IMG/VR virus record: IMGVR_UViG_3300036770_006296
Location: 62,001-126,000 of that record
Strand: one strand, 5' to 3'
Length of the DNA: 64,000 nucleotides
In this document: positions 1 to 64,000 of the stretch, in pieces
Layout: every line of letters starts with the position of its first letter
Position numbering within the stretch: position 1 is the stretch's first letter
The notes under the pieces: generated by a model
What the model was told of the DNA's origin: nothing
Seen by the model: the letters and a program-made list of their open reading frames with translations, nothing else
Databases searched by the model: none
Program-made: the position numbers and the translations under genes

Positions 1-1
1 G

Positions 2-823
2 GGATTCGGAGAACTTGTAGTAAACTTCCTAGCCTATGTGGGAAAAGCATGTTTCTCGTGGTTATTTAAAGCTATTACCGGTGCTTTATCAGGGATAGGC
101 AAGCTTATAAATGGAATAATGGATCTTCCCTCGAGAATAACAAAGGGAATAGATTCATTTAGAGAAAAATATAAATCATCCTTCATAGGAGGTATTCTAT
201 CAGGGGCTCTTGCAACATTTGTAAGACCTTTTTCTAGCGTTGCATCTAAAGTGATAGATGGATATGTTAAACCAATAGTTAAACCGGTTACAGGTTGGAT
301 GATAGATCTTGGTAAAAAAGAGGCATCTATTTCAGCTAAAATAAAAGCTAATCCAGTACTGGCAAAACCTCCTATACCAGGAGTAAAAGACCCAGGTAAA
401 GTAACTATCCCACAGAAAAAAGTTGAGATATCACCTAAAGATCAGGCAGCTATAAAGAAAATCGGAGTTACTGGAGTAAAAACAATGGTTAAATCTGGAG
501 GTGGATCGGAAAAAATGGTGGAAAAGATCAACAAAGCTCAGGATGAATTCAAAAAGAAATTTCCTGGGGTTTCTAAAGAAAAAGGATCCTGGGGACAAAG
601 TCCTAGCGGTAAAGCAACTTACACCATAAAATCAAAAGAAGCAGAAGGCTCAGTTACCCTGTTCAATGACGGTAAATACACAGTTGTAACAGGTCCCAAC
701 AAAAAAGCTAGAGGGGAATTTAAAGCCGACAAGGGAATAAAATTGATGGAGCCTAAGGATGGATGGAAGAAAAAGAATGAATCTAGAAGATATGTTCTAC
801 CTATAAATTCTTTCTTGGGTTGA
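2..823 (+). CDS. hypothetical Lys-rich protein, 5'-truncated
   Basis: Frame is open from the window start (GFGELVVNFLAYVGKA...), so the GTG at 38 is not the true start. Confidence 0.75.
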   Translation, partial: GFGELVVNFLAYVGKACFSWLFKAITGALSGIGKLINGIMDLPSRITKGIDSFREKYKSSFIGGILSGALATFVRPFSSVASKVIDGYVKPIVKPVTGWMIDLGKKEASISAKIKANPVLAKPPIPGVKDPGKVTIPQKKVEISPKDQAAIKKIGVTGVKTMVKSGGGSEKMVEKINKAQDEFKKKFPGVSKEKGSWGQSPSGKATYTIKSKEAEGSVTLFNDGKYTVVTGPNKKARGEFKADKGIKLMEPKDGWKKKNESRRYVLPINSFLG

Positions 824-865
824 AAACAATTTATTAATTAGATATATAAAACATAAAAAAACAAA

Positions 866-2380
866 ATGAAAAAACAAGTATTATCTTTCAACGAATTTAT
901 ATTCGAAGCTTATAATTCAGTATCTAGAATAATGGAAGGAGAAGTATCCGGAGCTGAAGAATTGATAGAAGCTATAAGTAAATTGGACAAAGCCGGATTA
1001 TCAGCAGAGGCCAAGAAACAGTTAGGCAATTTATCAGGAATAGCTAAAGCAGTTCAAACTACTGAAAATCCAAATGCCGAGAAACATCTAGGAGAAGGCT
1101 TACTAGGGGTTTTGGATAATCTAACAACAACCGGTGTTGAAATAACAGGTATCGTATCAAAGGTTAATACTATTACCTATGACAATCTAATTGCTGGGCA
1201 TGTTTTACTGGAGGATGATAAAAGAGTTAATCTATTGGATTTCTTATATCTTATTAATAGTGAAAACTGTTACAGTAAAATCAATATAGGAGCTTTTGAG
1301 GAAGATGGAAAATTAGAATGGAGCAAGATTCAAACTGATAGAAGATTTACCTTAGCAATGGAGGATTACAGGAAAACAGCAGGTGGCAAAAGATTGAAAC
1401 CTGGAGCAGCTAAATTTGGCAACTTTATTGGATCTTTCTTTTCAAGAGACCCTAATGTTGAGAAAAAAACTAAAGATAGTGTTTACTTAACAGGATCTGG
1501 ATTATTAGGAAATGAAGTTATAACAGGTATCGAAAGCGGAGTTATAAAGACAGAAAAATCTGTTTCCACTTATAAAGATATGGCTCTTGGAGGTAAAAGT
1601 AAAAAAGGAAGAGATAAAAAAGGGTTTTCTAATATTGGAGGAGATAAGAGCGTAATTACTGGATATAATATTGCTCTTCCTTTAGGTGCTGAACTAACGC
1701 CCAATCAAAAATTCCCAACTAAAGGAGCTACTAAAGTATCTAAGAATCCTAAGGCTTACTTTAGTCTTGTTCTTTATACTATGGGACAATCAGAAAAATC
1801 AAATAGAGAAATACCATTTAGTGATTTAGTACTCATAGAAAAAATGAGACCTACTGGCGAAACTATCGTTGAATATACGCTTGATATGTACAACAATGAC
1901 GAAAATGGTAAGCCTCTATTATTTGCTGTGGATTCATCAGTACTTACTGCAGCAGGGAAGGACAACATTAAAGCTGCCATAGAGCAATTTTATGCAATTG
2001 AATCTATAGAGATTCTAGGATTTGCTTCTCAAGAAGGTGCGGTAGATCATAACACTAATCTTTGTAAGGCAAGAGCAAAAGCAGTTGCAGACTTTGTAAA
2101 AAGTGTAAAAGAATGGAACATTCCTGCTACTAGTGTGACTTCTTCAGATACAGCTAACATTCAACCAAAATCTCCAGCAGCAACCGAAACAGAGAGGAAG
2201 AAATGGAGAAAAGTTCAATTTAAAATTAAAGGTACTAAAACAATTACTAGACCTGGGGAAGAAAACTTTATTGAATATGTGCCTACTACTGGTAAATTTA
2301 ATCCAGATAAAGTTGATATCTACCAAACAATTATAACTATGGAAGTTAGCGCTAGATCAACTAGAGTTAAAGGAAGATAA
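866..2380 (+). CDS. CTS-bearing protein with C-terminal OmpA-like peptidoglycan-binding domain
   Basis: IEILGFASQEG..HNTNLCKARAKAVADFV...RKKWRKVQFKI fits the OmpA_C pattern; N-term MKKQVLSFNEFIFE; LP upstream. Confidence 0.6.
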   Translation: MKKQVLSFNEFIFEAYNSVSRIMEGEVSGAEELIEAISKLDKAGLSAEAKKQLGNLSGIAKAVQTTENPNAEKHLGEGLLGVLDNLTTTGVEITGIVSKVNTITYDNLIAGHVLLEDDKRVNLLDFLYLINSENCYSKINIGAFEEDGKLEWSKIQTDRRFTLAMEDYRKTAGGKRLKPGAAKFGNFIGSFFSRDPNVEKKTKDSVYLTGSGLLGNEVITGIESGVIKTEKSVSTYKDMALGGKSKKGRDKKGFSNIGGDKSVITGYNIALPLGAELTPNQKFPTKGATKVSKNPKAYFSLVLYTMGQSEKSNREIPFSDLVLIEKMRPTGETIVEYTLDMYNNDENGKPLLFAVDSSVLTAAGKDNIKAAIEQFYAIESIEILGFASQEGAVDHNTNLCKARAKAVADFVKSVKEWNIPATSVTSSDTANIQPKSPAATETERKKWRKVQFKIKGTKTITRPGEENFIEYVPTTGKFNPDKVDIYQTIITMEVSARSTRVKGR

Positions 2381-2395
2381 AAAATATGACACAAT

Positions 2396-2425
2396 AAAAA
2401 AGGATCCTCTAGGGGATCCTTTTTT
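2396..2425. terminator. bidirectional intrinsic terminator
   Basis: AAAAAAGGATCC-TCTAGG-GGATCCTTTTTT between convergent genes. Confidence 0.85.
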
Positions 2426-2439
2426 GTTTTATACTATTT

Positions 2440-2874
2440 CTAGTTTATTGCAACCACTAAGTAATATTTGCCATTCTTTTCTACTGACTCTACCCAGAAA
2501 CGATTTCCCTCAATGTAGGGTACATAATTACGGAATGTATCCTGTCCTAGCATTTTAACTAAGGAATTACATAATCCATCGACCTTATAATTTTCTGGCT
2601 TCTCAGAAAGCTCCCAAATTTGGTGGAAGTAAGCGTAGTTTTTACCTTTAACTATTTCTTTCCCATCGACCTCCTGGTCAACAAATTTAATACAGCTTTC
2701 TTTTAAAGTTGAGTCGAGTTCAACCTCATGGTTGAAAAACTGCGTGAGACTTTGGTCAAAAGAGACCTTAATCTTGTCGAGTCCTACAAATAAAGGCTGA
2801 GGACCATTACTAAAGCCTTTGTTATTAATTCCAATCAAGGATAAAAATAACAGTGATAAACCTAAATTTTTCAT
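2440..2874 (-). CDS. secreted protein (Sec signal peptide), possibly CAP/SCP-like
   Basis: MKNLGLSLLFLSLIGINNKGFS signal; EP on - strand at ~2900-2940. Confidence 0.65.
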   Translation of the reverse strand: MKNLGLSLLFLSLIGINNKGFSNGPQPLFVGLDKIKVSFDQSLTQFFNHEVELDSTLKESCIKFVDQEVDGKEIVKGKNYAYFHQIWELSEKPENYKVDGLCNSLVKMLGQDTFRNYVPYIEGNRFWVESVEKNGKYYLVVAIN

Positions 2875-2987
2875 AACATAAATTTTAAATTGTTAGACAT
2901 CTCAAATATAGAGCATTATCTACTGATAAAAAAAGGATTCTTGGAATTTATTTAAAATAGAGATATATAATAGAAAAACTAAAAAAA

Positions 2988-4268
2988 ATGAAAAAACAGG
3001 TATTATCGTTCGCCGAATTCGTGTTTGAAGCATATAACACTATGAATGAGGAAGACAAAGTTACAATAGGATCTTTTGATCCCCTAAAAAAAACCCTAGG
3101 AGGGGGATTAAGTTTTAATAAAACTGAGACTGAAAGATTTAAGTTAACAATCGACAGACTAAATATGCTTAATCCTTCTACAAAGGTAGCTGAAGAGGCT
3201 CTTGTAAGAGCAGAAGGTATAACAGAGAAGATAAACCAATCATCAGAAGGGGTTAAGATATCATCAGCAGGAATAACACAGGCTGTTACCGTTACAAACA
3301 AATATGGATGGTTAGTAAATGGTACATGCAGAGTACAAAATGATATTACTGCCGATTCTAGTGTAGCTGAAGGAGATTCTCCTGCTTATAATGGAACAGA
3401 TGGCACTGATGTAGTTGTGGCACCAATAGCATCAGTGTTAAAAAAATTGTTTGCACATAACCTAGATTCAGCTAATGACTTGTTAGGGAAATCAAAAAAG
3501 GAACTTAAAAACGACTCAAATTTTGGAACAAAAGGTAAGAGCAAAGGGAAAAGTGAAGTGTTTTATACTATTGATGAAGACTCATTGAAAGGAGATGTTA
3601 TACAAATTATTAAATTTGAGGGGGAAGTCCCAGGAACTCCAACTGGAGAATATGGATTTGGATTCCCTGTTTATACAATTGCAGAAAATCCAGAAGGAGG
3701 TCTTGCAATTGAGACCGGAACTAACGAGATATCTAAGGATATTTACGATGTGGTTCTTCCCCCAGATCCAACAGCAACAGTTGTGACTGTAGAGAATAAG
3801 CCTTACAATTCAACGGGAGTGGATTTCTTTGAAGAAAATGCGGTTGAGATTGGTGAGGATGGTATGGCAGCTCTTAGAGCTATTCTATCCGAATTTAATA
3901 CAATTTCAAAAATCGTAGTTAATGGAGGAGCATCTAGTAAACCAACTTCCAGAGCAGGAGGAAACGAGAAACTAGCTAAAGATAGAATGGCTGCTGGAGT
4001 TGCTGCTTTGACCCAAATGAAAAAAGATGGTGTTGCTCAGCTAGCTGGTGCTACTATTTCTGCAGGTGAAGCAAAAGTACAGGCTGCAGCACCTTCAGAA
4101 AGCGATCCTAAGAATCAACAGGTTTCTTTTGTAATCTCTGGAACAATTAAAAAAATGGTGGAGAGCACAGATACAACACCCGTTGTTATAAAGAAAGTTG
4201 ATTCCAAGATGGCTCAGGTAGTAACATTGAAAAAGCAATATTTATATTGTAGTTATAATATATCTTAA
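2988..4268 (+). CDS. paralog of 866..2380, degenerate OmpA-like C-terminal domain
   Basis: N-term MKKQVLSFAEFVFEAYN; IVVNGGAS...NEKLAKDRMAAGVAAL...KNQQVSFVI; LP upstream. Confidence 0.6.
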   Translation: MKKQVLSFAEFVFEAYNTMNEEDKVTIGSFDPLKKTLGGGLSFNKTETERFKLTIDRLNMLNPSTKVAEEALVRAEGITEKINQSSEGVKISSAGITQAVTVTNKYGWLVNGTCRVQNDITADSSVAEGDSPAYNGTDGTDVVVAPIASVLKKLFAHNLDSANDLLGKSKKELKNDSNFGTKGKSKGKSEVFYTIDEDSLKGDVIQIIKFEGEVPGTPTGEYGFGFPVYTIAENPEGGLAIETGTNEISKDIYDVVLPPDPTATVVTVENKPYNSTGVDFFEENAVEIGEDGMAALRAILSEFNTISKIVVNGGASSKPTSRAGGNEKLAKDRMAAGVAALTQMKKDGVAQLAGATISAGEAKVQAAAPSESDPKNQQVSFVISGTIKKMVESTDTTPVVIKKVDSKMAQVVTLKKQYLYCSYNIS

Positions 4269-4281
4269 TATCAAAGAACAC

Positions 4282-4315
4282 AAAAAAGCCTATCTTTTGG
4301 ATAGGCTTTTTTTTT
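4282..4315. terminator. bidirectional intrinsic terminator
   Basis: AAAAAAGCCTATC-TTTTG-GATAGGCTTTTTTT. Confidence 0.85.
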
Positions 4316-4328
4316 GAGATAAGGAAAT

Positions 4329-4775
4329 TTATTCATTACCAGTGGATAAATTTCTACTAAAGTTGTTGTCTATGATAATTCCATAACGAACCATCCCGTT
4401 TTCTTTGGTAGCAGTTGCACAGAATTCGGTAAATTCACATTTTTTTAAAGCTGCATCATCCATATACAAAACTTTTTTAAGGTATTCCTTGTAAGCTGTA
4501 ACTAATTTTTCGGCTTCTACCTTTTCCTCGTTGGCTGTGTTTACCATGCCTCCTTTTTTAGTTCCGTAGCAATCTGGATACCCTGCCTCTGCCTGACTTG
4601 TAGCTCTTGTAGCAAAATTTAATGTCGTGTCCAATTTCATACCCGGAAATTGCTTATACATTTCAGAGATTAGCAGACTCTCGAATTTTTCAACTTTAAA
4701 GTTGTTGGCTTTTTGTGCTTTCAATCCCGTTACTGATACCAGGATGACAGCTAAGATTAAAAATAGATTTTTCAT
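4329..4775 (-). CDS. secreted protein, remote paralog of 2440..2874
   Basis: MKNLFLILAVILVSVTGLKA signal; shares LD(S/T)TL and (K/E)NG..(Y) C-terminal strand; EP on - strand ~4800-4845. Confidence 0.65.
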   Translation of the reverse strand: MKNLFLILAVILVSVTGLKAQKANNFKVEKFESLLISEMYKQFPGMKLDTTLNFATRATSQAEAGYPDCYGTKKGGMVNTANEEKVEAEKLVTAYKEYLKKVLYMDDAALKKCEFTEFCATATKENGMVRYGIIIDNNFSRNLSTGNE

Positions 4776-4860
4776 AACTTTATTTTTTAATTGTTAGACC
4801 ACTCAAATGTAGAGCATAACCTATAATAAAAAAAAGGATTTCTAAAAAAATAAAGCCACA

Positions 4861-4886
4861 AAAAAAGACCCCTTTCAGGGTCTTTT
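4861..4886 (-). terminator. intrinsic terminator
   Basis: AAAAGACCC-TGAAA-GGGGTCTTTTTT on - strand. Confidence 0.75.
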
Positions 4887-4906
4887 AGTAGTTTGATCTA
4901 GGTTGA

Positions 4907-5188
4907 TTAAGCGTTAGCCCAAACAAATCCACCAGCAGTTTTCATGATTCCACGAACCACTTTAGAGATTGAGCCAGTGTTAACTCCTGTTGCTCTTTCA
5001 GCATCAGACATTGAGTTGTACTTTCTGATTCTTCTACCTCTTGGGGTAAGCTGGATAACTGCAATAGTATTTCTATTACTAGTTTTAGATTTAGTAACTA
5101 CTGCCTTAGTAGCTTTAGGAGCTGTTTTAGAAACGGCTCTAACAGTCTTAGCCGTAGCCTTAACAGTTTTCTTTGTTTTTGTACTCAT
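4907..5188 (-). CDS. NUMOD1 HTH DNA-binding protein with K/A/T-rich basic N-tail
   Basis: VIQLTPRGRRIRKYNSMSDAERATGVNTGSISKVVRGIMKTAGGFVW is a typical NUMOD1 motif. Confidence 0.8.
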   Translation of the reverse strand: MSTKTKKTVKATAKTVRAVSKTAPKATKAVVTKSKTSNRNTIAVIQLTPRGRRIRKYNSMSDAERATGVNTGSISKVVRGIMKTAGGFVWANA

Positions 5189-5290
5189 TTTTTTTGTTTT
5201 TTATGATTATATAATTTATACTCATTTATCATTAAAAAGTTTCATTTAAAGCGTTTTAAAAGCATTTAGATGTTTGATATATAGATTAGG

Positions 5291-5458
5291 ATGACAAAGA
5301 AAAAAAGGCGCATTAAAACGTTTAAAAACTGGCTTCTTGCTAGAGATTCATCTAGCCGTATATCAACTAAATCAAATTATAATGGGTTTCTTGAATCTGA
5401 AGAAACTGAAGATAAGAAGGATCCGTTATTTTTTAGATCTTCTAGGCTTAATAGATGA
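5291..5458 (+). CDS. 55-aa small protein, not in ORF track
   Basis: MTKKKRRIKTFKNWLL...; LP at 5275; RIKTF is CTS-like. Confidence 0.45.
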   Translation: MTKKKRRIKTFKNWLLARDSSSRISTKSNYNGFLESEETEDKKDPLFFRSSRLNR

Positions 5459-6433
5459 TTTTTTCTTATATGAAACCTTAGCCTGTCCTATTCTGTCAAT
5501 AGTAAACTTGTTTAATTCTTCAAACACTATATACTGAAATGGTTCTTCCTTGTTCTTACTCTCGTATATTATAATGGAACTCAAAGAACATAGTATAAAG
5601 TATTGCTCTAAAGGAATAGGGGAAAGATCCCCTAGCCCCAATATGTTATTCACATAATCGTTTAATTCCCTCTTTTGTACACGGGTGGTTCTGTTAGGAT
5701 CTATTATAGATGCTAGCTTCACACTTAGCATACCCCTTCCTAACCAGTTCCTGAGAGAATTTCTCACCACTGAATAATTAATATACTCCTTAGGTGATTC
5801 TGTGCTGATCTTAAATACGATTCTGTCGTCCGTCTTGGACTCTAGCTTCCAGATATTACTATTTAATTCAATGTATCCTCTAGGACAAAGAAAGCTTTCA
5901 CAAAAATGTCTTAGACCTTTCCTTATATCATTATTATTTACGTCTGTTAAGCTAGTAATAAACCCACCCTGGACTAGAGCTTGTATGATTGTCCCTAAAT
6001 CAGTAAAGAAAGATGTTGCTTCTGTTAGTCTGAAGTTTTCTCCGTAAGATTTAACCTCCATTCTTTCAGACGAATCAAGAAATAATATATCTGGATTTCT
6101 TTTACCCCCGCTGTAACTATTATCTGATAGGAGTAAACACATTATTTCACCAGGTCCCAGGTATGAATGACTCCAATCCGAAACGAAATAAAATGTCCTA
6201 GTTAATTTCTTGTCTTCCGAGAGAAACTTATTTAGAACTAATAAAGAATCCTTTAACTGATTTTCCCTGTTTTCTTTTATGAATTCCCAAAAAATCTTAA
6301 ATGGTTTTTGGTTCTCGTTTATGTGAGAGTAAAAAGAGGTTAGAAATCTTTTGGATATAGTTGGACTGATTAATTTGGTCCTGAAATATTCTTCAAATTC
6401 CTGTTTATAAATCTCAACAGTGCTTCTTCTCAT
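5426..6433 (-). CDS. putative PD-(D/E)xK nuclease-fold protein
   Basis: GPGEI...NPDILF..SERMEVKS spacing matches E...PD...ExK. Confidence 0.45.
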   Translation of the reverse strand: MRRSTVEIYKQEFEEYFRTKLISPTISKRFLTSFYSHINENQKPFKIFWEFIKENRENQLKDSLLVLNKFLSEDKKLTRTFYFVSDWSHSYLGPGEIMCLLLSDNSYSGGKRNPDILFLDSSERMEVKSYGENFRLTEATSFFTDLGTIIQALVQGGFITSLTDVNNNDIRKGLRHFCESFLCPRGYIELNSNIWKLESKTDDRIVFKISTESPKEYINYSVVRNSLRNWLGRGMLSVKLASIIDPNRTTRVQKRELNDYVNNILGLGDLSPIPLEQYFILCSLSSIIIYESKNKEEPFQYIVFEELNKFTIDRIGQAKVSYKKKSSIKPRRSKK

Positions 6434-6505
6434 TCATAATATTATATCCAAAAGGACATAATAAGTTACAAATCATTCTTTTGTCTTACAGTAAAAATAG
6501 GTAAT

Positions 6506-6580
6506 AAAAAAACCGATTCCGAAGAATCGGTTTTGAGAGATATGGAGAAGCAGAAAGCCCTAGAGCTTTTGCTGGATGTA
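6506..6580 (-). ncRNA. candidate late small RNA
   Basis: GATAAATA on - strand (6582-6589), bulged hairpin, C(UUCG)G terminator with U-tract on - strand; no ORF. Confidence 0.35.
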
Positions 6581-6673
6581 TTATTTATCCGGTATTTAAA
6601 GAAAAGTTTCAATAAAACAAAAAAACCCCGGACTCCCGCAAGAAAAAAGATATATAATAAAAAACTTGAATAG

Positions 6674-7384
6674 ATGAAAGTTAAAAATTATAAGAACTTT
6701 ATAAAACTCCAAGAAGTTAGGAGAGAGAAAAAATGCCCCGTATTAAGTTTTAAACCAATTAGAGAATCTGAAACATATCAAGATATGATCGGAATGGGAT
6801 GGATCGAGGTACTAGCAGACAATCCTAAAGGAATTTTAGCATGGGCAACAGCAGAAGAAAGAAGTCATAAAGATAGAATGGGTAACATCGCATTCTATCA
6901 TCCGGTATTTCAAGGGAGAAGATTAACAAGAAGAGCAACCTCGAATGCACCGGAGGGATATCCACACTTTAATATAAAACACGACGGTGGAGTTAGAGTT
7001 GTTGAGGGTCTTCAAAACAGTGCTGAATTTCCAAGATTAACTACAGATCTAACAAGATCTTGTATGACTATTGAGGATTACCTTTACAAAATGAGTTTTT
7101 TAATAAAATATGCTATGAGAGAGCAAGGATTTCCTATCTCAGATAGCGAACTTTATGATAATGAATCCTACAAAGATCTTATAAAAAGAAAAATGCAGGA
7201 AGATCCAACAGTAATCAAACATTTCAAAGATGTAGATGTGCCTTCAGATCCTAGAGAAACAAGTATTGCTGGATCTGAAAAAATATACAAGCAAGTTTCA
7301 CTTCCTCCTAGTTTAAAAAAGGATGATCTAGGAAAAGGAGCTGCGATGTTGAAAAGATTTGGAGCATTCGGAGAAGATGAATAA
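6674..7384 (+). CDS. hypothetical protein, CTS-like N-term and C-terminal KG-tag
   Basis: MKVKNYKNFIKLQE...; ends KGAAMLKRFGAFGEDE; LP at 6649. Confidence 0.85.
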   Translation: MKVKNYKNFIKLQEVRREKKCPVLSFKPIRESETYQDMIGMGWIEVLADNPKGILAWATAEERSHKDRMGNIAFYHPVFQGRRLTRRATSNAPEGYPHFNIKHDGGVRVVEGLQNSAEFPRLTTDLTRSCMTIEDYLYKMSFLIKYAMREQGFPISDSELYDNESYKDLIKRKMQEDPTVIKHFKDVDVPSDPRETSIAGSEKIYKQVSLPPSLKKDDLGKGAAMLKRFGAFGEDE

Positions 7385-7401
7385 GGTTAGGGCTTAAAAC
7401 A

Positions 7402-8010
7402 ATGATAGAGATAACACAGATAATAGTAACCGGAATTTTTTCCGTAGTAGTGGCCTTTGGTACCGTTTGGTTAAAACACTATCTAGATAATAAAAAGAAA
7501 GCTACCGACGAAGAAAATTATGAGAGAATCTCACAGCAAGACATAGACTCTATGCTGGAAGTACAGGAATTTCTAGAAGATTTCAGAGAAAAATGGGGAT
7601 TCGACAGGGTAGGTATATTTCAATTTCATAATGGGGGTAAATTTTTTCACGGTATTCCGATGAAAAAATATTCACAGACCTTTGAATCAGTATCTCACGG
7701 GGTTTCTAAATCTAAGGAACATAATCAGGGCGTGTTTGTAACGGAACATCCATCTCTTATGAAACACTTAAGTGAGAAAGAATTCTTTCATGTTGATGCG
7801 GACGATCCAGTTCTTGACTATATAAGAGGAAGAGTAACAGAGGAAGGTATACTGCAGATATTTAGCTCTCCTATAAGAAGTCTTTCTGGACAACTAATTG
7901 GATTTATTCAGTTACACACTGTTAAGCACAAAGTGGATATGACGGATGAGCTAATAGTTGAGATAATAGATCTAGCTAATAATCTCTCCGGATATTTAAT
8001 AAAAAAATGA
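7402..8010 (+). CDS. single-TM + GAF-like protein, putative T4 gp t-type holin
   Basis: N-terminal TM (IIVTGIFSVVVAFGTVWL) then DRVGIFQFHNGG...SSPIRSLSGQLIGFIQL GAF-like strand pattern. Confidence 0.45.
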   Translation: MIEITQIIVTGIFSVVVAFGTVWLKHYLDNKKKATDEENYERISQQDIDSMLEVQEFLEDFREKWGFDRVGIFQFHNGGKFFHGIPMKKYSQTFESVSHGVSKSKEHNQGVFVTEHPSLMKHLSEKEFFHVDADDPVLDYIRGRVTEEGILQIFSSPIRSLSGQLIGFIQLHTVKHKVDMTDELIVEIIDLANNLSGYLIKK

Positions 8011-8429
8011 CAACAGAGTACGAGATAAATTTTTTTACCAAAGGAGAAGGGGAATTAGTTTTTACTCTTGGTATAGTAGGAGGCTCAAGAACTAAGCTTC
8101 TCTATAATATTATTACCCAGAATTGGGACCAGGGAGGATATTTCACCGTTGACGAAGATGATTGGAATGATATAGAATGGAATTTTTTAGATATAATTTG
8201 TGAGAATGTCCCTTATCATCATGAAGATCCAGATGGATATAATAAATTCATCTATAATTTAGAAATGCTTTGTGAATACAATCTTAATATAAGAGGAGCA
8301 ATATCAAAATATAATGCTGAAATAAAAGAAAAAGCTATCTTAGAAACGCTTTGTGGTTGTATACTAGAAAATTTCGATTACGAAGCGGCAGGAACTGAGG
8401 AATTTAAATTTAAGATACAAAAATTATGA
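8007..8429 (+). CDS. acidic hypothetical protein
   Basis: ATGA-coupled; paralog of next ORF (RTKLLYNIITQNWD vs RSNLLYNILNNQWD). Confidence 0.8.
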   Translation: MTTEYEINFFTKGEGELVFTLGIVGGSRTKLLYNIITQNWDQGGYFTVDEDDWNDIEWNFLDIICENVPYHHEDPDGYNKFIYNLEMLCEYNLNIRGAISKYNAEIKEKAILETLCGCILENFDYEAAGTEEFKFKIQKL

Positions 8430-8812
8430 TATACGAATTTAGATTTTCAGCAGAGGAGGATCCTGAGGTATACAAGATGGTAATAGAAGCAGATACTAGA
8501 TCTAATCTACTTTATAATATATTAAATAACCAATGGGATACGGAACAAATTTATTTTGATGATACCGAAATAATTCAGATTTTGGAGAACATCTTTGATA
8601 GATTAATGAATGCGGATCCAAGAACATATTCGGAAGATCTATATGATTTTTTAATGAGATGTCAATTTAAGCTTGATCTTAGAAGATTTTTAGGTGAAAA
8701 CAGCAATGAATCTTTACAAAGACTATTACATTTATTTGGAGAATGTGTTTGTAATATTTTTGACGAAGAATCTGGAGGTCTTGATTTCGAGTACGAATTC
8801 CTAGAAAGGTAA
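8426..8812 (+). CDS. acidic hypothetical protein, tandem paralog
   Basis: ATGA overlap; shared motif with 8007..8429. Confidence 0.8.
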   Translation: MIYEFRFSAEEDPEVYKMVIEADTRSNLLYNILNNQWDTEQIYFDDTEIIQILENIFDRLMNADPRTYSEDLYDFLMRCQFKLDLRRFLGENSNESLQRLLHLFGECVCNIFDEESGGLDFEYEFLER

Positions 8813-9043
8813 ATCCATAGCCATTAAGAATATGTGCTCCTTATTAGCATTATACATAGCCATTTTTTCTAACATCTCCTCTTTACTTAACTTGCTAAAT
8901 AAATAAGATTTATCCTCCACGATACATTCATGATCCTCGTCTCCCAGTGTATTATCCCACAATTCGTAGAAATATTTCAACGCATGGTCATATCCATATA
9001 CGAATTCTCGATTTCCCTCTAGTTGTATAACGTATCTACTCAT
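8801..9043 (-). CDS. hypothetical protein
   Basis: Coupled to the upstream DUF4326 gene. Confidence 0.7.
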   Translation of the reverse strand: MSRYVIQLEGNREFVYGYDHALKYFYELWDNTLGDEDHECIVEDKSYLFSKLSKEEMLEKMAMYNANKEHIFLMAMDLPF

Positions 9044-9402
9044 TATATTAATTGTTTTTGTTTGTTTTTAAGCTCGCTATTGAGATATTTTGCTAAGACT
9101 TGACCATGACAAAGGAAACTCTTTTCAGATCCGTCTGCGGGCTTATTACAACACCAACATCCCAATACTTTTCCCTTTAATTCATCGATATCTTTTATTA
9201 ACCCGCTTTCATTTAGATACTTTTCATATCCTTCTATAGCTTCTTTTCTAGAATCAACCTTAAATTTAGCTTGCGTCTTATCAAGATCTTTGTGTGTGTA
9301 AGGATTAGCCCACTTGCTAGGCCTTCCTATATACACATCATGGAAATATTTTTTAAAGTGGACCACATATGTTACTCCATCTATCCTTTCGAAATTCTCC
9401 AT
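9043..9402 (-). CDS. DUF4326 domain protein
   Basis: DVYIGRPSKWANPY...ELKGKVLGCWC...CHGQVL; EP on - strand ~9410-9445. Confidence 0.85.
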   Translation of the reverse strand: MENFERIDGVTYVVHFKKYFHDVYIGRPSKWANPYTHKDLDKTQAKFKVDSRKEAIEGYEKYLNESGLIKDIDELKGKVLGCWCCNKPADGSEKSFLCHGQVLAKYLNSELKNKQKQLI

Positions 9403-9446
9403 ATCACAAAGATAGTAAAATATAGATGTATAAAAAAATGATTCTT

Positions 9447-9815
9447 TTAAATAGAGCGTACTAATCTAGCCCTTTCTCTCTGATTTTTTGGTAATCCCCC
9501 TCTCCTGCTAGTGGGGAAATAAAATTTTACTGCCCAATCTCCAGATATTTGCTCTGGATATCCATTAGGATCTACCCAATATCCGCTATCATCAAACCCC
9601 ATTATCCCCATATCATAGTATTGTTTTAAAAAGATGATTTCTTTTATTGTGGGAAGTCTCCATCCAGGACCGAGTTCTTCTGCATATTTTATGGCTTCAT
9701 CGTACATGACACGATAATCGAATCTATAATTAGCAGGAACATTAGGATTCTTACTTCTTTCGACCATAACATCCTCTGCCATAACTTCCAATATTCCTAG
9801 ATTGTAGAATTTCAT
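9447..9815 (-). CDS. DUF1566/Lcl-like protein
   Basis: YDEAIKYAEELGPGWRLPTIKEI...YW. Confidence 0.55.
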   Translation of the reverse strand: MKFYNLGILEVMAEDVMVERSKNPNVPANYRFDYRVMYDEAIKYAEELGPGWRLPTIKEIIFLKQYYDMGIMGFDDSGYWVDPNGYPEQISGDWAVKFYFPTSRRGGLPKNQRERARLVRSI

Positions 9816-9818
9816 TAA

Positions 9819-10220
9819 TTAAAGCATCATACTTAGTGCACCCGATACGTCAGAACCAACATTCTTACCATTTAATTTGAATTCTCCGCCTTTTTTAACT
9901 ATTTGGTAATCCCCTCTTTTTGTTTTAATAGAAACAGTATTACATAAATTTCCCCCACGAGTAAAGAAGTTGTGGACTGACTCTTCTAATCCCCCTCTCC
10001 CGTCTGCTTCTCCAAAAAAGCTCATAGAAACACCTCTGCTTTTATTGAGAATTCTAGGAACACCTAGCTGTGAAGCTCTTTCCCTAATTTTATCTATTTC
10101 ATCTCTTGTAAACCAGTTAACAGATCCTTTGGATCTCTTTTCTGATAATTTAGGTATACCGCTATAGGATGTTTTTGGATTATAGCTGGTAAACTCTTCG
10201 AAAAGCTTTAGGTATTTCAT
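9819..10220 (-). CDS. hypothetical CTS-bearing protein (start corrected to 10220)
   Basis: MKYLKLFEEF start with LP ~30 nt upstream. Confidence 0.75.
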   Translation of the reverse strand: MKYLKLFEEFTSYNPKTSYSGIPKLSEKRSKGSVNWFTRDEIDKIRERASQLGVPRILNKSRGVSMSFFGEADGRGGLEESVHNFFTRGGNLCNTVSIKTKRGDYQIVKKGGEFKLNGKNVGSDVSGALSMML

Positions 10221-10256
10221 TTTTATTCCTATATTTACTCTATATATATCATTGAT

Positions 10257-10805
10257 TTGATACTTCCCAATGAGATAAAATACAGATTCGTGAGTGACAT
10301 TGACGTCTCTCACTTAAAAGAAAAGATTATAGCCAATAATCTTGATTGGGATTCATATGATTTTAGACAATTAAGGTACAAGGACCACTCACAAACTAAG
10401 ACTATACCTCTTATATGGTCGGAAAATTTCAGTTCTCCGCAAAAATGGGATCCATATTATTCAATTTTTAAAGGGGATCTAGATAAAATAGAATTGATAA
10501 TAAGATCTTCCTTATGTAAAAGCGGAGATTTTATGAGTGCTATACTTATTAATCTTCCCGCTGGAAAATCTATAACAAGACACGTAGATGCAAATCCAAT
10601 AGGGGACAAGTTTAATAGGTGCCACAGAATACACATTCCTATAATAACAAACTCTGACTGTATATTTGAAATTGATGGAGAGGAGAAAAATATGAAGGAA
10701 GGAGAAATCTGGGAGATAAGCAACGTCAAGAAACCACATAGTGTACAAAACAAAGGTGCATCCGATCGGATACACCTCCTTATAGATTGGGATCCTTTTC
10801 TTTAA
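10257..10805 (+). CDS. aspartyl/asparaginyl beta-hydroxylase-like 2OG-Fe(II) oxygenase
   Basis: LPAGKSITRHVD...HRIHIPIIT...EGEIWEISNVKKPHSVQN...DRIHLLID (HxD...H triad). Confidence 0.85.
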   Translation: MILPNEIKYRFVSDIDVSHLKEKIIANNLDWDSYDFRQLRYKDHSQTKTIPLIWSENFSSPQKWDPYYSIFKGDLDKIELIIRSSLCKSGDFMSAILINLPAGKSITRHVDANPIGDKFNRCHRIHIPIITNSDCIFEIDGEEKNMKEGEIWEISNVKKPHSVQNKGASDRIHLLIDWDPFL

Positions 10806-11494
10806 TCTATTCCAAATCTCCTTAGCATAGATCCTCCTTTACCAGCTCTAACAAGGTCATCATACTCTTCAGGCGAAAGCTTAGCTCTAACTTTATCATC
10901 AACCCCAGAGATTGAAGAAGATGTATCCTTATACATCATAACCCCAGTTTTTGGGTTTTTATCTCTATATCCTTTTACTATGGTATCGGATAACACATCA
11001 GATAATTCTTGAGAAGTTGAATCGAGAGGATATATTTGCCCTGCTATTGCAATTTCATTATCTGAACCTCTTGAAATAACATAAACAACTCCTTCAGTCT
11101 CTATAGCTGCTTGCATGAAATCGTCGTGACATGAAGTACCCTCATAATCAAACACTCTATTCAATATATCGTCAGGATCTATACCAGGATTAGCTAGCAT
11201 TTCATATGAATTTCTGAAAACATCAAAACTTCCCCATTCATCGTAACAGTCTTCTTTAGAGCTCTTCTGACTTTCTTCCCAATCTGCATATGCTTCATCA
11301 TATTCTTCTGATGTTTCATAGTCATCCTCATCCGGCGCCTCATCCACATCGTAATCCCCCATATGCCATGCACTGTATCCGGATTCACAATAATCTTCAA
11401 CTAAAGTATCATAGTCAAGGGGTTCTTCACCATTGGTTGATTCCGGATATCCATAGTGTCCATCAGGAACGAATATAAACTTCTTTATTTTCAT
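10802..11494 (-). CDS. highly acidic protein with C-terminal KG-tag
   Basis: PDEDDYETSEEYDEAYADWEE; ends KGGSMLRRFGID; LP upstream. Confidence 0.85.
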   Translation of the reverse strand: MKIKKFIFVPDGHYGYPESTNGEEPLDYDTLVEDYCESGYSAWHMGDYDVDEAPDEDDYETSEEYDEAYADWEESQKSSKEDCYDEWGSFDVFRNSYEMLANPGIDPDDILNRVFDYEGTSCHDDFMQAAIETEGVVYVISRGSDNEIAIAGQIYPLDSTSQELSDVLSDTIVKGYRDKNPKTGVMMYKDTSSSISGVDDKVRAKLSPEEYDDLVRAGKGGSMLRRFGID

Positions 11495-11511
11495 TTTTTT
11501 GATTTATATCA

Positions 11512-12072
11512 TTATTTATCCATATTTCGAATTAAAAAATAAAGCTCCTTTGGAAATTCTGGTATGTCCCCTATGGAATTAAGATCGAAAACTGATCTGC
11601 CTAAGAATTTGTAAGATTTTCCCATGAATTCAGAAGGGGAAGTAAATGATTTTCCATTAAAAAGCACATCAAAATTGATGTTGCCGTGCTTACTCGCATA
11701 AATGTTTCGCATTTTCCATCCCTTAGGAACCCTAAAATATAGATGGAGACCTCCATTCATAGTGGTTTCCACCAGGAAATCTTTGATTTTTAGCGAATTT
11801 TCCTCTAAAATCCCCATGAATTCATCTACTGAATGCGGTGTTCCCTCTATATCTAAGCACATAATACCTGAATCCTTCAGGCAGATACCCAGAAAATTAT
11901 ACCCCTGATAGTTTTCTCTGAAATTTTCTGCGATATCAACAGAAAAATAAACGGAATCTTTGTGTAATTTTCTTATTCCTAACTCTTTTTCTATCTTACA
12001 TATTTTTGTTTCGATGCCTAAGCCGTACCACTTGATACAGTGTCTTAAAATCTCTGATATTTTATCTCTCAT
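11512..12072 (-). CDS. stand-alone Prim-Pol (bifunctional primase/polymerase N-terminal) domain
   Basis: GIMCLDIEG...VETTMNGGLHLYFR...DV...SPS. Confidence 0.75.
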   Translation of the reverse strand: MRDKISEILRHCIKWYGLGIETKICKIEKELGIRKLHKDSVYFSVDIAENFRENYQGYNFLGICLKDSGIMCLDIEGTPHSVDEFMGILEENSLKIKDFLVETTMNGGLHLYFRVPKGWKMRNIYASKHGNINFDVLFNGKSFTSPSEFMGKSYKFLGRSVFDLNSIGDIPEFPKELYFLIRNMDK

Positions 12073-12182
12073 TTCTATTTTTATAGAGAAAATAGAGTAA
12101 AGATTTCAACAAAAAAGCCCCTATCTCTAGGGGCTAGCTGTAAATCGTAGATCTTCTCTACCTTGTCCTGAGACAATATTTA

Positions 12183-12896
12183 TTAGTTATTTAATGGGTG
12201 TGATAAGAAGTCCTTAGCCACCTTTGCTATTGATATCTTTGTTTTTAATTTGTCCTTCAATTCCATATTCTCCTCTGGTTTACTAAGGGCTTCTCCAACA
12301 AATTCATTTAATTCTTCGGACTCTAAATCTGAAAGACCATATCCAGCAAATATCTTTTCCAATCGGGATAGAAATTCGCCACCCTCTAGGGTTCCAACCA
12401 AAATGCTGTGAGCCAATATGAAGAAATTCTGTGTGTCTACTAAGAAACTATCGTCGCTGCTTTCGTAAACATCATAGAATGCCTTTAATACCACGCCAGA
12501 CTCCTCATCCTTGAGAAATAATATGAGCTTCTGTAACTCCTCAAATACTTCTTTATTAAGTCCATCAAAGTATTTGTTCAGTTCGTATTTATTAACATCA
12601 TATTTCGGTACTGGACTTTCGTCCTCATCAATCATTAAGTGTGTGGGATCCTGCATCACCACTTTGTATATTTTCTCGTGATACCAATTCTGATATTCCT
12701 GCAGTGCGTTGAGCGCCACATTTTGTACCATATCACGGTATTGATTACCTCCATTAATGTAAATCACTGCAGCTCTTTTAATAAGTGCAGCGGCTCTATC
12801 ATTTCTAGTGTCCTTTTCGTTGATCCCTTCTAGTTCGTGTGAAAGCAAAAGAATATCTAATCCGAAGAAAAACCTTGCTTTGTCTTTTTTTTCCAT
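12183..12896 (-). CDS. hypothetical helical protein (start corrected)
   Basis: ATG after A-rich leader downstream of a - strand EP (~12915-12958); terminator ~12114-12135. Confidence 0.75.
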   Translation of the reverse strand: MEKKDKARFFFGLDILLLSHELEGINEKDTRNDRAAALIKRAAVIYINGGNQYRDMVQNVALNALQEYQNWYHEKIYKVVMQDPTHLMIDEDESPVPKYDVNKYELNKYFDGLNKEVFEELQKLILFLKDEESGVVLKAFYDVYESSDDSFLVDTQNFFILAHSILVGTLEGGEFLSRLEKIFAGYGLSDLESEELNEFVGEALSKPEENMELKDKLKTKISIAKVAKDFLSHPLNN

Positions 12897-12962
12897 ATTT
12901 CTATTAATTTTTCTTTCCAAATGTAGAGTATCGAATCTGGTTAAAAAAAAGATTTCATAAAA

Positions 12963-13691
12963 TTAATATTCACCAAATCTCCTAAGCATTCTTGATCCCT
13001 TAAAAGCCTCTTCTGGTGTTTCTCCAAAGAATAATTTTATCCTGTCCTCTAGATGAGGATAAGCTTTTATAGTTCTATGTGCCACTATGGTGAATTCAGA
13101 GAAAGATGTTTTATCAAGAATGTCCTTCAACATAGTAACAATATCGTCATCCGAAACATCCCTTATTCCTATAATCAATTTCTCCTCGTGCTGGTAGTTG
13201 CTTCTTCTCTTGCCATTCCTGAAATTAATGGAATATATTCTACTTCTATTTGGATGATCAATATCTTCAAGGTCCGATGTTCCATAATCAAGCGCTCCAG
13301 TTTCATCTACCATTTCATCATATTCTCCCATACCACCACTCTGATAGAAATCATAAAAAGCCTCCATCTCATCGATGTCCATAAGCCTCCAATTAGTAGC
13401 AGATCCACTCAATGACTCTGGTGTGTTGTGCCAGTCTTTCCCGAGCAGGATCTTCTCTCCCTCGCTGACTTTTCTAAAAGTAAGCATCCCTGGAACAAGC
13501 ACAATCTTATTTCTAAAACGTGGATCGTCAACTAGAAAAACCTGATGCACTGCATAATCTTTATGAAAATTCGAATATTGACAAAGATCCACGGGGATTA
13601 TCCTTCCCATTTCTTTATCTGATAGATCCATTCTAGGGGATTTGTCTATTCCTTCACTTAACATTTCGTAGTATCCCTTGATGTGTTTCAT
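12963..13691 (-). CDS. hypothetical protein, CTS and C-terminal KG-tag
   Basis: MKHIKGYYEMLSE...; ends KGSRMLRRFGEY. Confidence 0.85.
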   Translation of the reverse strand: MKHIKGYYEMLSEGIDKSPRMDLSDKEMGRIIPVDLCQYSNFHKDYAVHQVFLVDDPRFRNKIVLVPGMLTFRKVSEGEKILLGKDWHNTPESLSGSATNWRLMDIDEMEAFYDFYQSGGMGEYDEMVDETGALDYGTSDLEDIDHPNRSRIYSINFRNGKRRSNYQHEEKLIIGIRDVSDDDIVTMLKDILDKTSFSEFTIVAHRTIKAYPHLEDRIKLFFGETPEEAFKGSRMLRRFGEY

Positions 13692-13810
13692 TTTGTAAAT
13701 GTAGTTATTTATTTATCCAACAAAAAATGATTTCTAATTCTAATTCTATTTAATCAAAACTTAACGCTAAATAAGTTATTTACCAGCAATTGTTGCCATA
13801 TATAAATTAA

Positions 13811-14488
13811 ATGAATTGCAATTTAAGTATAGTTATTCCTTGTAAAAACGAGGAAGATATAATAATAGAAACTTTAAAGTCTATAAAAAAAAGAGAGAAA
13901 TACAAAATAATTGTAGCTGACTGCTCTACCGACAAAACCAAGGAATTGATAAAAAATCACGATGCTTCTATAGAAATAGTAGATGGTGGATTACCCGCAG
14001 TAGCAAGAAATAAAGGAGCTTCTCATTCATCATCTGATCTCATACTCTTCATGGATGCTGATATGAACATATCAAATATAGATCTAGATGACATAATATC
14101 AGATTTTGAGAAAAAAAATCTTGATCTCGCTACTTGTAAGATAACAGTAGATGGATTTTTCTACAAGATACCCTATTTTTTATTCTATATAGCTCAAAAA
14201 ATAATCTCATTAAAAACTCCATTCGCTGTGGGAGGGTTCATGCTTTTTAGAAAGAGTGAATTTGATAAAATGTGTGGATTTAACGAGAACGATAAGTTTG
14301 CAGAGGACTATCATCTTTCAATGAAAATAGACCCTAGAAAATTTAAAATATACAACAAAAATATCTCAACATCAAACAGAAGACTTAAAAATAAATCAAT
14401 ATTCTACATGGTAAAAATGATGACTCTTTGCTGGATTAATAGGTACAATGATGACTTCTATAAAAAAGATTACAACTACTGGAAATAA
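13811..14488 (+). CDS. glycosyltransferase family 2
   Basis: SIVIPCKNEE...IIVADCSTD...ARNKGA...LFMDAD...GGFMLFRK..F...FAED. Confidence 0.9.
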   Translation: MNCNLSIVIPCKNEEDIIIETLKSIKKREKYKIIVADCSTDKTKELIKNHDASIEIVDGGLPAVARNKGASHSSSDLILFMDADMNISNIDLDDIISDFEKKNLDLATCKITVDGFFYKIPYFLFYIAQKIISLKTPFAVGGFMLFRKSEFDKMCGFNENDKFAEDYHLSMKIDPRKFKIYNKNISTSNRRLKNKSIFYMVKMMTLCWINRYNDDFYKKDYNYWK

Positions 14489-14512
14489 CAAACTGTGCTA
14501 AATACATTTTAT

Positions 14513-15226
14513 ATGAAAAAGTGGAGAACTATAATAATGAGTGATTTGCATCTAGGTGCAAGACAATCTCAAACAGATAAGATATTAAAATTCTTGAACG
14601 AAAACGAATCAGATATCCTAATATTAAATGGAGACATAATAGATGGATGGGCTTTGAAATCAGGGGGAAAATGGAAAAAAGACTGTTCCAAGATTTTTAG
14701 AAAATTTATGAAGAGAAGTGAAGATGGAACCAAAGTGATTTATATAAGGGGAAACCACGACGATTTTTTAAAACCTTTTGTTCCTTTTAAACTTAACAAT
14801 ATAGAAATGCTTAGAAAATATATCCATATAGGAATAGATGGAAGGAAATACTTTTGCTTTCACGGTGACGTTTTAGATTTTGTTATAATGAAAGCTAGGT
14901 GGCTAGCCGTTATAGGAGGATGGTCATATGATCTAGTAATTAAATTAAACACAGGGTATAACTACATCAGAAAAAAATTAAACCTCCCTTATCATTCACT
15001 AGCTAACACAATAAAACAGTCAGTAAAAGGAGCAATAAATTTTGTGTCCAATTTTGAGGAAAATGCTAAGGGATTAACCAAACAAAAGGGATATGATGTT
15101 GCAGTTTGTGGTCATATACATCAACCAAAAATAGATAAAGAATATATGAACTCCGGCGATTTTTGTGAGAACTCAACCTGTTTAGTGGAGGATATAAATG
15201 GTAATTGGAAAATTATACATCTATAG
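14513..15226 (+). CDS. LpxH-like (UDP-2,3-diacylglucosamine diphosphatase family) metallophosphoesterase
   Basis: SDLHLG, GDIIDG, RGNHD, FHGD, CGHIH, NSGDF motifs. Confidence 0.88.
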   Translation: MKKWRTIIMSDLHLGARQSQTDKILKFLNENESDILILNGDIIDGWALKSGGKWKKDCSKIFRKFMKRSEDGTKVIYIRGNHDDFLKPFVPFKLNNIEMLRKYIHIGIDGRKYFCFHGDVLDFVIMKARWLAVIGGWSYDLVIKLNTGYNYIRKKLNLPYHSLANTIKQSVKGAINFVSNFEENAKGLTKQKGYDVAVCGHIHQPKIDKEYMNSGDFCENSTCLVEDINGNWKIIHL

Positions 15227-15252
15227 ATTATTTATCCAATAAAAAATGATTT

Positions 15253-15600
15253 CTAAGCTCCTAATCTTTTAACCATCAATTTAAAGAGCCTCATACTATC
15301 AATTCCAGGTAGATCGGAATCCTGGGGATCATCAGTTCTAAACTCTTTAAGAATCACTTTCTGAATACCTTCGAACTCTGTGTCTTTTGGTATATCCCAA
15401 AAAGAGATGTAATATATGTTTATAAAATCTCCCCTAAAAGTGACTCTTGGCGGAATATGAAGTACACCGCTTATGTATAGAACATTATATAAGCCTCGCT
15501 TTTTCGTAACGGGGACGGATACTACTATTCTATCATCAATCAGATCTGCTCTATACCCAAGCTCCTCAATTTCACCCAAGAATTTCTTTGTCACATTCAT
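15253..15600 (-). CDS. terminal member of LRR-20 array; conserved ends, non-LRR core
   Basis: KKFLGEIEELGY...GIDSMRLFKLMVKR. Confidence 0.8.
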   Translation of the reverse strand: MNVTKKFLGEIEELGYRADLIDDRIVVSVPVTKKRGLYNVLYISGVLHIPPRVTFRGDFINIYYISFWDIPKDTEFEGIQKVILKEFRTDDPQDSDLPGIDSMRLFKLMVKRLGA

Positions 15601-16040
15601 AAAAATACCCCTTGTTTAACCATAAGCTTAAATAATCTCTTGGTGTGTATATCATCTATAGATCCTTCCCATGATTCACCCCAATCACCAGATGTGCTAA
15701 ACATATATGTTCCACCCCTTTGATACCCAAGCATAATCTTACTCTTTCCGTTATTGAAAACAGTGGAGGGATGTATCTTAATACCTTGGTCGTATAATCC
15801 CAAAACAATATTGCCACCATTGTTAAATTGAACACCCTCAGGAATCTCCTGTAGCTCCGTTAGATGAACATTACCCTTGTTATTAAAGATAACACCAGAA
15901 GGCAGAGACTTTAAGTGATTAATGCCCACGTTCCACTTGTAAGCAAGCCCATTAGATCCAGTGATCTCAATCTCGTTGCCCAAGATATTATAAGTGATCT
16001 TATCACTATCTAACTGTTCTATAAATTCTTCCCTTGTCAT
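15597..16040 (-). CDS. LRR-20 array protein, ~3 degenerate repeats
   Basis: MTREEFI...LPSGVIFNNKG...KRLFKLMVKQGVFL. Confidence 0.85.
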   Translation of the reverse strand: MTREEFIEQLDSDKITYNILGNEIEITGSNGLAYKWNVGINHLKSLPSGVIFNNKGNVHLTELQEIPEGVQFNNGGNIVLGLYDQGIKIHPSTVFNNGKSKIMLGYQRGGTYMFSTSGDWGESWEGSIDDIHTKRLFKLMVKQGVFL

Positions 16041-16504
16041 ATAAATAAGCCTCTTTTAATCATCAAGTTCAATAACCTCTTACTATCTATTCCCTCTATG
16101 TTACCTTCCCAATTTTTAAACCATACAACATAATTCCCCATTAATGACTCCAAATAGACACTCCCTTCATTCTTAAACTCCACACCAGGCGGAAGGGTTT
16201 TTAATGAGTCCAAATAGACACTCCCTTCATTCTTAAACTCCACACCAGGAGAAATGGTTTCTAATGAGTTCAAATAGACACCCCCTTCATTCTTAAACTC
16301 CACACCAGGAGGAAGGGTTTTTAATGAGCTCAAATAGACATTCCCTCCATTCTTAAACTCCACACCAGAAGGAAGGGTTTCTAATAATGAGTTCAAAAAG
16401 ACAGTCCCATTCCTATCTCCTCTAGTCACCACTAGCTTATCTCCTTTTATCTCGTAGGAGTAACCTTCCTTATCTAACTTCTTTATAAACTTTTCTTGTG
16501 TCAT
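16037..16504 (-). CDS. LRR-20 array protein, 4 repeats
   Basis: VxLxSLxTLPPGVEFKNEG units at 60-bp period. Confidence 0.9.
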   Translation of the reverse strand: MTQEKFIKKLDKEGYSYEIKGDKLVVTRGDRNGTVFLNSLLETLPSGVEFKNGGNVYLSSLKTLPPGVEFKNEGGVYLNSLETISPGVEFKNEGSVYLDSLKTLPPGVEFKNEGSVYLESLMGNYVVWFKNWEGNIEGIDSKRLLNLMIKRGLFI

Positions 16505-16947
16505 ATAAATAAGCCTCTTTTAATCATCACGTTCAATAACATCTTACTATCGATACCTTCTATGTTACCAGTCCATGTATAAATCCATCCTCTGATTAGT
16601 GATTCCAAATAGACACCACCTTCATTCTTAAACCCCACACCAGGGGAAATACTAGTTAGTGATCTCAAACTGACATATCCCTCATTATTAAACTCCATAC
16701 CAGATGGAAGACTAGTTAGTGAATCCAACCAGAGATCCCCTACATTCTTAAACTCAATACCAGGAGGAAGTGTAGTTAATGAGTTCAATTCGACATATCC
16801 TTCATTCCTAAACACCACATCAGAAGGAAGACTATCTAGTAATCTCAAATCGACCCACCGTTTATGATTAATAACTATCTTATCTCCTTCTATCTTGTAG
16901 GAGTAACCTTTCTCTTCTAATATCTCTATAAATTCTTCTCTTGTCAT
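16501..16947 (-). CDS. LRR-20 array protein, 4 repeats
   Basis: Same N-cap, repeats and C-cap; ATGA overlaps. Confidence 0.9.
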   Translation of the reverse strand: MTREEFIEILEEKGYSYKIEGDKIVINHKRWVDLRLLDSLPSDVVFRNEGYVELNSLTTLPPGIEFKNVGDLWLDSLTSLPSGMEFNNEGYVSLRSLTSISPGVGFKNEGGVYLESLIRGWIYTWTGNIEGIDSKMLLNVMIKRGLFI

Positions 16948-17336
16948 ATAAACATTCCCTTACTTATCATGTAGTTCAATAGCCTCTTATTATCTATTCC
17001 TTCTATGTTACCAGTCCATTTATGAAAGTATCCTCCGATTAATGATCCCAAATAGACATCCCCTCCATTCTTAAACACAACACCAGGAGGAAGGGTTTTT
17101 AATGAATTCAAAAAGACATTGCCATTATTCCTAAACTCCACACCAGGAGAAATGGTTTTTAATAAGTCCAAACTGACATAACCTTTATTCATAAACACCA
17201 CTTCAGGAGGAATGGTTTCTAATGAGCCAAAAATAAAACCCCCAATTAAACCCCCTACAACCACTATCTTATCACCTTCTATATTGTAGGGGCAACCTTC
17301 CTTATTTAATATTCCTACAAACTCTTCTCTTGTCAT
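16944..17336 (-). CDS. LRR-20 array protein, 3 repeats
   Basis: Same architecture. Confidence 0.9.
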   Translation of the reverse strand: MTREEFVGILNKEGCPYNIEGDKIVVVGGLIGGFIFGSLETIPPEVVFMNKGYVSLDLLKTISPGVEFRNNGNVFLNSLKTLPPGVVFKNGGDVYLGSLIGGYFHKWTGNIEGIDNKRLLNYMISKGMFI

Positions 17337-17848
17337 ATAAACACACCTTGCTTAATCATCAAGTTCAGAAGCCTCTTACTATCTATTCCCTCTATGTTAC
17401 CTTCCCATTTACTAAACCGAACAAACCGCCCTCCAACTAATGATCTCAAATCGACATCCCCTTCATTCTTAAACTCCACACCAGGAGGAAGGGTTTTTAA
17501 TGAGCTCAAATTGACACCCCCTTCATTCCTAAACACCACGCCAGGAGAAATGGTTTGTAATGATGACAAATCGACATACCCCTCATTCCTAAACACCACG
17601 CCAGGCGGAAGGGTTTTTAATGAGCGCAAATAGACATGCCCTTCATTCTTAAACTCCACACCAGGGGGAAGTGTTTCTAATGATCTCAAATCGACATCCC
17701 CTCCATTATTAAACTCCACGCCAGGGGGAAGGGTTTGTAATGAGCGCAAATAGACATCCCCTCTATGAGTAACAATTATCAGATCTCCCACAATCTCGTA
17801 GGAGTAACCTTTCTCTTCTAATATCTCTATAAATTCTTCTCTAGTCAT
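17333..17848 (-). CDS. LRR-20 array protein, 5 repeats
   Basis: Same architecture. Confidence 0.9.
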   Translation of the reverse strand: MTREEFIEILEEKGYSYEIVGDLIIVTHRGDVYLRSLQTLPPGVEFNNGGDVDLRSLETLPPGVEFKNEGHVYLRSLKTLPPGVVFRNEGYVDLSSLQTISPGVVFRNEGGVNLSSLKTLPPGVEFKNEGDVDLRSLVGGRFVRFSKWEGNIEGIDSKRLLNLMIKQGVFI

Positions 17849-18288
17849 ATAAATAAGCCTCTTTTAATCATCACGTTCAATAACATCTTACTATCTACCC
17901 CTTCTATGTTACCTTCCCATTTACTAAAATAACCCCCAACTAATGATCCCCATTTACTAAAATAACCCCCAATTAATGATCCCAAATTGACATTCCCTCC
18001 ATTATTAAACTCCACTCCAGGAAGAAGCTCCTCCACATGATATAAAATAGCATCCCCACCATTATTAAACACCACACCAGAAGGCATAACTTTTACACTC
18101 CTTAAGTCGACATCACCTTTATTATTAAACTCAACATTAGGAGGAATGCTACTTATTGAGCTTAGCCAAACATTGCCATTATTATCATCGATCCTCCCAG
18201 TATTAACCACTATCTTATCACCTTCGTTACCGTAGGTGTAATAGTAATCCATCTGTTCTAATACATCTATAAATTCCTCTCTTGTCAT
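17845..18288 (-). CDS. LRR-20 array protein, 3 repeats plus 33-bp tandem duplication
   Basis: GSL(I/V)GGYFSKW twice (17916-17981). Confidence 0.9.
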   Translation of the reverse strand: MTREEFIDVLEQMDYYYTYGNEGDKIVVNTGRIDDNNGNVWLSSISSIPPNVEFNNKGDVDLRSVKVMPSGVVFNNGGDAILYHVEELLPGVEFNNGGNVNLGSLIGGYFSKWGSLVGGYFSKWEGNIEGVDSKMLLNVMIKRGLFI

Positions 18289-18980
18289 ATAAATAAGCCT
18301 CTTTTAATCATCAAGTTCAGAAGCCTCTTACTATCTATTCCATCTATGTTACCTTCCCATTCATCAAATCGACCACCAAATAATGAATCAAAATAGACAT
18401 CCCCTCCATTCTTAAACTCCACACCAGGAGGAAGGGTTTCTAATGATTTAAGATAGACATCCCCCCAATTATTAAACTCCACACCAGGAGGAAGGGTTTT
18501 TAATGATCTCAAATCGACATCCCCTTCATTCTTAAACTCCACACCAGGAGGAAGGGTTTTTAATGATCTCAACCAGACATCCCCTCCATTCTTAAACTCC
18601 ACACCAGGAGGAAGGGTTTCTAATGAGTTCAAATTGACATACCCTCCATTCTTAAACTCCACACCATGAGGAAGGGTTTTTAATGAGTGCAAATTGACAT
18701 ACCCTCCATTCTTAAACTCCACACTAGTAGAAAGGGTTTTCAAAAAATTCAGAAAGACATTGCCATTATTCATAAATACCACCCCAGGAGGAAGGGTTTC
18801 TAATGATTCCAAATTGACATTCCCTCTATTATTAAACTCCACACCAGGAGGAAGGGTTTGTAATGATTGCAATTCGACACTCCCATATAACCCTCCTCCA
18901 GTCACCACTAGCTTATCTCCTTTTATCTCGTAGGAGTAACCTTTATTTTTTAATATCTTTATAAAAGCTTCCCTAGTCAT
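18285..18980 (-). CDS. LRR-20 array protein, 8 repeats
   Basis: 60-bp repeats visible line by line over 18361-18890. Confidence 0.9.
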   Translation of the reverse strand: MTREAFIKILKNKGYSYEIKGDKLVVTGGGLYGSVELQSLQTLPPGVEFNNRGNVNLESLETLPPGVVFMNNGNVFLNFLKTLSTSVEFKNGGYVNLHSLKTLPHGVEFKNGGYVNLNSLETLPPGVEFKNGGDVWLRSLKTLPPGVEFKNEGDVDLRSLKTLPPGVEFNNWGDVYLKSLETLPPGVEFKNGGDVYFDSLFGGRFDEWEGNIDGIDSKRLLNLMIKRGLFI

Positions 18981-19444
18981 ATAAACACCCCTTGTTTAAT
19001 CATCAAGTTCAATAACCTATTACTATCTATTCCATCTATGTTACCTTCCCATTCATCAAATCGACCACCAAATAATGAGTCCAATTCGACCTCACCTCCA
19101 TTCTTAAAAACAACATCAGGAGAAATACTAGTTAGTGATTCTAAAACGACATACCCTCTATTATTAAACTCCACACTAGTAGAAAGGGTTTTCAAAAAAT
19201 TCAGAAAGACATTGCCATTATTCATAAATACCACACCAGAAGGAAGGGTTTTCAAAAAATTCAGAAAGACATTGCCATTATTCATAAATACCACATCAGG
19301 AGGAATAGTATCTAATTCTTCCCACTCTTCTATTGAATCCAAATAAACATCACCATCTTCTGTAACCACTATCTTGTCCCCTTCAATCTCGTAGGAGTAA
19401 CCTTTAAGATCTTCTAATACCTTGATAAATTCTTCCTGTGTCAT
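18977..19444 (-). CDS. LRR-20 array protein, 4 repeats
   Basis: Shares a 71-bp identical block with the preceding gene. Confidence 0.9.
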   Translation of the reverse strand: MTQEEFIKVLEDLKGYSYEIEGDKIVVTEDGDVYLDSIEEWEELDTIPPDVVFMNNGNVFLNFLKTLPSGVVFMNNGNVFLNFLKTLSTSVEFNNRGYVVLESLTSISPDVVFKNGGEVELDSLFGGRFDEWEGNIDGIDSNRLLNLMIKQGVFI

Positions 19445-19471
19445 ATAAATAATATGTTTTAATATATTTCA

Positions 19472-20056
19472 TTAAAAATCTAATATTTTTAAATTTCCAG
19501 AACCGCTATAGCCAAATTGATCCCTATGCAAATCCATTCCTGGCTGAGATGTATTCCTCATCTTTCTCAGGTCTTCTATCCCTAAAGTGTCCAGATATTT
19601 TTTCCATTTGTCCGAGAACTTAGAAAAAATCTTTATATACCTTTCCAAACAAACTTTCCATCTTTTCCATATATTCTTTATTTCTATGGTTGAATTCTCA
19701 AGGAGATTCGAAATTATATCTAAATTACTTTGGCTTAAATCCTGTGATAGGATTTCTTCTAGATCTAATTTTGGACTCAAACTCCAAAGCCAATTGTCCA
19801 GTATATCATATTCCCTTCCAGCTTGTTTCGTGTCTAATTTCTCTATTGAGATCCAATCTTTTCCTTCGCCATAAACCACGGGAAAAATGGAAGAATCCAT
19901 TTTTAATAATTCTAAATACCACTTTTCGATTGTTTCGTATCTAGTTTTCTTGAAAACTCTATCAGTATGTAATGGATCATAGAAAACATCGTGCTCAGCC
20001 CCACTACCAAAAGAAGGGCTTTCAAAAAAATTTTCAAATATCACTATATGCTTCAT
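19472..20056 (-). CDS. protein-kinase-like fold protein with CTS
   Basis: FGSGAEHDVF...VFKK (Gly loop, Lys), DLHRDQFG (catalytic loop), LKILDF; MKHIVIFENF. Confidence 0.55.
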   Translation of the reverse strand: MKHIVIFENFFESPSFGSGAEHDVFYDPLHTDRVFKKTRYETIEKWYLELLKMDSSIFPVVYGEGKDWISIEKLDTKQAGREYDILDNWLWSLSPKLDLEEILSQDLSQSNLDIISNLLENSTIEIKNIWKRWKVCLERYIKIFSKFSDKWKKYLDTLGIEDLRKMRNTSQPGMDLHRDQFGYSGSGNLKILDF

Positions 20057-20076
20057 AATTTTATATTATGTACTCT

Positions 20077-20130
20077 CTAATTTAGATATCCTTTCTTGTC
20101 TAATATCTTTATAAAACTCTCTCTAGTCAT
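20077..20130 (-). pseudogene. truncated first member of the LRR-20 array
   Basis: MTRESFIKILDKKGYLN* matches the array N-cap; GATATATAGATGT directly upstream. Confidence 0.7.
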
Positions 20131-20149
20131 ACATCTATATATCGTTATT

Positions 20150-21100
20150 CACATCGCCTCGTTACCCCGAGGCAAGCACCTATAAACTTGCCCCGTTTTC
20201 GCCCCGTTCCTCACCAAATACTCCACTTCGCCCCGCAACCTCTAATTAAACTATCTTAAAGCGCGGAATAGAAAAATCCCCATTTAGTCCCCCGATTTTT
20301 CCACTAAAATGATCAGAAATTTCTACCCTAAAAATGGGGGGACTAAAACGATAAAAACCCCCAAACACGCCCCCGCTCTTATACATACTACTACTAGCTA
20401 TTACCACCTATTAACACCTACTACTAACTAGACATATACCTATACATATACAGTACAGCATACACATATACACTAGACACACTCCTACCCCTATAAATCA
20501 ACATACCTTAATTAAACTAATAAAAACAAAAAGAATCACTACATCTACTATAGTACATAGAGTACCCATATCTATATAGACACCTACCCCTACTGTATAC
20601 ACAACCCATACCCCTACTGTATATGAAAGGGGACGTATAGATGACCCCGCGCTCACACGTATACACGTACTTAATAGATAGAGACACAAGGGCATTTTTA
20701 TAGCGTCCCGTGCATCCAAAATACTCCATGATAACTACCCCTTTGACCTCCCGTGGAAAGGCCCGTAGAATATACCACAGAGTGAGCAAGGTTAAACCCA
20801 CTTTCTACGTGCGCCTCGGAAGGCCCCCAGGGGGACCCCACGCGGTCTCGAGCGGGCGATTATCTGGGATTTTCTGGGAATCTCCTGGAGATCTAGGATA
20901 CCTTCCCGGGGAACTCCCGAGGATTCCCTGGGATTCCCCTGGATATTCTTAGAAACTCTTGGAAACCCCTGGATGCGTGCGAGTGCGGGGGCGAATCCGG
21001 GTGATCCCGGGAGTCACGAAAAATATTTGGATAGGGGGATTTACTTTTTGATAAACTTTTTATATAATTGAAATATAAGAAAGGAGGGGAAAATTTAGGA
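20150..21100. other. non-coding divergence region, candidate origin or control locus
   Basis: No credible ORF; C-rich to G-rich switch; CCCCTACTGTATA x2; GGGG(A)CTAAAA units; CTGG(G)A array. Confidence 0.45.
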
Positions 21101-21160
21101 ATCGTTTTTTTCTTCCGAGGAGAACTGCTAAATTTGCAAAAAATAAAAACGTAAAAAGCG

Positions 21161-21532
21161 ATGATTATAAAAAGAAAAAAAGAAACTCCCCCGAACGATT
21201 CCCGTCTGTGGTCTAAAGGAGATCGTAAGACTTTGAAGGCTATGGTGAAGGAGGGTAAGACACTTAAGGATATCGCAGAGGAGCTTGGGCGAACCCCTGC
21301 TGCTGTGCAATATCAGAAGAGTGCGATGGGATTGGTTAAGAAGGACAAGAAGGTGAGGATGAAGACTAAGGAGGGTAAGAAGATTGAAGTTAATGTGTCT
21401 GCTGAGGTTCTCCCTGATAAGGAGATGACCCCTAGAGATAATGCCAAGGAGTTGGCGAGGGTTGCTCGTGGAATAGCCCGAGCAAATGGTAAAAGGATAA
21501 CGATGGCTATGTTCTTCGTTGAAGATTTGTAA
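21161..21532 (+). CDS. Myb/GcrA-like HTH DNA-binding protein
   Basis: WSKGDRKTLKAMVKEGKTLKDIAEELGRTPAAVQYQK. Confidence 0.7.
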   Translation: MIIKRKKETPPNDSRLWSKGDRKTLKAMVKEGKTLKDIAEELGRTPAAVQYQKSAMGLVKKDKKVRMKTKEGKKIEVNVSAEVLPDKEMTPRDNAKELARVARGIARANGKRITMAMFFVEDL

Positions 21533-21552
21533 ACAATTAAAATCAAATAAGT

Positions 21553-22197
21553 ATGGGAAAACAAATTCCAAAAAATGTAAAGGTGGCTGCTATGAAGGCA
21601 TATGTGGCCGATGGTAAAAACCTAAGGGATGCTGCGTCAGAGCACGGGGTTAATCCAGAGAGTCTACGTAAATGGTTAGGTAGCAAAGTGCGTAAGAGAG
21701 GTGCACATCTTAGAGGTAAGAGAATCACTATGTCTCCTGTGCCTACTCCAATTAATGCTCGTAAGCCTAGAACATCTAAGGCATCTCCGGAGAACAACCG
21801 TTCTAATAAGCGATGGAGCCGCACAGAGGATGAACTACTAAGAGACGCGGTTCTTAGCAAGATGACTGTTAAGGAGACTGTTGAATTGTTAGGAAGAACC
21901 TCCGTGGCTATCTACTGTCGTAAGAACTACCTAACCGATAATGGATTCATTAACGAGACGAGTAAGTTTGTTATGCCGACTGGCATCAAGAGAGTACGTA
22001 AGCAGATGGAGACTCCTTTCGATACTGCTGAGGTGGAAGCTATTGTGGATATCCCTGAGACTGAGCCATTACAAGAATCTAATGGAGCTTACCAGAACAT
22101 TGAGCTTTCCGATCTTGCTAAAGTTGTCCGAGACTATGGTGTTAACATCACCGTGTCTATGACACCACGAGGTATGGAAGTTAAAATGAGTAACTAG
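21553..22197 (+). CDS. two-HTH DNA-binding protein
   Basis: N-terminal LRDAASEHGVNPESLRKW HTH; second WSRTEDELL...VELLGRTSVAIYCRK. Confidence 0.7.
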   Translation: MGKQIPKNVKVAAMKAYVADGKNLRDAASEHGVNPESLRKWLGSKVRKRGAHLRGKRITMSPVPTPINARKPRTSKASPENNRSNKRWSRTEDELLRDAVLSKMTVKETVELLGRTSVAIYCRKNYLTDNGFINETSKFVMPTGIKRVRKQMETPFDTAEVEAIVDIPETEPLQESNGAYQNIELSDLAKVVRDYGVNITVSMTPRGMEVKMSN

Positions 22198-22306
22198 TCT
22201 CAAACCCCTCGAGATTAAAAAAGAAGGCCAGTCTTATGACTGGTCTTTTTTGTGGGAGGGCCCTTGATAGGACCCCTTGCGTGTGTGCGTGCGTATGTGG
22301 ATTTTT

Positions 22307-22759
22307 CTAATATTTATCCTCTTCCCCTAGGTGTAGGGTGATCTTCCAGAGTTTAGTGTCTTCTGAGTTGTTCATATAGATTTCTATTGAGGTGAGGGAT
22401 AGAGGAAATCTGTGTACTTCTGCGGTGAATGTGTCGTATTCAAAATCTGATTCTGTGAGTTCGATGGTGTCTTCTTCAGGATCTCCTGTGGCGGGATCGT
22501 CCATCTCAATAGTCATGGAGAGGGATTTTAGTTTTATTCCATTAGATCCTATGTCGATGCCCCAGTTTCTGTAATCCAGATCTATCGTCCATTCTGCGGT
22601 GCCGTCGATGACTCTTGCCATGTAGAGAGATTTGGGTTCGTCATAGAAGTCTATGGATGTGGGAGCGCCACTGCGGGAGTAGGTGGCTATTTTTGTGCGG
22701 TACACTAGGGTGTCCGATGCGGATTCCGAGATGTGTCCGAATGTTTTAATACGTTTCAT
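22307..22759 (-). CDS. acidic hypothetical protein with CTS
   Basis: MKRIKTFGHISES; GATAAATA at 22764-22771 on - strand. Confidence 0.8.
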   Translation of the reverse strand: MKRIKTFGHISESASDTLVYRTKIATYSRSGAPTSIDFYDEPKSLYMARVIDGTAEWTIDLDYRNWGIDIGSNGIKLKSLSMTIEMDDPATGDPEEDTIELTESDFEYDTFTAEVHRFPLSLTSIEIYMNNSEDTKLWKITLHLGEEDKY

Positions 22760-22817
22760 AAGATATTTATCCGTGAATTGTTTTTTTATTCCGAGAAGGA
22801 GCCGTATATTTGCAATG

Positions 22818-22900
22818 TAAAAACACTTCTTTGTTTTTCCATATTATTTAGGTTTATAATTGGTTATCATAAGACCGAGTCCACAAAGGCTCGGTTTTTT
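22818..22900 (+). ncRNA. candidate antisense-type small RNA
   Basis: TATATTTG at 22805-22812, ORF-less body complementary to leader+ATG, terminator 22873-22900. Confidence 0.5.
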
Positions 22901-22947
22901 GTTGTCCGTGAATTTGCGGACATCCCAGAATTTCTAAGAAAATCCCA

Positions 22948-23020
22948 GCGGCATCCCGAGCGGAACTCGAGCGGAATCCGAGCGGAAGGTCTGCGGCATC
23001 TCTGCGGAAGTCTCCGAGGA
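22948..23020. repeat. 11-bp-period GCGG(A/C)A array
   Basis: GCGG at 22948, 22960, 22971, 22982, 22993, 23004. Confidence 0.8.
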
Positions 23021-23144
23021 TTAATCCCCAGGGGAGCCACCGGGAAATATAATGCGAGGGAAATTTATCGGATCGGATTGGAATTTTTTGGAAATCATTT
23101 TTTTGATTGTAGAGAATTTTCTATCTTTGTAAGAAAAAGGGATT

Positions 23145-23675
23145 ATGAAAGACACTACCAAAGTTGCAGCATTAGCGGTCACAAGGAACATCGCAGACAA
23201 GCTTTACGAGGGTAACGACGTGAGCAAGCGTATGGGACGCATATTATCTATAACATCTGCCGTGCTGGAAAAGAGCGATGCTCGATTTGATAGAATGCGG
23301 GAAGAGTTACAGAGTGTATACGAGGAGATGTCCCGTGTACATAATAAATTGTATCAGGATTTGGGCGGGCAATTAGGTTCCGGTGAATTCTTCGGAGTGG
23401 ACATTGAGGATCTCGAAGGTAAGACGGATTTAAACTTTAAGCGGCTGGTTGAAGGAATCGATCCCGACGGATTTATGAGTCTTCAGCTTTCCCTTGGAGG
23501 ATTACGAGAGCTCATTGGTAAACTCTCGGCCGGTGTTCCCTTTAGAACCCCAGACTTGATTTTTGCCGAGAGACTACAGTTTGCTCATTGGTTGACGTTC
23601 ATGAGTGTGTACGAGAGTAAGCACCGAGATCGGGTTTTAAAAATAATCTCTAAGTACGATCCAAAAGCTTCTTAA
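23145..23675 (+). CDS. hypothetical protein
   Basis: EP upstream; stop abuts the next EP. Confidence 0.8.
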   Translation: MKDTTKVAALAVTRNIADKLYEGNDVSKRMGRILSITSAVLEKSDARFDRMREELQSVYEEMSRVHNKLYQDLGGQLGSGEFFGVDIEDLEGKTDLNFKRLVEGIDPDGFMSLQLSLGGLRELIGKLSAGVPFRTPDLIFAERLQFAHWLTFMSVYESKHRDRVLKIISKYDPKAS

Positions 23676-23726
23676 ATCATTTTTTTAATTAAATAGAATT
23701 TTCTACATTTGTAAAAACAATCAAAC

Positions 23727-24599
23727 ATGCCAAATCACATTTCTAACATTTTGACTATCGAAGGCGACTCCAAGAGGGTAGCACAGATTAAGAGCGATAT
23801 CATTTCCGTTGATGAGGAAGGGAATATCAGACACATTGATTTCAACAAGATCGTTCCGATGCCGGAGAGTTTGCATATCACGAGTGGCAGCAGTACGAGT
23901 AACGGGCTTGCTATCTTGAAATATCGTGCAGGTGATCCCACGGAGATTAATCAGATAATGGGATATCAATGGGCGACTGAGTTTGCGACCCCGGAGGATT
24001 TAATCAATCATATGCTCGAGAAGGGTACGGCTAATCTCGAAGAGGCTCAGAAGGCTTTGGATAACGAGAAGTTATACGGACACCTAGATTGGTATTCTTG
24101 GAGTATTGCTAATTGGGGTACTAAGTGGAACGCATATGACACCAACGAGAATGAAGACGACGGGATTTATTTCCAGACGGCTTGGAGTAATCCATATCCT
24201 GTCATGGAGGCTTTAAGCCGTAAGTATCCGGATGTTGTGTTTCATGTGAGATTTGCCGACGAGGATTTCGGTCACAATGTGGGCGAGTACAGTTTGGAAA
24301 ACGGAGAGGTTATCTCGGAGAACATTCCCGAGGGTGGTTCCGAGGAGGCTTATGATCTGGCCGCTGATATCACGGGATATGAAAGTTATCTCACTGACCG
24401 TGTGTATGATATCGAAGCAGAGACTATCGACGAGCTTGAGGATTACGAGAAGACTTATATCAAATCGGTTTACAACAAGGGTGTCATTGAAGACTTCCCG
24501 AGAGTTGTGATTGACTACATGTTGGAGTTAGCCGTTGCTGATGAGAACTTCGAGTTAGCTACTCAGCTAAGAGATATGATCGCTTGTAATGACGAGTAA
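23727..24599 (+). CDS. DUF1281/YubB ferredoxin-like domain protein
   Basis: MPNHISNILTI...IDFNKIVPMP...WYSWSIANWGTKWNAY...FQTAWSNP. Confidence 0.8.
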   Translation: MPNHISNILTIEGDSKRVAQIKSDIISVDEEGNIRHIDFNKIVPMPESLHITSGSSTSNGLAILKYRAGDPTEINQIMGYQWATEFATPEDLINHMLEKGTANLEEAQKALDNEKLYGHLDWYSWSIANWGTKWNAYDTNENEDDGIYFQTAWSNPYPVMEALSRKYPDVVFHVRFADEDFGHNVGEYSLENGEVISENIPEGGSEEAYDLAADITGYESYLTDRVYDIEAETIDELEDYEKTYIKSVYNKGVIEDFPRVVIDYMLELAVADENFELATQLRDMIACNDE

Positions 24600-24639
24600 T
24601 CATTTTTTTTAACAACAAACGTTTTCTATATTTAGGTGG

Positions 24640-25458
24640 ATGGACGATAAATCTAAGATAGTTAGAATGCGAGATATAAGCTTCGATCCCTCCTTATTCG
24701 AAACAATGAGGACGGGAAAGAAGATTGATAACTTGCTAAGCTCTGAAGGTGGATTTACAAGATCCACCAATTTTATTTTGGTGGGTGACCCAGGAATTGG
24801 TAAGAGTACGGTTTCGATGGATATCTTAGCGGATTTAAAGCGGAATGGTTATTCTGTTCTTTTTATCTCTGGTGAGATGGACCGCGTGGATTTATACCGC
24901 TATGTTAAACGATATCCTAAGTTTGCCGATCTCGACATTCTTTTCCTCGGTGAGTACATAGACGAAAATCCGATGAGAGTTATAGAGAGTACACTCGACC
25001 TAGGATACGATGTGGTGCTGATAGATTCATTCATCGAAGTTTGTGACACGGTCAAGGAAGGATGTAAGATCACTTCGAATGCTGCGGAAAAATGGCTGAT
25101 TGATTTAATGCGTAAGAACAATGCGGGTGGCAATTCTAAATCCGCTTACACCTCGTTCCTTTGTATTCAACAGGTTACTAAGGAAGGTGTGTTCGTCGGT
25201 TCGAATAAACTTAAACATAATACGACCGGTATGATGGAGCTTCGATTTACACCAGACGGATCCCGTTTTATTATGTTTACTAAGAACCGAAGAGGCGAGG
25301 TCAACAAGAAATTATACTTCGACCTTTCTTCCACTTCGGATGTAAACTATGAATACGAGACATTTAATATTTCCATAGAGAAAGCCGCAAAACACGTGAC
25401 GTCACGTAAGGATGACGAGGACGAAGAGAACACCACTAGTATATTTTTCGGGATGTAA
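24640..25458 (+). CDS. RadA/Sms-like RecA-family ATPase, ATPase domain only
   Basis: GDPGIGKST Walker A, LFISGEM, VVLIDS, QVTKEG..VGS..LKH, KNRRG. Confidence 0.8.
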   Translation: MDDKSKIVRMRDISFDPSLFETMRTGKKIDNLLSSEGGFTRSTNFILVGDPGIGKSTVSMDILADLKRNGYSVLFISGEMDRVDLYRYVKRYPKFADLDILFLGEYIDENPMRVIESTLDLGYDVVLIDSFIEVCDTVKEGCKITSNAAEKWLIDLMRKNNAGGNSKSAYTSFLCIQQVTKEGVFVGSNKLKHNTTGMMELRFTPDGSRFIMFTKNRRGEVNKKLYFDLSSTSDVNYEYETFNISIEKAAKHVTSRKDDEDEENTTSIFFGM

Positions 25459-25586
25459 TTCCTGCTTTTTTGCATCCCGAGGCCCAAGAGCGATCTTGGG
25501 TTTTTTTGTGGAATCATTTTTTATATTAGAAAATTCTATCTACATTTGAATTAGAAACAAACAACAAACAAACGACTATAATTGAT

Positions 25587-25841
25587 ATGGCAAAAAGAAA
25601 GATATCAAGAAAGAAGTTAGAGGAAAGGTTATCAAGGGGTGAGGTTAATTTCTCTTATGAGAAAATCGATGGTACTACACGTAAGGCTAGAGGTACCACT
25701 AATGTTGATTTGATACCTGAGGAGTGGAGACCTACTGGAGGTTCATTAGCGCATGATGGCACTGCGTATTTTGATTTGGATATCCAGGAGTGGCGTTCAA
25801 TTTCGTCGGTTGTTTCTAAGGTTAATCTTTTGGGACTATAA
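25587..25841 (+). CDS. DUF2693/WYL_2 SH3-like protein
   Basis: VNFSYEKIDGTTRKARGT...YFDLDIQEWRS. Confidence 0.75.
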   Translation: MAKRKISRKKLEERLSRGEVNFSYEKIDGTTRKARGTTNVDLIPEEWRPTGGSLAHDGTAYFDLDIQEWRSISSVVSKVNLLGL

Positions 25842-25851
25842 ATCAAATAAT

Positions 25852-26268
25852 ATGACTAATCGGAAAATTAAACTTAAGTTTTGGAAAATGGTCAGGTGGA
25901 TGGACAGAAAAATGATAAAGCCCACGCCTCTAACCGACACACAGCAAATGGGTGTTAAAATATTTGAAAGAACTGTGTCGATTAAGGATGCTGAAATCTT
26001 TTTCTCCCCCTTGAGCGACTCAATCTATATAGAGGTCGACGACATTTATATTATACTAGAGGGTAGCGATCTTCAAATCATCAACGGGAAATTCAGATAC
26101 GATTTACACTATCCAGATTCGGTTAGATCTAAGCTCGTAAGGAAAGTGCTTAACACGCTGGAGCAAAGAAGAATAGAAGTTGAAAGAAGAATAAAAGCTA
26201 AAAGCGATCGCACACTTAATTCCATAATGGAAGAAATCGAAGATATTCGAAAAGAAAAGGGACAATAG
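25852..26268 (+). CDS. hypothetical protein (start corrected)
   Basis: ATG after A-rich leader. Confidence 0.75.
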   Translation: MTNRKIKLKFWKMVRWMDRKMIKPTPLTDTQQMGVKIFERTVSIKDAEIFFSPLSDSIYIEVDDIYIILEGSDLQIINGKFRYDLHYPDSVRSKLVRKVLNTLEQRRIEVERRIKAKSDRTLNSIMEEIEDIRKEKGQ

Positions 26269-26459
26269 TTTGTTTTGTTTGTTCATAGAAAAGGACCGGG
26301 GTTTTTACTTCGGTCTTTTTTTGTGGTCTGCTGTGTGGTTGCACTGCACATCTCCTGAGGAACCCCCGGAAGGATGCTAAAAAGTTTTCTTGGAAAATCA
26401 TTTTTTTCTTTATATAGATTTTTCTACATTTATTAGGTAACCAAATAAAAAATTATGTC

Positions 26460-27269
26460 ATGAAATTATTTGATGAACGCCAGGTGAAGATGATGAAATA
26501 TCTTTCCTCTGGACTTCCACCACAGAGTAGATGGCGGTACAATCCGGTAACAGACCTTATAGATATAGAGGGGGATTTCAATTGTGGATGGACGGGTTTT
26601 AAAGATTTTAGAGGAGTTAAATTTGGAAAGATCACTGGACATTTCGATTGTTCCGGTATAGGACTCACCAGTTTAATAGGAGCTCCTGAAGAGGTCGGAA
26701 AAGATTTCAATTGTTCGAAAAACAATTTAACTAGTCTTGAAGGTGCACCTAAAAAGGTTGGTTATAGTTTCAATTGTTCAAAAAACTCTCTAGAAAGCCT
26801 AGAAGGAGGTCCTGAATATGTTAGGGGAAATTATGATTGTTCGAGTAATAAGCTCGTTACTCTTAAAGGATCCCCTAAAGCTTTACGCAGGGGGAGTAAA
26901 TTTATTTGCTCCAATAATCTTTTAAAAGATTTAAACGGGTTAATAGATAATGATTTTATGGGATTTTTTACATGTAAACGCAATCCCCTTACTAGTCTGG
27001 AAGGAGCACCAATCAACATAGAACCTTATTGGGATGGAAGTTATGAAGGAAAAATTTCATATTATGGAAATAAAGGTGTTTCGGGAAAGGTGCTCGAATT
27101 AATTCATCTCACGATGATTGAAAAGAAAGTGCCATTTATTATCGCTCTAGGTATTCTTAAGAACGAGATAAAATCGAGCGATCTTAAGAAGCTACTTCCT
27201 TCGGATCAGGAGAACGTAGAAGATGTACTAAAAGGAGCTAGCATGTTAGCTAAATTTGAATCTTTCTAA
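26460..27269 (+). CDS. LRR-21 family protein with KG-tag
   Basis: FNCSKNNLTSLEGAPKKVG repeats; ends KGASMLAKFESF. Confidence 0.88.
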   Translation: MKLFDERQVKMMKYLSSGLPPQSRWRYNPVTDLIDIEGDFNCGWTGFKDFRGVKFGKITGHFDCSGIGLTSLIGAPEEVGKDFNCSKNNLTSLEGAPKKVGYSFNCSKNSLESLEGGPEYVRGNYDCSSNKLVTLKGSPKALRRGSKFICSNNLLKDLNGLIDNDFMGFFTCKRNPLTSLEGAPINIEPYWDGSYEGKISYYGNKGVSGKVLELIHLTMIEKKVPFIIALGILKNEIKSSDLKKLLPSDQENVEDVLKGASMLAKFESF

Positions 27270-27331
27270 GAATCATTTTTTTATTTAGGTAGATTTTTCT
27301 ATATTTATGATAACCAATTAAACTTCCAGTT

Positions 27332-27559
27332 ATGGAAATGAACTTCATTAAAGTTATAGACGAGAGAACAAGAGACACAGTAGGATTTGCTGTTGTTGAG
27401 AAAGGCTCTCTGGAAGAGTCAATGATAGTTGACCGCTTCATAGACGAGGGAATGATTTTTGTAGCCTCGAATGAAGAGGAATTTAGTAATTTTGATGGAG
27501 ACTTCGTGAAGAGGTTTGGTAATGGAATGTTTTGTACTCACGCACCAATGGCAGATTAA
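27332..27559 (+). CDS. hypothetical protein
   Basis: EP and leader. Confidence 0.7.
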   Translation: MEMNFIKVIDERTRDTVGFAVVEKGSLEESMIVDRFIDEGMIFVASNEEEFSNFDGDFVKRFGNGMFCTHAPMAD

Positions 27560-27560
27560 T

Positions 27561-27833
27561 ATGACAAATAACGAAAGAATAGAGGCTTTAATAGTTGATT
27601 TAGTTGCTAAGAGTCCTTCGCAGGTTAATGTATGTGATTTGTTAATCGACTACATTAAGACTTTAACAAAAGACGAGATTATTGAATTCGTTGACAGAAC
27701 TACAACTGAAGTTTGGCCAGCTAGGTTTGACGAAGAAAGAAGCGGGTGTTTACACAAGGAGACATATGCTGCTGTTCGTCACGAGTCCGGGATGGCTTTG
27801 TACCGATGTAAAAAATGTAACGCCAAGGTATAA
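27561..27833 (+). CDS. hypothetical protein with C-terminal Zn ribbon (start corrected)
   Basis: CLH...CKKC. Confidence 0.65.
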   Translation: MTNNERIEALIVDLVAKSPSQVNVCDLLIDYIKTLTKDEIIEFVDRTTTEVWPARFDEERSGCLHKETYAAVRHESGMALYRCKKCNAKV

Positions 27834-27873
27834 ATCATTTTTTTCTTTAGATAGAATTTTCTACATTTACAAT

Positions 27874-28164
27874 ATGGAAACATCAGTAATTATAACACCT
27901 AACCCTTATGGCTTCGGAAGGAACTGGAGCTTACTTGTTAAGACGCCAGAACACACCAAGAGTTTTTATCTTGGACAGGACGTAAAGTTTTGTTCGAGAG
28001 TTCTTGGTATGGAGCCAAGAGATGTCGTTGAGGCTATAGGTACTGGAGAGATCTCGGAAGGTCAACCAGGAAATAAGAAGCTCGCCGAGTTTATTTGTGA
28101 GTGTTTAGAATTAAATGAAACCAACGTCATGGAGTTAGAGCCATGGAGTTTAAGCGCAGAATAA
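27874..28164 (+). CDS. hypothetical protein (start corrected)
   Basis: ATG just after EP. Confidence 0.75.
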   Translation: METSVIITPNPYGFGRNWSLLVKTPEHTKSFYLGQDVKFCSRVLGMEPRDVVEAIGTGEISEGQPGNKKLAEFICECLELNETNVMELEPWSLSAE

Positions 28165-28165
28165 T

Positions 28166-28489
28166 ATGGAAAGGATATACGTAGCAATCATTAAAGGACC
28201 TAAGGAATATTTACCAGGAGGCATTAAGTTCGAGAAGTTCGAAATCCATCAACATGAGATAGACGACTTTTTAGAGGATGGCGAAGAGGGAGAGACCGAG
28301 GAGGATGCTATCCAATACTATAAGGAAGAGTATGCTGCGGAGTGGGAGCAACGATGGTGCTCAGTTACTTTCCTGAGTGAGTCTGAGTTTAATTCCCTCT
28401 ATGGAGCGGTTCAGGAATTCTTTATCGACAATGGGGATGACGGAGAAGAGGAAGAGCAAGAAGAAGACGAATGGCAAGATTGGAAGTAA
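28166..28489 (+). CDS. highly acidic protein
   Basis: E/D-rich throughout. Confidence 0.8.
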   Translation: MERIYVAIIKGPKEYLPGGIKFEKFEIHQHEIDDFLEDGEEGETEEDAIQYYKEEYAAEWEQRWCSVTFLSESEFNSLYGAVQEFFIDNGDDGEEEEQEEDEWQDWK

Positions 28490-28499
28490 ATTAAAAAAT

Positions 28500-28724
28500 A
28501 TGAGACAGGTAGATATTAAAATTTCTGGTAGGAAGATCGAAGGCTATCCTACAGTTACAAGAACTATAAAGTTCAATAACGTCGAAGAATTTATATCAAA
28601 GGCGGATGAAGCTATAGACGAAACTGATTTTGGTAAGGTTGATTGCTATGTCGATAACTTTGATAATGTATTTAACGATGAGGAGATTAAGCTTCTAGAG
28701 GAGCAATGGTTTATTATTGAATAA
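28500..28724 (+). CDS. acidic hypothetical protein (start corrected)
   Basis: MRQVDIKISG...; stop abuts EP. Confidence 0.7.
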   Translation: MRQVDIKISGRKIEGYPTVTRTIKFNNVEEFISKADEAIDETDFGKVDCYVDNFDNVFNDEEIKLLEEQWFIIE

Positions 28725-28764
28725 ATCATTTTTTTAATTAATTAGAATTTTCTATATTTGAGAT

Positions 28765-29256
28765 ATGGCAACAAGGAGTAGAATAGGAATAGTAAACGAG
28801 GACGGAACAGTTTCCTCAATATATTGTCACTGGGACGGATACGTATCTCACCACGGTCCACTCTTACTTACGCATTATACAGACCGTGAAAAGGTTAAAG
28901 CCCTTATCGAATTGGGAAGTATTAGTGTCTTAGCTCAACACGTTGAGCCGCCTTCAGTCGTTGACGAGAATGATATCGATGGTAAGAAGGGTGAGAGGAT
29001 GCTTAAGAGATTTGGAGTCATAGGAAAACATTCTTTCTACGATCCACTACCAGGTGTTACTGTTGCTTATCATCGAGACAGAGGAGAGGAATACATCAAA
29101 CCGAGAATTAATAAGTCGCTAGAGGATTATTTTCTAGCAGACAATGAAGAATATGGCTACGTCTTTACCCTTGAGGGTGAATGGCTAGTCAAGTCGGGGT
29201 ACAACGAAAGTGCTCCAATTAGACCAATCGCTGAGGTTTTAGCAGAAGAAACTTAG
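28765..29256 (+). CDS. conserved phage protein (TRSxIG...YCHWDGY) with internal KG-tag
   Basis: ...DGKKGERMLKRFGVIG... Confidence 0.8.
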   Translation: MATRSRIGIVNEDGTVSSIYCHWDGYVSHHGPLLLTHYTDREKVKALIELGSISVLAQHVEPPSVVDENDIDGKKGERMLKRFGVIGKHSFYDPLPGVTVAYHRDRGEEYIKPRINKSLEDYFLADNEEYGYVFTLEGEWLVKSGYNESAPIRPIAEVLAEET

Positions 29257-29462
29257 TGTTTAATTGGTTTAACGCTGAGGGGATCGAGAAATCGGTCCCT
29301 TTTTTTGTGTGCTGGTTTTTTTGCAGCATATGCTAGATTCCCGGGGGCTCCTCAGGAATCTCCCACGGTTGCGTGGTAATTTTTTTTAGAAATTTCTGGA
29401 AATCATTTTTTATATTACATAGAAGTTTCTACATTAGCTATGTAAATCAAAAAACGCTACCA

Positions 29463-29813
29463 ATGAAAAGCCATTGTACACACTGCGGAGCCATACATGA
29501 AAGAAAGAGTAAATTCTGCTCAAAGAAATGTAGCGATGCAGCCTACAGAGCCAGTAAGAAAGAGGAACCGATCGAGCCAAAGGCTTCAACATCCGACCCA
29601 GAAGTAGTGGTCGAGAAATTCACCAAAGCATTCGGTTTTCCTGTCAGACTATATTGGAACCGTAGGTTAGAGGGTAAGAACTCCTCTTGCGCTAAAGCCG
29701 GTACAGTACTCGAGTTCGAGCAGATAACAAAAGTGGGCGGCAAGGTGATCTACAGGGTAAGAAGGGGTAAGCGTAACTTCTTTACCTCAAGTCGAGAGAT
29801 TGAGGAAATTTAA
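29463..29813 (+). CDS. Zn-finger plus beta-rich C-terminal domain protein
   Basis: CTHCG...FCSKKC N-term; C-term homologous to 51704/55657/58436. Confidence 0.8.
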   Translation: MKSHCTHCGAIHERKSKFCSKKCSDAAYRASKKEEPIEPKASTSDPEVVVEKFTKAFGFPVRLYWNRRLEGKNSSCAKAGTVLEFEQITKVGGKVIYRVRRGKRNFFTSSREIEEI

Positions 29814-29907
29814 GAAAGCCATGGGGGCAAAAATAGCCTGGGTTAAACGCCCAGGCTTTTTTATGAAATCATTTTTTTAATTAAATAGAATTTTCTACAT
29901 TTACAAT

Positions 29908-30219
29908 ATGAACAAAAGGGAAAACAAAAGAGGTGAGTTATTAGTTTGGCCGGGAATTGGTCCTTGTGGTAGCACGCCAGCGGAAGTTAAAGAATTCGAG
30001 AATTATGTGAGTTCGGAGTTCAACATTAGGGTGGAGTTCGTACAGGATTTGGAACGGAAGGACGGTAACGTCGACACAATCATTCGGGTGTTTGCCGAGG
30101 ATGCTTGGGGATCGGACCTCATCTTTAGAATGTTCTGCGTACATGTGGGGATCTATCCGATTGAAATGATTAGTCGCACAGATTATGATGTTGTTTCGGC
30201 TTCAAAAATTTTCAAATAA
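29908..30219 (+). CDS. hypothetical protein
   Basis: EP upstream. Confidence 0.7.
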   Translation: MNKRENKRGELLVWPGIGPCGSTPAEVKEFENYVSSEFNIRVEFVQDLERKDGNVDTIIRVFAEDAWGSDLIFRMFCVHVGIYPIEMISRTDYDVVSASKIFK

Positions 30220-30291
30220 TTTCCAAAATCATTTTTTTTATCAAGTAGAATATTCTACTTTAGCAATGTAAACCAATAAACACAAATAAAA

Positions 30292-31314
30292 ATGGCAAGA
30301 ACAAAAAAAGCAGAAGGGTCGGTAACGACCGAGACAACGGCTAAGAAAGGTCTTAGTGAAGAGACAAAAGCAAAGATCTCTGAGGCGTTAAAACGCAGAA
30401 AGACTTCAGTGGTCGAAGCAGCGGAAGCGCTATCTCCTAAGTTGGTAGCGGATGAGTCCAAAATCAAGGAGGAAGGAAACATCGTTACTCTTAACGACTA
30501 CTTCAAAGTCGAGAAGGGGACTTTCGAGATACTCAAGCACAACATCGGCTATGGTATCAATACGATGCTTATCGGGGCAACGGGTACTGGAAAGACGGAA
30601 GTCGTGGCTAACATCGCTAAGGTGTTCAATGTTCCGCTGACTATCTTCGACATGGGTACAATGACCGATCCTGTAATGGGACTTGTGGGTACTCACGTCA
30701 TCACAGTTGAGAATGGGGTGACTAAGTCGGAGTTCAAACGCTCTCGCTTCTCGGAACTCATTCAGCAACCAGGTATCATACTCTTAGACGAGATCTCCCG
30801 AGCCGGAGCGATGGCTAACAACCTTCTCTTCCCTTGTCTCGACTTCCGTAGAGAGTTACCGATGGAGTACTCGTTCCACGACACAACTCCAATCCCGGTT
30901 CACCCACAGTGCGTATTCTTCTCAACGGCTAACATGGGAAGTCAATATACGGGAACTCACAAATTAGACCGTGCCTTACTTGACCGTTTCATGCTCATCG
31001 AAGTAGACTCGATCAAACCAGAGGACATCATCGCAACACTAACCGCAGAGTTTCCGAAAATCACTAAGACGAAAATCAAGAAGTTGGTAAGCGTGTTCAC
31101 CAAAATCAACAAGGAACACGACGAGTTCAAAATCTCGTTCAACCTCTCAGTTCGTCACCTTAAGACTATCGCCAAATTGGTCTCTAACGGCTTCACAATC
31201 TACGACGGTTATGTCGCTCTTTGTAAAGGTCTCGGTAGTCAAGAAGGTTTGAAAGCGATTAACGCAATCTTGGACGATGCTAAAACCTCAACGGATACAG
31301 ATACAGAATCCTAA
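30292..31314 (+). CDS. MoxR-class AAA+ ATPase (CobS/CbbQ/NorQ-like)
   Basis: GATGTGKT, ILLDEISR, NMGSQYTGTHKLDRALLDRF. Confidence 0.9.
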   Translation: MARTKKAEGSVTTETTAKKGLSEETKAKISEALKRRKTSVVEAAEALSPKLVADESKIKEEGNIVTLNDYFKVEKGTFEILKHNIGYGINTMLIGATGTGKTEVVANIAKVFNVPLTIFDMGTMTDPVMGLVGTHVITVENGVTKSEFKRSRFSELIQQPGIILLDEISRAGAMANNLLFPCLDFRRELPMEYSFHDTTPIPVHPQCVFFSTANMGSQYTGTHKLDRALLDRFMLIEVDSIKPEDIIATLTAEFPKITKTKIKKLVSVFTKINKEHDEFKISFNLSVRHLKTIAKLVSNGFTIYDGYVALCKGLGSQEGLKAINAILDDAKTSTDTDTES

Positions 31315-31433
31315 TTCGTAAGGACTCAACAGGACTGGCGGCAAAACACCGCCAGTCTTTTTTTTGAAATCATTTTTTTCTCTAAGTAGAATTTTCTATA
31401 TTAGCTATGTAAACCAATTAAAACAAAAAAACA

Positions 31434-32984
31434 ATGGGTAAGTATGGATATGGATCTTGGGGCTCAGGCTACGGTAGGAAGACTTGGTCTTCAACATCGG
31501 GCTGGGAGAACTCACACTACGGAGGGTACAATCGACTAATTTACGATTATCCCTTCATCAAGTTCGATTATAAGGCAAACATCGAAGTCTCGCAAGACTT
31601 AAGAACCCAATTAGGTATCTGGTCGGCGGAAAAGCTTATCAAGATGTATCTTATGAAATGTAAGGAGAAAGGACTTCTTAAACGTTTAATTCGTGAACGT
31701 ATAACTAAGAAAAACTTTCTTGGGCAGGAAAAACATTACGACGTTCTTAAGCTAGATAACGAAGTCGTTCTAGAAGCGGTGATGAAAGAGTTCAAAGAAT
31801 TTGCTCCTCTCTTCGACCACTATCGTAATGAGATACTTTCGAGTAGCCTACAAATCGAAGTTCCGCCACCAGGAAACGAAGGTGGAGGAGGACAAGGTAA
31901 AGGCGAAGGGGAAGACAAAAAAGAAGGCCAAGGTAAAGGAAAGGGTGAAGGCGAGGGAGAAGGTGAAGGAGAAGGTGAAGGTGAAGGTGAAGGAGAGGGC
32001 AAAGGTAAAGGACAAGGTAAAGGACAAGGCGAAGGGGAAGGCGAAGGGGAAGGCGAAGAAGGTAGAGGCGAGGGTAAAGGAAAACCGAGTAAGAAAGGCG
32101 GAGGTTGGGGACCTTCGGATGGTGATGCTCCGGACTTCAAAGAACTTGAACGAGTACTTAAGGAAATGTCGGAACAAAAACCTTTCGAGAGCTTTAAAGG
32201 TCTCGGAGCAGAATGTAACCCTAAATTCGTTCCACCAAAAAAGAATGCGAAAGACTACAAGTTCAAGACCGATGAGATTAGAAATGCCGAGATGATGCTC
32301 AAACAACTCGACATCAGTTTTGAACCAAAGAGTGACGAAGTAAAGAACCTTAAACTCGGTAAGCTTGACACTTCAAAATTGGCAGAAGTACCCGCAGGTA
32401 ATATCTCCGTCTACAAACAAACTTTGGAGGATCAAGATACGAAACCATTTGCGGTATGTGTGTTGGCAGACATGTCGGGTAGTATGCAAGGTGCTAGACT
32501 CGATACTCAACTTAAGGTACTTAACGCTTTATATCTTGCCTTAAGCGAAATTATACCGGAAGAGGACCTACACATTTACGGTCACAGTGGAAATTCGTCA
32601 GAACCTAAGATATACACCTTCTGTAATCCGTATCACCCAGACTACCGAAAGAATATTCAAGACTATTATAGGATAGAGAATAACACTAATTACGACGGGA
32701 TTGTTATAGAACAGGTACACAAAAAGATACGTGAGAAAACAGATCGCCCAGTAATTCTGATTAGTCTTTCTGACGGTCAACCTTGTGATAGCGTGGCAGA
32801 CATGAAACGAATTCTTGAAAGAGCTAGACGAGACTCATTCGTTACAGTAGGTATCGGTATTGGTACAGACTACGTCAAAAAACTCTACACTTATTCGAGA
32901 GTGGTACACGACGAAAAGCTACACGAAATGCCGAGAGAGGTAGCGGGAATTATCAACCATGTTGTTAAAGCCGAATTCAAATAA
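31434..32984 (+). CDS. vWA (MIDAS) protein, CobT-like, with (GE)n linker
   Basis: [13 protein letters not shown]; long GEGEGE tract. Confidence 0.88.
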
Positions 32985-33150
32985 ATCCATATCCATACCC
33001 GAGAAGGGGAAGACTTCGGTCTTCCCTTTTTTTTGTGGGCTAAACCTTAGTCCTGCCGGCAGATTCTCTGGGGAACCCCAGGAAACTGGATACAGAGATC
33101 ATTTTTTTCTTTAATTAGAATTTTCTACATTAGCTATGTAACCAATTAAT

Positions 33151-33867
33151 ATGAAAATACTAGGATTTAATTTCCTTACTCTAAGACAGATAATATTTTT
33201 AAACGAGTTCACTTATGGCAAGTGGACTCTTAACAAGAAGACTGGACTGGTCGATATAGAAGGAGATTTCAATTGTTCAGATAAAAAATTAACCGGCTTT
33301 AAAGGTGTTCGGTTTGGAGTGGTTACTGGGAGTTTCTATTGTTACGATAACAATCTCACAAGTCTTGAGGGAGCGCCACAAAAGGTTGGATGGTATTTCG
33401 ATTGCTCCCATAACTCTCTCACAAGTCTTGAGGGAGCGCCACAGAATGTTGGGAGGGATTTCCGTTGCTACAATAACAAGCTCACAAGTCTTGAGGGAGC
33501 GCCGCAGAAGGTTGGATGGAGTTTCTATTGCCCATATAACAGGCTCACAAGTCTTGAGGGAGCGCCACAGGAGGTTGGAGGGTGTTTCTATTGCTACAAT
33601 AACTCTCTCACAAGTCTTGTGGGAGCGCCACAGGAGGTTGGAGGGAGTTTCGATTTCTACGGTAATCCGATCTCAGAGAAGACGTTAAAGTTGGTATGGG
33701 AGACGATGAGAGATAATAAGATCGACTATTGGTTTGCTTTATCGATACTTAAGAGCCAGATCGAGAGTGAGGATTGGAAGAAGATGTCTATAGGCTTAGA
33801 CGAGAGATTATCTAAAGACGCTCTGAAGGGTATTTCAATGATGGATCGGTTTGGACATTTTGATTAG
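33151..33867 (+). CDS. LRR-21 family protein with KG-tag
   Basis: 63-bp repeats FxCxxNxLTSLEGAPQxVG; ends KGISMMDRFGHFD. Confidence 0.9.
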   Translation: MKILGFNFLTLRQIIFLNEFTYGKWTLNKKTGLVDIEGDFNCSDKKLTGFKGVRFGVVTGSFYCYDNNLTSLEGAPQKVGWYFDCSHNSLTSLEGAPQNVGRDFRCYNNKLTSLEGAPQKVGWSFYCPYNRLTSLEGAPQEVGGCFYCYNNSLTSLVGAPQEVGGSFDFYGNPISEKTLKLVWETMRDNKIDYWFALSILKSQIESEDWKKMSIGLDERLSKDALKGISMMDRFGHFD

Positions 33868-33931
33868 AATCATTTTTTTCTTTAAATAGAATTTTCTACA
33901 TTAGCTATGTAATTAAAAACAAAATAAGGGT

Positions 33932-35440
33932 ATGGGTAAATATGGATATGGATCGTGGAATTCTTGGGGTTCCGGTTGGGGATCTGGAAAAGGAAAGGGT
34001 AGTGTTTCCGGATGGGAGAATTCGCACTTCGGTGGATACAACAGAGTACTAACGGATTACCCTTACATCAAGATCGACTTCGAACTTGATATTAAAGCGG
34101 GTAAAAAGATTGGAGAGGATCTCGGATCGTGGATGGGTGACAAACTAATCAAGCTTTATATTCTTAAAGCGAAGGAATTAGGTTTAATCGAGCAATTACA
34201 AACCGAGGTTGTTGAGCGGATGAAATTCTTGCAACTTAAAAAGTACGTAGTTGCAAAATTGGACGATGAGCTTGTGTTTTCCCTTATCTGTGGAGCTTAT
34301 ACCGAGCTAGCTCCTATGTTCGAACATTACAAAGAAGGGATCTTTGAAAGCACCCTAGAGATGGAAATAAAAGACGGAGAGGAGGGTAAGGGTAGTAAGA
34401 GCGATAAAGGAGAAGAGAACGAAGGCGAAGGTAAAGGAAAAGGTGAAGGCCAAGGCGAAGGCGAAAAACAGGGCGAGGGTCAAGGTGAAGGCCAAGGTGA
34501 AGGTGAAGGTGATGCAAAAGATTCACCAGGAAAAGGAACGGGTCAGCCTACAAGAAACGGTAAGACGATACATCAATACATGAACGATATAGGGGAGGTT
34601 AAACCTTATAGCTCGCATAGTTCGTTAAGTGACTTCTCCGAAAAACCTAAATTTATCTCGTTCGCTCAAAGAATAAAAGAGGAAGGAAAGTCTCCTTATA
34701 AATTCTCTCCAGTAGAGATAAAAGATGCCGAAGCTTTAATTAAGTTATTGGATATCGATTTTGACCCAAAAAGCGACGAGGTTAAAAATCTTAAGCTCGG
34801 TAAGCTAGACGTCAGTAAGATAGCAGAGGTACCCGCAGGTAATGTATCGGTCTACAAACAGATAGTCGAAGAACAAGATACCAAACCATTCTCCGTCTGT
34901 ATCTTAGCCGATATGTCTGGTAGTATGGGATATGGTAATCGGATAGCTTCTCAGCGTCATATATTAAACTCGCTTTATCTGGCAATGTCGCAGATACTTC
35001 CGCCAGATAAACTTTACATCTACGGACACAGCGGAGAATACACCCCGGAGATCTATACGTTCTATAGTCCTTACGATCCCGACTACGAAAGGAACATCAA
35101 ATACTACCAGAAAGTACATTGGTGTCAGAACTACGACGGTCCGGTTATCGAAGCTATCCATAAGAAGATACGAGAAAACTCAGAAGACCGTATTATCTTC
35201 ATATCACTATCCGACGGTGAACCAGCAGGTAACAACTACGGAGGTCTTAAAGATAACGAAGAGCTCAAAAGAATACTTGAGAGAGCTAGACGAGACTCAT
35301 TCGTTACAGTAGGTATCGGTATTGAAGCAGGCCACGTATCAAGCCTATACACATACGCCAAACCAGTATGGGATTTATCAACCCTACCGAAAGACGTAGC
35401 AGGTATCATCAATCAAGTGGTTCGAGCCGAGTTCAAGTAA
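33932..35440 (+). CDS. second vWA (MIDAS) paralog
   Basis: [15 protein letters not shown]; same [10 protein letters not shown]-term and GE linker. Confidence 0.88.
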   Translation: MGKYGYGSWNSWGSGWGSGKGKGSVSGWENSHFGGYNRVLTDYPYIKIDFELDIKAGKKIGEDLGSWMGDKLIKLYILKAKELGLIEQLQTEVVERMKFLQLKKYVVAKLDDELVFSLICGAYTELAPMFEHYKEGIFESTLEMEIKDGEEGKGSKSDKGEENEGEGKGKGEGQGEGEKQGEGQGEGQGEGEGDAKDSPGKGTGQPTRNGKTIHQYMNDIGEVKPYSSHSSLSDFSEKPKFISFAQRIKEEGKSPYKFSPVEIKDAEALIKLLDIDFDPKSDEVKNLKLGKLDVSKIAEVPAGNVSVYKQIVEEQDTKPFSVCILADMSGSMGYGNRIASQRHILNSLYLAMSQILPPDKLYIYGHSGEYTPEIYTFYSPYDPDYERNIKYYQKVHWCQNYDGPVIEAIHKKIRENSEDRIIFISLSDGEPAGNNYGGLKDNEELKRILERARRDSFVTVGIGIEAGHVSSLYTYAKPVWDLSTLPKDVAGIINQVVRAEFK

Positions 35441-35613
35441 ACCCACAATCCAATCCATCATACACAAGAAAAGACCTTCGGGTCTTTTTTTGTGGGTCAC
35501 AGTTTAACTGCAGACGGCCTCTGAATTCTCTGGGGAACCCCTGGAAGTTTGATCAGGAATCATTTTTTTCTTTAAATAGATTTTTCTACATTTACTTTAT
35601 AAATAAAACCTAT

Positions 35614-36063
35614 ATGTCAAAAGAAAGACAAAAAGCAGCAGAAGAGATTAAGAGCATGGCTGATGCTAATGGAGGTAAGATCTTTATGGGAATGGTGCAT
35701 CATATGTACGGTCCTTTAAGAGGTCTCAACTTTATTGTAGATAACCCGAATATTGAAGAGGTTATGTTGGCTATGGATTCGCAAGCTGAAGGGATGGAGC
35801 TGGAGGATCAATTAAAGCTCATTGAGGACATCAAAACAAGAGAGCCCAATAATGTTATTGAGTTATGTTTTAAGATTTGGACGGAGACTGCATTATCACC
35901 AAGGTTAATGATATTGCCTTTCGAGATGGTTGAGCAGGCGGAGAACTATCCTAACATTGTCAAGGACATCGATGGTGGAATCAAAGAGGTTTATTCGGCA
36001 TTAAAGATGACTTCGTCTTTGCAGGGTAAGGACGCATTCTTTTATCGTACTGGTATTATTTAG
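35614..36063 (+). CDS. hypothetical protein (start corrected)
   Basis: ATG after EP; the track's extension crosses a terminator. Confidence 0.75.
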   Translation: MSKERQKAAEEIKSMADANGGKIFMGMVHHMYGPLRGLNFIVDNPNIEEVMLAMDSQAEGMELEDQLKLIEDIKTREPNNVIELCFKIWTETALSPRLMILPFEMVEQAENYPNIVKDIDGGIKEVYSALKMTSSLQGKDAFFYRTGII

Positions 36064-36176
36064 CGGAATCTTTTTTTTATTCCGATCGGTTTATCTAGAT
36101 TTGATAAGAACAATATCTTAACAAATGAGCGGAAAGAAAAAGGGGGAAAAGGGGGCAAAACCGAAATTTAATTATT

Positions 36177-36704
36177 ATGAAATCGCTAAAGGTACAAAGC
36201 CAATTAATAAGCCGAAATAATAAACACTCGGTCAGGAACTATTTGAACGCTCATGGTATAATGAACATGAGCGTTTCTAGTCTAGATGGGTTCTTTTCTG
36301 GAGTTTTCAAATCGTTGGGTTTAGACATTAACGGTACATACACAGTGGCCGATCTGTTTAAGATATTCAACGGAAAGAAGATTAAGATCCTTTCAGTATG
36401 CGGTATAGAGTGTCCTCCTTTAGAGATAAACCCTGACATTCGTGATGTGATAATGCAGAGCAATTCGCGTAAGAAGATATTTGGGAATATGCTATTTAGC
36501 GAGAGTGAGGACAGAGATGATTTTTACGAGATACTCAACCGCTTAGACGATTCTTACAAGATAGTTACTGCTAAGATACTTCCATCCTTTACTGAGTTAA
36601 ATCACAACCTTTCGATCAAGGACAGATACACAATAATAATATTTGGTAGTAAATCGGACGGTAAATCGGCATCTGAGCCGGTTATGGCCGTAGAATTATC
36701 TTAA
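36177..36704 (+). CDS. hypothetical protein
   Basis: ORF with leader. Confidence 0.75.
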   Translation: MKSLKVQSQLISRNNKHSVRNYLNAHGIMNMSVSSLDGFFSGVFKSLGLDINGTYTVADLFKIFNGKKIKILSVCGIECPPLEINPDIRDVIMQSNSRKKIFGNMLFSESEDRDDFYEILNRLDDSYKIVTAKILPSFTELNHNLSIKDRYTIIIFGSKSDGKSASEPVMAVELS

Positions 36705-36773
36705 AAATATTCGGAAATCATTTTTTTTATTTAGAAAAAACTATTACCTTTACGGTATATAAACCGGACAAAA

Positions 36774-37001
36774 ATGAACGACTGGGAACGATGCAGAAAT
36801 TACGGATTAGTACAAATCGACAACAATGTTATTCGCTTGTATTACAACCCTTACAGTTATCAACTAGCTGGCAATCCGCTTTTCTTAAATGTTAACGAAG
36901 CCTACTGGCAAGGCGAAAATTTAATCTTAAGAGGAACGGACACATCGGGATACCCAAGAGTTTATGTAATGAACGGATTCAACAATTATCGACAAATTTA
37001 A
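36774..37001 (+). CDS. hypothetical protein
   Basis: EP upstream. Confidence 0.7.
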   Translation: MNDWERCRNYGLVQIDNNVIRLYYNPYSYQLAGNPLFLNVNEAYWQGENLILRGTDTSGYPRVYVMNGFNNYRQI

Positions 37002-37020
37002 ACTTAAATTAAAAAAAAAC

Positions 37021-37236
37021 ATGAACAGGACGTTAACAGTAACGCTAGCCGAATCAGTTAAATTATACGCTAGCTTGAAGTTCGAAGAGAAGGGGATAAC
37101 TCGATTAAAAGAAGGTGCAACGGTAACATTTGAAGAAACGGGTAAAGTCCACATAAATTCCGAGGGTAAAGAATGTAAGGTATTACGCCTTCGTAAAAAC
37201 ACTCGTAACTATTACGTATTAGAAGAGTTAAAATAG
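37021..37236 (+). CDS. hypothetical protein
   Basis: A-rich leader; terminator follows. Confidence 0.7.
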   Translation: MNRTLTVTLAESVKLYASLKFEEKGITRLKEGATVTFEETGKVHINSEGKECKVLRLRKNTRNYYVLEELK

Positions 37237-37594
37237 AAAGCGGATATACTGCCTGTCCGCTAACTGCCGTCAGAGAGCCTAGATATAAATCTAGGCTCTT
37301 TTTTTGTGTTCTAATGCGATATCGTAGCAAATATATGTGTTATAATGTTACGAGAAATAAAGTGTCTTAAACGTAAAGTATTTAATATTTATTGGGGTCC
37401 TTAGCAGGGGGGCTAGCGTATACGTACGCGTAGAGGGGTTAACAGCTGAAAACACCTTGAAGACATCTGAAAACACCTGAACTTTCCTGAGGATCCCCAG
37501 GGAAATATGTGTATTTCACATACTTACTTTTGTAATCTTTACTTACTTTTGGACTATAACTAACAACATAATGTTCTAAAACCAAACCAAAGAT

Positions 37595-38005
37595 ATGCAA
37601 TGTGTTCAATGCGGTGCTAATCACGAAAGAAAGGGTATGTACTGTTCTAAAAGCTGTACGGATAAAGCATACAGAGAAAGAAAGAAATTAAAAGATCTTA
37701 AACTAAAGTATAATCACGAGGAAACCCCCGAGGAAGAATCTGAACCTCATGTAAACATACCAGAGGAAAAGGGTGAAAAACAAAGATGGTGTAACTTCTG
37801 TGGCGCTACTATCGAGAATTCCCCTAAGCTAGGGTTCTGCGACGGACAACACGAACGGGACTACTGGCGATCGATAAGCTTAAATCTCCCGCTTAAGATA
37901 AGAATCGACTCTAAAACAATAGTAGAGACTCGGAGGTACCACAAGGTGCAAGACATAATAGAGGCTATGCTCAGCCGAAACAAAATGGGTGTCACCTTCT
38001 TTTGA
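37595..38005 (+). CDS. double Zn-finger protein
   Basis: CVQCG...YCSKSC; WCNFCG...FCD...H. Confidence 0.8.
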   Translation: MQCVQCGANHERKGMYCSKSCTDKAYRERKKLKDLKLKYNHEETPEEESEPHVNIPEEKGEKQRWCNFCGATIENSPKLGFCDGQHERDYWRSISLNLPLKIRIDSKTIVETRRYHKVQDIIEAMLSRNKMGVTFF

Positions 38006-38043
38006 AACTTTTTAGTGGTTTTATCTATAATTCGAAAATTCAT

Positions 38044-38334
38044 ATGAACAAAAATTACCGGCTTATAATTATTCTTATATTCCTGTGTCTGATGTCGCTT
38101 GTCGTGGCTTCGTGTAAATCCTCGAAAAGCGGATGTGATGCCTATGGTATTCGATGGGAGAACCCCCGGATAGATTCACTGGCTGTTGTAAAGGACGATA
38201 AAACATATCTTCCTTTTATTCCCGTTAAAGATGCAAGAGAATTTCATATCAGCTATGCGGAGCGTGGGAAGTATATGATCCTCTTAAAAGACGGAGACGT
38301 AATAGTTGAGGAGAAGTCTTTCGTGTTAAAATAA
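38044..38334 (+). CDS. lipoprotein (start corrected)
   Basis: Hydrophobic signal with VAS-C lipobox, then KSSKSGCDAYG. Confidence 0.7.
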   Translation: MNKNYRLIIILIFLCLMSLVVASCKSSKSGCDAYGIRWENPRIDSLAVVKDDKTYLPFIPVKDAREFHISYAERGKYMILLKDGDVIVEEKSFVLK

Positions 38335-38403
38335 ATTTCTGAATCATTTTTTTCTTCATATAGAAATTTCTATATTTGAGATAACCAATTAAATCAAATA
38401 GAA

Positions 38404-38679
38404 ATGACTGATGAAGAAAGAGAAAGAAAACACGAGCTGCTATCTAAAATAGCAAACCTCGTAAAGTTAGCTTCCGCACTAGGAGAAGTTACCGATGATG
38501 AGCAAACTAAATTTATCTCGGAAACATGTAAGCTAGTTCTTATAGCAGGAAGCGACCCAGAAGACACGCTTCTCCTTTCGGAACACATAATAAATTATCT
38601 CGAAAGCCAAGCAATGAGGAAAGGCGAAAAAACAGCAACGGAGTATTTAACTAAGGACTATAAAGTCCAATTAAATTAA
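38404..38679 (+). CDS. hypothetical protein
   Basis: EP upstream. Confidence 0.75.
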   Translation: MTDEERERKHELLSKIANLVKLASALGEVTDDEQTKFISETCKLVLIAGSDPEDTLLLSEHIINYLESQAMRKGEKTATEYLTKDYKVQLN

Positions 38680-38684
38680 AAGGG

Positions 38685-39119
38685 ATGACGAGTATATTTT
38701 TTATTCTAGCAGTATTCTTCTTTTTCTACGAGATCAGAGTAGCTTTAAACCCTTCTAAGTCCACAGCGAGGTTAAAGCAGCTTATGGATAAGGAAGAGTT
38801 TAAAAAAGCTAAGACGGATGACAAAATTGGAGGATGTCTTTTTGCACTCAATCAGATGTTCTATTTAACATGGACTATTATCGGTCTTGCCTTTGCCACC
38901 CAGTGGATATCATTCGCCTTACTATTTTTAATAAGCGTGATATCATGGTTAGTACAAAAGGCTTTCCGTATGAAATCACTAGATAATTCAAAAGTCGCAT
39001 TAGGCCTAAGATCCATTGACGCTTTATTATGTGCCTTTATAATCTTCGACATCTTCATGACTCATTTCCGGGGAGATGTTTGGGGAACAGGACTTGTCAG
39101 AATGCTGATTGGTTTATAG
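38685..39119 (+). CDS. membrane protein, ~4 TM
   Basis: Hydrophobic segments. Confidence 0.75.
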   Translation: MTSIFFILAVFFFFYEIRVALNPSKSTARLKQLMDKEEFKKAKTDDKIGGCLFALNQMFYLTWTIIGLAFATQWISFALLFLISVISWLVQKAFRMKSLDNSKVALGLRSIDALLCAFIIFDIFMTHFRGDVWGTGLVRMLIGL

Positions 39120-39292
39120 TTTGATTGATTAACAATAAGAGCCTAGGATTTTATCCTAGGCTTTTTTGTGTGCTAAGGTTTTGCAGCATATGCTAGATGC
39201 ACTGGGGAACCCCAGGAAGTTTAATCAGGAATCATTTTTTTCTTTAAGTAGAATTTTCTATATTAGCTAGGTAATCAATAAAACAAAAAGAC

Positions 39293-39889
39293 ATGCCTGG
39301 AATATTAATGGATCTAAGAAAATTAACGGAATACCAACCTTGGTTATTTAGAAACAAACACATGCAGCCAGTTATGGAAGCTCTTATGGAAGCACGTATA
39401 AATATCTTTAAGGACGAGGTACTATCCTCATTGAAAGGAGGTGATTCACTAACCGAGGATCAGATACGTATACTAGCCCTTTCTACCGATGCTTCTATTC
39501 ACATTAGGAAGGATGGAAAGATTAACGTGAATGGAATTTTTAACTGCTCTGGATTAGGACTAACTGATTTGTGTGGACTTCGATTTGGTAGAGTAAAAGG
39601 AAGATTTATTTGCAGAAATAATTCTATAACAAATCTTGAAGGGTTTCCTATTGAGGGAGATCCGGAGGTATTCTTTGACAGAAACAAAGGTATATCCGAC
39701 GGAACCTTAGATCTTATATTTGAAGCTATGAGAAAGAACCAAATGGACTATTGGTCGGCTTTATGTGTTGTTAAAAGCGAGATAGACTCTAAAGAATGGG
39801 TTGTTATGTCTAAAGGGATAGACGAGAGACTTTCACAAGACGCTCAGAAGGGAGCTTCGATGTTGGGACGATTTGGACATTTTGATTAA
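39293..39889 (+). CDS. minimal LRR-21 family member with KG-tag
   Basis: 1-2 repeats; ends KGASMLGRFGHFD. Confidence 0.85.
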   Translation: MPGILMDLRKLTEYQPWLFRNKHMQPVMEALMEARINIFKDEVLSSLKGGDSLTEDQIRILALSTDASIHIRKDGKINVNGIFNCSGLGLTDLCGLRFGRVKGRFICRNNSITNLEGFPIEGDPEVFFDRNKGISDGTLDLIFEAMRKNQMDYWSALCVVKSEIDSKEWVVMSKGIDERLSQDAQKGASMLGRFGHFD

Positions 39890-39929
39890 ATCATTTTTTT
39901 CTTTAAGTAGAATTTTCTACATTTATAGT

Positions 39930-40688
39930 ATGGAACTTAATAAAGAACAAATAGAATTTTTAAACGGGTTTACTAAAGGCAAATGGACTCTTAACAAGAA
40001 GACCGGACTAGTTGATATAGAGGGTTATTTTGATTGTTCATGTGAAGAATTAACCGATTTTAAAGGTGTTCGGTTTGGAGTGGTTACTGGGAGTTTCAAT
40101 TGCAGCGGTAACAATCTCAAAAGTCTTGAGGGAGCGCCACAAGAGGTTGGACTGGGTTTCGATTGCGACAATAACAATCTCAAAAGTCTTGTGGGAGCGC
40201 CACAGAAGGTTGGAGATTATTTCAATTGTTACTGGAACAAGCTCACAAGTCTAGTGGGAGCGCCACAAGAGGTTGGAGGGATTTTCGATTGTTCCAGTAA
40301 CAAGCTCACAAGTCTAGTGGGAGCGCCACAAGAGGTTGGAGAGATTTTCGATTGTTCCTATAACAAGCTCACAAGTCTAGTGGGAGCGCCACAGAAGGTT
40401 GGGCGTTTCGATTGTTGCTATAATAAGCTCACAAGTCTAGAGGGAGCGCCACAGAAGGTTGGGGAGGGTTTCTATTGCTACAATAACCCAATCTCGGAGA
40501 ATACTCTGAATTTAGTGTGGAACACTATGCAAGAAAAAAAGATCGACTACTGGTCGGCTTTATGTATTCTTAAGAGTGAAATCTCAAGGAGTGATTTCGA
40601 GAATTTAGAGGGAGAGTTGGAAAAGAGACTTTCACAAGACGCTCAGAAGGGGGTTTCTATGTTGGGACGGTTTGGACATTTTGATTAA
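39930..40688 (+). CDS. LRR-21 family protein with KG-tag (start corrected)
   Basis: ~6 repeats; ends KGVSMLGRFGHFD. Confidence 0.9.
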   Translation: MELNKEQIEFLNGFTKGKWTLNKKTGLVDIEGYFDCSCEELTDFKGVRFGVVTGSFNCSGNNLKSLEGAPQEVGLGFDCDNNNLKSLVGAPQKVGDYFNCYWNKLTSLVGAPQEVGGIFDCSSNKLTSLVGAPQEVGEIFDCSYNKLTSLVGAPQKVGRFDCCYNKLTSLEGAPQKVGEGFYCYNNPISENTLNLVWNTMQEKKIDYWSALCILKSEISRSDFENLEGELEKRLSQDAQKGVSMLGRFGHFD

Positions 40689-40743
40689 ATCATTTTTTCT
40701 TTAAATAGATTTTTCTACATTTGACTTAACCAATTAAAATAAT

Positions 40744-41082
40744 ATGAAAGACAATTTTGATGTAACCTATGTTCCTTGCGGTTCGATAAAACCTGATAAC
40801 AAGGATTACGAAAGAGCACTCGATTTTGCATACTCGGATGATCCAGAAACACCGCAAGCATCTAAGGCGGAGAAGATGTCCAAGCTCATAAAAGATCCTC
40901 TTAAGTTAGTACGAAGATCCAAAGCCGTAGTAGGTATCTGGGGTACTGACGACTACTACAACAACAATGAAGGAACAGAAAATGTTTGGCTTCCGTTCAA
41001 GAGAGCTTTGATCGCTATGGGATTCACCCCCGATCAAATAGCGGAGATAAGTGAATTTGAAATTGACGAAGAAAATTTATAA
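40744..41082 (+). CDS. hypothetical protein
   Basis: EP upstream. Confidence 0.75.
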   Translation: MKDNFDVTYVPCGSIKPDNKDYERALDFAYSDDPETPQASKAEKMSKLIKDPLKLVRRSKAVVGIWGTDDYYNNNEGTENVWLPFKRALIAMGFTPDQIAEISEFEIDEENL

Positions 41083-41158
41083 AATAATTTCAGGAATCAT
41101 TTTTTATATTAAATAGAATTTTCTACTTTAGCTACATAAACCAATTAAATCTTTTAAC

Positions 41159-41581
41159 ATGGCTGAAAAAAATCAAACAATCACAGGAGGACTCGGCATT
41201 CGGGAAGGCTATTTCGAAGTTGCTCAAGAACGAGTCGTTAAAAAACTTAAAGACCTCGACACCATCTCTGATGCGTTAGAGGCAGTTGCGGAAGAGATCC
41301 GGGACGAGGAGTTCGGAGAGTCTAATCTTCGAGTATCTGATTACGAGAAAAAGCTTATTTTGTCGGGATTCATTATGGGATGTGTTCGCTCAGAAGCTCA
41401 GATGTCGCAAAAGCTCGACGAGCTAAAAATGATGTTTCATCTTATGGCGATGAGTAAGCAGGTCGGCACGAACAAAGACGGAAGTCCTATCTTAGGAGGT
41501 ATGATCGACGCTAAAGATATGCCGAAGGAGCTTCGAGATCTTTTAGAAAAATTATCAGGCGAGGATGACGAAGACGATTAA
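41159..41581 (+). CDS. hypothetical protein
   Basis: EP upstream. Confidence 0.75.
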   Translation: MAEKNQTITGGLGIREGYFEVAQERVVKKLKDLDTISDALEAVAEEIRDEEFGESNLRVSDYEKKLILSGFIMGCVRSEAQMSQKLDELKMMFHLMAMSKQVGTNKDGSPILGGMIDAKDMPKELRDLLEKLSGEDDEDD

Positions 41582-41711
41582 TTGGTTAAGGTGAGCAACC
41601 CGAGGGGGAAATAGGATGCCTCCTCGGGTTTTAGAAATTTCCAAAAATCATTTTTTTAATTAGAATAAAATTCTTATATTAGCTAAGTAAATCAATTAAA
41701 GATATAGAGAT

Positions 41712-41960
41712 ATGGCATCAAAAACGAAAATTAGTCATTCGGATCTTAAGAAGAAATTAAATGGTGGTTCACTAAAGTTTTATTACCGAAAGGTTGGAGG
41801 CGAGCTTAGAGAAGCACTCGGAACCTTAGACTTAAGTCGAATCCCTAGTGTTAATCAACCTAAAGGTGGAAAGGTTTCTGGAGACCAAACCGCTTACTAC
41901 GATTTGGAAGTTGGAGCATGGAGATCGGTTTCAAGCTCGCAAGAAATTTGGATAGATTAG
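41712..41960 (+). CDS. DUF2693/WYL_2 paralog
   Basis: FYYRKVGGELREALGT...YYDLEVGAWRS. Confidence 0.75.
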   Translation: MASKTKISHSDLKKKLNGGSLKFYYRKVGGELREALGTLDLSRIPSVNQPKGGKVSGDQTAYYDLEVGAWRSVSSSQEIWID

Positions 41961-41962
41961 TC

Positions 41963-42247
41963 ATGGCGAAAAAAATTAAGGACGAAGAAATAATGCACGA
42001 GCTCTATAGAAGAGCTTTTGCTGTGAGTACGCCTCCGGGTGATTTTGATGAGTTAATGACTAAAGCAGAGATCAACGAGTTTGGACAAAAAGTAATTCCT
42101 TTTATGGACTACGAATGTCCGCACGAAGTAATGGAAAAAATACTAGAGGATGCGATGGTTGAATTCAAAGTACCTAAGCATAGAATCAAGGCTTTCTCAT
42201 TTAACTTCTGGCTTGGATGTTCACCTAAATCAGCCCAACCAAAATGA
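41963..42247 (+). CDS. hypothetical protein (start corrected)
   Basis: ATG 2 nt after the previous stop. Confidence 0.75.
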   Translation: MAKKIKDEEIMHELYRRAFAVSTPPGDFDELMTKAEINEFGQKVIPFMDYECPHEVMEKILEDAMVEFKVPKHRIKAFSFNFWLGCSPKSAQPK

Positions 42248-42380
42248 TGAAATCATTTTTTTCAATTAATAGAATTTTCTACATTAGCTATGTAACCCAA
42301 TTAGGTCTTGTTAAGTATCACCAGAGAGATGATATGATGAGTCTGGTAAGGTTCCAGGCGACAAACTAAAAGTAAAGAAT

Positions 42381-42563
42381 ATGAGACGCTACAATCCAAA
42401 CAATTTAATAATTTCAATTTTAGCTGTAATCGGGATCTCTTTTGCATTTGAGAGCTATCCAATTATTGTAGGTCTTGTTTCTTTCGGTGTTGGGATAGCT
42501 TACAAATCCCTTTCCTGGGAGAAAGGGAATTCAGACAAGAAGATCGGAGACGTCCTTGATTAA
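42381..42563 (+). CDS. small membrane protein
   Basis: Two hydrophobic segments. Confidence 0.55.
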   Translation: MRRYNPNNLIISILAVIGISFAFESYPIIVGLVSFGVGIAYKSLSWEKGNSDKKIGDVLD

Positions 42564-42728
42564 CTTGTAAGTAGGTAAAAAGATTAGGCTTCCTTATGGA
42601 AGCCTTTTTTGTGTGGTAAATCCTAGGGTCTGCATGGAGATGCACTGGGGAACCCCAGGAAGTTTGAGCAGGAATCATTTTTTTCTTCATGTAGAATTTT
42701 CTACATTTGTATTGTAACCAATTACAAT

Positions 42729-42983
42729 ATGAATATGAAATTACTAAAATTAAGAAGAGTTAAAAGAGGTCCATTCAATTTTTATGAGAGAGGAGGATAC
42801 ACTAGCTCTAATGTAGTAGAGGTAAAACTTTTCTTCTTATTCATCCCAATCAAAACAGTACGCGTTTATCGTGAATCCTATATTGGTAAAATGGAGCCTC
42901 TCGAGGATTTAAGTTTTAAAGCAAAAACTTTTAGATACGTCGAGGCTTTGGGTGTTGTTGCTTCAATAATACTTAACAAATGA
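42729..42983 (+). CDS. hypothetical protein
   Basis: EP upstream. Confidence 0.65.
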   Translation: MNMKLLKLRRVKRGPFNFYERGGYTSSNVVEVKLFFLFIPIKTVRVYRESYIGKMEPLEDLSFKAKTFRYVEALGVVASIILNK

Positions 42984-43327
42984 CGAAAGTAACTATAGGT
43001 GATTTAGAATATGACTTATCTCATAGGGAAAGTATGACCTTCGAAGAAGCAAAGTCTCTTTGCATTGATGGATGGAGAATACCAAAGATTGAAGAGCTAG
43101 CTATATTAGGTTCAGAATACTACGTTAAAGGTAAAAAGATTTTCTTAGGTGGAAGACATTTCTCTCCTAGATTATATTGGACGCCAGGTATGGTTAAGAA
43201 TATGAGAGGTGGACTCATAGACGAAACAAAAGGATGGTCCACTCTATTCTATTTTGATCTTAATTGTGGATGGTTCATTTCACCTCACGAGAACAAGCAT
43301 TTTCTAATATTGGTTAGGAATATTTAG
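42980..43327 (+). CDS. DUF1566/Lcl-like protein
   Basis: MTFEEAKSLCIDGWRIPKIEEL...YWT. Confidence 0.55.
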   Translation: MTKVTIGDLEYDLSHRESMTFEEAKSLCIDGWRIPKIEELAILGSEYYVKGKKIFLGGRHFSPRLYWTPGMVKNMRGGLIDETKGWSTLFYFDLNCGWFISPHENKHFLILVRNI

Positions 43328-43389
43328 AAATCATTTTTTATATTAAATAGAATTTTCTACATTTACATTAACCAATTAAAACAGTAACT

Positions 43390-43593
43390 ATGACACCAAA
43401 AGCAAAAGAGGTATTTATTAACGTAACTCCTCAAGATGAATTGAACCAAAGAATCGCTGATGCTGCAGCAAACTGCGAGGAGTTAATCCACAACCTTCGT
43501 TTAAGCTATGATATCCAACCTAACAAGAGGTTATCCGATATCATCATAGCTCAGGAGGTGTCATTAAGGGAACTTAAAGCCCTTGTAAAATAA
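43390..43593 (+). CDS. small coiled-coil protein
   Basis: EP upstream. Confidence 0.7.
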   Translation: MTPKAKEVFINVTPQDELNQRIADAAANCEELIHNLRLSYDIQPNKRLSDIIIAQEVSLRELKALVK

Positions 43594-43708
43594 GCGGGGA
43601 CCCTCCCAGGAGGCCACGCGTATACGTGCGTAGCAATAGATAAGATCAGGAATCATTTTTTTATTCAGTTAGAGTTTTCTACATTAGCATTATTAAACAA
43701 ACGAAACT

Positions 43709-44029
43709 ATGAAATATTTTGGAATTGCAGATGCCCACGGAATTGAAAGCTTCATTAAAGGAGACCCAACCGAGGGAGAACACTCTCATCAAGCTATGAT
43801 TCTAAACCTTAGAGCAGGAGCTAACCGTCACAGACACGCTGTAGTCTATGTGGTTGACATACCAGAAGACACTGCAGAAGAGGTAGATGATCTTATCATT
43901 GCTGGTAATTATATAGGTGCATTAGAACATCTAAAAGATTCAGTGAAATCCCTTCAACTAACTAGTCTACCCGGCGCAGAAAAGAGCTGGGGACTTATCC
44001 CGAATCCAGATTTGGATCCTTACAACTAG
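43709..44029 (+). CDS. hypothetical protein
   Basis: EP upstream. Confidence 0.75.
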   Translation: MKYFGIADAHGIESFIKGDPTEGEHSHQAMILNLRAGANRHRHAVVYVVDIPEDTAEEVDDLIIAGNYIGALEHLKDSVKSLQLTSLPGAEKSWGLIPNPDLDPYN

Positions 44030-44182
44030 GCGGAACCTGTCCGCTGCGGCCTGGGTGAATCACCCAGGCTTTTTTGTGCGCTAAGGTTTCCGAATGATTC
44101 TTTGATTCGCTCTCTGGGGAACCCCAGGAATCTTGATCAGAAATCATTTTTTTATTTGTAGAAAAATCCATACATTAGCTAC

Positions 44183-44512
44183 ATGAAAGATAAGGATATA
44201 CTAGCGAGAATAAAAGAACTATCAAATGAAGATTGGTTCCAGAACGGTGATGATTCACCGGAAGAGGTCTACGAGGAGCTTTACGGGATAGAAGCTGAAA
44301 ACGATGATCTTGCATATCTTCTCGAGTTAACTATTGGTGGACCGGGATACTCGGATGTTTGGCTTTCACGAGGTGTACTTATAGGAGATGTGCTTGCTTA
44401 CGGAGATGGATTAGAAGAGGGTGAGGAAGTTACTGAGGATGATATCTACGAAGATAATCAAATGTTTATTGCGGAAAGAAGAATGGGTTTACTTGATGAA
44501 ATAATTTTGTAA
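44183..44512 (+). CDS. highly acidic protein
   Basis: E/D-rich. Confidence 0.75.
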   Translation: MKDKDILARIKELSNEDWFQNGDDSPEEVYEELYGIEAENDDLAYLLELTIGGPGYSDVWLSRGVLIGDVLAYGDGLEEGEEVTEDDIYEDNQMFIAERRMGLLDEIIL

Positions 44513-45372
44513 TGGGATTAACTAAAGATCAAATAGAATGGCTAAATAGCTGCCACGGATGGGCTGGTCTAAAAAAGACTAAATGGACATTTAACGAAGA
44601 AACCGGACTAGTAGACGTAGAGGGTGATTTTATAACCCCCAATTCATATGGTTCTTGTAAAGCTTTAGGACGGAAAGGAGGTGGTGGATATGGAGGTATT
44701 AAGGATTTTATGGGTATTAAATTCGGTACTGTTACTGGGACCTTCGATTGCTCGTATAACAATCTAACAAATATAGAGGGAGCGCCTATTTACGTAGGAG
44801 GGGATTTCGATTGCTCATATAACAAACTCACAAGCTTAGTGGGAGCACCACAAGAAGTTGGAGGTTCCTTCAGTTGTATAGATAATAATCTCACAAGTCT
44901 TATTGGATCTCCTCGAAGGGTTAAGCTTCACTTCCACTGTGCTTATAACAAACTACCAAATCTAGTAGGAGCTCCTATGTACGTGGGAGGGGATTTCTGG
45001 TGCACTGATTTATCCAATGATCTACATATAGAAAGTCTGCACGGAGCAGAAGAATGTATAATAGGTGGAGATTTCGATTGTCATTACAACAAATTGAAAG
45101 ATTTAAAAGGTGCTCCTAGATTAATTTACGGTCAATTTATGGTCTATGGTAATTACGAAGGAAATTACAAAAGAGTTAAAAAAGATACATTCATTCTAAT
45201 AACTAGTACAATGAAAGAAAAAAATCTAGACTATTTTGGCGCTTTGTGCTTATTAAAAGATTCCCTCGATAAGAAGGAATGGAATAAGTTATCTAAAGGT
45301 ATAGACGAAAGATTGTCGAAAGAAGCCCAGAAGGGTCTTAGAATGTTGGACAAGTTTAAAATTTTTGAATAA
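44512..45372 (+). CDS. LRR-21 family protein with KG-tag
   Basis: GDFDCSYNKLTSLVGAP repeats; ends KGLRMLDKFKIFE. Confidence 0.9.
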   Translation: MGLTKDQIEWLNSCHGWAGLKKTKWTFNEETGLVDVEGDFITPNSYGSCKALGRKGGGGYGGIKDFMGIKFGTVTGTFDCSYNNLTNIEGAPIYVGGDFDCSYNKLTSLVGAPQEVGGSFSCIDNNLTSLIGSPRRVKLHFHCAYNKLPNLVGAPMYVGGDFWCTDLSNDLHIESLHGAEECIIGGDFDCHYNKLKDLKGAPRLIYGQFMVYGNYEGNYKRVKKDTFILITSTMKEKNLDYFGALCLLKDSLDKKEWNKLSKGIDERLSKEAQKGLRMLDKFKIFE

Positions 45373-45432
45373 ATCATTTTTTTCTTTATGTAGAATTTTC
45401 TACATTAGCTGTGTAACCAAATAAAAAATAAT

Positions 45433-45981
45433 ATGAGTAACCATCTAAACCCCCACGGAGCCACAGCACAAGAACTAAAGGAACAAGAATTATTAGACTC
45501 ATTATTACACGCAGAATTTGCATGGAACGATTCAAAGACCTTAGAAGAAAAGAAACAAGCATTAGCTCAAGTCAACCTCGCTTTAGAGGCTATCGAAAAG
45601 TTCGAAGAGGAGAAAAAAGCAAAACCTAAAAGACCAAATCTTTATTTCGATGTAGATCCCTCGCTTATCCCTATGATGATGCAAGAGATGGAAGCTCGTG
45701 TAGCACGCCATGAAAGATTACAAAATTGGCAAAATCCTGAATGGATGGATAGACAAGCTGAGGAGTTTAGTAACTTGAAAGAGATGGGTTACTCCGAAAG
45801 CGAAGCAGAGAAATACGTAGGTATACTCGGTAATTCCGTAAAGGAGGTAAAAGAAATCTTGGACTTAGAAGCCAAAGACTACTCGCAATTGAATTGGTGC
45901 CATCCGATCGACGACTATGATTTTGATATCAACCCAGTAGATGAGTGGGACAATCAATCTTGGGCAGAACAAAGAGGGTAA
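45433..45981 (+). CDS. hypothetical protein
   Basis: EP upstream. Confidence 0.75.
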   Translation: MSNHLNPHGATAQELKEQELLDSLLHAEFAWNDSKTLEEKKQALAQVNLALEAIEKFEEEKKAKPKRPNLYFDVDPSLIPMMMQEMEARVARHERLQNWQNPEWMDRQAEEFSNLKEMGYSESEAEKYVGILGNSVKEVKEILDLEAKDYSQLNWCHPIDDYDFDINPVDEWDNQSWAEQRG

Positions 45982-46045
45982 AATCATTTTTTTCTTTAAA
46001 TAGAATTTTCTACATTTATAGAGTAACCAAATAAAAATTAAAGTA

Positions 46046-46588
46046 ATGGAGAACACACAAGAAGAAAACGCGAGAAAAGGTGAAGCGATGCTAACCAAAT
46101 TCGGAGTAATTAAAAAAATCGGGGTTTATTGCTACGATGTTACAATAGAGAATCATAATGGAGCGGTAGGTACAATATCGAGTGAAGAGGAGCAATTAAT
46201 CATAATCGGTATTAACGAAGAATCTTTAGAAGAGAGAACTAAGGAAGAACACTACGAAGACGATGGATTCATGAGATCAACTACATATTCCTTAGTATTC
46301 AAAGAAGAAGGTTGGACCTCCGACGAGGTCATGGAAAGATTTAATCTAAGCGAATATGAGATAGAGGAAATCCTAGATGGGGAAAACCTTGAATTAGATG
46401 ATTGGGACTTAAGAGATACATATTATTTTGATGAGTGTAAGCTCTCAATTAAAGAGTTAAGGGAGAAAAGAAAGATCGATTCAGAACCTTTCGATGCCGA
46501 CGAGATCATAAGCAAGATTGCTAGCGAGTATGTTCTTACTACAAGAAGAAAAGCATCGCTTGTTAAAAGTATTAAAAAATTATCCTAA
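46046..46588 (+). CDS. acidic protein with N-terminal KG-tag
   Basis: ARKGEAMLTKFGVI; ends paralogous to 47778. Confidence 0.85.
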   Translation: MENTQEENARKGEAMLTKFGVIKKIGVYCYDVTIENHNGAVGTISSEEEQLIIIGINEESLEERTKEEHYEDDGFMRSTTYSLVFKEEGWTSDEVMERFNLSEYEIEEILDGENLELDDWDLRDTYYFDECKLSIKELREKRKIDSEPFDADEIISKIASEYVLTTRRKASLVKSIKKLS

Positions 46589-46604
46589 ACTAAAAACGTA
46601 ACAA

Positions 46605-46970
46605 ATGGCAAAGTGTAATAATTGTAAAGGAGAAATGAAGAGGACAAAAAAATTAACAACCTGCGACTTAACAGGAACCCATCAATATATCGAATTCGGA
46701 GAATGTGATTGTGACGACATTTCAGGAAGAATGATAGATTTCGGAGAGAAACCATATTACGAAGAGGTACAGGCTAAAAAAAAGCTTTATCCACCTCATA
46801 TTCAAAGAAAGATCGATCAGCTTGAAGAGCTAGAAGAAATGAATGCTGCTTTAGGACTTCATGATAAGATAGATTCGATTAGACATTTGATTGCTAAAGA
46901 GATCGAAGAGGAAGCAAAAAAAGAAGCACAAGTTTCAAACAAAAGGATAGAATCCGGAGGGTTCATGTAG
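46605..46970 (+). CDS. Zn-ribbon protein
   Basis: CNNC...C...CDC. Confidence 0.7.
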   Translation: MAKCNNCKGEMKRTKKLTTCDLTGTHQYIEFGECDCDDISGRMIDFGEKPYYEEVQAKKKLYPPHIQRKIDQLEELEEMNAALGLHDKIDSIRHLIAKEIEEEAKKEAQVSNKRIESGGFM

Positions 46971-47211
46971 ACATGAACGTAATTATATAGCCGCTGCAAA
47001 ACCGAGGGGTGGAGAGATGGCAAACTAAGAGAGGACTTTTAAGTCCTCTTTTTTTGTGTGGTAAGCCAAAGGGTCAAAGGGCAGATCTAGATGCACTGGG
47101 GAACCCCAGGAAGTCTGATCCAGCTTAACCTATAGGTTTATTTTTTTAGAATCATTTTTTTATCTGTAGAAAATTCTATATATTAGCTAAGTAACCAATT
47201 AAAACAATAGT

Positions 47212-47754
47212 ATGAAAAGAGTTAATTTAGTAGAAATTTTAGGGGCAGATATATTAGATATATTCAATCGCTCCAGGTATCACTCCAGTCTAGAAAGATT
47301 TAGTGTCTTTGCAGTAGCATCAGACCTTTCTCCTTCTTCCGCAGATTTTATAGAGGAGGTTAAATCTTTAGCGGGATCATATGCCTTTAACTTCTTCCGT
47401 CATATGAGTCTCGAGAAATCAAAAAAGCTATTAGAAAAAGCACAAACTATAGAAGAGATAGAAGATATCATTAAAGAAGAGCTAACTGACTACAGAGACG
47501 GAGACGACGAATATCGGGAGACCTTGGGGATATTCGTAACAGAAATTAAAAATCCGGACATATTAGATGGACTAGTTCATCTTCCCGAAAATTCTTTTAG
47601 TTGTGATGTTGATGTGGAGTCAAGAATAAAAGAGCTTAAGAGTGATGAAAATTTTAAAGAAGCTCTTGAGCTAACCGAATCTTTTAATGAATTAAAAGAT
47701 CTGATAAATAATAATGGACCCAGCAAATACCAAGAAATTCTCGGAAATAGCTAA
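47212..47754 (+). CDS. hypothetical protein
   Basis: EP upstream. Confidence 0.75.
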   Translation: MKRVNLVEILGADILDIFNRSRYHSSLERFSVFAVASDLSPSSADFIEEVKSLAGSYAFNFFRHMSLEKSKKLLEKAQTIEEIEDIIKEELTDYRDGDDEYRETLGIFVTEIKNPDILDGLVHLPENSFSCDVDVESRIKELKSDENFKEALELTESFNELKDLINNNGPSKYQEILGNS

Positions 47755-47777
47755 GTAACCAATTAAAAATTAGAGTA

Positions 47778-48260
47778 ATGAAGAGCACACAAGAAGAAAA
47801 CGCTAGAAAAGGTGAAGCGATGCTAACAACATTTGAGGTAATTAAAAAAATATACGTATCACCATATATTATTGAAGGCGAGGATGAGCGGGAAATACAT
47901 GTAGTATTATTAGGTGCTAAGGAAGAAGATTTAGAAGATTTTTTCGAAAGAAATGATGACGATGCTGATATCATTGGTACGCCTGAAATTATAGAGATGC
48001 TGCGATCAGAGGCAGAAGAAAGGTACGGGAAGGATCGGATAGAATATATTTTAGGAGCAAGAGATGGATACGTTGATTGGATTCACGGTGAGAATATTTT
48101 TGTCGAAACTCTGATGCCCATAGAAGAATTAAGAGAAAAAAGAAGAATTGAGTCTGAGCCTTTCGATGCTGAGGAGATCATAAGAAAGATTGCTAGCGAA
48201 TATGTTATTACCCAGAGAAGAAAAGAATCGCTTATTGAAATTATAAATAAATTACTCTAG
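47778..48260 (+). CDS. acidic protein with N-terminal KG-tag
   Basis: ARKGEAMLTTFEVI. Confidence 0.85.
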   Translation: MKSTQEENARKGEAMLTTFEVIKKIYVSPYIIEGEDEREIHVVLLGAKEEDLEDFFERNDDDADIIGTPEIIEMLRSEAEERYGKDRIEYILGARDGYVDWIHGENIFVETLMPIEELREKRRIESEPFDAEEIIRKIASEYVITQRRKESLIEIINKLL

Positions 48261-48314
48261 ATCATTTTTTTCTTTGTAGAAAATTCCATATATTAGCTAA
48301 GTAAATCAATCAGA

Positions 48315-48662
48315 ATGAAATGTCAAAGATGCGGTAACGAGGCCAAGGCACACACGATGTCTATGTTCAATGTACAAACTATTTGTTTACCTTGTAAGGA
48401 GATCGAGAAGAAGCATCCTAAATATGAAGAAGCTTGTAAAACCGATCTCGAATATATTAGGGCAGGCGACTATAACTTTCCTGGTATCGGTTGGGATGCT
48501 TTGACGTACGAGGAAAGGATAGCTTGGTTCGTTAGCAAGTATTACGAGAGTGGTATGGAATACCAGAGCTTACTCGTTACTATGAAGGACGAAGACCTTG
48601 ACAATTTCAAATGGTACGATGACGTGATTAAGTTTCCTAAATATAGATGCGAAATTAAATAG
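48315..48662 (+). CDS. Zn-binding hypothetical protein
   Basis: CQRC...MSMFN..ICLPC...NFPGIGW. Confidence 0.75.
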   Translation: MKCQRCGNEAKAHTMSMFNVQTICLPCKEIEKKHPKYEEACKTDLEYIRAGDYNFPGIGWDALTYEERIAWFVSKYYESGMEYQSLLVTMKDEDLDNFKWYDDVIKFPKYRCEIK

Positions 48663-48664
48663 CT

Positions 48665-48910
48665 ATGATAATAATTGACGCAGACTACACTCCAGAATCT
48701 TCAGCGAAACAAGCAGAAAAAGAGTTTGGTAATATGTTGCCACTAGGTATGAAATTTAGAATTGGTACTACACCTAGAGGTAGAAAAAGATTGCAGATTA
48801 AAGAGGGAAGAAAACTAGTGTTTGAATTTAGTACCATCATCGGACAGAAAGATTACCTAACTCGTGATAAGGTTAAGCACGCATTAGAATATATTAAAAA
48901 ATACGGGTAA
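48665..48910 (+). CDS. hypothetical protein
   Basis: Coupled ORF. Confidence 0.7.
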   Translation: MIIIDADYTPESSAKQAEKEFGNMLPLGMKFRIGTTPRGRKRLQIKEGRKLVFEFSTIIGQKDYLTRDKVKHALEYIKKYG

Positions 48911-48911
48911 C

Positions 48912-49247
48912 ATGGCAGAGAAAATAGACCCACTAAAAATTGCAAGGTCCTCCAGAGACATGGACGTGAAAGGACTCGTAGGATTCTTTTATGCACACCA
49001 AAGTAAGTTCTGGTCGTGGGGACCGCACAATTTTGTAGATATAAAAAGTAGAGGCTTACGCTTTAATGTTCAAGGACACCACCACACTGGACATGTGTAT
49101 CTGTTCGTCAATGGATTGGACTTGTTCGATATTTACCTTACCTCATCCCATGGTACGATAAAAGAAACTATAAATGATATTTACTTAGACGATTTGTTTG
49201 ATACTCTTGATAAGAAGATCGAGTGGATTGATATCTATGAAGATTAA
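48912..49247 (+). CDS. hypothetical protein
   Basis: Coupled ORF; stop abuts EP. Confidence 0.75.
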   Translation: MAEKIDPLKIARSSRDMDVKGLVGFFYAHQSKFWSWGPHNFVDIKSRGLRFNVQGHHHTGHVYLFVNGLDLFDIYLTSSHGTIKETINDIYLDDLFDTLDKKIEWIDIYED

Positions 49248-49312
49248 GAAATCATTTTTTTCTTTAGGTAGAAATTTCTATATTAGCTAGGTAACCAATT
49301 AAAATAATAAAA

Positions 49313-49777
49313 ATGGATAATAAAGTTTTTGTTCTCTCTTATTACAATGGATATTATGATGAGTGGAAAAAGAAAAAAACCTATTCAAACTATAACGAAG
49401 TCCTGAAATTTTTATGGAAAAAATTTACTAAATCAACGAAGAAAGACTTTTATGGGAATCCAATGGAACCTGAAGTAAACAGTTATACTTTTGAGGATAC
49501 TATTTATTGTAGTTATCTTGAAAGTACCGAAGAGGGAGCTGAAATTCTCAAAAAATCGAATTCTTGGAAAGAATTTTTAGAAGCTATAAAAGATGTTGAT
49601 TGTATAGAATCTTTCTGCTTGGACGAATTTTCTTCTAAAGATAAAGCGATAGTTGGTGAGGTAGGAGACGGAATTGAAATAAGTCAAGCTCAGATTTTAT
49701 TAGACCTTGATCTATCCGAAGGACTTAATAACCTATATGATTTTAATAAATTCAAAAAGAATTATTTGTCTTGTTAA
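49313..49777 (+). CDS. hypothetical protein, paralog of 61536..62153 without CTS
   Basis: ILKKSNSWKEFL and ISQAQILLD motifs. Confidence 0.8.
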   Translation: MDNKVFVLSYYNGYYDEWKKKKTYSNYNEVLKFLWKKFTKSTKKDFYGNPMEPEVNSYTFEDTIYCSYLESTEEGAEILKKSNSWKEFLEAIKDVDCIESFCLDEFSSKDKAIVGEVGDGIEISQAQILLDLDLSEGLNNLYDFNKFKKNYLSC

Positions 49778-49794
49778 TCAATTAAAATAATATC

Positions 49795-49986
49795 ATGGGA
49801 ACAAAAAATGTTTATGTCTTAGTCCACTCTAATCCGGATTACGTGAATGTTGAAGTTTATGAAAAAGAGGAGGATGCGATACAAGCTCTTGAAGAGTTAG
49901 CAAATGAGTACGATATGGAAGTGGACGGGAGTGAAGCTTTTGGAGACGAAGATCATGCTATAGTAGAAGAGAAGGAAGTGATATAA
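49795..49986 (+). CDS. small acidic protein
   Basis: A-rich leader. Confidence 0.7.
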   Translation: MGTKNVYVLVHSNPDYVNVEVYEKEEDAIQALEELANEYDMEVDGSEAFGDEDHAIVEEKEVI

Positions 49987-50074
49987 AATAATTTCAATTA
50001 TTTTTCAGAATCATTTTTTTATTCATGTAGAAATTTCTATATTTGTAATGTTAATCAATTAAACAAAAACAATT

Positions 50075-50920
50075 ATGAAACATCACATTTTTCAGCAATC
50101 AGTTACAGGACGTAACGAAGTAGTAGACGCTTACCTAAGCGAAATCAACAAAATCTCGATGGTCAATCCGGACGAGGAAAAAGTTCTTTGCGACCGTATC
50201 ATCTCTGGCCAGAATGGCTTAGACGAAAAGGCTCGTCAAAGATTTGTCGAGGGCAACTTAAGATTTGTCGTATCGGTTGCGAAACAGTACCAAGGTTCGG
50301 GACTAGAGTTAATGGACTTAATCAACGAAGGGAATGTCGGCTTAGTTAAAGCTTCCCAACTATTCGACCCGACCAGAGGTATACGTTTCATCTCATTTGC
50401 AGTTTGGTGGGTTCGCCAGGCAATCATGGAGTCGCTAAAAGAGAAAGGGCGTTTGGTAAAACTCCCTCTAAATCAAATCAACGCTCAAAAGAAAATCTCC
50501 CGTGAAATGGACCAAATCCTAAAGACGGAAGGGTTCACATCGGTTGACTTGGCAGCGGCTTCTTTAGGACTCGAGCCGGAAAAATACCAAACACAATCTT
50601 CAGTTTCGCTAAGTACACCTATCGGAGAAGAAGACTTCACACTAGGCGATACTCTATCAGACGGAACAGTTTCAGATGAGGGATTAGAAAAACTAAGTTT
50701 TATCAAACAGATATCCGCAGTACTTAAAACGTTAGAGGAAAGAGAAAGCTTCGTAATCTCTAACTGGTTCGGAGTCAACGGTCAGTCACAAAGACCAAAA
50801 AGCGATATTGCAAAAGACCTCGGAATCTCAGAAGAGCGAGTAGAACAAATCTACCACAAAGCAATTCGCAAACTCAAAGCTTCTAACCGCTCTCGCCTAC
50901 TAAAACATTTTGTTTCATAG
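50075..50920 (+). CDS. RNA polymerase sigma70 factor, Bacteroidota RpoD/SigA-like
   Basis: NLRFVVSVAKQY, DLINEGNVGL, FDPTRG.RFISFAVWWVRQAI; region 4 HTH. Confidence 0.93.
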   Translation: MKHHIFQQSVTGRNEVVDAYLSEINKISMVNPDEEKVLCDRIISGQNGLDEKARQRFVEGNLRFVVSVAKQYQGSGLELMDLINEGNVGLVKASQLFDPTRGIRFISFAVWWVRQAIMESLKEKGRLVKLPLNQINAQKKISREMDQILKTEGFTSVDLAAASLGLEPEKYQTQSSVSLSTPIGEEDFTLGDTLSDGTVSDEGLEKLSFIKQISAVLKTLEERESFVISNWFGVNGQSQRPKSDIAKDLGISEERVEQIYHKAIRKLKASNRSRLLKHFVS

Positions 50921-51161
50921 GTTTGGTTGATTAACAAAAAGAGAGGAGACTTCGGTCTCCTTTTTTTGTGGACCTAAGTTTATTATCCAGTGAATGATAA
51001 ATCCCCAGAGGTACCCCAGGATCTGGATTTATAACCTGTAATATTGGATTTACATTAAAATAATAATGGGGTCCTCACCAGGGGGCCACGCACGCGTAGG
51101 GTATTTTAGAATAAACCACAAATCATTTTTTAGTTTAGTTAAGATTACTTATATTAGCTAT

Positions 51162-51485
51162 ATGGAAACAATCAATAGAGACACATTCAAAACACATGAA
51201 TTCTTTGCAGAGATTATGAAGAAAGAGTCTCATCACAGCCATGAGATTGTAGATGAAGGTCATGGTGCAAGATGGAAGGAAGATCCTGATGTATGTAAGT
51301 TGGTTGATGACATGGGAGGTTTAAATAACATTATAAGACTTTTCTTTTCACTTGGTATAACAAAGAATTCTGAGGAATGGAGAAAGCTTTACAGAGATAT
51401 AGGTTATTCACTCTATGGATATTGGGAGATATTCTATTGGGAAACGAATAACGAAGATGCTGCTGATTATCGTTCAGATTGTTAG
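51162..51485 (+). CDS. hypothetical protein (start corrected)
   Basis: ATG after EP. Confidence 0.75.
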   Translation: METINRDTFKTHEFFAEIMKKESHHSHEIVDEGHGARWKEDPDVCKLVDDMGGLNNIIRLFFSLGITKNSEEWRKLYRDIGYSLYGYWEIFYWETNNEDAADYRSDC

Positions 51486-51703
51486 TAGTTTGATTGATTA
51501 ACAGGAAAAGGTCGGATTCGCATCCGGCCTTTTTCGTGCTCCAAGGTTTGCTGGATGTTGGCTGGAAGATGCACTGGGGAACCCCAGGAGCTTTAGGCCT
51601 GCCTGGAATTATTTTTAGAAATTTCTATTTTTTTCTAAGAATCATTTTTTTCTAAGTAGAAAAATCCATATATTAGCTAAGTAACCAATTAAATTATTTA
51701 TTT

Positions 51704-52006
51704 ATGAAAAAGGAGATGTCAGTAGAACAAAAAGCAAAAAAAGCAGCAGCTAACAAAGCTTATCGTGAGCGCAAGAAAATGCAATCTCAAGACTGGATGG
51801 TATTGGATAAATTTGAAATGTCGTTTGAACATAAAATTCGACTTTTCAAAAACCTTAAATTGGAAATTGAAAATTCCTATTGCGCAAGTCCCGGTACGGT
51901 CTTAAAGTTTGAGCGAATCAAAAATGAAGACAATAAGATTATCTTCCGAGTCCGTAGAACAGGGCGAAGAACTTTCTTTACGACTTCTGAATTCCTAGTC
52001 GTATAG
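51704..52006 (+). CDS. basic protein family member 1
   Basis: KAYRERKK...CASPGTVLKFE...RVRRTGRRTFFTT. Confidence 0.85.
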   Translation: MKKEMSVEQKAKKAAANKAYRERKKMQSQDWMVLDKFEMSFEHKIRLFKNLKLEIENSYCASPGTVLKFERIKNEDNKIIFRVRRTGRRTFFTTSEFLVV

Positions 52007-52152
52007 GAATTCAGAAGAACCCTGGAAAAGGAGCCATTGGCTCCTTTTTTTGTGACCAAAACCTATGGCTGTCCTATTCTTCTCTGGGGAACCCCAGGAA
52101 GTTTGATCAGGAATCATTTTTTAGTTTCCATAGAATTCGCTACATTTACCAC

Positions 52153-52530
52153 ATGGCTAGATACAAGATAAGATTTAATTTAAGCAAGGGTGTCAACTAC
52201 ATGAAATGGAAGGTGACACATCCTGATGGTGAGGTTGAATACTTAGATCCAAATAAAGTGCGTCTAACGCTTAAAAATTGTCACCTCAAGAACAATCCTA
52301 AGACAGCTAATAAAATCTTAGCAGGCGCAAATAAAAGCGTGTGTGCATGGATCCTTTGTGATGATGTAATCCTTGAGGAACCCCACGGTGGAGATCCAAT
52401 GGAAGAAGTGCAAAGACTCCGGTTCAACCCCAGGGTAGCAGCAAACTGGATGTTCAGAGATGTCAATGTTGACTTTGTGAAGTACCACAGGATAGAAAGC
52501 AGGGGTGATCGCCTTTATGTTATTTATTAG
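52153..52530 (+). CDS. hypothetical protein
   Basis: EP upstream. Confidence 0.75.
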   Translation: MARYKIRFNLSKGVNYMKWKVTHPDGEVEYLDPNKVRLTLKNCHLKNNPKTANKILAGANKSVCAWILCDDVILEEPHGGDPMEEVQRLRFNPRVAANWMFRDVNVDFVKYHRIESRGDRLYVIY

Positions 52531-52593
52531 AAATCATTTTTTTCTTTGTAGAAAATTCTATATATTAGCTAAGTAACCAATTAAATAAAATAA

Positions 52594-52851
52594 ATGAAAA
52601 AGAATTTTTTAGCAGTAGTTGTTTTTAAAGAATATTTAGGAGGACCTGGAGGAGCTGGAGAAGGAATACAGATTCATAAGATCGAGGCATCAGATAAAGA
52701 TGAAGCAAGAAGCATTGTTTATGAAATGCACGGTATTCCTGAAGGACCATCTGAGGATGATTACGAAGATGAGGACGAATATTATGAAGCATCCGAAGAA
52801 TGGGAGGAAGATAATGATGGTGTATGTGTCGAGATCTTTGATTACATTTAA
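52594..52851 (+). CDS. small acidic protein
   Basis: PSEDDYEDEDEYYEASEEWEE resembles the 10802..11494 tract. Confidence 0.75.
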   Translation: MKKNFLAVVVFKEYLGGPGGAGEGIQIHKIEASDKDEARSIVYEMHGIPEGPSEDDYEDEDEYYEASEEWEEDNDGVCVEIFDYI

Positions 52852-52874
52852 AATTAGGAATCATTTTTTTTAAG

Positions 52875-53051
52875 GTGAAACAGATAGAACAAGCTAAAAC
52901 AATTTTAGAATCCCACGACATACTCGATGGCAGGGATTATATAATTTCCCTACAAGGACCGACAGTGATACTAACCATAGAAGGTAAGACTAAAATCACT
53001 CCGCAGATAATTGACGAATTAATTCCCACAGGTGTAGGCGTAATGCTTTAA
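52875..53051 (+). CDS. 58-aa ORF behind a truncated EP (GTG start)
   Basis: AATCATTTTTTT runs straight into the ORF without a -7 element; terminator follows. Confidence 0.4.
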   Translation: MKQIEQAKTILESHDILDGRDYIISLQGPTVILTIEGKTKITPQIIDELIPTGVGVML

Positions 53052-53253
53052 AGTTATGGGATTTTTTTATTTAAATAAAGCCAGCCTTAGAGCTGGTTTT
53101 TTTGTGGATCTTAGAAATCAACTAGGCAGATCTAGATGCACTGGGGAACCCCAGGAAGTCTGATCCAACTTAACCTATAGGTTTATTTTCAGAAATCATT
53201 TTTTTCTTTGTAGAAAAATCTATATATTAGCTAAGTAACTAAATAAACAGAGA

Positions 53254-53490
53254 ATGAAGAAGGGAGATAGAATTAAGGTGACATTTACCAAAGACACATT
53301 ACTAGTTGTATACCCAAAGTCAGACAAGCGTTATAGGGAAGGGTGTGAAGAAATGTTTTTGGAGGGACAAACATTAGAATTTGAGATCTTAGAAATCAAG
53401 AACGAAGGTGAGACTATAGAAGTTAAATTTCTTAGCGAGCTTTATTCAATCCATTACATGGGAGTTATAAGTAATATTATTTTTGTTTGA
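53254..53490 (+). CDS. hypothetical protein
   Basis: EP upstream; 3' end overlaps an inverted gene. Confidence 0.6.
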   Translation: MKKGDRIKVTFTKDTLLVVYPKSDKRYREGCEEMFLEGQTLEFEILEIKNEGETIEVKFLSELYSIHYMGVISNIIFV

Positions 53491-53662
53491 GTTCTTCAAT
53501 AAAATTCAATATACTTTCCTCACCATCAATTGTTTTAACCGAGTCATCTAGATAAATAACAACAATTCTTGGCGGTAAATCGTTCTCCATAAATGATTGA
53601 ATTTTTTCTATTCCTTTAGCATCTAATATTGTTTCATCAATATCTTTTAAATAATCTTTCAT
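53477..53662 (-). CDS. hypothetical protein in inverted cassette
   Basis: Own TATATTTG promoter (~53711-53718, - strand) and A-rich leader. Confidence 0.7.
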   Translation of the reverse strand: MKDYLKDIDETILDAKGIEKIQSFMENDLPPRIVVIYLDDSVKTIDGEESILNFIEELKQK

Positions 53663-53931
53663 AATTTTCTTTTTTAATTGTTAAACAAAAATAATACATA
53701 CTTATAACAACAAATATAAGAAATAAATCTTACTTTGTCTATTTTTTAATGAAAAGATTTACTTCTCATATTTGCAACCGATAAAACTTTTTTATTCCCT
53801 TCTGGGTTTAAAAATAATGATACGCATGGGAGAAGACAGTATTTTAAAATTATCTAAAATCCCAAGGAATCATTTTTTTCTTTAGATAGAATTTTCTACA
53901 TTTGTATCGTAACCACTAAAAAATAAAAAAA

Positions 53932-54297
53932 ATGGATAATCAAGAAGAAGAAAACATAAGGAAGGGCAAAAGTATGCTAGTAAAATTTGGGGTGATTGAT
54001 CCCAGATTAGATAGAGCTGTTAGGAAATATTATAATGGAAGAAGATCAAACGATTCAGCTTTTGATGATATTTTTGAATTCTATTACGATAAAGGAGACC
54101 TTTCAGCCGCGGGTATAACTATAGCGGAGTACGATGAATTAGATTGGAATCCTAGCGTCAGTGTACGAGCGCAGGTTGTAAACTGTGCAGAGCTTGATGA
54201 TGAATTATTTGATTATCTAAGAGGTATTGTAGATCCTGATTGGTACGATGATGACGATGATGACGATGATGACGATGATGACGATGACGGATGGTAG
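53932..54297 (+). CDS. acidic protein, N-terminal KG-tag, poly-Asp tail
   Basis: IRKGKSMLVKFGVI...YDDDDDDDDDDDDDGW. Confidence 0.85.
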   Translation: MDNQEEENIRKGKSMLVKFGVIDPRLDRAVRKYYNGRRSNDSAFDDIFEFYYDKGDLSAAGITIAEYDELDWNPSVSVRAQVVNCAELDDELFDYLRGIVDPDWYDDDDDDDDDDDDDDGW

Positions 54298-54383
54298 AAA
54301 AAGAATTAAAAAGATTTGGAATCATTTTTATTATTGTAGAAGAATCCATATATTAGCTAAGTAAATCAATTAAACAAAATCAA

Positions 54384-54560
54384 ATGGAAAAACTAGCAGC
54401 AAAAATTAATCTAATTGTTGTAGCACTACTCGTTTTATCAGCAGCAGCGATCTTCTTCATCTCAGTGGTAAGAGGAGATTTAATAATTGGTATCATCGGA
54501 GGAGCATTAACTTGGATAGGAATACAAATCTTAAAAATCACAATCAATGAATCAGCGTAA
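54384..54560 (+). CDS. 58-aa two-TM peptide, not in track
   Basis: MEKLAAKINLIVVALLVL...; EP upstream. Confidence 0.65.
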   Translation: MEKLAAKINLIVVALLVLSAAAIFFISVVRGDLIIGIIGGALTWIGIQILKITINESA

Positions 54561-54768
54561 ACCAAACAAAACACTAGGAGACCTATACGTTGAGGTTGTC
54601 CTGGTAATAGGGATACCCTTAGGAATAGTAGCACTACTCAACTGGCTGACCCTATAATATAACGGGGTCCCCACCCGGAGGCCGCGTGCCTACGTGCGTA
54701 CGTGAGGAATAAATCAGAAAAAAACGGAATCATTTTTTTAACCAGAGCATTTTAGATACATTTACCTC

Positions 54769-55056
54769 ATGAACACTTACAAATTTAGAGCAGAATGCCT
54801 TCACGATGTGATACAATTCATGAGTCATGCTCCAGAGGTAATACAACAGATAGATGTACAAAAGGATGAAAGGTTTCCTGATTGCTATGTCACTCTTAAA
54901 ACCACCTCAGAGATGTCAGAAGTACTAAATAAAATACTTGAAATGCAAGGAGACGTTCACGTTATGTTTGAGAGTCTTCAACCAGAAGGGGAATACACAG
55001 GAGAAAGAATAAGAAGCTTTCATTCATCATCAAAAGACAACTTCATGGAGAAGTAA
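54769..55056 (+). CDS. hypothetical protein
   Basis: EP upstream. Confidence 0.75.
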   Translation: MNTYKFRAECLHDVIQFMSHAPEVIQQIDVQKDERFPDCYVTLKTTSEMSEVLNKILEMQGDVHVMFESLQPEGEYTGERIRSFHSSSKDNFMEK

Positions 55057-55294
55057 AAAAGACTATTCTGTGATTAGTTTAGTTTGATTAACACCCAAGA
55101 TAGGGATTCGGCTTCGGCTCGGATCCCTTTTTTGCGAGCCGAGGTTTTTTGACCTGGCCTGGATTAATCTCTGGGGAACCCCAGGAATCCTGATCCAGCA
55201 GATGTAAGAGAAGTGTAAACTTTTTTCAGAAATCATTTTTATTCCTGTAGAAAATTCTATATATTTGTATTGTTAATCAATCAAACAAAAATAA

Positions 55295-55444
55295 ATGAAA
55301 GCAGAAACAAAAAAGAAATTAGAATTCTTAATGGAATTAGGTTTAACCCAAAATGAAATTAATGAACTTCTAGATAATCAATCTATTCTTGATGAATCAA
55401 AAGAATTCAAAAAAGAAGAAGTTGAAGAAGATGAAGATTACTAA
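55295..55444 (+). CDS. 49-aa acidic peptide, not in track
   Basis: MKAETKKKLEFLMELG...EEDEDY; EP upstream, terminator downstream. Confidence 0.7.
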   Translation: MKAETKKKLEFLMELGLTQNEINELLDNQSILDESKEFKKEEVEEDEDY

Positions 55445-55656
55445 GGGGTTAGTAATAAAAAAGGGAAGGAGACTTAGGTCTCCTTTTTTTGTGGGGAAAA
55501 TCTAGACCAGCTAGATGCTCCTGCGGTGCCCCAGGAATCCTGATCCAAACCCCAATAAATTTTTTTTAGAAAATTCCACTTTTTTCCAAGAATCATTTTT
55601 TATATTAGAATATTCTACATATATTTGTATAGTTAATCAATTAAACAATATCAATT

Positions 55657-55968
55657 ATGAAAAAGGAAATGACAGCAGAACAAAAAGCAAAAAAGGCGGC
55701 AGCTAACAAGGCGTACAGAGAGCGCAAAAAAATGCAATCTCAAAACTGGATGGAACTCGACAAGTTCGAAATGAGTTTCGAGCATAAAGTTCGACTTTTC
55801 AAAAACCTCAAATTGGAAATCACAAATTCCTATTGCGCATCTCCGGGGACAGTTTTGAAATTTGAAAAACTCACTAATAACGATAACACAATCGTTTATC
55901 GGGTTCGCCGCACAGGTCGAAGAACTTTCTTCACCACCTCCGTCCACCTTCACGCTCCCGCTGAATAG
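55657..55968 (+). CDS. basic protein family member 2
   Basis: Near-identical to 51704..52006. Confidence 0.85.
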   Translation: MKKEMTAEQKAKKAAANKAYRERKKMQSQNWMELDKFEMSFEHKVRLFKNLKLEITNSYCASPGTVLKFEKLTNNDNTIVYRVRRTGRRTFFTTSVHLHAPAE

Positions 55969-56093
55969 CCGGGACTCACCATAGAAAGGAGCTTAGGCTC
56001 CTTTTTTTGTGCCCAAAGGTTTCTGGATGTAGGCTGAGATAAACTCCTGGGGCTCCTCAGGAAATTTTCACATCTTCCTTATCTATAAGATTT

Positions 56094-56198
56094 ATGGAAG
56101 AGATAGATAAAATAAAAAGATGGGGTTGTATAGGAATAGTATTCATTACTATCCTATGGACTTCACTTATCTACTGGGCATTGTCCAAAGCATTCTGA
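56094..56198 (+). CDS. 34-aa TM peptide, not in track
   Basis: MEEIDKIKRWGCIGIVFITILWTSLIYWALSKAF between two palindromes. Confidence 0.45.
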   Translation: MEEIDKIKRWGCIGIVFITILWTSLIYWALSKAF

Positions 56199-56304
56199 GG
56201 ATCCTCCGAGAATCCCAGCTGGCCCAGAAATAATAATCAGGAATCATTTTTTTATTTGTGGAAAAATCTATATATTAGCTTGTTAATCAATTAAACAAAA
56301 GCCA

Positions 56305-56460
56305 ATGTATTCTTTAGATTGTGATTATTACACAAAACAATTCCCATCCATCGATGATCTCATATCGGATATTATATCATCTGGCATGGACCCAAATTAT
56401 GTAATAACCTATAATGGTGTACCCATAGGTTATCAAGCTATTGAGCTAATTCAATTTTAA
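56305..56460 (+). CDS. 51-aa protein, not in track
   Basis: MYSLDCDYY...QAIELIQF; paralog of next ORF. Confidence 0.75.
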   Translation: MYSLDCDYYTKQFPSIDDLISDIISSGMDPNYVITYNGVPIGYQAIELIQF

Positions 56461-56517
56461 GAAATCATTTTTTTCTTCAAATAGATTTTTCTACATTTAC
56501 ATTATAAAACAAATTTT

Positions 56518-56757
56518 ATGTATTCATTAGACTGTGATTACTACAAAAAAGAATTCTCAACCCTTGATGAACTCTTGGACGATATTATACTATCTGGTAT
56601 GGACCCAAATTATTTAATAACATACAATGGGGCCACCTTCAACTACCAAGCTATTGAACTAATAACTGGACGTATGAGCCAGCATTTCCCGAATGTTAAC
56701 ATTACCAAAGAACTCATGATGACATTTTGCAGTTGGGTAAAGTCCCGGAAGAATTAA
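56518..56757 (+). CDS. paralog of 56305 with new C-terminus from an insertion
   Basis: 17-bp direct repeat at 56647-56663 and 56759-56775. Confidence 0.75.
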   Translation: MYSLDCDYYKKEFSTLDELLDDIILSGMDPNYLITYNGATFNYQAIELITGRMSQHFPNVNITKELMMTFCSWVKSRKN

Positions 56758-56845
56758 TCAAGCTATTGAACTAATTCAATTTTAAGAAATCATTTTTTTC
56801 TTCAAATAGATTTTTCTACATTTACATTATAAAACAAAGACCTAC

Positions 56846-57076
56846 ATGTTAATTTACACAATAATTTTTACCCTAGCTCTCTTGGTCCTAATAGCTACAA
56901 AAACGACAGGGATTGACCAACCCACACTAGATTATAAAGAGAGCTATGCAGCGGAGGTGAGTAATGCCAGCTACTTTACTCTGCCTCGAGGACAGCCCAG
57001 TAGATTGTGGGCTTCTATCATAACAAATAAATCACCGCCCCGTAACAAGGGTAAGCCCGGATATAATACAAGTTAA
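56846..57076 (+). CDS. small signal-peptide/TM protein
   Basis: Hydrophobic N-term; EP upstream. Confidence 0.6.
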   Translation: MLIYTIIFTLALLVLIATKTTGIDQPTLDYKESYAAEVSNASYFTLPRGQPSRLWASIITNKSPPRNKGKPGYNTS

Positions 57077-57204
57077 AGAAAGACCCTTATTACAGGGTCT
57101 TTTTTGTGGACTATTGTTTACAATAAACCTCCTATTGTAAACCACTGGGGCTCCGCAGGAAAATCAAGAAGAAGATAAGATATATATAGTATAAAAAACA
57201 AATT

Positions 57205-57645
57205 ATGAAACATATTAGGCTTTACGAATACTATTCTGAATTACCAACTTCATTCAGTGTAGCAGAGATCCAAAACATGTCGGAGACGGACTTTTTAACA
57301 AACCTTAAAATGTTAAAAGATAAGGGAGACGAAGAGCAGGCTTTTTCGTTATTACAAATTTGGATGAATCACCATAAAGATGCGGCGAACGACATGGATT
57401 TCAATGCGAAACTCGGAGGTATATTTCGTGACGTTTCTCTTGAATCAGATGACAGCCCTAAGTCTGGCAATTTCCTTCATGATAAAGCAGTGCAATTGAA
57501 CACTTATCTTGCTAAGAACAAACGTGAAGGCGTGGTAAAACAAATAGAAGAGGTAAAAAGAAATATAAAAAATTACGAAGAAATGCTTAGAGTGGCTAAA
57601 GATAGATTAGATAGATTAGAATTTGAAATGACAAAAACTATGTAA
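57205..57645 (+). CDS. CTS-bearing coiled-coil protein
   Basis: MKHIRLYEYYSE; LP at 57179. Confidence 0.8.
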   Translation: MKHIRLYEYYSELPTSFSVAEIQNMSETDFLTNLKMLKDKGDEEQAFSLLQIWMNHHKDAANDMDFNAKLGGIFRDVSLESDDSPKSGNFLHDKAVQLNTYLAKNKREGVVKQIEEVKRNIKNYEEMLRVAKDRLDRLEFEMTKTM

Positions 57646-57871
57646 TTTGAATTCATATAATAATAAGAAAGACTCTTAGGAGTCTTTTTTTGTGATCTAA
57701 ACCACTGGGGCTCCGCAGGAAATCCAATGGTAGATGTGATTTATACTCTCATGCCCCCTCCGGGGGGACGCGTGCGTACGTATGCACGCGTAGGCACTTT
57801 TTTCAGGAATCGTTTTTTTATCTGTAGAAAATTCCATACATTAGCTATGTTAATCAATTAAATAAATACAA

Positions 57872-58006
57872 ATGGAAAAGGCAGTAAATGTTTTAGCAGC
57901 AATTTGGGTAGGTGTTTTAATGTCAATGACAATCATCTCATTAGGCTATGCAATAGTTCAAGTTGTAACCGGCAATGTACATTCCACAGCAAGTTTTGAA
58001 TTTTAA
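57872..58006 (+). CDS. 44-aa TM peptide, not in track
   Basis: ...WVGVL...QVVTGNVHSTASFEF; paralog of 59097. Confidence 0.7.
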   Translation: MEKAVNVLAAIWVGVLMSMTIISLGYAIVQVVTGNVHSTASFEF

Positions 58007-58171
58007 ATGAAAACAACAATCACAAAAGAAGCCCTAAGAAAAGCCAGAATGGGCTCAGTAAGAGAAGACCAGAAAGCACAAGGTTTCTTTGATGGTAGAT
58101 TTGTAACAAGATGTGAGGAAGACAAAAAGAAATACACAAGAAAAGAGAAACACAAATCTAAATCCTACTAA
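58007..58171 (+). CDS. 54-aa basic peptide, ArfA-like C-terminal pattern
   Basis: GFFDGRFVTRCEEDKKKYTRKEKHK. Confidence 0.6.
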   Translation: MKTTITKEALRKARMGSVREDQKAQGFFDGRFVTRCEEDKKKYTRKEKHKSKSY

Positions 58172-58435
58172 ACAAAAACAAAATCTTTTAAACCCTAGGT
58201 TCGGCCTAGGGTTTTTTTGTGGGCTAAAAATCCCAAGCTATGGTAAATCCTCCGAGGCACCCCAGGAACTTTTCCATAGATTTATTTTTTATATTTCTCT
58301 ATTTCTCCCATGCGGCACCCCAGAGTAACCCTATAAATTTTTTTTAGAAATTTCCACTTTTTTCCAAGAATCATTTTTTAGTTTGTAGAAAAGTCTATAT
58401 ATTAGCTAAGTTAATCAATTAAACAAAAACAAATT

Positions 58436-58753
58436 ATGAAAAACACAGAAAAAAAACCAGTTGCTAAAAAAGCTACAAAAACCACTAAAGTTTCTAACAC
58501 CCCTGATTGGATGACTTTGGACAAGTTCGAAATGAGTTTCACCCACAAAGTTAGATTATTTAGAAATCTAAAATTGGAAACCACAAACTCCTACTGTGCA
58601 AGCCCAGGGACTTCCCTAAAGTTTGAAAAAATCAAAAATGAAGATAATACAATTGTCTTCCGGGTTCGCCGCAATGGCCGCCGCACCTTCTTCACCACCA
58701 ACGCGGAACTCCAGGCGCCAGCTGAAATCCCCGCTGAAATCCCCGCTGAATAA
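58436..58753 (+). CDS. basic protein family member 3
   Basis: DWMTLDKFEMSF...CASPGTSLKFE...RTFFTT. Confidence 0.85.
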   Translation: MKNTEKKPVAKKATKTTKVSNTPDWMTLDKFEMSFTHKVRLFRNLKLETTNSYCASPGTSLKFEKIKNEDNTIVFRVRRNGRRTFFTTNAELQAPAEIPAEIPAE

Positions 58754-58896
58754 CCGGGGTTTCACAAAACTTCAAAAGACCCTTCGGGGTCTTTTTTTGT
58801 GACCAAATTTTAGGACAGATCCTAATCCTCCTGAGGCACCCCTGGAACTTTACCATATATTCAGTTTTTATATTTAAAAAAAATTCTTATATTTGT

Positions 58897-58958
58897 AGTT
58901 CATAAAATATTTATTCTTTGGAGTAAGCCAGGAACCCTAGATTTATCTAGGGTTTCTT
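58897..58958 (+). ncRNA. candidate small RNA, copy 1
   Basis: TATATTTG 58888-58895, ORF-less body, terminator 58930-58958. Confidence 0.5.
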
Positions 58959-59096
58959 GTGTGTAAAGAAATCTAGATCTATGGTAAATCTCCTGCGGAA
59001 CCCCAGGAAAAGAATCCAAAAAGATTCAAGAAATCGTTTTTATCTTTGTAGAAAAATCCATATATTTATATAGTTAATCAATTAAACAAAATAAAA

Positions 59097-59228
59097 ATGA
59101 AAACAGCAAATGTAATTGGAATGGCTTGGGTAGGAATTTTAATAGCAACAGTTATAGTTGCTTTAGGTTTCACAGTTTATCAAGTATGCACGGGGAACTA
59201 CCACGGCACAGCAAGTTTTGAGTTTTAA
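59097..59228 (+). CDS. 43-aa TM peptide, not in track
   Basis: ...WVGIL...QVCTGNYHGTASFEF. Confidence 0.7.
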   Translation: MKTANVIGMAWVGILIATVIVALGFTVYQVCTGNYHGTASFEF

Positions 59229-59270
59229 TTAAAGTTTTGAATTTCAATTAAAAAAAATTCTTATATTTGT

Positions 59271-59332
59271 AGTTCATAAAATATTTATTCTTTGGGATAA
59301 ACAAGAAACCCTAGATTCATCTAGGGTTTTCT
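59271..59332 (+). ncRNA. candidate small RNA, copy 2
   Basis: TATATTTG 59262-59269; near-identical body; terminator 59303-59332. Confidence 0.5.
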
Positions 59333-59470
59333 GTGTGTAAAGAAATCTAAATCTATGGTAAAACTCCTGCGGCGCCTCAGGGATGAAGAATCAAAAAAGA
59401 TTCAAGAATCATTTTTATCTTCGTAGAAAAATCCATATATTTATAATGTTAATCAATTAAAATCTATCAC

Positions 59471-59542
59471 ATGAAAAAACCACTTGTAATCTTCATCACA
59501 CCAAATGGATTAATGGTTATAGAAGATATCATAGCTAACTAA
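59471..59542 (+). CDS. 23-aa peptide
   Basis: MKKPLVIFITPNGLMVIEDIIAN between EP and terminator. Confidence 0.45.
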   Translation: MKKPLVIFITPNGLMVIEDIIAN

Positions 59543-59662
59543 CACAACCACACATCAGAAATCAAAAGGGAGGATTGTATCTTCCCTTTTTTTGTTTAAC
59601 AATTTTTAAGAATCTATTAGACAACCGAGGAGGCACCCCACGAATATATAATAGACCAATGT

Positions 59663-60046
59663 ATGGTTAAAGTGCCAGTGAGTATAGGAGAACTAATTGA
59701 TAAGTTATCAATCCTCCAAGTTAAAAAGACAAAAGTCAAATCACAAGAGAAATTATCATTTATAGAGAAAGAGTATAATCTCTTATATGAGATGAGTTGT
59801 GATTATCTAAAAAACAATGACATTCAAAACACATTTAATGAATTAATAGCAATCAATCTTGCTCTTTGGGAAATAGAAGATTCACTAAGAGTAATAGAAA
59901 GCACAAAACAATTTGATGCCCATTTCATTGAATTAGCAAGAAGTGTTTACTACACCAATGATGAGAGATTTAGACTCAAAGATAAAATCAACTCTCTTAC
60001 ACATTCAGAAATCAAAGAACAAAAAGATTACCAAGGCTATCTATAA
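59663..60046 (+). CDS. DUF6165 family protein
   Basis: VPVSIGELIDKLSILQVK...LWEIED...ARSVYYTNDERF..K..IN. Confidence 0.8.
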   Translation: MVKVPVSIGELIDKLSILQVKKTKVKSQEKLSFIEKEYNLLYEMSCDYLKNNDIQNTFNELIAINLALWEIEDSLRVIESTKQFDAHFIELARSVYYTNDERFRLKDKINSLTHSEIKEQKDYQGYL

Positions 60047-60176
60047 ATTCCCTGCGGAGCCTCAGGGACTCTTCATTAATTTGCAAATGCCTAAGAAAAT
60101 AATAGATAGAATCTTCTCTGGAATCATTTTTTTATTTGGAGTATAATGAATATATTTACTCTATAACACACAACAC

Positions 60177-60806
60177 ATGATAGCAACAATAATAGTTATA
60201 ATAAACATAGTACTTCTAGAAGTCATCCTAAGTATAGATAATGCAGCAGTGATGGCAACCATGGTTAAAAAGCTTCCACAATCCCAACAAAAGAAAGCCC
60301 TCACCTATGGTATCTTAGGAGCATACCTCTTCAGAGGACTTGCACTCCTCTTTGCATCCCTACTCCTCTCCATAGCATGGCTGAAAATAGTCGGAGGCGC
60401 ATATCTGTTCTATATAGGTGTCAAAAGCCTCTCCCCTAAAACACCAGAAGGAGAAATTAAATCATCTCCCTCATTCTGGACCACAGTACTATCAATAGAA
60501 GTAATGGACCTTGTCTTTAGTATAGATAATGTCTTAGCTGCAGTAAGCTTCACCAAAAATCTCAACCTCATTATAGCAGGAGTATTCATAGGCATCCTTG
60601 GTATCAGATTTGCCACCACTAAATTCATCAACATCATCAATCAAAACCCACAGATAGAAAAAATAGCATACATAGTTATATCAGCACTAGGACTAAAACT
60701 CATCCTCTCCTATTTCTTACCATCCCTAAACACTGAATCAGTAGACCTAGCCTTCTCTATCCTCACTCTAGCAGCATTTACCATCCCACTAATCAAAAAG
60801 AGATAA
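60177..60806 (+). CDS. TerC family membrane protein
   Basis: LEVILSIDNA...ALTYGILGAYLFR...DLVFSIDNVLAA. Confidence 0.9.
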   Translation: MIATIIVIINIVLLEVILSIDNAAVMATMVKKLPQSQQKKALTYGILGAYLFRGLALLFASLLLSIAWLKIVGGAYLFYIGVKSLSPKTPEGEIKSSPSFWTTVLSIEVMDLVFSIDNVLAAVSFTKNLNLIIAGVFIGILGIRFATTKFINIINQNPQIEKIAYIVISALGLKLILSYFLPSLNTESVDLAFSILTLAAFTIPLIKKR

Positions 60807-60981
60807 AATAACACCTCTATTATACAAGGGCCTTTTAGGCCCTTTTTTGTGACCCCACTTTTTGCCAACTCTTATCACTTCTTTCTCTGGGGCTCCTCAG
60901 AGGGCTAAAGCTACCCAAGCAAGATTAAGCTCCCTGAGGCACCCTAGCGAAACCCCTCATCAACCCAAATATTAACCCCAC

Positions 60982-61058
60982 AAAAAAGGCCCCTTTAGAA
61001 GAGACCCTTTTTGCTTAGTTCTGTAACCAACTAAAAAAGATATATGGAGATCTTTTAC
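60982..61058 (-). ncRNA. candidate small RNA on - strand
   Basis: Full EP on - strand (61063-61101), ORF-less body, G.U-containing terminator with TTTTTTGTG tail on - strand. Confidence 0.55.
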
Positions 61059-61114
61059 ATAGCTAATATAGAGATATTTCTACAATTAAAAAAATGATTC
61101 CTGGGACTAGCTGA

Positions 61115-61300
61115 AGTTTTTTTAGTGGTCCAAAATGGCTAAAATGAGGGGCCTAAAAAGAGAGGTTTTTAGGGGGCTAAAATGGCTAAAATAAGGGGGC
61201 TAAAAAAGGGGGCTAAAATGGCTAAAATAGGCCCTTTTTGACCCCCTTATAAAAGTGTGCTATGGCCCCGGGGGATATATGTAATTTGGCCCCCGGCTTA
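61115..61300. repeat. GGGG(G)CTAAAA(TGGCTAAAA) degenerate tandem repeats
   Basis: AAAATGGCTAAAAT x3 with GGGGGCTAAAA units. Confidence 0.75.
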
Positions 61301-61535
61301 GGGCTAGCAAAATTTTACGAGCCTCCCAAAATGGGTTTCTCTAGGGTTTACTCCGGACTATCTAGGAGGGTCTTGGATTGGTCTAAGGGAGTTACCCCTG
61401 TACATTATATAGGTTATCTCTGATTGTATAGGGGTGGGGCTGGGCCTTGAACAAGTGGTGTGTTCCAAAACCAAAATTTTTTTTTACAGAGAAACTATGG
61501 GTTCCTAGGGCTTCGCCTCGGTGATATATAGATGT

Positions 61536-62153
61536 ATGAAACATATTAGACTATTTGAAAGTTTTAAATCGAAACCAAAATATATCATAATGTATATTAA
61601 TAATTATCTGGATGAAGAGAGAAAGCTAAAGATTTTTGATGATTACGAAAAATGCCTTTATTATTTATTTTGGTTATATCTAAATCATAAGGAATTTGAT
61701 AAAAGACGGGATAAAAAGGAAGATACTCCTATTCCTGGGCCTAATCCATTTTCATCTTCTTTAGGAATTCCTGATGGTCCATGGAAAATATCGGTAACTA
61801 AGCAAGACACCCCTGGTGAGATAGGATTTGGTGAATTCATATATCTTAGTTATCTTGAGGGATACAATCAAATAGATTCGGAAAAAAGATTGGACATTTT
61901 AAAAAGAAGTAATTCATGGGATGAATTCCTGAAAAATTTCAAGCCTCAGGGATCATTAGATATTATTGAATACATCTACATATCTATGGATGATATAGAT
62001 CCTTCTTCTGATAGCTTTTATCCTACTCCTGATCCTCTTGAAGATATTAGTCAAAATCAGATACTTTTAGATATGAACAAGCTTCCTGGAGGATTAGATT
62101 CTTTGATACCTTATTCTGTGTATAAGGAAGATCCTTTTTTATATGTTAATTAA
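61536..62153 (+). CDS. CTS-bearing paralog of 49313..49777 (start corrected)
   Basis: MKHIRLFESF after GATATATAGATGT. Confidence 0.85.
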   Translation: MKHIRLFESFKSKPKYIIMYINNYLDEERKLKIFDDYEKCLYYLFWLYLNHKEFDKRRDKKEDTPIPGPNPFSSSLGIPDGPWKISVTKQDTPGEIGFGEFIYLSYLEGYNQIDSEKRLDILKRSNSWDEFLKNFKPQGSLDIIEYIYISMDDIDPSSDSFYPTPDPLEDISQNQILLDMNKLPGGLDSLIPYSVYKEDPFLYVN

Positions 62154-62244
62154 TAGGGCCGGGGTCCTAAAATCTGGGTGTGTTCCAAAACGAAATTTTT
62201 GCGTGCGTACTGGAATGGGTGTTCCCTCGATGATATATAGATGT

Positions 62245-63117
62245 ATGAAGTATATTAAGCTATTTGAAAATTTTAATGAGCCTGAACAGTTCTGTGAGTA
62301 TTGTTTAGAGCCTGTTGATCTTAAGCTTCTTTCTTATGAAGATAAAAGATCTTTTATAAACACAGGGTTATGCTCTAAGTGTTTAGCTGCAAAGAATGAT
62401 AAAAAATTTAATCCCGAGATAGGTTTTGATGACGTTGATGATTACCCTGAAATTGGTAAGAGAGGCAGTGAATTAGATTCTGCAGCTCTTGATGAATTGG
62501 AAAGCCTAGTGGAAAGGGCTATGAACTATCCGGTAACTAAGGATGGATATTTTAGGTTTTGGGCAGATTTCTTTAGATGGGAGGTTGCTAATAATTATTA
62601 TGGGGGCACACAGTTTTTTACTTTTGAAGTAGGAGGTAAACCATCTAAGGATAGAAAAGAATGGATTTATAAGGAGTATTCTCCTAGAACTTTAAAAGCA
62701 AGACCTGCTCTTAGAATAGGGGTTAAGCTTTTGGCTCTTAGAAAAAGATTTGCACCTGTATGGAAGGAATCTTCTGACTCTTCTTTTATGAGAAATACAA
62801 ATCCAGACGTTTCACCGAATACTCCATACCAGGATGATCTTAACAGGCTTGAGACATCTATTAAAGGGAACGTAAGAGGAGCCGTTATACATAATTGGAG
62901 TAATGCTGACCGTAAGGAATTCCATATGACACTTAGAAGAAATGCGTTGAGAAAAGTTGGATTGGCTAATAGACAAAAATTAATGGCTGATCTTGATTCA
63001 GGTGAATATTTTAAAAACCTTAGCTCTAGAGAACTTGAGGAATTAATGAATAATGCCTTAGATTCTGGTGATTTTAAAACTGTAGAGATTTTAAGAAAAA
63101 TTATGTATCCTGGATAG
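62245..63117 (+). CDS. CTS-bearing protein with Zn finger (start corrected)
   Basis: MKYIKLFENF; CEYC...CSKC. Confidence 0.85.
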   Translation: MKYIKLFENFNEPEQFCEYCLEPVDLKLLSYEDKRSFINTGLCSKCLAAKNDKKFNPEIGFDDVDDYPEIGKRGSELDSAALDELESLVERAMNYPVTKDGYFRFWADFFRWEVANNYYGGTQFFTFEVGGKPSKDRKEWIYKEYSPRTLKARPALRIGVKLLALRKRFAPVWKESSDSSFMRNTNPDVSPNTPYQDDLNRLETSIKGNVRGAVIHNWSNADRKEFHMTLRRNALRKVGLANRQKLMADLDSGEYFKNLSSRELEELMNNALDSGDFKTVEILRKIMYPG

Positions 63118-63334
63118 TAATCCTATTTCTTCTATAATGGTGGGGCCAGGCCCTAAAAATCATCATTGATTGGTTTTAAAAATTTTACGAGCGCGGTGGA
63201 ACAGGGGTTCCTATGGCTTCGCCTCGATTACATACCTTGCCCTCCGGGCTCCTAGATTTTTCTACAGATCTTAAAAACGGCCCTTGGGGCCTTGAGCCTA
63301 AGAATTCATTGATTAGATCTTGGATATATAAGAT

Positions 63335-63847
63335 ATGAAACATATTAAGCTATTTGAGGGTTTTAACGAGGAGCCTATTGTTATACCACAGTTTGTTAAG
63401 GATAGGTTAAGAGATCTGTGTCAGTACTTACGGTCAAGAGATTTATGGGGTTTGAGTATAGATTGTAATATTTATTATAGGGATGACGGGACCTGGAAAA
63501 GCGATTGGCCTATTAGAATTCAAAATAACGAGGGTAAATATGGAGTTTATATTCACTTTAATAGAACCCCAGAGAATTTAAGTGCTAGTGGGGGTATGTA
63601 CTCTGATAAGAATCCTCATATCTATTTTACTAAGGAGACTAATCCTCGTGAAGTGGGTGAGGATATTTATATCCCTTCAGACAATCCATTGGGTAGAGCG
63701 GCTTCTGGGACTCTATATAAAGGAACATATTTATCTGGACGTGGCTATATCAACCATGTAATTTCTAGAGCTTGCGGAGAGGATGAAGAATTTAAAAAAT
63801 TATTATGGGCTCTAATAACAGATATACAAGGAATTTTACCTTATTAA
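63335..63847 (+). CDS. CTS-bearing hypothetical protein
   Basis: MKHIKLFEGF; LP at 63323. Confidence 0.85.
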   Translation: MKHIKLFEGFNEEPIVIPQFVKDRLRDLCQYLRSRDLWGLSIDCNIYYRDDGTWKSDWPIRIQNNEGKYGVYIHFNRTPENLSASGGMYSDKNPHIYFTKETNPREVGEDIYIPSDNPLGRAASGTLYKGTYLSGRGYINHVISRACGEDEEFKKLLWALITDIQGILPY

Positions 63848-64000
63848 TCAAATATATCGTATGATCTTTGTTAATGTATACGAGTACTCTTCAACATCAC
63901 ATGGCGATTATATAGTGTATAGATTTTACTCTGGTGACACCGAGGATTCTGTGAAACGTATGATTATAGAGCATACCATCGATTCGTGGGATGGTGCCGG

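What the first reader, a model, noticed from the sequence alone, without database searches (positions are those of the whole stretch)
15253..20130. Tandem array of nine genes with constant caps and a variable number of 20-aa LRR-like repeats, apparently shuffled by recombination
Seen: nine ATGA-coupled genes share an N-cap (MTREEFI..L...GY.Y.I.GDKIV) and C-cap (W.GNIEGIDSKRLLNLMIKRGLFI). They carry 0, 3, 4, 4, 3, 5, 3, 8 and 4 units of GxVxLxSLxTLPPGVEFxNx at a 60-bp period. Scaffold codons stay near-identical while the x residues on the predicted beta-strand vary widely. A 71-bp block is identical in two genes (18712-18782 = 19164-19234), and there is a 33-bp tandem duplication at 17916-17981. 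Established: LRR concave faces bind ligands, and lamprey VLRs diversify by module assembly. Inference: a phage-encoded, antibody-like binder repertoire, probably late-expressed from the LP at ~20140, aimed at host defence proteins or receptors.
Basis: partly seen in the sequence, partly recalled or inferred. Interest (0 to 1): 0.82.

Follow-up and report, generated by a model that had tools for sequence, protein, structure and literature searches.

The report
Recombining LRR-protein gene array in a phage
A large uncultured freshwater phage carries an operon of nine small leucine-rich-repeat-like proteins whose exposed residues evolve fast, and natural strains differ in gene and repeat-module content, so it looks like a viral set of binding proteins, though the targets are unknown.

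Summary
On the minus strand, nine ORFs (15253-19444) are linked by ATGA stop/start overlaps. They share N- and C-caps and carry 3-8 units of a 20-aa (60-bp) repeat. The ninth is a degenerate member. A 17-codon cap stub (20078-20131) and an unrelated kinase-like ORF lie upstream.

AlphaFold models are confident solenoids (pLDDT 91-93). The closest solved structure is the Vibrio LRR protein FlrP, and the closest sequences are YopM/SspH1 repeats. No Pfam LRR model matches.

The family has hundreds of clusters, all unannotated. It was found only on phage contigs, often as ATGA-coupled arrays.

Unit positions 2, 4, 6 and 20 were defined from other phages. There dN is 2.3-5 times dS, while scaffold and caps are under purifying selection.

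Near-identical strains in independent metagenomes carry different arrays. These include 692-, 901- and 1156-bp deletions at identical blocks between paralogs, changes of 1-3 units, and in-frame chimeras that recombine modules.

Recombinational shuffling is therefore supported. "Antibody-like" overstates it: this is population-level variation with no dedicated mechanism found. The late promoter and the proposed targets are unsupported. Best reading: a co-expressed cytoplasmic binder set in phage-host conflict.

The parts
18977..19444 (-). g1, 155 aa, 4 repeat units (the first has an insertion). It contains an internal 60-bp tandem duplication that is absent in some strains.
18285..18980 (-). 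g2, 231 aa, 8 repeat units. AlphaFold pLDDT 92.7. Absent or fused to g1 in several natural haplotypes.
17845..18288 (-). g3, 147 aa, 3 units, with a 33-bp tandem duplication (17916-17981) that doubles GSLIGGYFSKW before the C-cap.
17333..17848 (-). g4, 171 aa, 5 units. A strain variant lacks 120 bp (2 units).
16944..17336 (-). g5, 130 aa, 3 units. Missing together with g4 in haplotypes L058 and L073.
16501..16947 (-). g6, 148 aa, 4 units. AlphaFold pLDDT 91.1 with a 76-sequence alignment.
16037..16504 (-). g7, 155 aa, 4 units. Absent in haplotypes L068 and L073.
15597..16040 (-). g8, 147 aa, a divergent member with 3 irregular units. It has an orthologue in another phage (L015). Strain SNPs are 11 synonymous to 3 nonsynonymous.
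15253..15600 (-). g9, 115 aa, the most divergent member, with about 2 degenerate units and a family-type C-cap.
20078..20131 (-). 17-codon N-cap stub (MTRESF...YLN*). It is the remnant of a former first array gene, directly behind the conserved leader.
19472..20056 (-). Unrelated 194-aa ORF between the stub and g1. It has a protein-kinase-like fold (a lead only). In the syntenic phage L002 an HNH endonuclease gene occupies this place.
20168..20195 (-). 10-bp-stem hairpin in the conserved leader upstream of the array. The leader is also read as an N-terminal extension in homologues from other contigs.
18712..18782 (.). 71-bp block identical to 19164-19234 (g2 versus g1). It is one of many exact inter-paralog blocks that serve as crossover sites.

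Best explanation
The locus is an operon of small, soluble, probably cytoplasmic LRR-type solenoid proteins. Each has a constant N-cap (helix plus beta-hairpin), 3-8 twenty-residue coils and a constant C-cap helix. It belongs to an unannotated family found only in large uncultured phages. In each coil the core residues (V3, L5, L8, L11, V15, F17, N19) are fixed. The outward-facing residues of the stretch x18-N-x20-G-x2-V-x4-L-x6 are hypervariable and rich in Asn, Asp, Glu, Tyr, Arg and Trp. Stacked along the solenoid they would form a ligand-binding face. New specificities arise in two ways: point substitutions under positive selection, and homologous recombination or slippage between the near-identical scaffold and cap sequences of neighbouring paralogs. 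Recombination deletes or duplicates whole genes, changes unit number and creates in-frame chimeras with new module combinations. Phage strains in nature therefore carry different sets of these genes. Shown here: architecture, fold class, phage restriction, selection pattern, recombinant haplotypes. Inferred: the proteins are co-translated from one transcript (ATGA coupling), act inside the infected cell (no signal peptide), and bind variable host proteins, or proteins of competing elements, in a phage-host arms race. Counter-defence or host takeover is the most likely role.
For: Architecture and coupling. Fold: AlphaFold pLDDT 91.1 and 92.7, with two short strands per unit. Foldseek top PDB hit is the Vibrio FlrP LRR (8z5u), E 6.6e-5, TM 0.71/0.57, rmsd 2.7 A, 27% identity. 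Sequence hits: YopM 1.6e-13, SspH1 1e-6. Family: more than 1100 clusters at 90% identity, lengths stepping by about 20 aa, all 'hypothetical'; 1215/723/278 representatives at E 1e-3/1e-10/1e-30. Atlas clusters are 100% Viruses. None found in 185,579 cellular genomes. Arrays recur in L002, L006, L008, L009, L012 and L013. Selection: at the positions defined from other phages (2, 4, 6, 20), dN/dS(all codons) is 2.29 [1.77-2.98] in the window, 5.1 in L002 and 3.3 in L006; the rest gives 0.5 and the caps 0.26. Strain differences in g2 fall on positions 2 and 6. Recombination: exact inter-paralog blocks up to 71 nt. Haplotypes with 692-, 901- and 1156-bp deletions, changes of -1, -2 and -3 units, and g1/g2 and g3/g6 chimeras occur in independent assemblies, including k141 contigs and a Logan contig at full flank depth. 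Conflict context: a Tad3 homologue adjoins the array in L009 and a kinase-like gene adjoins it here.
Against: No binding partner, expression timing or phenotype is known. The host is unknown. dN/dS was computed between paralogous repeat units with a simple Nei-Gojobori count, not on a phylogeny of orthologues. For L002 and L006 the site choice is partly circular. Gene conversion can mimic some of the signal. The Tad3 adjacency is a single case, and I found no known anti-defence family next to the window's array. Haplotypes come from short-read assemblies, and no single read or contig spans a whole array. Surface exposure of the variable positions is inferred from the strand pattern, not measured on coordinates.
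Confidence: 0.55

Rival explanations
1. The proteins are virion-associated adhesins or host-range modules. The constant caps dock them onto fibres or the capsid, and the variable LRR face binds cell-surface glycans or proteins. Array variation would then tune host range.
For: LRR domains are common adhesins. Receptor-binding proteins are typical phage hypervariable loci. Glycosyltransferase and OmpA-like genes lie in the same 15 kb. LRR modules are proposed as host-recognition elements on Goslar fibres. The strongly conserved caps could be docking elements.
Against: The proteins are only 115-231 aa, with no known virion-anchoring domain and no structural PHROG or Pfam hit. The neighbours here and in L002, L003 and L009 are regulators, PrimPol, ligases, HNH and kinase-like genes, not tail or capsid genes. 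Nine co-translated paralogs would have to compete for the same docking site.
Confidence: 0.2
2. The array is an unstable tandem-repeat locus whose variation is largely neutral. The proteins have one generic role (for example a scaffold or chaperone-like spacer, as FlrP is in the flagellar motor), and gene or unit number drifts by slippage.
For: All rearrangements use ordinary homology of 11-59 nt. The closest solved structure, FlrP, is a structural spacer. Strains with as few as about 5 genes exist.
Against: dN exceeds dS 2- to 5-fold specifically at four outward-facing positions in three independent arrays, while scaffold and caps are constrained. All recombinant ORFs observed are intact and in frame. 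The array architecture is maintained in divergent phages.
Confidence: 0.12
3. The proteins are nucleic-acid mimics or nucleic-acid binders, that is, regular charged solenoids that decoy restriction or other DNA-targeting enzymes, or that read nucleic acid in a modular way.
For: g1 is very acidic (pI 4.05, net charge -18). The solenoid periodicity and the frequent Asp/Glu/Asn at variable sites recall DNA-mimic repeat proteins.
Against: Charge is not a family property. pI is 4.05-6.6 within the array and 4.4-9.75 across the family. No similarity to pentapeptide-repeat or other mimic families was found in the Pfam, PDB or Foldseek searches.
Confidence: 0.06

Closest known systems
Flavobacterium psychrophilum tandem LRR-protein locus (Duchaud 2007; Altae-Tran et al. 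2020, PMC10392669)
   Same: Same-strand tandem array of paralogous LRR proteins (up to 19 there). Repeat number varies per gene (2-14). Caps are constant. Hypervariable positions lie on one face. Strains differ through recombination at short homologies.
   Different: That locus is bacterial and its proteins are surface-exposed (signal peptide plus a type-9 secretion C-terminal domain), with repeats of about 22 aa and gene fragments between the genes. The array here is phage-encoded. It has no signal peptide, uses 20-aa units, and packs its genes tightly with ATGA overlaps. Sequence homology between the two was not tested.
LPX-type 20-residue LRRs of type III effectors (YopM, SspH1/2, IpaH)
   Same: Same 20-residue period and the L-P-P motif. 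These are the best sequence matches in the PDB (YopM E 1.6e-13, SspH1 1e-6). In those effectors the LRR is the target-recognition module.
   Different: No NEL ubiquitin-ligase domain, no secretion signal, and a much smaller size. The core pattern is VxFxNxGxVxL rather than LxxLxLxxNxL. No Pfam LRR model matches. The array is encoded by a phage, not a bacterium.
Vibrio polar-flagellum LRR protein FlrP (PDB 8Z5U; bioRxiv 10.64898/2025.12.04.692373)
   Same: A small stand-alone LRR beta-solenoid of about 200 aa. It is the best structural match (Foldseek E 6.6e-5, TM 0.71 by target, rmsd 2.7 A, 27% identity).
   Different: FlrP is a single-copy periplasmic protein with a Sec signal. It acts as a spacer on the flagellar rod. 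It is not a variable multigene family.
Lamprey variable lymphocyte receptors
   Same: Modular LRR binders in which diversity comes from the combination of LRR modules and from variable residues on the beta-strand face.
   Different: VLRs are assembled somatically from donor cassettes into an incomplete germline gene and have disulfide-bonded caps. Here all genes are complete, the proteins have 0-1 cysteine, no cassette bank was seen, and the variation lies between strains, not between cells.
Multigene repeat-protein families and gene 'accordions' of large eukaryotic DNA viruses (poxvirus ankyrin host-range genes; FNIP/LRR families of giant viruses). From my own knowledge, not tested here.
   Same: Virus-encoded paralog expansions of repeat-type binding proteins linked to host interaction. 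Copy number changes by recombination.
   Different: Different repeat types and different hosts. I found no report of an equivalent LRR array in a bacteriophage.

Membership tests
Leucine-rich repeat (LRR) structural superfamily | Tandem repeats of 20-30 residues that form a solenoid, with flanking caps | tested here: met
   60-bp / 20-aa period. AlphaFold solenoid with N- and C-caps, pLDDT 91-93.
Leucine-rich repeat (LRR) structural superfamily | Canonical conserved segment LxxLxLxxN/CxL, recognised by LRR profile models | tested here: not met
   The unit consensus is GxVxLxSLxTLPPGVEFxNx, with the core pattern VxFxNxGxVxL. No Pfam LRR family at E<=1 for any of the nine proteins.
Leucine-rich repeat (LRR) structural superfamily | Significant sequence or structure similarity to proteins with solved LRR folds | tested here: met
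   YopM 1.6e-13, SspH1 1e-6, FlrP 5e-5 by sequence. FlrP by Foldseek: E 6.6e-5, TM 0.71/0.57. The 4-unit model alone gave only weak hits.
IpaH/SspH NEL effectors and YopM | C-terminal NEL E3-ligase domain (IpaH/SspH) and delivery by bacterial type III secretion | tested here: not met
   Only a cap of about 25-30 aa follows the repeats, with no Pfam domain. The family was not found in cellular genomes.
Lamprey VLR-type assembly system | Incomplete receptor gene plus a bank of partial LRR cassettes | tested here: not met
   All nine ORFs are complete with both caps. The only fragment is the 17-codon stub.
Lamprey VLR-type assembly system | Cysteine-rich LRRNT/LRRCT caps | tested here: not met
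   0-1 cysteine per protein.
Lamprey VLR-type assembly system | Associated cytidine deaminase that drives the assembly | not tested
   Only about 45 of the window's proteins were scanned, and the rest of the 206-kb contig was not available.
F. psychrophilum-type tandem LRR surface-protein locus | Tandem paralogs with variable unit number and strain-to-strain recombination | tested here: met
F. psychrophilum-type tandem LRR surface-protein locus | [quoted passage not shown] | tested here: not met
   The N-terminus MTREEFIEILEEKGY is charged and is predicted to be a helix. No secretion-domain hit in Pfam.
Diversity-generating retroelement (DGR) target | Reverse transcriptase plus a template/variable repeat pair with adenine-directed changes | tested here: inconclusive
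   No reverse transcriptase among the proteins scanned. The variation is explained by inter-paralog exchange. The window was not scanned exhaustively.
Known anti-defence protein families | Profile match to a described anti-defence family | tested here: not met
   No such Pfam or PHROG match for array members. PADLOC gave nothing. There is only a neighbouring Tad3 homologue in locus L009.

The most novel reading that the evidence does not exclude
The array is a viral counterpart of NLR/VLR-style recognition: a heritable, recombining set of LRR binders. A phage population would use it to keep pace with polymorphic host immune or surface proteins. The variable face of each paralog would capture a different target. 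The invariant caps would couple every paralog to one common partner, for example a protease, a kinase or another effector, so that the proteins act as interchangeable targeting adaptors.
Probability: 0.3. Interest if true: 0.88.

Novelty: new variant of a known kind. Interest (0 to 1): 0.72.

Why it matters
Counter-defence and host-takeover proteins of phages are usually found one family at a time. This would be a whole locus built to generate binding diversity. It sits in a phage that is widespread in fresh water (near-identical copies in metagenomes from ten or more studies). Natural recombinants show the process at work. The family is large, unannotated and absent from cultured phages, so it marks a blind spot in phage annotation. 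The small, cysteine-free, well-predicted 20-residue solenoid with only 4-6 variable positions per coil is also an attractive natural scaffold for engineered binders. If the targets prove to be host immune proteins, the locus would be a direct readout of which host defences matter in nature.

Tried and rejected
- Pfam, PHROGs and PADLOC gave no meaningful family for any array member. The sub-threshold 'DSRB' hits only reflect the motif LxSLxxxPxGVxFxN.
- INPHARED phage genomes: no DNA match, and only one marginal protein hit (Tetrasphaera phage TJE1, E 1e-3).
- Cellular genomes: two scans found only chance-level single matches.
- Rfam on the upstream region: nothing credible.
- Promoter and terminator scans, and searches for the sequence at ~20140 or for T4-type late-promoter motifs, gave chance-level results. 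The proposed late promoter could not be confirmed.
- The leader fold is not more stable than shuffles overall. Only one hairpin is robust.
- Long family hits (300-1100 aa) were examined for informative domain fusions. They are just longer repeat runs or neighbour-gene fusions.
- The 242-246-aa genes downstream of the arrays in the window, L002 and L009 were tested for shared homology with the Tad3-like gene. None was found.
- A uniform DNA-mimic charge pattern is rejected.
- The window's second repeat family (22-aa units) is not detectably related.
- The cap tree is poorly resolved because there are few columns. Only the starred clades were used.
Full report
**1. What is in the sequence**

The feature lies on the minus strand. 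Nine ORFs run from 19444 down to 15253 (g1-g9: 155, 231, 147, 171, 130, 148, 155, 147 and 115 aa). Every one of the eight junctions is an ATGA stop/start overlap.

Tandem Repeats Finder reports period-60 arrays inside six of the genes. The best is 8.2 copies at 82% matches, score 636. It also reports the 33-bp tandem duplication at 17916-17983. The 71-bp identity 18712-18782 = 19164-19234 is exact.

g9 is a degenerate family member (hhalign probability 95%, E 1.9e-8) with about two eroded units, rather than a repeat-free gene.

Upstream of g1 lie an unrelated 194-aa ORF (19472-20056) and then a 17-codon N-cap stub ending in a stop (20078-20131). In homologues from other contigs the same conserved leader runs directly into a full-length first gene. 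In the syntenic phage L002 an HNH endonuclease gene sits where the 194-aa ORF sits here. The stub is therefore best read as the remnant of a tenth gene that was disrupted by an insertion.

**2. Source**

The window is part of IMG/VR contig IMGVR_UViG_3300036770_006296 (206.6 kb). It has no DNA match among 50,697 deposited phage genomes.

The window also encodes a sigma factor, a PrimPol, a MoxR-type ATPase with two VWA proteins, HTH regulators, a glycosyltransferase and a metallophosphoesterase. I saw no virion genes among the roughly 45 proteins scanned.

**3. Fold**

AlphaFold models are confident. g6 was modelled with a 76-sequence alignment (pLDDT 91.1, pTM 0.83). g2 was modelled with a 27-sequence alignment (pLDDT 92.7, pTM 0.82).

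Both show:
- an N-terminal helix plus beta-hairpin;
- two short strands per 20-residue unit (VxL and VxF);
- a C-terminal helix.

The 8-unit model matches the Vibrio flagellar LRR protein FlrP (PDB 8Z5U) with Foldseek E 6.6e-5, TM 0.71/0.57, rmsd 2.7 A and 27% identity. All other hits are weak LRR or beta-solenoid matches. The depositors describe FlrP as a classic LRR solenoid.

By sequence, the best PDB matches are the 20-residue LPX-type repeats of YopM (1.6e-13), SspH1 (1e-6) and IpaH. However, no Pfam LRR model matches. The core pattern is VxFxNxGxVxL rather than LxxLxLxxNxL. I therefore call it an atypical LRR-like solenoid.

**4. The family**

A search of 5.8 billion proteins gave more than 1100 clusters, all unnamed. 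Lengths cluster at about 128, 148 and 168 aa. An exhaustive profile search of 1.84 billion representatives gave 1215, 723 and 278 hits at E 1e-3, 1e-10 and 1e-30.

ESM Atlas clusters are 100% viral. Two scans of one genome for each of 185,579 prokaryotic species found nothing above chance.

ATGA-coupled arrays recur on other large phage contigs: six genes in L002 (which is syntenic with the window), and further arrays in L006, L008, L009, L012 and L013.

In a tree built from the caps, the canonical paralogs cluster by phage (L002 clade 97/95, L006 97/89; labels cluster better than all 200 shuffles). In contrast, the divergent terminal member g8 has a clear orthologue in L015 (100/100). This points to concerted evolution or recent expansion of the canonical members next to older, fixed ones.

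**5. Selection**

Among 29 in-register units of the window, F17 and N19 are invariant. G1, V3, L5, L8 and V15 are 90% conserved or more. Positions 2, 4, 6, 9, 18 and 20 are variable.

To avoid circularity I defined the variable sites from other phages (positions 2, 4, 6 and 20). I then measured Nei-Gojobori distances between units:

| Data set | dN at variable sites | dS (all codons) | Ratio [bootstrap interval] |
|---|---|---|---|
| Window units | 0.89 | 0.39 | 2.29 [1.77-2.98] |
| L002 units | 0.88 | 0.17 | 5.1 [4.05-6.75] |
| L006 units | 0.51 | 0.16 | 3.3 [2.05-5.43] |

The remaining positions give a ratio of about 0.5 and the caps 0.26.

The variable sites are occupied mostly by N, E, D, Y, G, R, S and W, and rarely by aliphatic residues. 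They alternate with core residues along the stretch x18-N-x20-G-x2-V-x4-L-x6. That they form one exposed face is an inference from this pattern, because I could not read model coordinates.

Strain-level SNPs in g8 are 11 synonymous to 3 nonsynonymous, which indicates purifying selection. The differences seen in g2 (N74S, Y94R, H98S) fall on unit positions 2 and 6.

**6. Recombination and natural polymorphism**

This is the decisive part. Within the array there are many long exact matches between different genes (71, 66, 59, 54, 52 nt and more).

The array sequence is present at 99% identity or more in metagenomes of ten or more studies, from subsurface, freshwater, estuary, river, lake and drinking-water samples.

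I painted independent contigs by exact matches onto the window. This gives the following haplotypes:

- **A:** as in the window (L061, L062).
- **B:** a g1/g2 chimera formed by crossover in the 59-nt identical C-cap block, a 692-bp deletion. Seen in four samples (L058, L063, L064, L065).
- **C:** a 1156-bp deletion that removes g1 and g2, through a 14-nt identity at the gene starts. Seen in L059, L060 and L076, and in a Logan contig of run X5. In X5 the contig depth (12.6) equals the flank depth and g1 has almost no coverage.
- **L058:** also lacks g4 and g5, a 901-bp deletion at the 45-nt identical N-cap block.
- **L060:** lacks two units inside g4.
- **L071 and L075:** lack one unit in g1 (135 aa).
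- **L073:** carries a 175-aa g1/g2 chimera with a different crossover. It also lacks g4, g5 and g7.
- **L068:** carries an in-frame chimera of g3 (N-cap plus units 1-2), g6 (units 2-4) and another paralog's C-cap, followed directly by g8.

(Evidence for all of these.)

The junctions lie in identical blocks of 11-59 nt. Several of these contigs were built with k = 141 or k = 119, which is longer than the shared blocks. The Logan junctions (k = 31) involve blocks of only 14-20 nt. Assembler collapse is therefore an unlikely explanation. Still, no single molecule spanning a whole array has been seen.

**7. Interpretation**

The evidence shows a phage-restricted family of LRR-type solenoids. They have constant caps and a positively selected variable face. 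They are organised as a translationally coupled operon, and its gene and module content is reshuffled by ordinary homologous recombination in natural populations.

The most likely function is therefore a set of binding proteins engaged in an arms race. Three points suggest that they act inside the infected cell rather than on the virion:
- there is no signal peptide;
- the proteins are small;
- the neighbours are non-structural, here and in relatives (HTH regulators, PrimPol, HNH, ligases, a kinase-like ORF).

In one related phage the array directly abuts a Tad3 (Thoeris inhibitor) homologue (76.8 bits against a cut-off of 27). That adjacency is not conserved.

Parts of g8-g9 occur in a few RNA-seq libraries of aquatic samples (shares of 0.06-0.30). 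This is weak evidence of transcription and could be DNA carry-over.

Expression timing is unknown. The proposed late promoter near 20140 has no support.

**8. Comparison and novelty**

The closest described system in logic is the tandem LRR surface-protein locus of Flavobacterium psychrophilum. The closest repeats by sequence are those of YopM, SspH and IpaH. The closest structure is FlrP. The array meets none of the features that define membership of those families beyond the LRR-like solenoid itself.

The comparison with lamprey VLRs holds only for the principle of modular LRR diversity. There are no cassettes, no cysteine caps and no sign of programmed assembly.

Literature searches found no description of such an array in a bacteriophage. 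I rate it a new variant of a known kind, with high interest, because the family is large, unannotated, ecologically widespread and caught in the act of diversifying.

Noticed in passing
window 26460-27269 (+) and 39873-40688 (+): There is a second, unrelated repeat-protein family: two proteins of about 270 aa with 22-aa units of the type FDCSxNKLTSLxGAPxxVG and a shared C-terminal domain. They hit PHROGs of unknown function (phrog_7816, phrog_21719). They are not detectably related to the array family (hhalign probability 0.2%).
   Followed up: partly
window 20132-21160: A non-coding stretch of about 1 kb at about 42% GC lies between the array and the divergent plus-strand genes. It contains CTGGGAWTCC-like repeats spaced 10 bp apart (20864-20974), several other short direct repeats, and an 18-nt inverted repeat (20283-20347). 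It could be an origin of replication or a regulatory hub. There is no Rfam match.
   Followed up: partly
window 19472-20056 (-): This 194-aa ORF sits between the N-cap stub and g1. ESM Atlas feature and structure neighbours include Phage_T7_kinase and other small kinase-fold clusters (score 0.95, TM 0.5-0.7). Pfam and PHROGs find nothing. Run X1 shows loose contig ends at 19502, 20034 and 20066, which suggests that strains differ around this gene.
   Followed up: partly
window ~15228: In all four metagenome runs laid on the stretch, a contig diverges from the window exactly at 15228 with the same 30-nt consensus. This point is just past the 3' end of the metallophosphoesterase gene. That gene's product also differs in length between assemblies (229 versus 237 aa).
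   Followed up: no
L009 13525-14265: A 246-aa protein directly downstream of the LRR-like array in a related phage contig matches Pfam Tad3 (Type I Thoeris inhibitor) at E 1.5e-21.
   Followed up: yes
L014 3952-4839 and L015 6583-6906: In L014 the N-cap and repeats are fused to an unrelated C-terminal region of about 110 aa in place of the C-cap. In L015 a truncated member carries an internal duplication (KGGYSYR twice) and lacks the C-cap, so it is probably a decaying copy.
   Followed up: no
window 30292-35440 and 50075-50920: A MoxR-type AAA+ ATPase is followed by two CobT-like VWA proteins of about 500 aa. A phage sigma-factor gene (phrog_351, E 7e-52) lies further downstream.
   Followed up: no
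window 16000-20000: GC skew is strongly negative here (-0.34 to -0.41) compared with the flanks. The skew coincides with the array and presumably reflects its repetitive codon content on the minus strand.
   Followed up: no

What the first reader, a model, noticed from the sequence alone, without database searches (positions are those of the whole stretch)
21100..60850. 40-kb early block built from precisely abutting promoter+ORF cassettes
Seen: about 50 near-identical EPs. Many stop codons touch or overlap the next AATCATTTTTT (23675, 24599, 27833, 28724, 33867, 39889, 40688, 45372, 48260, 56460). Units end terminator-TTTTTTGTG-palindrome-EP. Paralogs are scattered, and one EP is fused to an ORF without its -7 element (52859). 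Established: PeSL promoter/stem-loop cassettes mediate gene shuffling and minicircles in T4-type phages RB49 and phi1. Inference: an analogous but sequence-distinct shuffling platform in a Bacteroidota phage, with no integrase in view.
Basis: partly seen in the sequence, partly recalled or inferred. Interest (0 to 1): 0.68.

Follow-up and report, generated by a model that had tools for sequence, protein, structure and literature searches.

The report
Shuffling promoter-gene cassettes in lake phage
A 40-kb stretch of an uncultured freshwater jumbo phage consists of about 54 near-identical promoter-plus-gene units, and comparison with related phages shows that whole units are gained, lost, swapped and moved, mostly at the promoter repeats, as in the known PeSL cassettes of T4-type phages but in an unrelated phage with Bacteroidota-type signals.

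Summary
Window 21100-60132 holds 54 same-strand copies of AATCATTTTTT. In 52 of them a TAnATT(T/A)(G/A) box, the Bacteroidota sigma-A -7 type, follows exactly 29 nt later. Thirteen stop codons lie within 2 nt of the next head. About 15 units end hairpin-T-run-GTG-palindrome-EP. Six paralog families are scattered. EP 52859 is a head without a -7 box.

Between G000 and the 248-kb relative G001, gene adjacency breaks in 12 of 21 steps inside the block against 4 of 77 in two core regions. Against 80 metagenome loci, 55% of 207 homology ends fall in an EP (12.7% expected). Of 63 structural differences, 50 have at least one junction in an EP. A 95-97% identical strain lacks one EP-to-EP cassette and carries an EP-plus-LRR-gene cassette inserted exactly at another EP head.

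No integrase or resolvase is in the 206-kb contig. A RadA/RecA-fold ATPase gene sits in the block.

Not tested: early timing, minicircles, and whether EP homology causes the exchanges. EP-less gene boundaries also break, less often.

Verdict: a PeSL-like platform in a non-T4 lineage, a new variant of a known kind.

The parts
20100..21099 (.). About 1 kb of non-coding DNA between the minus-strand gene array and the EP block. It holds an array of CC(N)GGRAWT half-sites at about 20860-21010, related to the palindrome half-site. It lies at the minimum of cumulative GC skew. It may be an origin or a regulatory hub; this is inference.
21100..60132 (+). Array of 54 EP units. Each has the head AATCATTTTTT, an 18-nt spacer holding TAGAA-NN-TTCTA, the -7 box TAyATT(T/A)(G/A), and then either ATG at +41 or an 11-26 nt A-rich leader (often GTAACCAATTAAA). 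Each unit drives 1-4 mostly ORFan genes.
21161..22197 (+). Two paralogous helix-turn-helix proteins (21161-21532 and 21553-22197; transposase-type HTH hits, no catalytic domain seen). They are driven by the first EP (21100), the only one with CCGAGGAGAACTGC in place of the TAGAA repeat. They are candidate regulators; this is inference.
24640..25458 (+). RadA/RecA-fold ATPase of 272 aa, a candidate phage recombinase. It is expressed from EP 24598 (ATG at +42).
30292..35440 (+). MoxR-type AAA ATPase (30292-31314), vWA protein 1 (31434-32984), family-A LRR cassette (EP 33097, gene 33151-33867) and vWA protein 2 (EP 33868, gene 33932-35440). The order of these cassettes differs in G001, L090 and L107.
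33097..33867 (+). An EP-to-EP cassette (EP 33097 plus a family-A gene whose stop touches EP 33868). It is absent from strains L107 and L090. In L107 the junction is one shared EP, with a 45-nt overlap.
35558..35568 (+). EP head used as an insertion slot. In L107, an EP of the 39889 type plus a family-A gene ending in TAG sits immediately in front of this head.
39230..40698 (+). Two adjacent family-A cassettes (39293-39889 and 39930-40688). They encode 21-residue cysteine-ladder LRR proteins. Each stop overlaps the next head. The second is a leaderless type. L054 has an unrelated ORF in their place.
26460..27269 (+). Family-A paralog. It is absent in L089.
44512..45372 (+). Family-A paralog without its own EP. 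Its start overlaps the stop of 44183-44512 and its stop overlaps head 45372. It is absent in L113 and L057. This is a breakpoint at an EP-less boundary.
33040..33096 (+). Example of the post-terminator element: the palindrome CTGGGGAACCCCAGGA at 33068-33083 plus its spacer, directly before an EP head. There are 27 such sites in the window. Sequence changes break the predicted pairs, so it reads as a DNA site, not an RNA hairpin.
49322..49983 (+). The cargo of cassette EP 49250. In L059 (flanks 92% and 98% identical) and L056 it is replaced by an ORF with no tblastx similarity anywhere in G000.
50075..50920 (+). Phage RpoD-like sigma factor (regions 1.2, 2, 3 and 4), expressed from EP 50009.
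52859..52869 (+). Half EP: the head without spacer repeat or -7 box, running into frame 52875-53051. It is comparable to the 'degraded (1/2) PeSLs' of Comeau et al. 2014.
53464..53779 (-). A 316-bp reverse-oriented moron (61-aa ORF 53477-53662 with its own TAtaTTTG box). It is absent from contigs of four runs from four studies. This is an indel that is not at an EP.
60177..60850 (+). The last cassette, a TerC-family membrane protein (60177-60806), plus the terminator at 60826-60844. This is the right end of the block.

Best explanation
The block is the hyperplastic early (host-takeover) region of an uncultured freshwater jumbo phage of about 250 kb whose expression signals are of the Bacteroidota type.

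Each EP is a strong host sigma-A-type promoter. It consists of a T-run -33 element inside the AATCATTTTTT head, an invariant spacer, and a TAnnTT(T/A)G -7 box. The predicted start is 41 nt after the head. That makes nine cassettes leaderless and gives the rest an 11-26 nt A-rich leader without a Shine-Dalgarno sequence. The inverted repeat TAGAA-NN-TTCTA in the spacer is most simply an operator for a dimeric regulator that shuts off or tunes the early genes.

The 45-65 nt EP-plus-leader is repeated about 54 times in one orientation. It therefore also serves as portable homology. Recombination, or template switching, between EP copies deletes, duplicates, replaces and relocates units of the form [EP head ... 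stop codon]. In the clearest cases the crossover lies in the first 16-18 nt of the head. The likely agent is a RecA-family or annealing-type recombinase, phage or host; a RadA-like ATPase gene lies in the block.

SHOWN: the repeat architecture; scrambling of gene order confined to this block; clustering of junctions at EPs; cassette-exact presence and absence in near-identical strains.

INFERRED: promoter activity and early timing, the operator role, the recombination enzyme, and any circular intermediate.
For: ARCHITECTURE AND STATISTICS..

PROMOTER TYPE. The sigma-A -7 box TAnnTTTG occupies -12 to -5 in Flavobacterium (PMC9723704), which places the start at head+41, the A of ATG in nine cassettes. 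E. coli-type promoters are not enriched, 46 against 66.8. Only 9% of ORFs have an SD-like motif (PMC6847099). A phage RpoD-like sigma is present and no RNAP beta-like gene was found.

SHUFFLING. RBH synteny between G000 and G001 gives 12 of 21 adjacency breaks in the block against 3 of 51 and 1 of 26 in the cores, p = 4e-7. Of 207 homology ends, 55% fall in the zone -10 to +80 of a head, against 12.7% at random. Of 63 unique structural events, 24 have both junctions in an EP (1.1% expected), 26 have one and 13 have none. Junction overlaps of 34-45 nt equal one shared EP.

INDIVIDUAL CASES. L107, at 95-97% identity, lacks cassette 33142-33867 and carries an EP+LRR cassette at head 35558. L112 has an EP-to-EP deletion of 47195-48260, and L090 has swapped the vWA2 and LRR cassettes. 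In L059 and L054 the cargo is replaced by unrelated ORFs. G001 against G002 gives six indels, each with one edge at an EP head.

EP AGAINST EP-LESS BOUNDARIES. EP-bearing gene boundaries break in 69% of traversals against 32% for EP-less ones.

OTHER SUPPORT. EP and leader variants are lineage-specific: GTAACC against GTAAACC, AATCC heads only in G001/G002, and the palindrome variant only in G000. There is a RadA/RecA-fold gene and no integrase or resolvase. The array is specific to this clade, because 15 other phage contigs with MoxR homologues lack it.
Against: No transcript data exist, so 'promoter' and 'early' rest on sequence alone.

Breakpoints also occur at gene boundaries without an EP (44512; 48661/48908; 28490). 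One indel lies inside or behind a gene with no EP (53464-53779). So EPs are not the only junctions, and selection for intact genes contributes.

BLAST segments necessarily extend through any EP because all EPs are alike. Junction positions inside the EP are therefore ambiguous, and 'at the EP' is partly built in wherever a gene has its own EP.

Loci from one population are not independent (L093, L101 and L071 share events).

The shared stretch at the best-resolved crossovers is only 16-18 nt, which is short for RecA-type exchange.

No circular molecule was seen.
Confidence: 0.68

Rival explanations
1. Passive-boundary model. EPs are only promoters. Rearrangements arise by illegitimate recombination anywhere, and selection keeps those that leave whole genes with a promoter, so junctions appear at EPs without EP homology playing any part.
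For: EP-less gene boundaries are also junctions, in 32% of traversals. Examples are 44512, 48661/48908 and 28490. The reverse moron 53464-53779 is unrelated to any EP. Stop-to-head abutment can be explained by genome compaction alone.
Against: EP boundaries break twice as often as EP-less ones (69% against 32%). Junctions repeatedly show one EP shared by both flanks, with a 34-45 nt overlap. The same kind of cassette sits at different EP slots in 95-97% identical strains. Relatives carry tandem EP-bounded arrays of family A (L093 and L101). EP variants are lineage-specific.
Confidence: 0.2
2. Dedicated site-specific system (integron-like). The EP head or the CTGGGGAACCCCAGGA palindrome is a recombination site cut and joined by a phage-encoded enzyme. 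Candidates would be the transposase-type HTH proteins at the head of the block, or an unrecognised recombinase.
For: The palindrome is strongly over-represented, lies at unit ends, and behaves as a DNA site. Related half-sites form an array at 20860-21010. A contig from run X12 has about 456 extra nt flanked by two copies of 55159-55195. Two HTH proteins with transposase-type HTH hits head the block.
Against: There is no tyrosine or serine recombinase in 206 kb, with controls positive. The HTH proteins show no catalytic domain. Crossover positions vary (head, +35, +60, leader), which does not fit one cut site. G001 and G002 lack the exact palindrome yet show the same kind of EP-bounded indels.
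Confidence: 0.07
3. Apparent replacements are only fast divergence of orthologous ORFs between conserved promoters, not exchange.
For: Many loci are only 70-85% identical, and there HSP ends at EPs could reflect faster decay of coding or intergenic sequence.
Against: In L059 the flanks are 92% and 98% identical, while the 552-nt insert has no tblastx hit anywhere in G000. Deletions, insertions and relocations (L107, L112, L114, L070) cannot be produced by divergence.
Confidence: 0.05

Closest known systems
PeSL (promoter-early stem-loop) cassettes of T4-type phages RB49/phi1, PST/T4 and nt-1/KVP40 (Arbiol et al. 2010, PMC2839356; Comeau et al. 2014, PMC4122927)
   Same: Both are about 50 copies of a conserved host-sigma early promoter. 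Both are often preceded by a terminator stem-loop, sit upstream of ORFans in a hyperplastic region, and have indels, replacements and displacements between relatives at or near the repeats. Both include degraded half elements. Neither has a dedicated recombinase.
   Different: The phage lineage is unrelated: no cultured relative, no T4 gp23 or gp20 hit, and about 29% identity to T4-type topoisomerases. The promoter is of the Bacteroidota -33/-7 type, with no Shine-Dalgarno sequence and some leaderless units. All copies lie in one 39-kb unidirectional array, not spread over several regions. Only about 15 of the 54 have the stem-loop, and about 13 abut the previous stop codon directly. There is an extra inverted repeat in the spacer and an extra palindrome behind the terminators. 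Minicircles were not tested.
Morons of lambdoid and HK97-like phages (promoter + gene + terminator inserted between genes). This comparison rests on my own knowledge.
   Same: Both are autonomous promoter-gene(-terminator) units that are present or absent between otherwise identical neighbours.
   Different: Morons have unrelated promoters and unrelated junctions. Here all units share one promoter, which is itself the junction. The reverse unit 53464-53779 is a classical moron inside this block.
Integron cassette arrays. This comparison rests on my own knowledge.
   Same: Both are one-directional arrays of single-gene cassettes with a repeated boundary element and high turnover between strains.
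   Different: Integron cassettes are promoterless, end in attC, and are moved by IntI. Here each cassette carries its own promoter, no integrase is present, and crossover points are not fixed.
Bacteroidota sigma-A promoters (-7 TAnnTTTG; PMC9723704, PMC6847099)
   Same: The -7 box sequence matches. There is a T-rich element about 19 nt upstream. The leaders are A-rich and lack an SD sequence.
   Different: The conserved part is far longer (AATCA before the T-run, and a palindrome in the spacer). Half of the boxes end in TTAG or TTTA where the consensus has TTTG.

Membership tests
PeSL-type mobile regulatory cassettes | A conserved strong promoter of the host primary-sigma type, repeated tens of times | tested here: met
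   There are 54 copies. The head-to-box spacing is invariant in 52 of 54. The -7 box fits the Bacteroidota sigma-A consensus. Activity was not measured.
PeSL-type mobile regulatory cassettes | A stem-loop (terminator) directly upstream of the promoter, as part of the composite element | tested here: inconclusive
   This holds for about 15 of the 54, which have a hairpin, a T-run and GTG 60-190 nt upstream. About 13 others abut a stop codon with no stem-loop.
PeSL-type mobile regulatory cassettes | Located in hyperplastic regions, mostly upstream of ORFans | tested here: met
   Most of the 37 block proteins scanned have no family. Only 22 block genes have a reciprocal best hit in G001.
PeSL-type mobile regulatory cassettes | Insertions, deletions, replacements and displacements between relatives lie at or next to the elements | tested here: met
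PeSL-type mobile regulatory cassettes | Minicircles formed by recombination between neighbouring elements | not testable with these tools
   Only assembled contigs were available. Most of the 'goes back' joints that could be traced to a source are explained by paralogs elsewhere in the genome. No small circular contig was found.
PeSL-type mobile regulatory cassettes | Host phage belongs to the T4-type myoviruses (the group in which PeSLs were described) | tested here: not met
   There is no Gp23 or Portal_T4 match, although the controls were silent. The best cultured-phage hit of the topoisomerase is 29-30% identity. There is no nucleotide match in 50,697 phage records.
Bacteroidota sigma-A promoter | -7 box TAnnTTTG | tested here: met
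   53 of 54 have TAnnTT. 13 end in TTTG, 23 in TTAG and 17 in TTTA.
Bacteroidota sigma-A promoter | Transcription start 5-7 nt after the box, shown by 5'-end mapping | not testable with these tools
   The predicted start at head+41 coincides with ATG in 9 cassettes. There are no RNA data.
Integron | Tyrosine integrase next to the array | tested here: not met
   PF00589 and PF00239 give no match in the 206-kb contig, with controls positive. The contig is 81% complete.
Integron | Promoterless cassettes ending in a folded attC site | tested here: not met
   Each cassette starts with its own promoter. The palindrome shows no compensatory changes.

The most novel reading that the evidence does not exclude
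The array may be more than passive homology. It may be a programmed cassette-exchange platform. In that reading the EP head and the CTGGGGAACCCCAGGA palindrome, whose half-sites also form an array in the 1-kb non-coding region in front of the block, are bound by block-encoded proteins: the transposase-type HTH pair and the RadA-like ATPase. These proteins would target recombination to unit boundaries and so diversify a pool of early host-takeover genes, notably the variable-copy cysteine-ladder LRR family, across lake populations. That would be a promoter-carrying, integrase-free counterpart of an integron.
Probability: 0.1. Interest if true: 0.85.

Novelty: new variant of a known kind. Interest (0 to 1): 0.6.

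Why it matters
PeSL-mediated shuffling has so far been described, in the literature I could search, only for T4-type phages of Proteobacteria. It rests there on a few phage pairs and on inverse PCR.

Here the same logic appears independently. The phage lineage is unrelated and uncultured, the promoter grammar is different, and the layout is much denser and cleaner (54 units, one strand, 39 kb).

The phage is abundant in lakes: 20 runs from 10 studies and more than 80 metagenome contigs. Natural populations therefore already hold dozens of cassette-level variants. That makes the rate, direction and crossover sites of promoter-mediated gene shuffling measurable from metagenomes.

It also supplies a ready set of strong, compact Bacteroidota-type promoter and leader modules, leaderless ones included, and candidate operator sites.

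Tried and rejected
1. Nucleotide search of cultured phages found no match. A protein search found only distant T4-type topoisomerases.

2. Rfam and tRNA scans of the window found nothing.

3. The T4 capsid and portal families gave no hit, but the controls were silent, so this is weak. The T7-type RNAP search was likewise silent.

4. Inferring the host from TerC failed. The best cellular homologues are at most 45% identical and are spread over many phyla.

5. Laying contigs of four runs on 53001-59000: the contigs are short and end at EPs, an assembly effect of the repeats. Several EP-to-EP and 'goes back' joints match paralogous cassettes outside the laid stretch: the letters between the sides match the 51576-51704 region and EP 29401. 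The remaining ones rest on 21-39 nt of generic EP sequence. I do not count any of them as evidence for circles or rearrangement.

6. No metagenome locus had terminal direct repeats.

7. The palindrome as an RNA hairpin: the 5 predicted pairs show no compensatory change, and variation breaks the pairs. Rejected in favour of a DNA site.

8. EP arrays around MoxR homologues in 15 more distant phage contigs: none found.

9. G004 is 99.97% identical over 14.5 kb and so carries no information.

10. Structure prediction, the large protein searches and complex prediction were not used, because the claim does not rest on them.

Full report
WHAT THE WINDOW IS

The window is bases 62001-126000 of a 206,617-bp IMG/VR virus record, estimated 81% complete. 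It has no nucleotide match among 50,697 cultured-phage records. Its topoisomerase II large subunit is at most 30% identical to those of T4-type phages. Elsewhere the contig encodes helicases, ribonucleotide reductase, thymidylate synthase and tail-fibre proteins. So it is an uncultured jumbo phage of about 250 kb.

Sampled words of window 50001-60000 occur in 20 public runs of 10 studies, nearly all lake or freshwater metagenomes.

CHECK OF THE OBSERVATION

The motif AATCATTTTTT, allowing one mismatch, occurs 65 times against 9.9 +/- 3.3 in shuffles. Fifty-four copies lie on the + strand between 21100 and 60132.

Aligned on the downstream box, 52 of 54 have exactly 29 nt from the first base of the head to TA[c/t]ATT[T/A][G/A].

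The spacer holds the inverted repeat TAGAA-NN-TTCTA in one of two registers (48 matches against 7.6 expected). Extra copies lie 14-25 nt upstream of six heads.

The first ATG is 41-42 nt after the head in nine units and 52-67 nt after it in nearly all others. The longer leaders often contain GTAACCAATTAAA.

Thirteen preceding stop codons lie within -2 to +2 nt of the next head.

About fifteen heads are instead preceded by four elements in order: a gene-specific G+C-rich hairpin; T5-8 followed by (C)GTG; about 35 variable nt; and CTGGGGAACCCCAGGA. The palindrome gives 27 matches against 0.23 expected. Terminator-like sites are enriched, 30 against 13.2.

Six paralog families are scattered in the block. 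EP 52859 is a head with no box.

WHAT THE EP IS

The box fits the sigma-A -7 consensus TAnnTTTG of Bacteroidota. In Flavobacterium psychrophilum that box occupies -12 to -5 (PMC9723704). This puts the start at head+41, which is the A of the ATG in the nine short-offset units. Those units are therefore predicted to be leaderless. This is an inference.

- E. coli-type promoters are not enriched.
- Only 9% of ORFs of at least 150 aa have an SD-like 4-mer, and their upstream regions are A-rich and G-poor. The phylum lacks Shine-Dalgarno sequences (PMC6847099).
- The phage encodes an RpoD-like sigma inside the block. No RNAP beta-like gene was detected.

I therefore read the EPs as promoters for host RNA polymerase. 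The host phylum and the early timing are inferred. TerC homologues gave no host signal.

CARGO

The block encodes two HTH proteins, an Api92-like protein, a RadA/RecA-fold ATPase, a MoxR AAA ATPase, two vWA proteins, the sigma factor and TerC.

Family A has five copies. Each has a variable number of 21-residue repeats with a conserved Cys, similar to the LRR region of internalin J, and a conserved C-terminal domain ending in GHFD.

Most of the other proteins scanned have no family.

THE DECISIVE COMPARISON

Whole genomes. Reciprocal best hits between G000 and the 248-kb relative G001 are collinear over about 50 genes on one side and about 27 on the other. Inside the block 12 of 21 adjacencies are broken, against 4 of 77 in those cores (Fisher p = 4e-7).

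Homology ends. Against the metagenome loci, homologous segments start within 10 nt of a head in 39 of 102 cases and end 11-80 nt after a head in 54 of 105. Together, 55% of 207 ends lie in the zone -10 to +80, against 12.7% at random.

Structural events. Of 63 unique structural differences, 24 have both junctions in an EP (1.1% expected), 26 have one and 13 have none. Overlaps of 34-45 nt between the two flanking alignments show that one EP in the relative corresponds to two in G000.

Clean cases.
- L107 (95-97% identical) has a single EP where G000 has EP 33097, the family-A gene and EP 33868. It also carries an EP of the 39889 type plus a family-A gene ending in TAG directly in front of head 35558. 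The crossover can be placed only within the first 16-18 nt of the head.
- L112 lacks 47195-48260, from EP to EP.
- L090 has the vWA2 and family-A cassettes in the opposite order.
- L070 and L057 have the 53254 gene between copies of EP 48260.
- L059 has flanks 92% and 98% identical, and L054 has flanks 88% identical. Both carry ORFs with no similarity anywhere in G000 in place of the resident cargo.
- G001 against G002 (80% identity) shows six indels, each with one edge at a head.

The array is specific to this clade. Fifteen other phage contigs with MoxR homologues have no such repeats.

LIMITS

- Where nearly every gene has its own EP, any whole-gene indel will lie next to an EP. I therefore compared gene boundaries. 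EP-bearing boundaries break in 69% of traversals and EP-less ones in 32%. That is an enrichment, but not exclusivity.
- EP-less junctions exist at 44512, 48661/48908 and 28490.
- A 316-bp reverse-oriented promoter-plus-ORF unit at 53464-53779 is absent from contigs of four studies and has nothing to do with an EP.
- Loci from one population are not independent.
- BLAST extends through any EP, so the crossover inside the EP is mostly unresolved.
- The laid contigs could not show circles or rare variants. Most of their EP-to-EP joints that could be traced are paralogs from outside the laid stretch.

MECHANISM

No tyrosine or serine recombinase is present, with controls positive. Crossover positions vary. 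EP and leader variants are lineage-specific. Together these favour homology-driven exchange (recombination, annealing or template switching) between EP copies over a site-specific system.

ORF 24640-25458 has a RecA/RadA fold. It matches RadA at E = 2e-8 and RecA at E = 6e-4 in PDB sequences, and TIGR00416 at E = 2e-9, far below the equivalog cut-off. It is a candidate enzyme; that is an inference.

The palindrome behind the terminators shows no compensatory change. Related half-sites form an array at 20860-21010, in a 1-kb non-coding region at the GC-skew minimum. It is probably a protein-binding DNA site of unknown role.

COMPARISON WITH WHAT IS KNOWN

PeSLs of T4-type phages are composite terminator and early-promoter elements. 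There are 51-52 per genome, mostly in hyperplastic regions upstream of ORFans. They lie at indels between close relatives and can form minicircles (PMC2839356; PMC4122927).

This block works like that. It meets four of the six features I listed. It does not meet the lineage criterion, and only part of the units have the stem-loop. Minicircles could not be tested.

It differs in four ways: the promoter grammar, the leaderless units, the single dense unidirectional array, and the two extra palindromes.

I rate it a new variant of a known kind, with interest 0.6.

Noticed in passing
window 15253-19444, minus strand: A tandem array of 9-10 paralogous genes of 115-231 aa (30-75% identical). Each start overlaps the previous stop by 4 nt, and there are no EPs between them. 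The array is also present and variable in G001, G002 and G003. It is a contrast case of paralog expansion without promoter repeats.
   Followed up: partly
window 20100-21099: A 1-kb non-coding region at the minimum of cumulative GC skew. It has a C-rich part with short repeats (ctacccctactgtata) and an array of CC(N)GGRAWT sites at 20860-21010. It may be a replication origin or a regulatory hub.
   Followed up: partly
window 53464-53779: A reverse-oriented unit of 316 bp (own -7-type box plus a 61-aa ORF). It is present in G000 and G004 but skipped by contigs of four runs from four studies. It alters the 3' end of ORF 53254-53490.
   Followed up: yes
window 22278, 37413, 43615, 54683; similar at about 51080 and about 57760: A second G+C-rich intergenic repeat family, GGGGnCCyCnCCnGGnGGC followed by CACGCGTATACGTGCGTA-like sequence. 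Its function is unknown.
   Followed up: no
G000 contig 127900-141000 (outside the window, just after it): A second region where gene order against G001 is scrambled (5 of 7 adjacencies broken). Two EP-type heads lie at its start (127879 and 128282).
   Followed up: no
G000 contig 57239-71043 (window 1-9043 in part) against G001 137678-150973: One large inversion between the two phages. Gene order is otherwise conserved within it.
   Followed up: no
window 55159-55195: A contig of run X12 has about 456 extra nt flanked by two copies of this 37-nt stretch, which contains the palindrome. This suggests that the palindrome can also bound an inserted unit.
   Followed up: no
window 61089-61099, minus strand: An EP of subtype 2 points towards the end of the block from the other side (convergent). 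EP-type promoters with other spacers also occur on both strands elsewhere in the genome.
   Followed up: no
window 54250-54297: ORF 53932-54297 ends in a run of GAT/GAC codons (poly-Asp). Contigs appear cut there in the reads tool (54243-54293).
   Followed up: no
window 28490-28723 and 27560-27832: These are short stretches between a stop and the next EP head. The first is absent from strain L114. In L089 the deletion ends at the start of the second. They behave as small EP-less cassettes whose own start codons I did not resolve.
   Followed up: partly

What the first reader, a model, noticed from the sequence alone, without database searches (positions are those of the whole stretch)
22805..61101. 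Four ORF-less early promoter-to-terminator units, each antisense to a translation-initiation region
Seen: units at 22818-22900 (+), 58897-58958 (+), 59271-59332 (+) and 61058-60982 (-). Their reverse complements read as leader+start codon: GATAACCAATTATAAACCTAAATAAT-ATG-GAA, CCAAAGAATAAATATTTT-ATG-AAC (two units) and GTAACCAACTAAAAAAGATAT-ATG-GAG. The - strand unit's terminator needs G.U pairs, so it folds best on that strand. Established: Bacteroidota initiate largely without SD pairing, using A-rich leaders. Inference: phage sRNAs that block specific phage or host initiation regions.
Basis: partly seen in the sequence, partly recalled or inferred. Interest (0 to 1): 0.72.

Follow-up and report, generated by a model that had tools for sequence, protein, structure and literature searches.

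The report
Phage small RNAs against translation starts
Four short gene-less promoter-to-terminator units are really there in this large freshwater phage. One of them is a conserved small RNA copied from a previously undescribed, many-copy small-RNA family of Sphingobacteriaceae bacteria, and it is reshaped to pair with the translation start of a phage DNA-binding protein.

Summary
All four units exist at the stated coordinates: a Bacteroidota-type -7 box, 60-85 nt without a conserved ORF, then a hairpin with a T-run. No RNA data could be obtained, so transcription is inferred.

- **U1 (22817-22900, +)** is a real gene family. I found 12 sequence variants in related phages. All share a covarying 5' hairpin, an invariant unpaired 18-nt core and a covarying terminator.
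  - It is homologous (82% over 62 nt) to a 7-37-copy sRNA-like family in Sphingobacteriaceae genomes. That family is absent from Rfam.
  - In all nine phage lineages tested, U1 pairs (-20 to -27.5 kcal/mol) with the translation-initiation region of the helix-turn-helix gene at 21553, 1.3 kb upstream.
  - That site ranks first or second among all starts in three genomes. Bacterial homologues pair about 7 kcal/mol worse.
- **U1 and U4 (61058-60982, -)** also complement the 5'-terminal leader GUAACCAAUUAAA that heads about half of at least 50 block mRNAs. The same anti-leader seed, next to a terminator, sits in a conserved 3'UTR.
- **U4, U2 and U3** have no homologue in the one relative that covers their loci.
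- **U2 and U3** are a recent tandem duplicate with no target better than shuffled controls.

The parts
21098..21143 (+). Promoter of the HTH1-HTH2 operon. It has a T-run, TTCCGAGGAG and the -7 box TAAATTTG, the same sub-class as the U1 promoter.
   Evidence: nhmmer hit of 21.4 bits; sequence; compared by eye with the U1 promoter.
21161..21532 (+). HTH1, a 123-aa helix-turn-helix protein.
   Evidence: Weak Pfam HTH_38/Sigma70_r4_2 hits and PHROG 323 'transcriptional regulator, D5-like'. Conserved in G002/G003.
21528..21566 (+). Proposed U1 target: the HTH1 stop codon, a 20-nt spacer, the HTH2 AUG (21553) and codons 2-5.
   Evidence: RNAduplex -27.1 kcal/mol against shuffles -12.1 +/- 3.0. Top of 518 ORF starts in the genome. 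The orthologous site is first of 204 in G002 and second of 147 in G003. Alignment of the site with the reverse complement of U1 in 9 lineages.
21553..22197 (+). HTH2, a 214-aa protein with an N-terminal HTH; probable DNA-binding regulator.
   Evidence: Pfam HTH_Tnp_1/HTH_28 and PHROG 323. Atlas neighbours are viral HTH proteins. No PDB relative by sequence.
22770..22812 (+). U1 promoter: T-run at 22781-22787 and -7 box TATATTTG at 22805-22812.
   Evidence: The -7 box is invariant in all phage variants and shared with the bacterial homologues.
22817..22900 (+). U1 RNA. 5' hairpin at 22819-22838. Core/seed at 22845-22866. Terminator stem at 22873-22894. T-run at 22895-22900.
   Evidence: Fold -21.8 kcal/mol, z -3.6. 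12 variants with the same architecture and different stems. Homologous to Sphingobacteriaceae units.
23091..60170 (+). Array of at least 50 copies of one promoter (AATCATTTTTTT, the TAGAAnTTTCTA palindrome, and a -7 box TAyATT followed by TG, AG or TA). About half are followed by the 5'-terminal leader GUAACCAAUUAAA. These are the proposed secondary targets of U1 and U4.
   Evidence: Repeat families D5-D20; list; nhmmer hits; leaders; motif counts by strand.
29257..29306 (+). Anti-leader seed TGTTTAATTGGTT directly after the stop codon of gene 28765..29256, followed by a terminator. Candidate 3'UTR-derived small RNA.
   Evidence: The seed is conserved after the orthologous stop codon in G002 and G003, while the C-terminal codons and the terminator stems differ. 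Enrichment of such seeds next to terminators has p about 1e-3.
41578..41633 (+). Second 3'UTR anti-leader seed (TTAATTGGTTAAGG) plus hairpin, after gene 41159..41581.
   Evidence: Not present after the G002 orthologue.
58888..58958 (+). U2: -7 box TATATTTG, about 60 nt of RNA with a small hairpin (58911-58926) and a terminator-like hairpin whose tail is UUUCUUGUGUGU.
   Evidence: -21.7 kcal/mol, z -4.0. No target above shuffles.
59262..59332 (+). U3: tandem duplicate of U2 (92% identical). Stem changes between the two copies keep the pairing.
   Evidence: TTTG-N22-TATATTTG match. In a related strain one contig skips 377 nt between 59016 and 59394, so the duplication is polymorphic.
61059..61102 (-). 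U4 promoter: a full canonical copy on the opposite strand, at the right edge of the block.
   Evidence: nhmmer 37.2 bits; the only canonical promoter without a gene.
60982..61058 (-). U4 RNA. 5' hairpin. Anti-leader UUUAGUUGGUUAC at 61036-61024. G.U-dependent terminator at about 61012-60981.
   Evidence: 30 of 52 leaders pair at -10 kcal/mol or better; 0 of 100 shuffles reach this. With G.U allowed, 16 of 52 leaders have a run of at least 11 contiguous pairs against 0.5 in shuffles.

Best explanation
The four units are small non-coding transcription units of a roughly 206-kb freshwater phage. The phage uses Bacteroidota-type promoters and Shine-Dalgarno-less, A-rich leaders.

U1 is a genuine small-RNA gene: own promoter, 5' hairpin, single-stranded conserved seed, intrinsic terminator. 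It descends from a multi-copy chromosomal sRNA-like family of Sphingobacteriaceae, which is the likely host group. In the phage it has been remodelled so that it base-pairs with the initiation region of the HTH2 gene, from the stop codon of HTH1 to codon 5 of HTH2. Pairing there should hide the unstructured A-rich stretch and the AUG from the 30S subunit, and so lower HTH2 synthesis relative to HTH1.

In the G000 lineage the same seed, and that of the lineage-specific U4, also match the 5'-terminal leader shared by about half of the at least 50 block mRNAs. Seeds embedded in two 3'UTRs match it too. These RNAs probably damp or time translation of many block genes at once.

U2/U3 are a recent duplicate of a further ORF-less unit whose target, if any, is not in the phage.

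Shown: anatomy, conservation, homology, complementarity.
Inferred: transcription, pairing in vivo, repression.
For: **Anatomy.** Consensus -7 boxes at the right distance, strand-specific terminators, folds better than shuffles.

**U1 is conserved in position.** It is present in G001, G002 and G003 and in many metagenome contigs.
- 12 variants all fold as a 5' hairpin with different stem sequences, an invariant 18-nt core with mean unpaired probability 0.5-0.85, and a terminator with compensatory changes.

**U1 has bacterial homologues.**
- blastn: 82% over 62 nt, E 8.6e-10.
- The alignment shares the -7 box, the GTAAA start, the 5' part, a 22-nt core and the hairpin + T-run.
- 7-37 copies per genome against 2-5 for the control pattern.
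- 35 of 40 GTDB-wide exact matches lie in Sphingobacteriaceae genera.
- Hairpin G.U pairs number 75 on the sense strand against 15 on the other.

**U1 has a specific target.**
- Duplexes with each lineage's own HTH2 start are -19.8 to -27.5 kcal/mol, p <= 0.022 against 500 shuffles, in 9 of 9 lineages.
- The site ranks 1/518, 1/204 and 2/147 among ORF starts.
- Phage-specific changes increase the match. In G002 three changes relative to the host-type core give 18 of 18 contiguous pairs. In G000 the 5' part pairs with AUGGGAAAACAAA.
- Bacterial homologues pair with the phage site at a mean of -15.0, against -22 to -23 for phage U1s.

**Anti-leader complementarity.**
- U1 and U4 pair with 42 and 30 of 52 leaders at -10 kcal/mol or better; 0 of 100 shuffles reach this.
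- Seed runs exceed shuffles.
- Two A-to-G changes (U4, and U1 of G003) keep the pairing as G.U.
- Anti-leader 8-mers lie next to terminators more often than chance, p about 1e-3. One such 3'UTR seed is conserved in three lineages.

**Mechanism.** Bacteroidota initiation depends on unstructured, A-rich upstream sequence (PMC6847099).
Against: - No transcript evidence. The two 'RNA-Seq' runs that hold the phage behave as DNA, and a real metatranscriptome holds nothing.
- Energies alone are weak. The best hit of shuffled U1 against all starts is about as good as the real best hit.
- There is no lineage-by-lineage co-variation. Each U1 pairs no better with its own TIR than with other lineages' TIRs: -23.3 against -21.9.
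- Part of the complementarity could be inherited similarity, because the HTH2 start is itself leader-like.
- U1 of G002 and G003 is not clearly better than shuffles against their own leaders. The anti-leader role may therefore be confined to the G000 lineage.
- U4 and U2/U3 are absent from G002.
- One sRNA promoter against about 50 leader-bearing promoters is unfavourable stoichiometry for a global repressor.
- The similarity of U1 and U4 to promoter-leader modules runs a few bases upstream of the predicted start sites. That points to origin by inverted duplication rather than to selection on RNA pairing alone.
Confidence: 0.55

Rival explanations
1. U1 works mainly on the host. As a phage copy of a host multi-copy sRNA with the same invariant core, it would mimic that family. 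It could switch the family's host regulon on or off, or occupy the family's protein partner. The match to HTH2 would then be secondary.
For: A 22-nt core is identical to bacterial 'type a' copies, and homology extends over the promoter and 5' part. The core is invariant across 20-40 paralogues per genome and several genera, which implies a conserved host partner. The core carries two GG motifs, as some protein-binding RNAs do (my own observation, untested).
Against: The G002/G003 lineage has changed the host-type core at three places, and each change improves pairing with the phage HTH2 start. Phage U1s pair with that site 7-8 kcal/mol better than bacterial copies do. The host target is unknown. 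The phage leader motif is not enriched in five Sphingobacteriaceae genomes.
Confidence: 0.25
2. U4 and U2/U3, and the extra leader-like parts of U1, are by-products of recombination among the at least 50 repeated promoter-leader modules. They would be inverted or duplicated fragments that happen to end at hairpins, with no function of their own.
For: The U4 body is an exact inverted canonical leader plus ATGGAG, lying between GTAA and TTAC. Similarity to promoter-leader modules extends upstream of the predicted start sites. U4, U2 and U3 are missing in G002, and the U4 pattern is unique in IMG/VR. The U2/U3 duplication is polymorphic among close strains.
Against: U4 keeps a top-scoring promoter and a 16-pair terminator that needs G.U pairs on its own strand. 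The U2 and U3 copies differ by changes that keep both stems paired. Anti-leader seeds sit next to terminators more often than chance, and one is conserved. For U1 this rival is excluded by conservation in 12 variants.
Confidence: 0.25
3. The units act in cis on DNA or transcription rather than as diffusible RNAs. They would be boundary insulators or attenuators of the block, or transcripts that activate an adjacent replication origin. U1 is followed by iteron-like repeats, and U4 is preceded by a repeat array.
For: U1 and U4 flank the block and both point inward. Repeat arrays lie next to both (22901-23060 and 61110-61260), and similar arrays exist in relatives.
Against: Strong terminators stop both RNAs before the repeats. 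The genes downstream of U1, U2 and U3 have their own full promoters, so attenuation would control nothing. Such a role does not explain an invariant single-stranded core shared with bacterial chromosomal copies in unrelated contexts.
Confidence: 0.1
4. The reverse strands encode micro-proteins starting at the ATGs the reader saw (18, 9, 9 and 17 codons).
For: ATG preceded by an A-rich leader-like string in all four.
Against: The ATG is absent in G001, G003, L201, L220 and others. The reading frames and peptides are unrelated among variants. There is no -7 box upstream on that strand. Terminator tails and G.U pairs favour the other strand.
Confidence: 0.02

Closest known systems
c4 antisense RNA of phages P1/P7 (own knowledge)
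   Same: A phage-encoded small RNA, made from a locus separate from its target site, pairs with the ribosome-binding region of a phage regulatory operon (icd-ant) and blocks its translation.
   Different: c4 is cut out of a longer transcript and belongs to an immunity system of a temperate phage. U1 has its own promoter and terminator. Its target has no Shine-Dalgarno sequence. U1 is homologous to host chromosomal sRNAs.
sar RNA of P22 and OOP RNA of lambda (own knowledge)
   Same: Short promoter-to-terminator phage units without ORFs whose RNA is antisense to a regulator's mRNA. sar covers the ant initiation region.
   Different: Both are cis-antisense, transcribed from the opposite strand of the target itself. 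U1 lies 1.3 kb away on the same strand as its target and pairs imperfectly. No conserved gene overlaps any of the four units.
Qrr sRNAs of Vibrio (bioRxiv 10.1101/2021.07.01.450815 and PMC3730234, abstracts listed)
   Same: The bacterial relatives of U1 resemble Qrr1-5 in layout. They are several paralogous about 80-nt sRNAs per genome with an invariant internal stretch and a terminator. Many sit behind a sigma-54-like -24/-12 motif (19 of 62 units).
   Different: No sequence relation. Copy number is far higher (up to 37). The phylum lacks Hfq. Function and regulators are unknown. The sigma-54 reading is a consensus match only.
Pseudo-ToxI RNA of phage PhiTE (own knowledge)
   Same: A phage carries its own version of a host-encoded regulatory RNA.
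   Different: ToxI is a protein-binding antitoxin of an abortive-infection system. Nothing links the Sphingobacteriaceae units to a toxin. The opposite-strand ORFs I read are short and not conserved.
Bacteroides thetaiotaomicron intergenic sRNAs (PMC7366714, PMC10994844; seen, abstracts only)
   Same: Hfq-independent Bacteroidota sRNAs with their own TAnnTTTG-type promoter and an intrinsic terminator that regulate mRNAs by pairing.
   Different: Chromosomal and single-copy, with no sequence similarity. Rfam 15 has no family matching U1-U4 or the bacterial units.
3'UTR-derived sRNAs of enterobacteria, e.g. CpxQ and SroC (own knowledge)
   Same: A seed placed between a stop codon and the mRNA's terminator, as at 29257-29306 and 41578-41633.
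   Different: Processing and function are untested here. The seeds target the phage's own shared leader.

Membership tests
Trans-acting base-pairing sRNA gene | Own promoter and intrinsic terminator bounding 50-300 nt | tested here: met
   Consensus -7 boxes and strand-specific terminators for all four units. These are consensus matches, not mapped RNA ends.
Trans-acting base-pairing sRNA gene | No conserved ORF on either strand | tested here: met
   No ATG ORF on the sense strand. Reverse-strand ATGs and frames are not conserved in U1 variants. U2-U4 cannot be compared.
Trans-acting base-pairing sRNA gene | Conserved, accessible seed flanked by covarying structure | tested here: met
   U1 only: invariant 18-nt core, mostly unpaired, with hairpins of differing sequence in 12 variants. 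Not testable for U2-U4, which have a single lineage.
Trans-acting base-pairing sRNA gene | Stable transcript of the predicted size | not testable with these tools
   The RNA-labelled runs look like DNA; the metatranscriptome is empty.
Trans-acting base-pairing sRNA gene | Target regulated through seed pairing (compensatory mutations) | not testable with these tools
   Only predicted duplexes and their conservation are available.
Sphingobacteriaceae multi-copy core-21 sRNA-like family (undescribed) | Core (T/A)ATTTAGGTT(N1-2)TAATTGGTT | tested here: met
   U1 of G000 shares 22 contiguous bases with 'type a' bacterial copies. G002/G003 variants have diverged at 3-4 positions.
Sphingobacteriaceae multi-copy core-21 sRNA-like family (undescribed) | Promoter 25-50 nt upstream, CAT just 5' of the core, hairpin + T-run 5-15 nt downstream | tested here: met
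   Alignment A5. CAT is present in 54 of 62 bacterial units and a T-rich tail in 39 of 62. U1 has all three features.
Sphingobacteriaceae multi-copy core-21 sRNA-like family (undescribed) | Terminator loop motif CUC(C/U)CCGC | tested here: not met
   Phage terminator loops differ (CACAAA, CGCAAG and others). This is a minor feature.
Cis-antisense RNA (sar/OOP type) | Overlaps a gene or its leader on the opposite strand | tested here: not met
   No conserved opposite-strand gene starts in or spans the units. Whether the 5'UTR of the - strand gene 22759..22307 reaches U1 is unknown.
Transcription attenuator / riboswitch leader | Controls read-through into a downstream gene that lacks its own promoter | tested here: not met
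   Full promoters follow U1 (23091), U2 (59029) and U3 (59406). U4 faces the 3' end of a convergent gene.
Any Rfam 15 family | Covariance-model score at or above the gathering threshold | tested here: not met
   No hit in the window. Sub-threshold hits are terminator-driven only. The bacterial units are also unmatched.

The most novel reading that the evidence does not exclude
The phage has captured a member of a host multi-copy sRNA family and built an RNA-level timing circuit around it. U1 would come from a host-type promoter and hold back HTH2, a candidate activator of the at least 50-promoter block. Together with U4 and the 3'UTR seeds, it would then titrate the shared SD-less 5' leader of dozens of block mRNAs. 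This would act as a global 'anti-leader' switch. The seed is shared with 20-40 host sRNAs, so host sRNAs and phage leaders could also cross-talk, either as an RNA-based host brake on the phage or as a phage sponge for host sRNAs.
Probability: 0.15. Interest if true: 0.85.

Novelty: new member of a known kind. Interest (0 to 1): 0.62.

Why it matters
Regulatory RNAs of Bacteroidota phages are essentially unexplored. How translation is controlled without Shine-Dalgarno pairing is an open question.

This locus offers three things:
- A concrete, testable pair: an 84-nt RNA and the start region of a phage DNA-binding protein, conserved in at least nine uncultured phage lineages.
- A shared 5' leader that several RNAs could mask at once.
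- An undescribed 7-37-copy sRNA-like family in Sphingobacteriaceae, with a phage-borne member. That family points to the host group of an uncultured 200-kb freshwater phage, and to RNA mimicry or capture between phage and host.

If U2-U4 turn out to be by-products, the lesson is the opposite. Repeated promoter modules can spawn orphan promoter-terminator units that look like sRNA genes.

Tried and rejected
- **Rfam.** Gathering and E-value modes on the window, the unit regions and bacterial loci gave nothing meaningful. There are no tRNAs.
- **Phage collection.** blastn gave no match.
- **Neighbour-gene anchors.** I used TerC, DUF6165 and the 210-aa gene right of U4 to find relatives. TerC and DUF6165 are mobile auxiliary genes in unrelated phages with other promoters. 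The third found only a near-identical contig.
- **The 290-aa MPNH protein.** It is widespread, but only three IMG/VR records share the promoter system.
- **Read laying.** No expression evidence.
- **U4-type pattern search in IMG/VR.** One chance hit only.
- **Whole-genome RNAduplex scans.** They are noisy. Shuffled RNAs reach similar best energies, so I relied on orthologous rank and conservation instead.
- **Lineage-specific co-evolution.** A test of each U1 paired with its own TIR against other lineages' TIRs was negative.
- **accA hits.** Nine metagenome hits of my U1 pattern fell in the first codons of flavobacterial accA, in the sense orientation. I treat them as an artefact of an AT-rich pattern.
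- **Type I toxin-antitoxin reading of the bacterial units.** The opposite-strand ORFs are short and unrelated, so this is not supported.
- **Host leaders.** The idea that host mRNAs share the phage leader motif was not supported.
- **A specific target for U4.** An 88-aa gene at genome position 166652 on the - strand has a 14-nt exact match plus ATGGA. This is suggestive but not above shuffles.

Full report
**Setting.** The window is bases 62001-126000 of a 206,617-bp IMG/VR virus record. Near-identical DNA occurs in subsurface and many freshwater metagenomes.

Bases 23091-60170 carry at least 50 copies, all on the + strand, of one long promoter. It consists of AATCATTTTTTT, a TAGAAnTTTCTA palindrome, and a -7 box TAyATT followed by TG, AG or TA. 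Almost every copy is followed 4-40 nt later by a small gene.

G of the Bacteroidota -7 element TAnnTTTG lies at -5 (Baez et al. 2019, PMC6847099). On that rule, about half of these mRNAs begin with GUAACCAAUUAAA or a close variant. Leaders are A-rich and lack Shine-Dalgarno sequences, as expected for this phylum. Three other IMG/VR records use the same promoter and leader: G001, G002 and G003.

**The observation.**
- Predicted starts are 22817, about 58900, about 59274 and 61058 (- strand).
- All four end in hairpins with T-rich tails. They fold better than shuffles (z -3.1 to -4.0).
- The U4 hairpin needs G.U pairs: -25.6 kcal/mol on its own strand against -11.6 on the other.
- U4 has a full canonical promoter. 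It is the only one in the genome without a gene behind it.
- U1 and the HTH operon at 21098 share a second promoter form (T-run, TTCCGAG, TAnATTTGCAA).
- U2 and U3 are 92% identical. They belong to a 375-bp tandem duplication that also duplicated a canonical promoter and a tiny gene. One contig from a related strain lacks one copy.
- A genome-wide scan for terminators not preceded by an ORF end returns the four units among 18 sites.

Transcription could not be tested, because the 'RNA-Seq' runs that hold the phage look like DNA and a true metatranscriptome holds nothing.

**U1 is a conserved RNA gene.**
- It sits at the same place in G001, G002 and G003. That place lies between a divergent 150-aa gene and an array of short repeats that precedes the first block promoter.
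- A pattern built from its conserved pieces found it in about 20 more metagenome contigs that also carry the phage promoter. That gave 12 distinct variants.
- Every variant folds into a 5' hairpin starting at or near +1, a mostly unpaired invariant core (TATTTAG, R, TTT, one variable base, T, R, ATTG), and a terminator.
- The 5' stems differ in sequence (AAAAACA/UGUUUUU, GUAAAUU/AAUUUAC, GUAGAUC/GAUUUAC with G.U, GUUAAAGG/CCUUUAAU).
- The terminator stems show compensatory changes.
- The reverse-strand ATG is missing in five variants, and the reverse-strand frames are unrelated. There is therefore no hidden - strand gene.

**U1 has bacterial relatives.**
- One 'metagenome' variant (L220) turned out to lie between an ECF sigma factor gene and another chromosomal gene. 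It is identical to a Pedobacter locus.
- An exact-pattern scan of one genome per prokaryotic species returned 40 stretches. Of these, 35 are in Sphingobacterium, Mucilaginibacter, Pedobacter, Parapedobacter and Olivibacter.
- Five such genomes hold 29, 8, 22, 37 and 7 copies of the 21-nt core (up to 3 mismatches). The reversed control pattern gives 2-5.
- blastn with the 106-nt U1 region gives 82% identity over 62 nt (E 8.6e-10). The match covers the -7 box, the GTAAA start, the 5' part and the core. The alignment shows the same layout through to the hairpin and T-run.
- In 62 bacterial units, hairpin G.U pairs are 75 on the core-sense strand against 15 on the other. 39 units have a T-rich tail. 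54 have CAT immediately 5' of the core. 19 have a sigma-54-like -24/-12 motif upstream.
- Neither Rfam 15 nor the paper library knows the element.

U1 is therefore a phage-borne member of an undescribed chromosomal sRNA-like family. This also suggests a Sphingobacteriaceae-like host. U2, U3 and U4 have no match in those genomes.

**What U1 pairs with.** A search for the complement of the core led to the spacer between HTH1 and HTH2, 1.3 kb upstream on the same strand.
- The reverse complement of U1 aligns with this region from the HTH1 stop codon to codon 5 of HTH2 in every lineage.
- Predicted duplexes are -19.8 to -27.5 kcal/mol, with p <= 0.022 against 500 shuffles in 9 of 9 lineages.
- Among all ATG ORF starts, the site ranks first of 518 in G000, first of 204 in the G002 segment and second of 147 in the G003 segment.
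- Shuffled RNAs can reach similar best energies, so the weight lies on the orthologous rank.
- It also lies on the direction of change. Relative to the host-type core, the G002/G003 lineage has a G-to-A change, a one-base deletion and a GG-to-GU change. Each removes a wobble, a bulge or a mismatch. In G002 the result is 18 of 18 contiguous pairs.
- The G000 lineage keeps the host-type core. Its 5' part (UUUGUUUUUCCAU) has become complementary to AUGGGAAAACAAA of HTH2, unlike the bacterial copies.
- Bacterial homologues pair with the phage sites at -15.0 on average, against -22 to -23 for phage U1s.
- At one core position the pairs are U.G, C-G and U-A in different lineages, and never a mismatch.
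- There is no excess of own-lineage over cross-lineage pairing.
- HTH2 is a 214-aa protein with an N-terminal helix-turn-helix and viral relatives only. Its role is unknown.

**The anti-leader property.**
- In G000, U1 and U4 pair with 42 and 30 of 52 leaders at -10 kcal/mol or better. The best duplexes reach -23.4 and -22.1. None of 100 shuffles reaches these figures. Seed-run tests agree.
- U1 of G002 has an 8-nt or longer perfect complement in 24 of 42 leaders (p 0.007).
- U1 of G003 has 9 or more contiguous pairs, counting G.U, in 12 of 21 leaders (p 0.04). By energy these two are not distinguishable from shuffles.
- The U4 body is a complete inverted canonical leader plus ATGGAG. Its one deviation from the consensus leader is an A-to-G change that pairs as G.U.
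- The seed UUUAAUUGGUU also lies between the stop codon and the terminator of gene 28765..29256. It is conserved there in G002 and G003, while the last codons and the terminator stems differ. A second such 3'UTR seed at 41578 is G000-specific.
- Anti-leader 8-mers fall within 35 nt upstream of terminators 3 times out of 33, in a zone covering 0.6% of the genome (p about 1e-3).

**U4 and U2/U3.**
- G002 covers the right end of the block and has no U4. It has a terminator and then a similar repeat array.
- The small membrane-protein gene that follows U2 has a G002 orthologue without any U2-like unit.
- A promoter-plus-anti-leader pattern is unique to this lineage in IMG/VR.
- U2/U3 show no complementarity to any phage start or leader beyond shuffles. 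Their reverse-complement 'start codon' is a CAT at +5 in an AT-rich stretch.
- The differences between U2 and U3 keep both stems paired. This is the only hint of constraint.

**Mechanism, with its status.**
- Shown: the anatomy, conservation, homology and complementarity described above.
- Inferred: U1 is transcribed from a host-type promoter. It pairs with the HTH1-HTH2 mRNA over the A-rich spacer and AUG, and lowers HTH2 initiation. Initiation in this phylum depends on an unstructured, A-rich upstream region. U1, U4 and the 3'UTR seeds also pair with the extreme 5' end of many block mRNAs.
- Speculative: HTH1/HTH2 act on the block promoters, so that U1 sets their timing.

**Rivals.** The main rivals are these:
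- U1 chiefly mimics the host family.
- U4 and U2/U3 are recombination by-products of the repeated promoter modules.
- The units have cis roles at the block boundaries.
- Micro-proteins are encoded on the reverse strands (rejected).

**Comparison.** In function the closest known cases are the phage antisense RNAs that mask the initiation region of a regulator: c4 of P1/P7 acting in trans, and sar of P22 and OOP of lambda acting in cis (my own knowledge). The bacterial relatives resemble Qrr-type multi-copy sRNAs in layout only.

I file the finding as a new member of a known kind (base-pairing sRNA). It has two unusual traits: descent from a host multi-copy family, and a seed that matches a leader shared by dozens of phage mRNAs.

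Noticed in passing
window 23091-60170 (+); also 2939, 4840, 9443, 12954, 13732, 15251 (-): At least 50 copies of one roughly 50-nt promoter (AATCATTTTTTT, palindrome TAGAAnTTTCTA, -7 box TAyATT followed by TG, AG or TA), one in front of almost every small gene. Half of the -7 boxes deviate from the host consensus at the nearly invariant T-6/G-5 positions. A phage factor (perhaps HTH1/HTH2) may therefore be needed, and 'early' is unproven.
   Followed up: partly
window 28765, 29908, 39900, 44183, 51130, 52153, 54769 (gene starts): Several block genes have their ATG only about 4 nt after the -7 box. Their mRNAs would be leaderless or nearly so, unlike the roughly 25-nt leaders of the others.
   Followed up: no
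window 22901-23060: A GC-rich non-coding stretch after U1 with GAGCGGAA three times at 11-nt spacing, TCTGCGG twice, and an inverted repeat GTCCG-N8-CGGAC. It is almost 100% identical in G001, although the flanking protein is only 84% identical. G002/G003 have TGTCCGA four times at the same place. It may be an operator array or a replication origin.
   Followed up: partly
window 61110-61260: An array of GGCTAAAATGG / AGGGGGCTAAAA repeats just outside the block. A 71%-similar array lies at the same position in G002 (193250-193400). It may be an origin, a packaging site or a genome-end feature.
   Followed up: partly
window 33062, 35523, 39195, 42638, 44107, 52077, 53134 and others: A perfect GC palindrome CTGGGGAACCCCAG (or GGGGTTCCCC in G002) 20-30 nt upstream of many block promoters, without a T-run. 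It may be a protein site, an RNA processing site or an unusual terminator.
   Followed up: no
window 15800-19400 (-): Eight consecutive - strand genes built from 60-nt (20-aa) tandem repeats, with strong negative GC skew.
   Followed up: no
window 26642-26824, 33269-33728, 40030-40489, 44741-45011; 31861-32094, 34395-34538: 63-nt (21-aa) repeats shared by four + strand genes, and 12-nt repeats in two paralogous about 500-aa genes that begin [10 protein letters not shown].
   Followed up: no
window 59663-60806: DUF6165 and TerC membrane-protein genes at the end of the block. Both also occur in many unrelated phages (35-74% identity) in different contexts, so they behave as mobile auxiliary genes.
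   Followed up: partly
window 59097-59228 and 59472-59543: Two tiny genes behind U2 and U3: a 43-aa membrane peptide ending GNYHGTASFEF, with an orthologue in G002, and a 23-aa ORF.
   Followed up: partly
outside the window: genome 129,990-130,040 (window coordinate about 67,990-68,040): A GGTTCGACCCC T-loop-like sequence with an acceptor-like end, followed by a terminator and with no ORF before it. It may be a tRNA- or tmRNA-like gene. I did not run ARAGORN there.
   Followed up: no
outside the window: genome 200,552-200,770 and 203,913-204,100: Two more short promoter-to-terminator units, each with only a 24-25-codon ORF.
   Followed up: no
loci L228-L272 (Sphingobacteriaceae genomes): An undescribed 7-37-copy sRNA-like family with an invariant 21-nt core, covarying hairpins with loop CUC(C/U)CCGC, often in tandem, and many behind a sigma-54-like -24/-12 motif. 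In S. tabacisoli nine copies lie within 40 kb among Fic, XRE-HTH and small genes.
   Followed up: partly
loci L192, L194, L197, L199, L206, L207, L213, L217, L221: The first codons of flavobacterial accA (MEYLDFEL) read almost like the U1 core in the sense orientation, behind a GTATATTTG box. Probably chance from an AT-rich search pattern.
   Followed up: no
L074 (G002) about 19,113 = G002:179,113: G002 has its own UUUUAGUUGGUUAAG seed directly before a terminator at the end of a block gene. Anti-leader seeds in 3'UTRs may therefore arise repeatedly.
   Followed up: no
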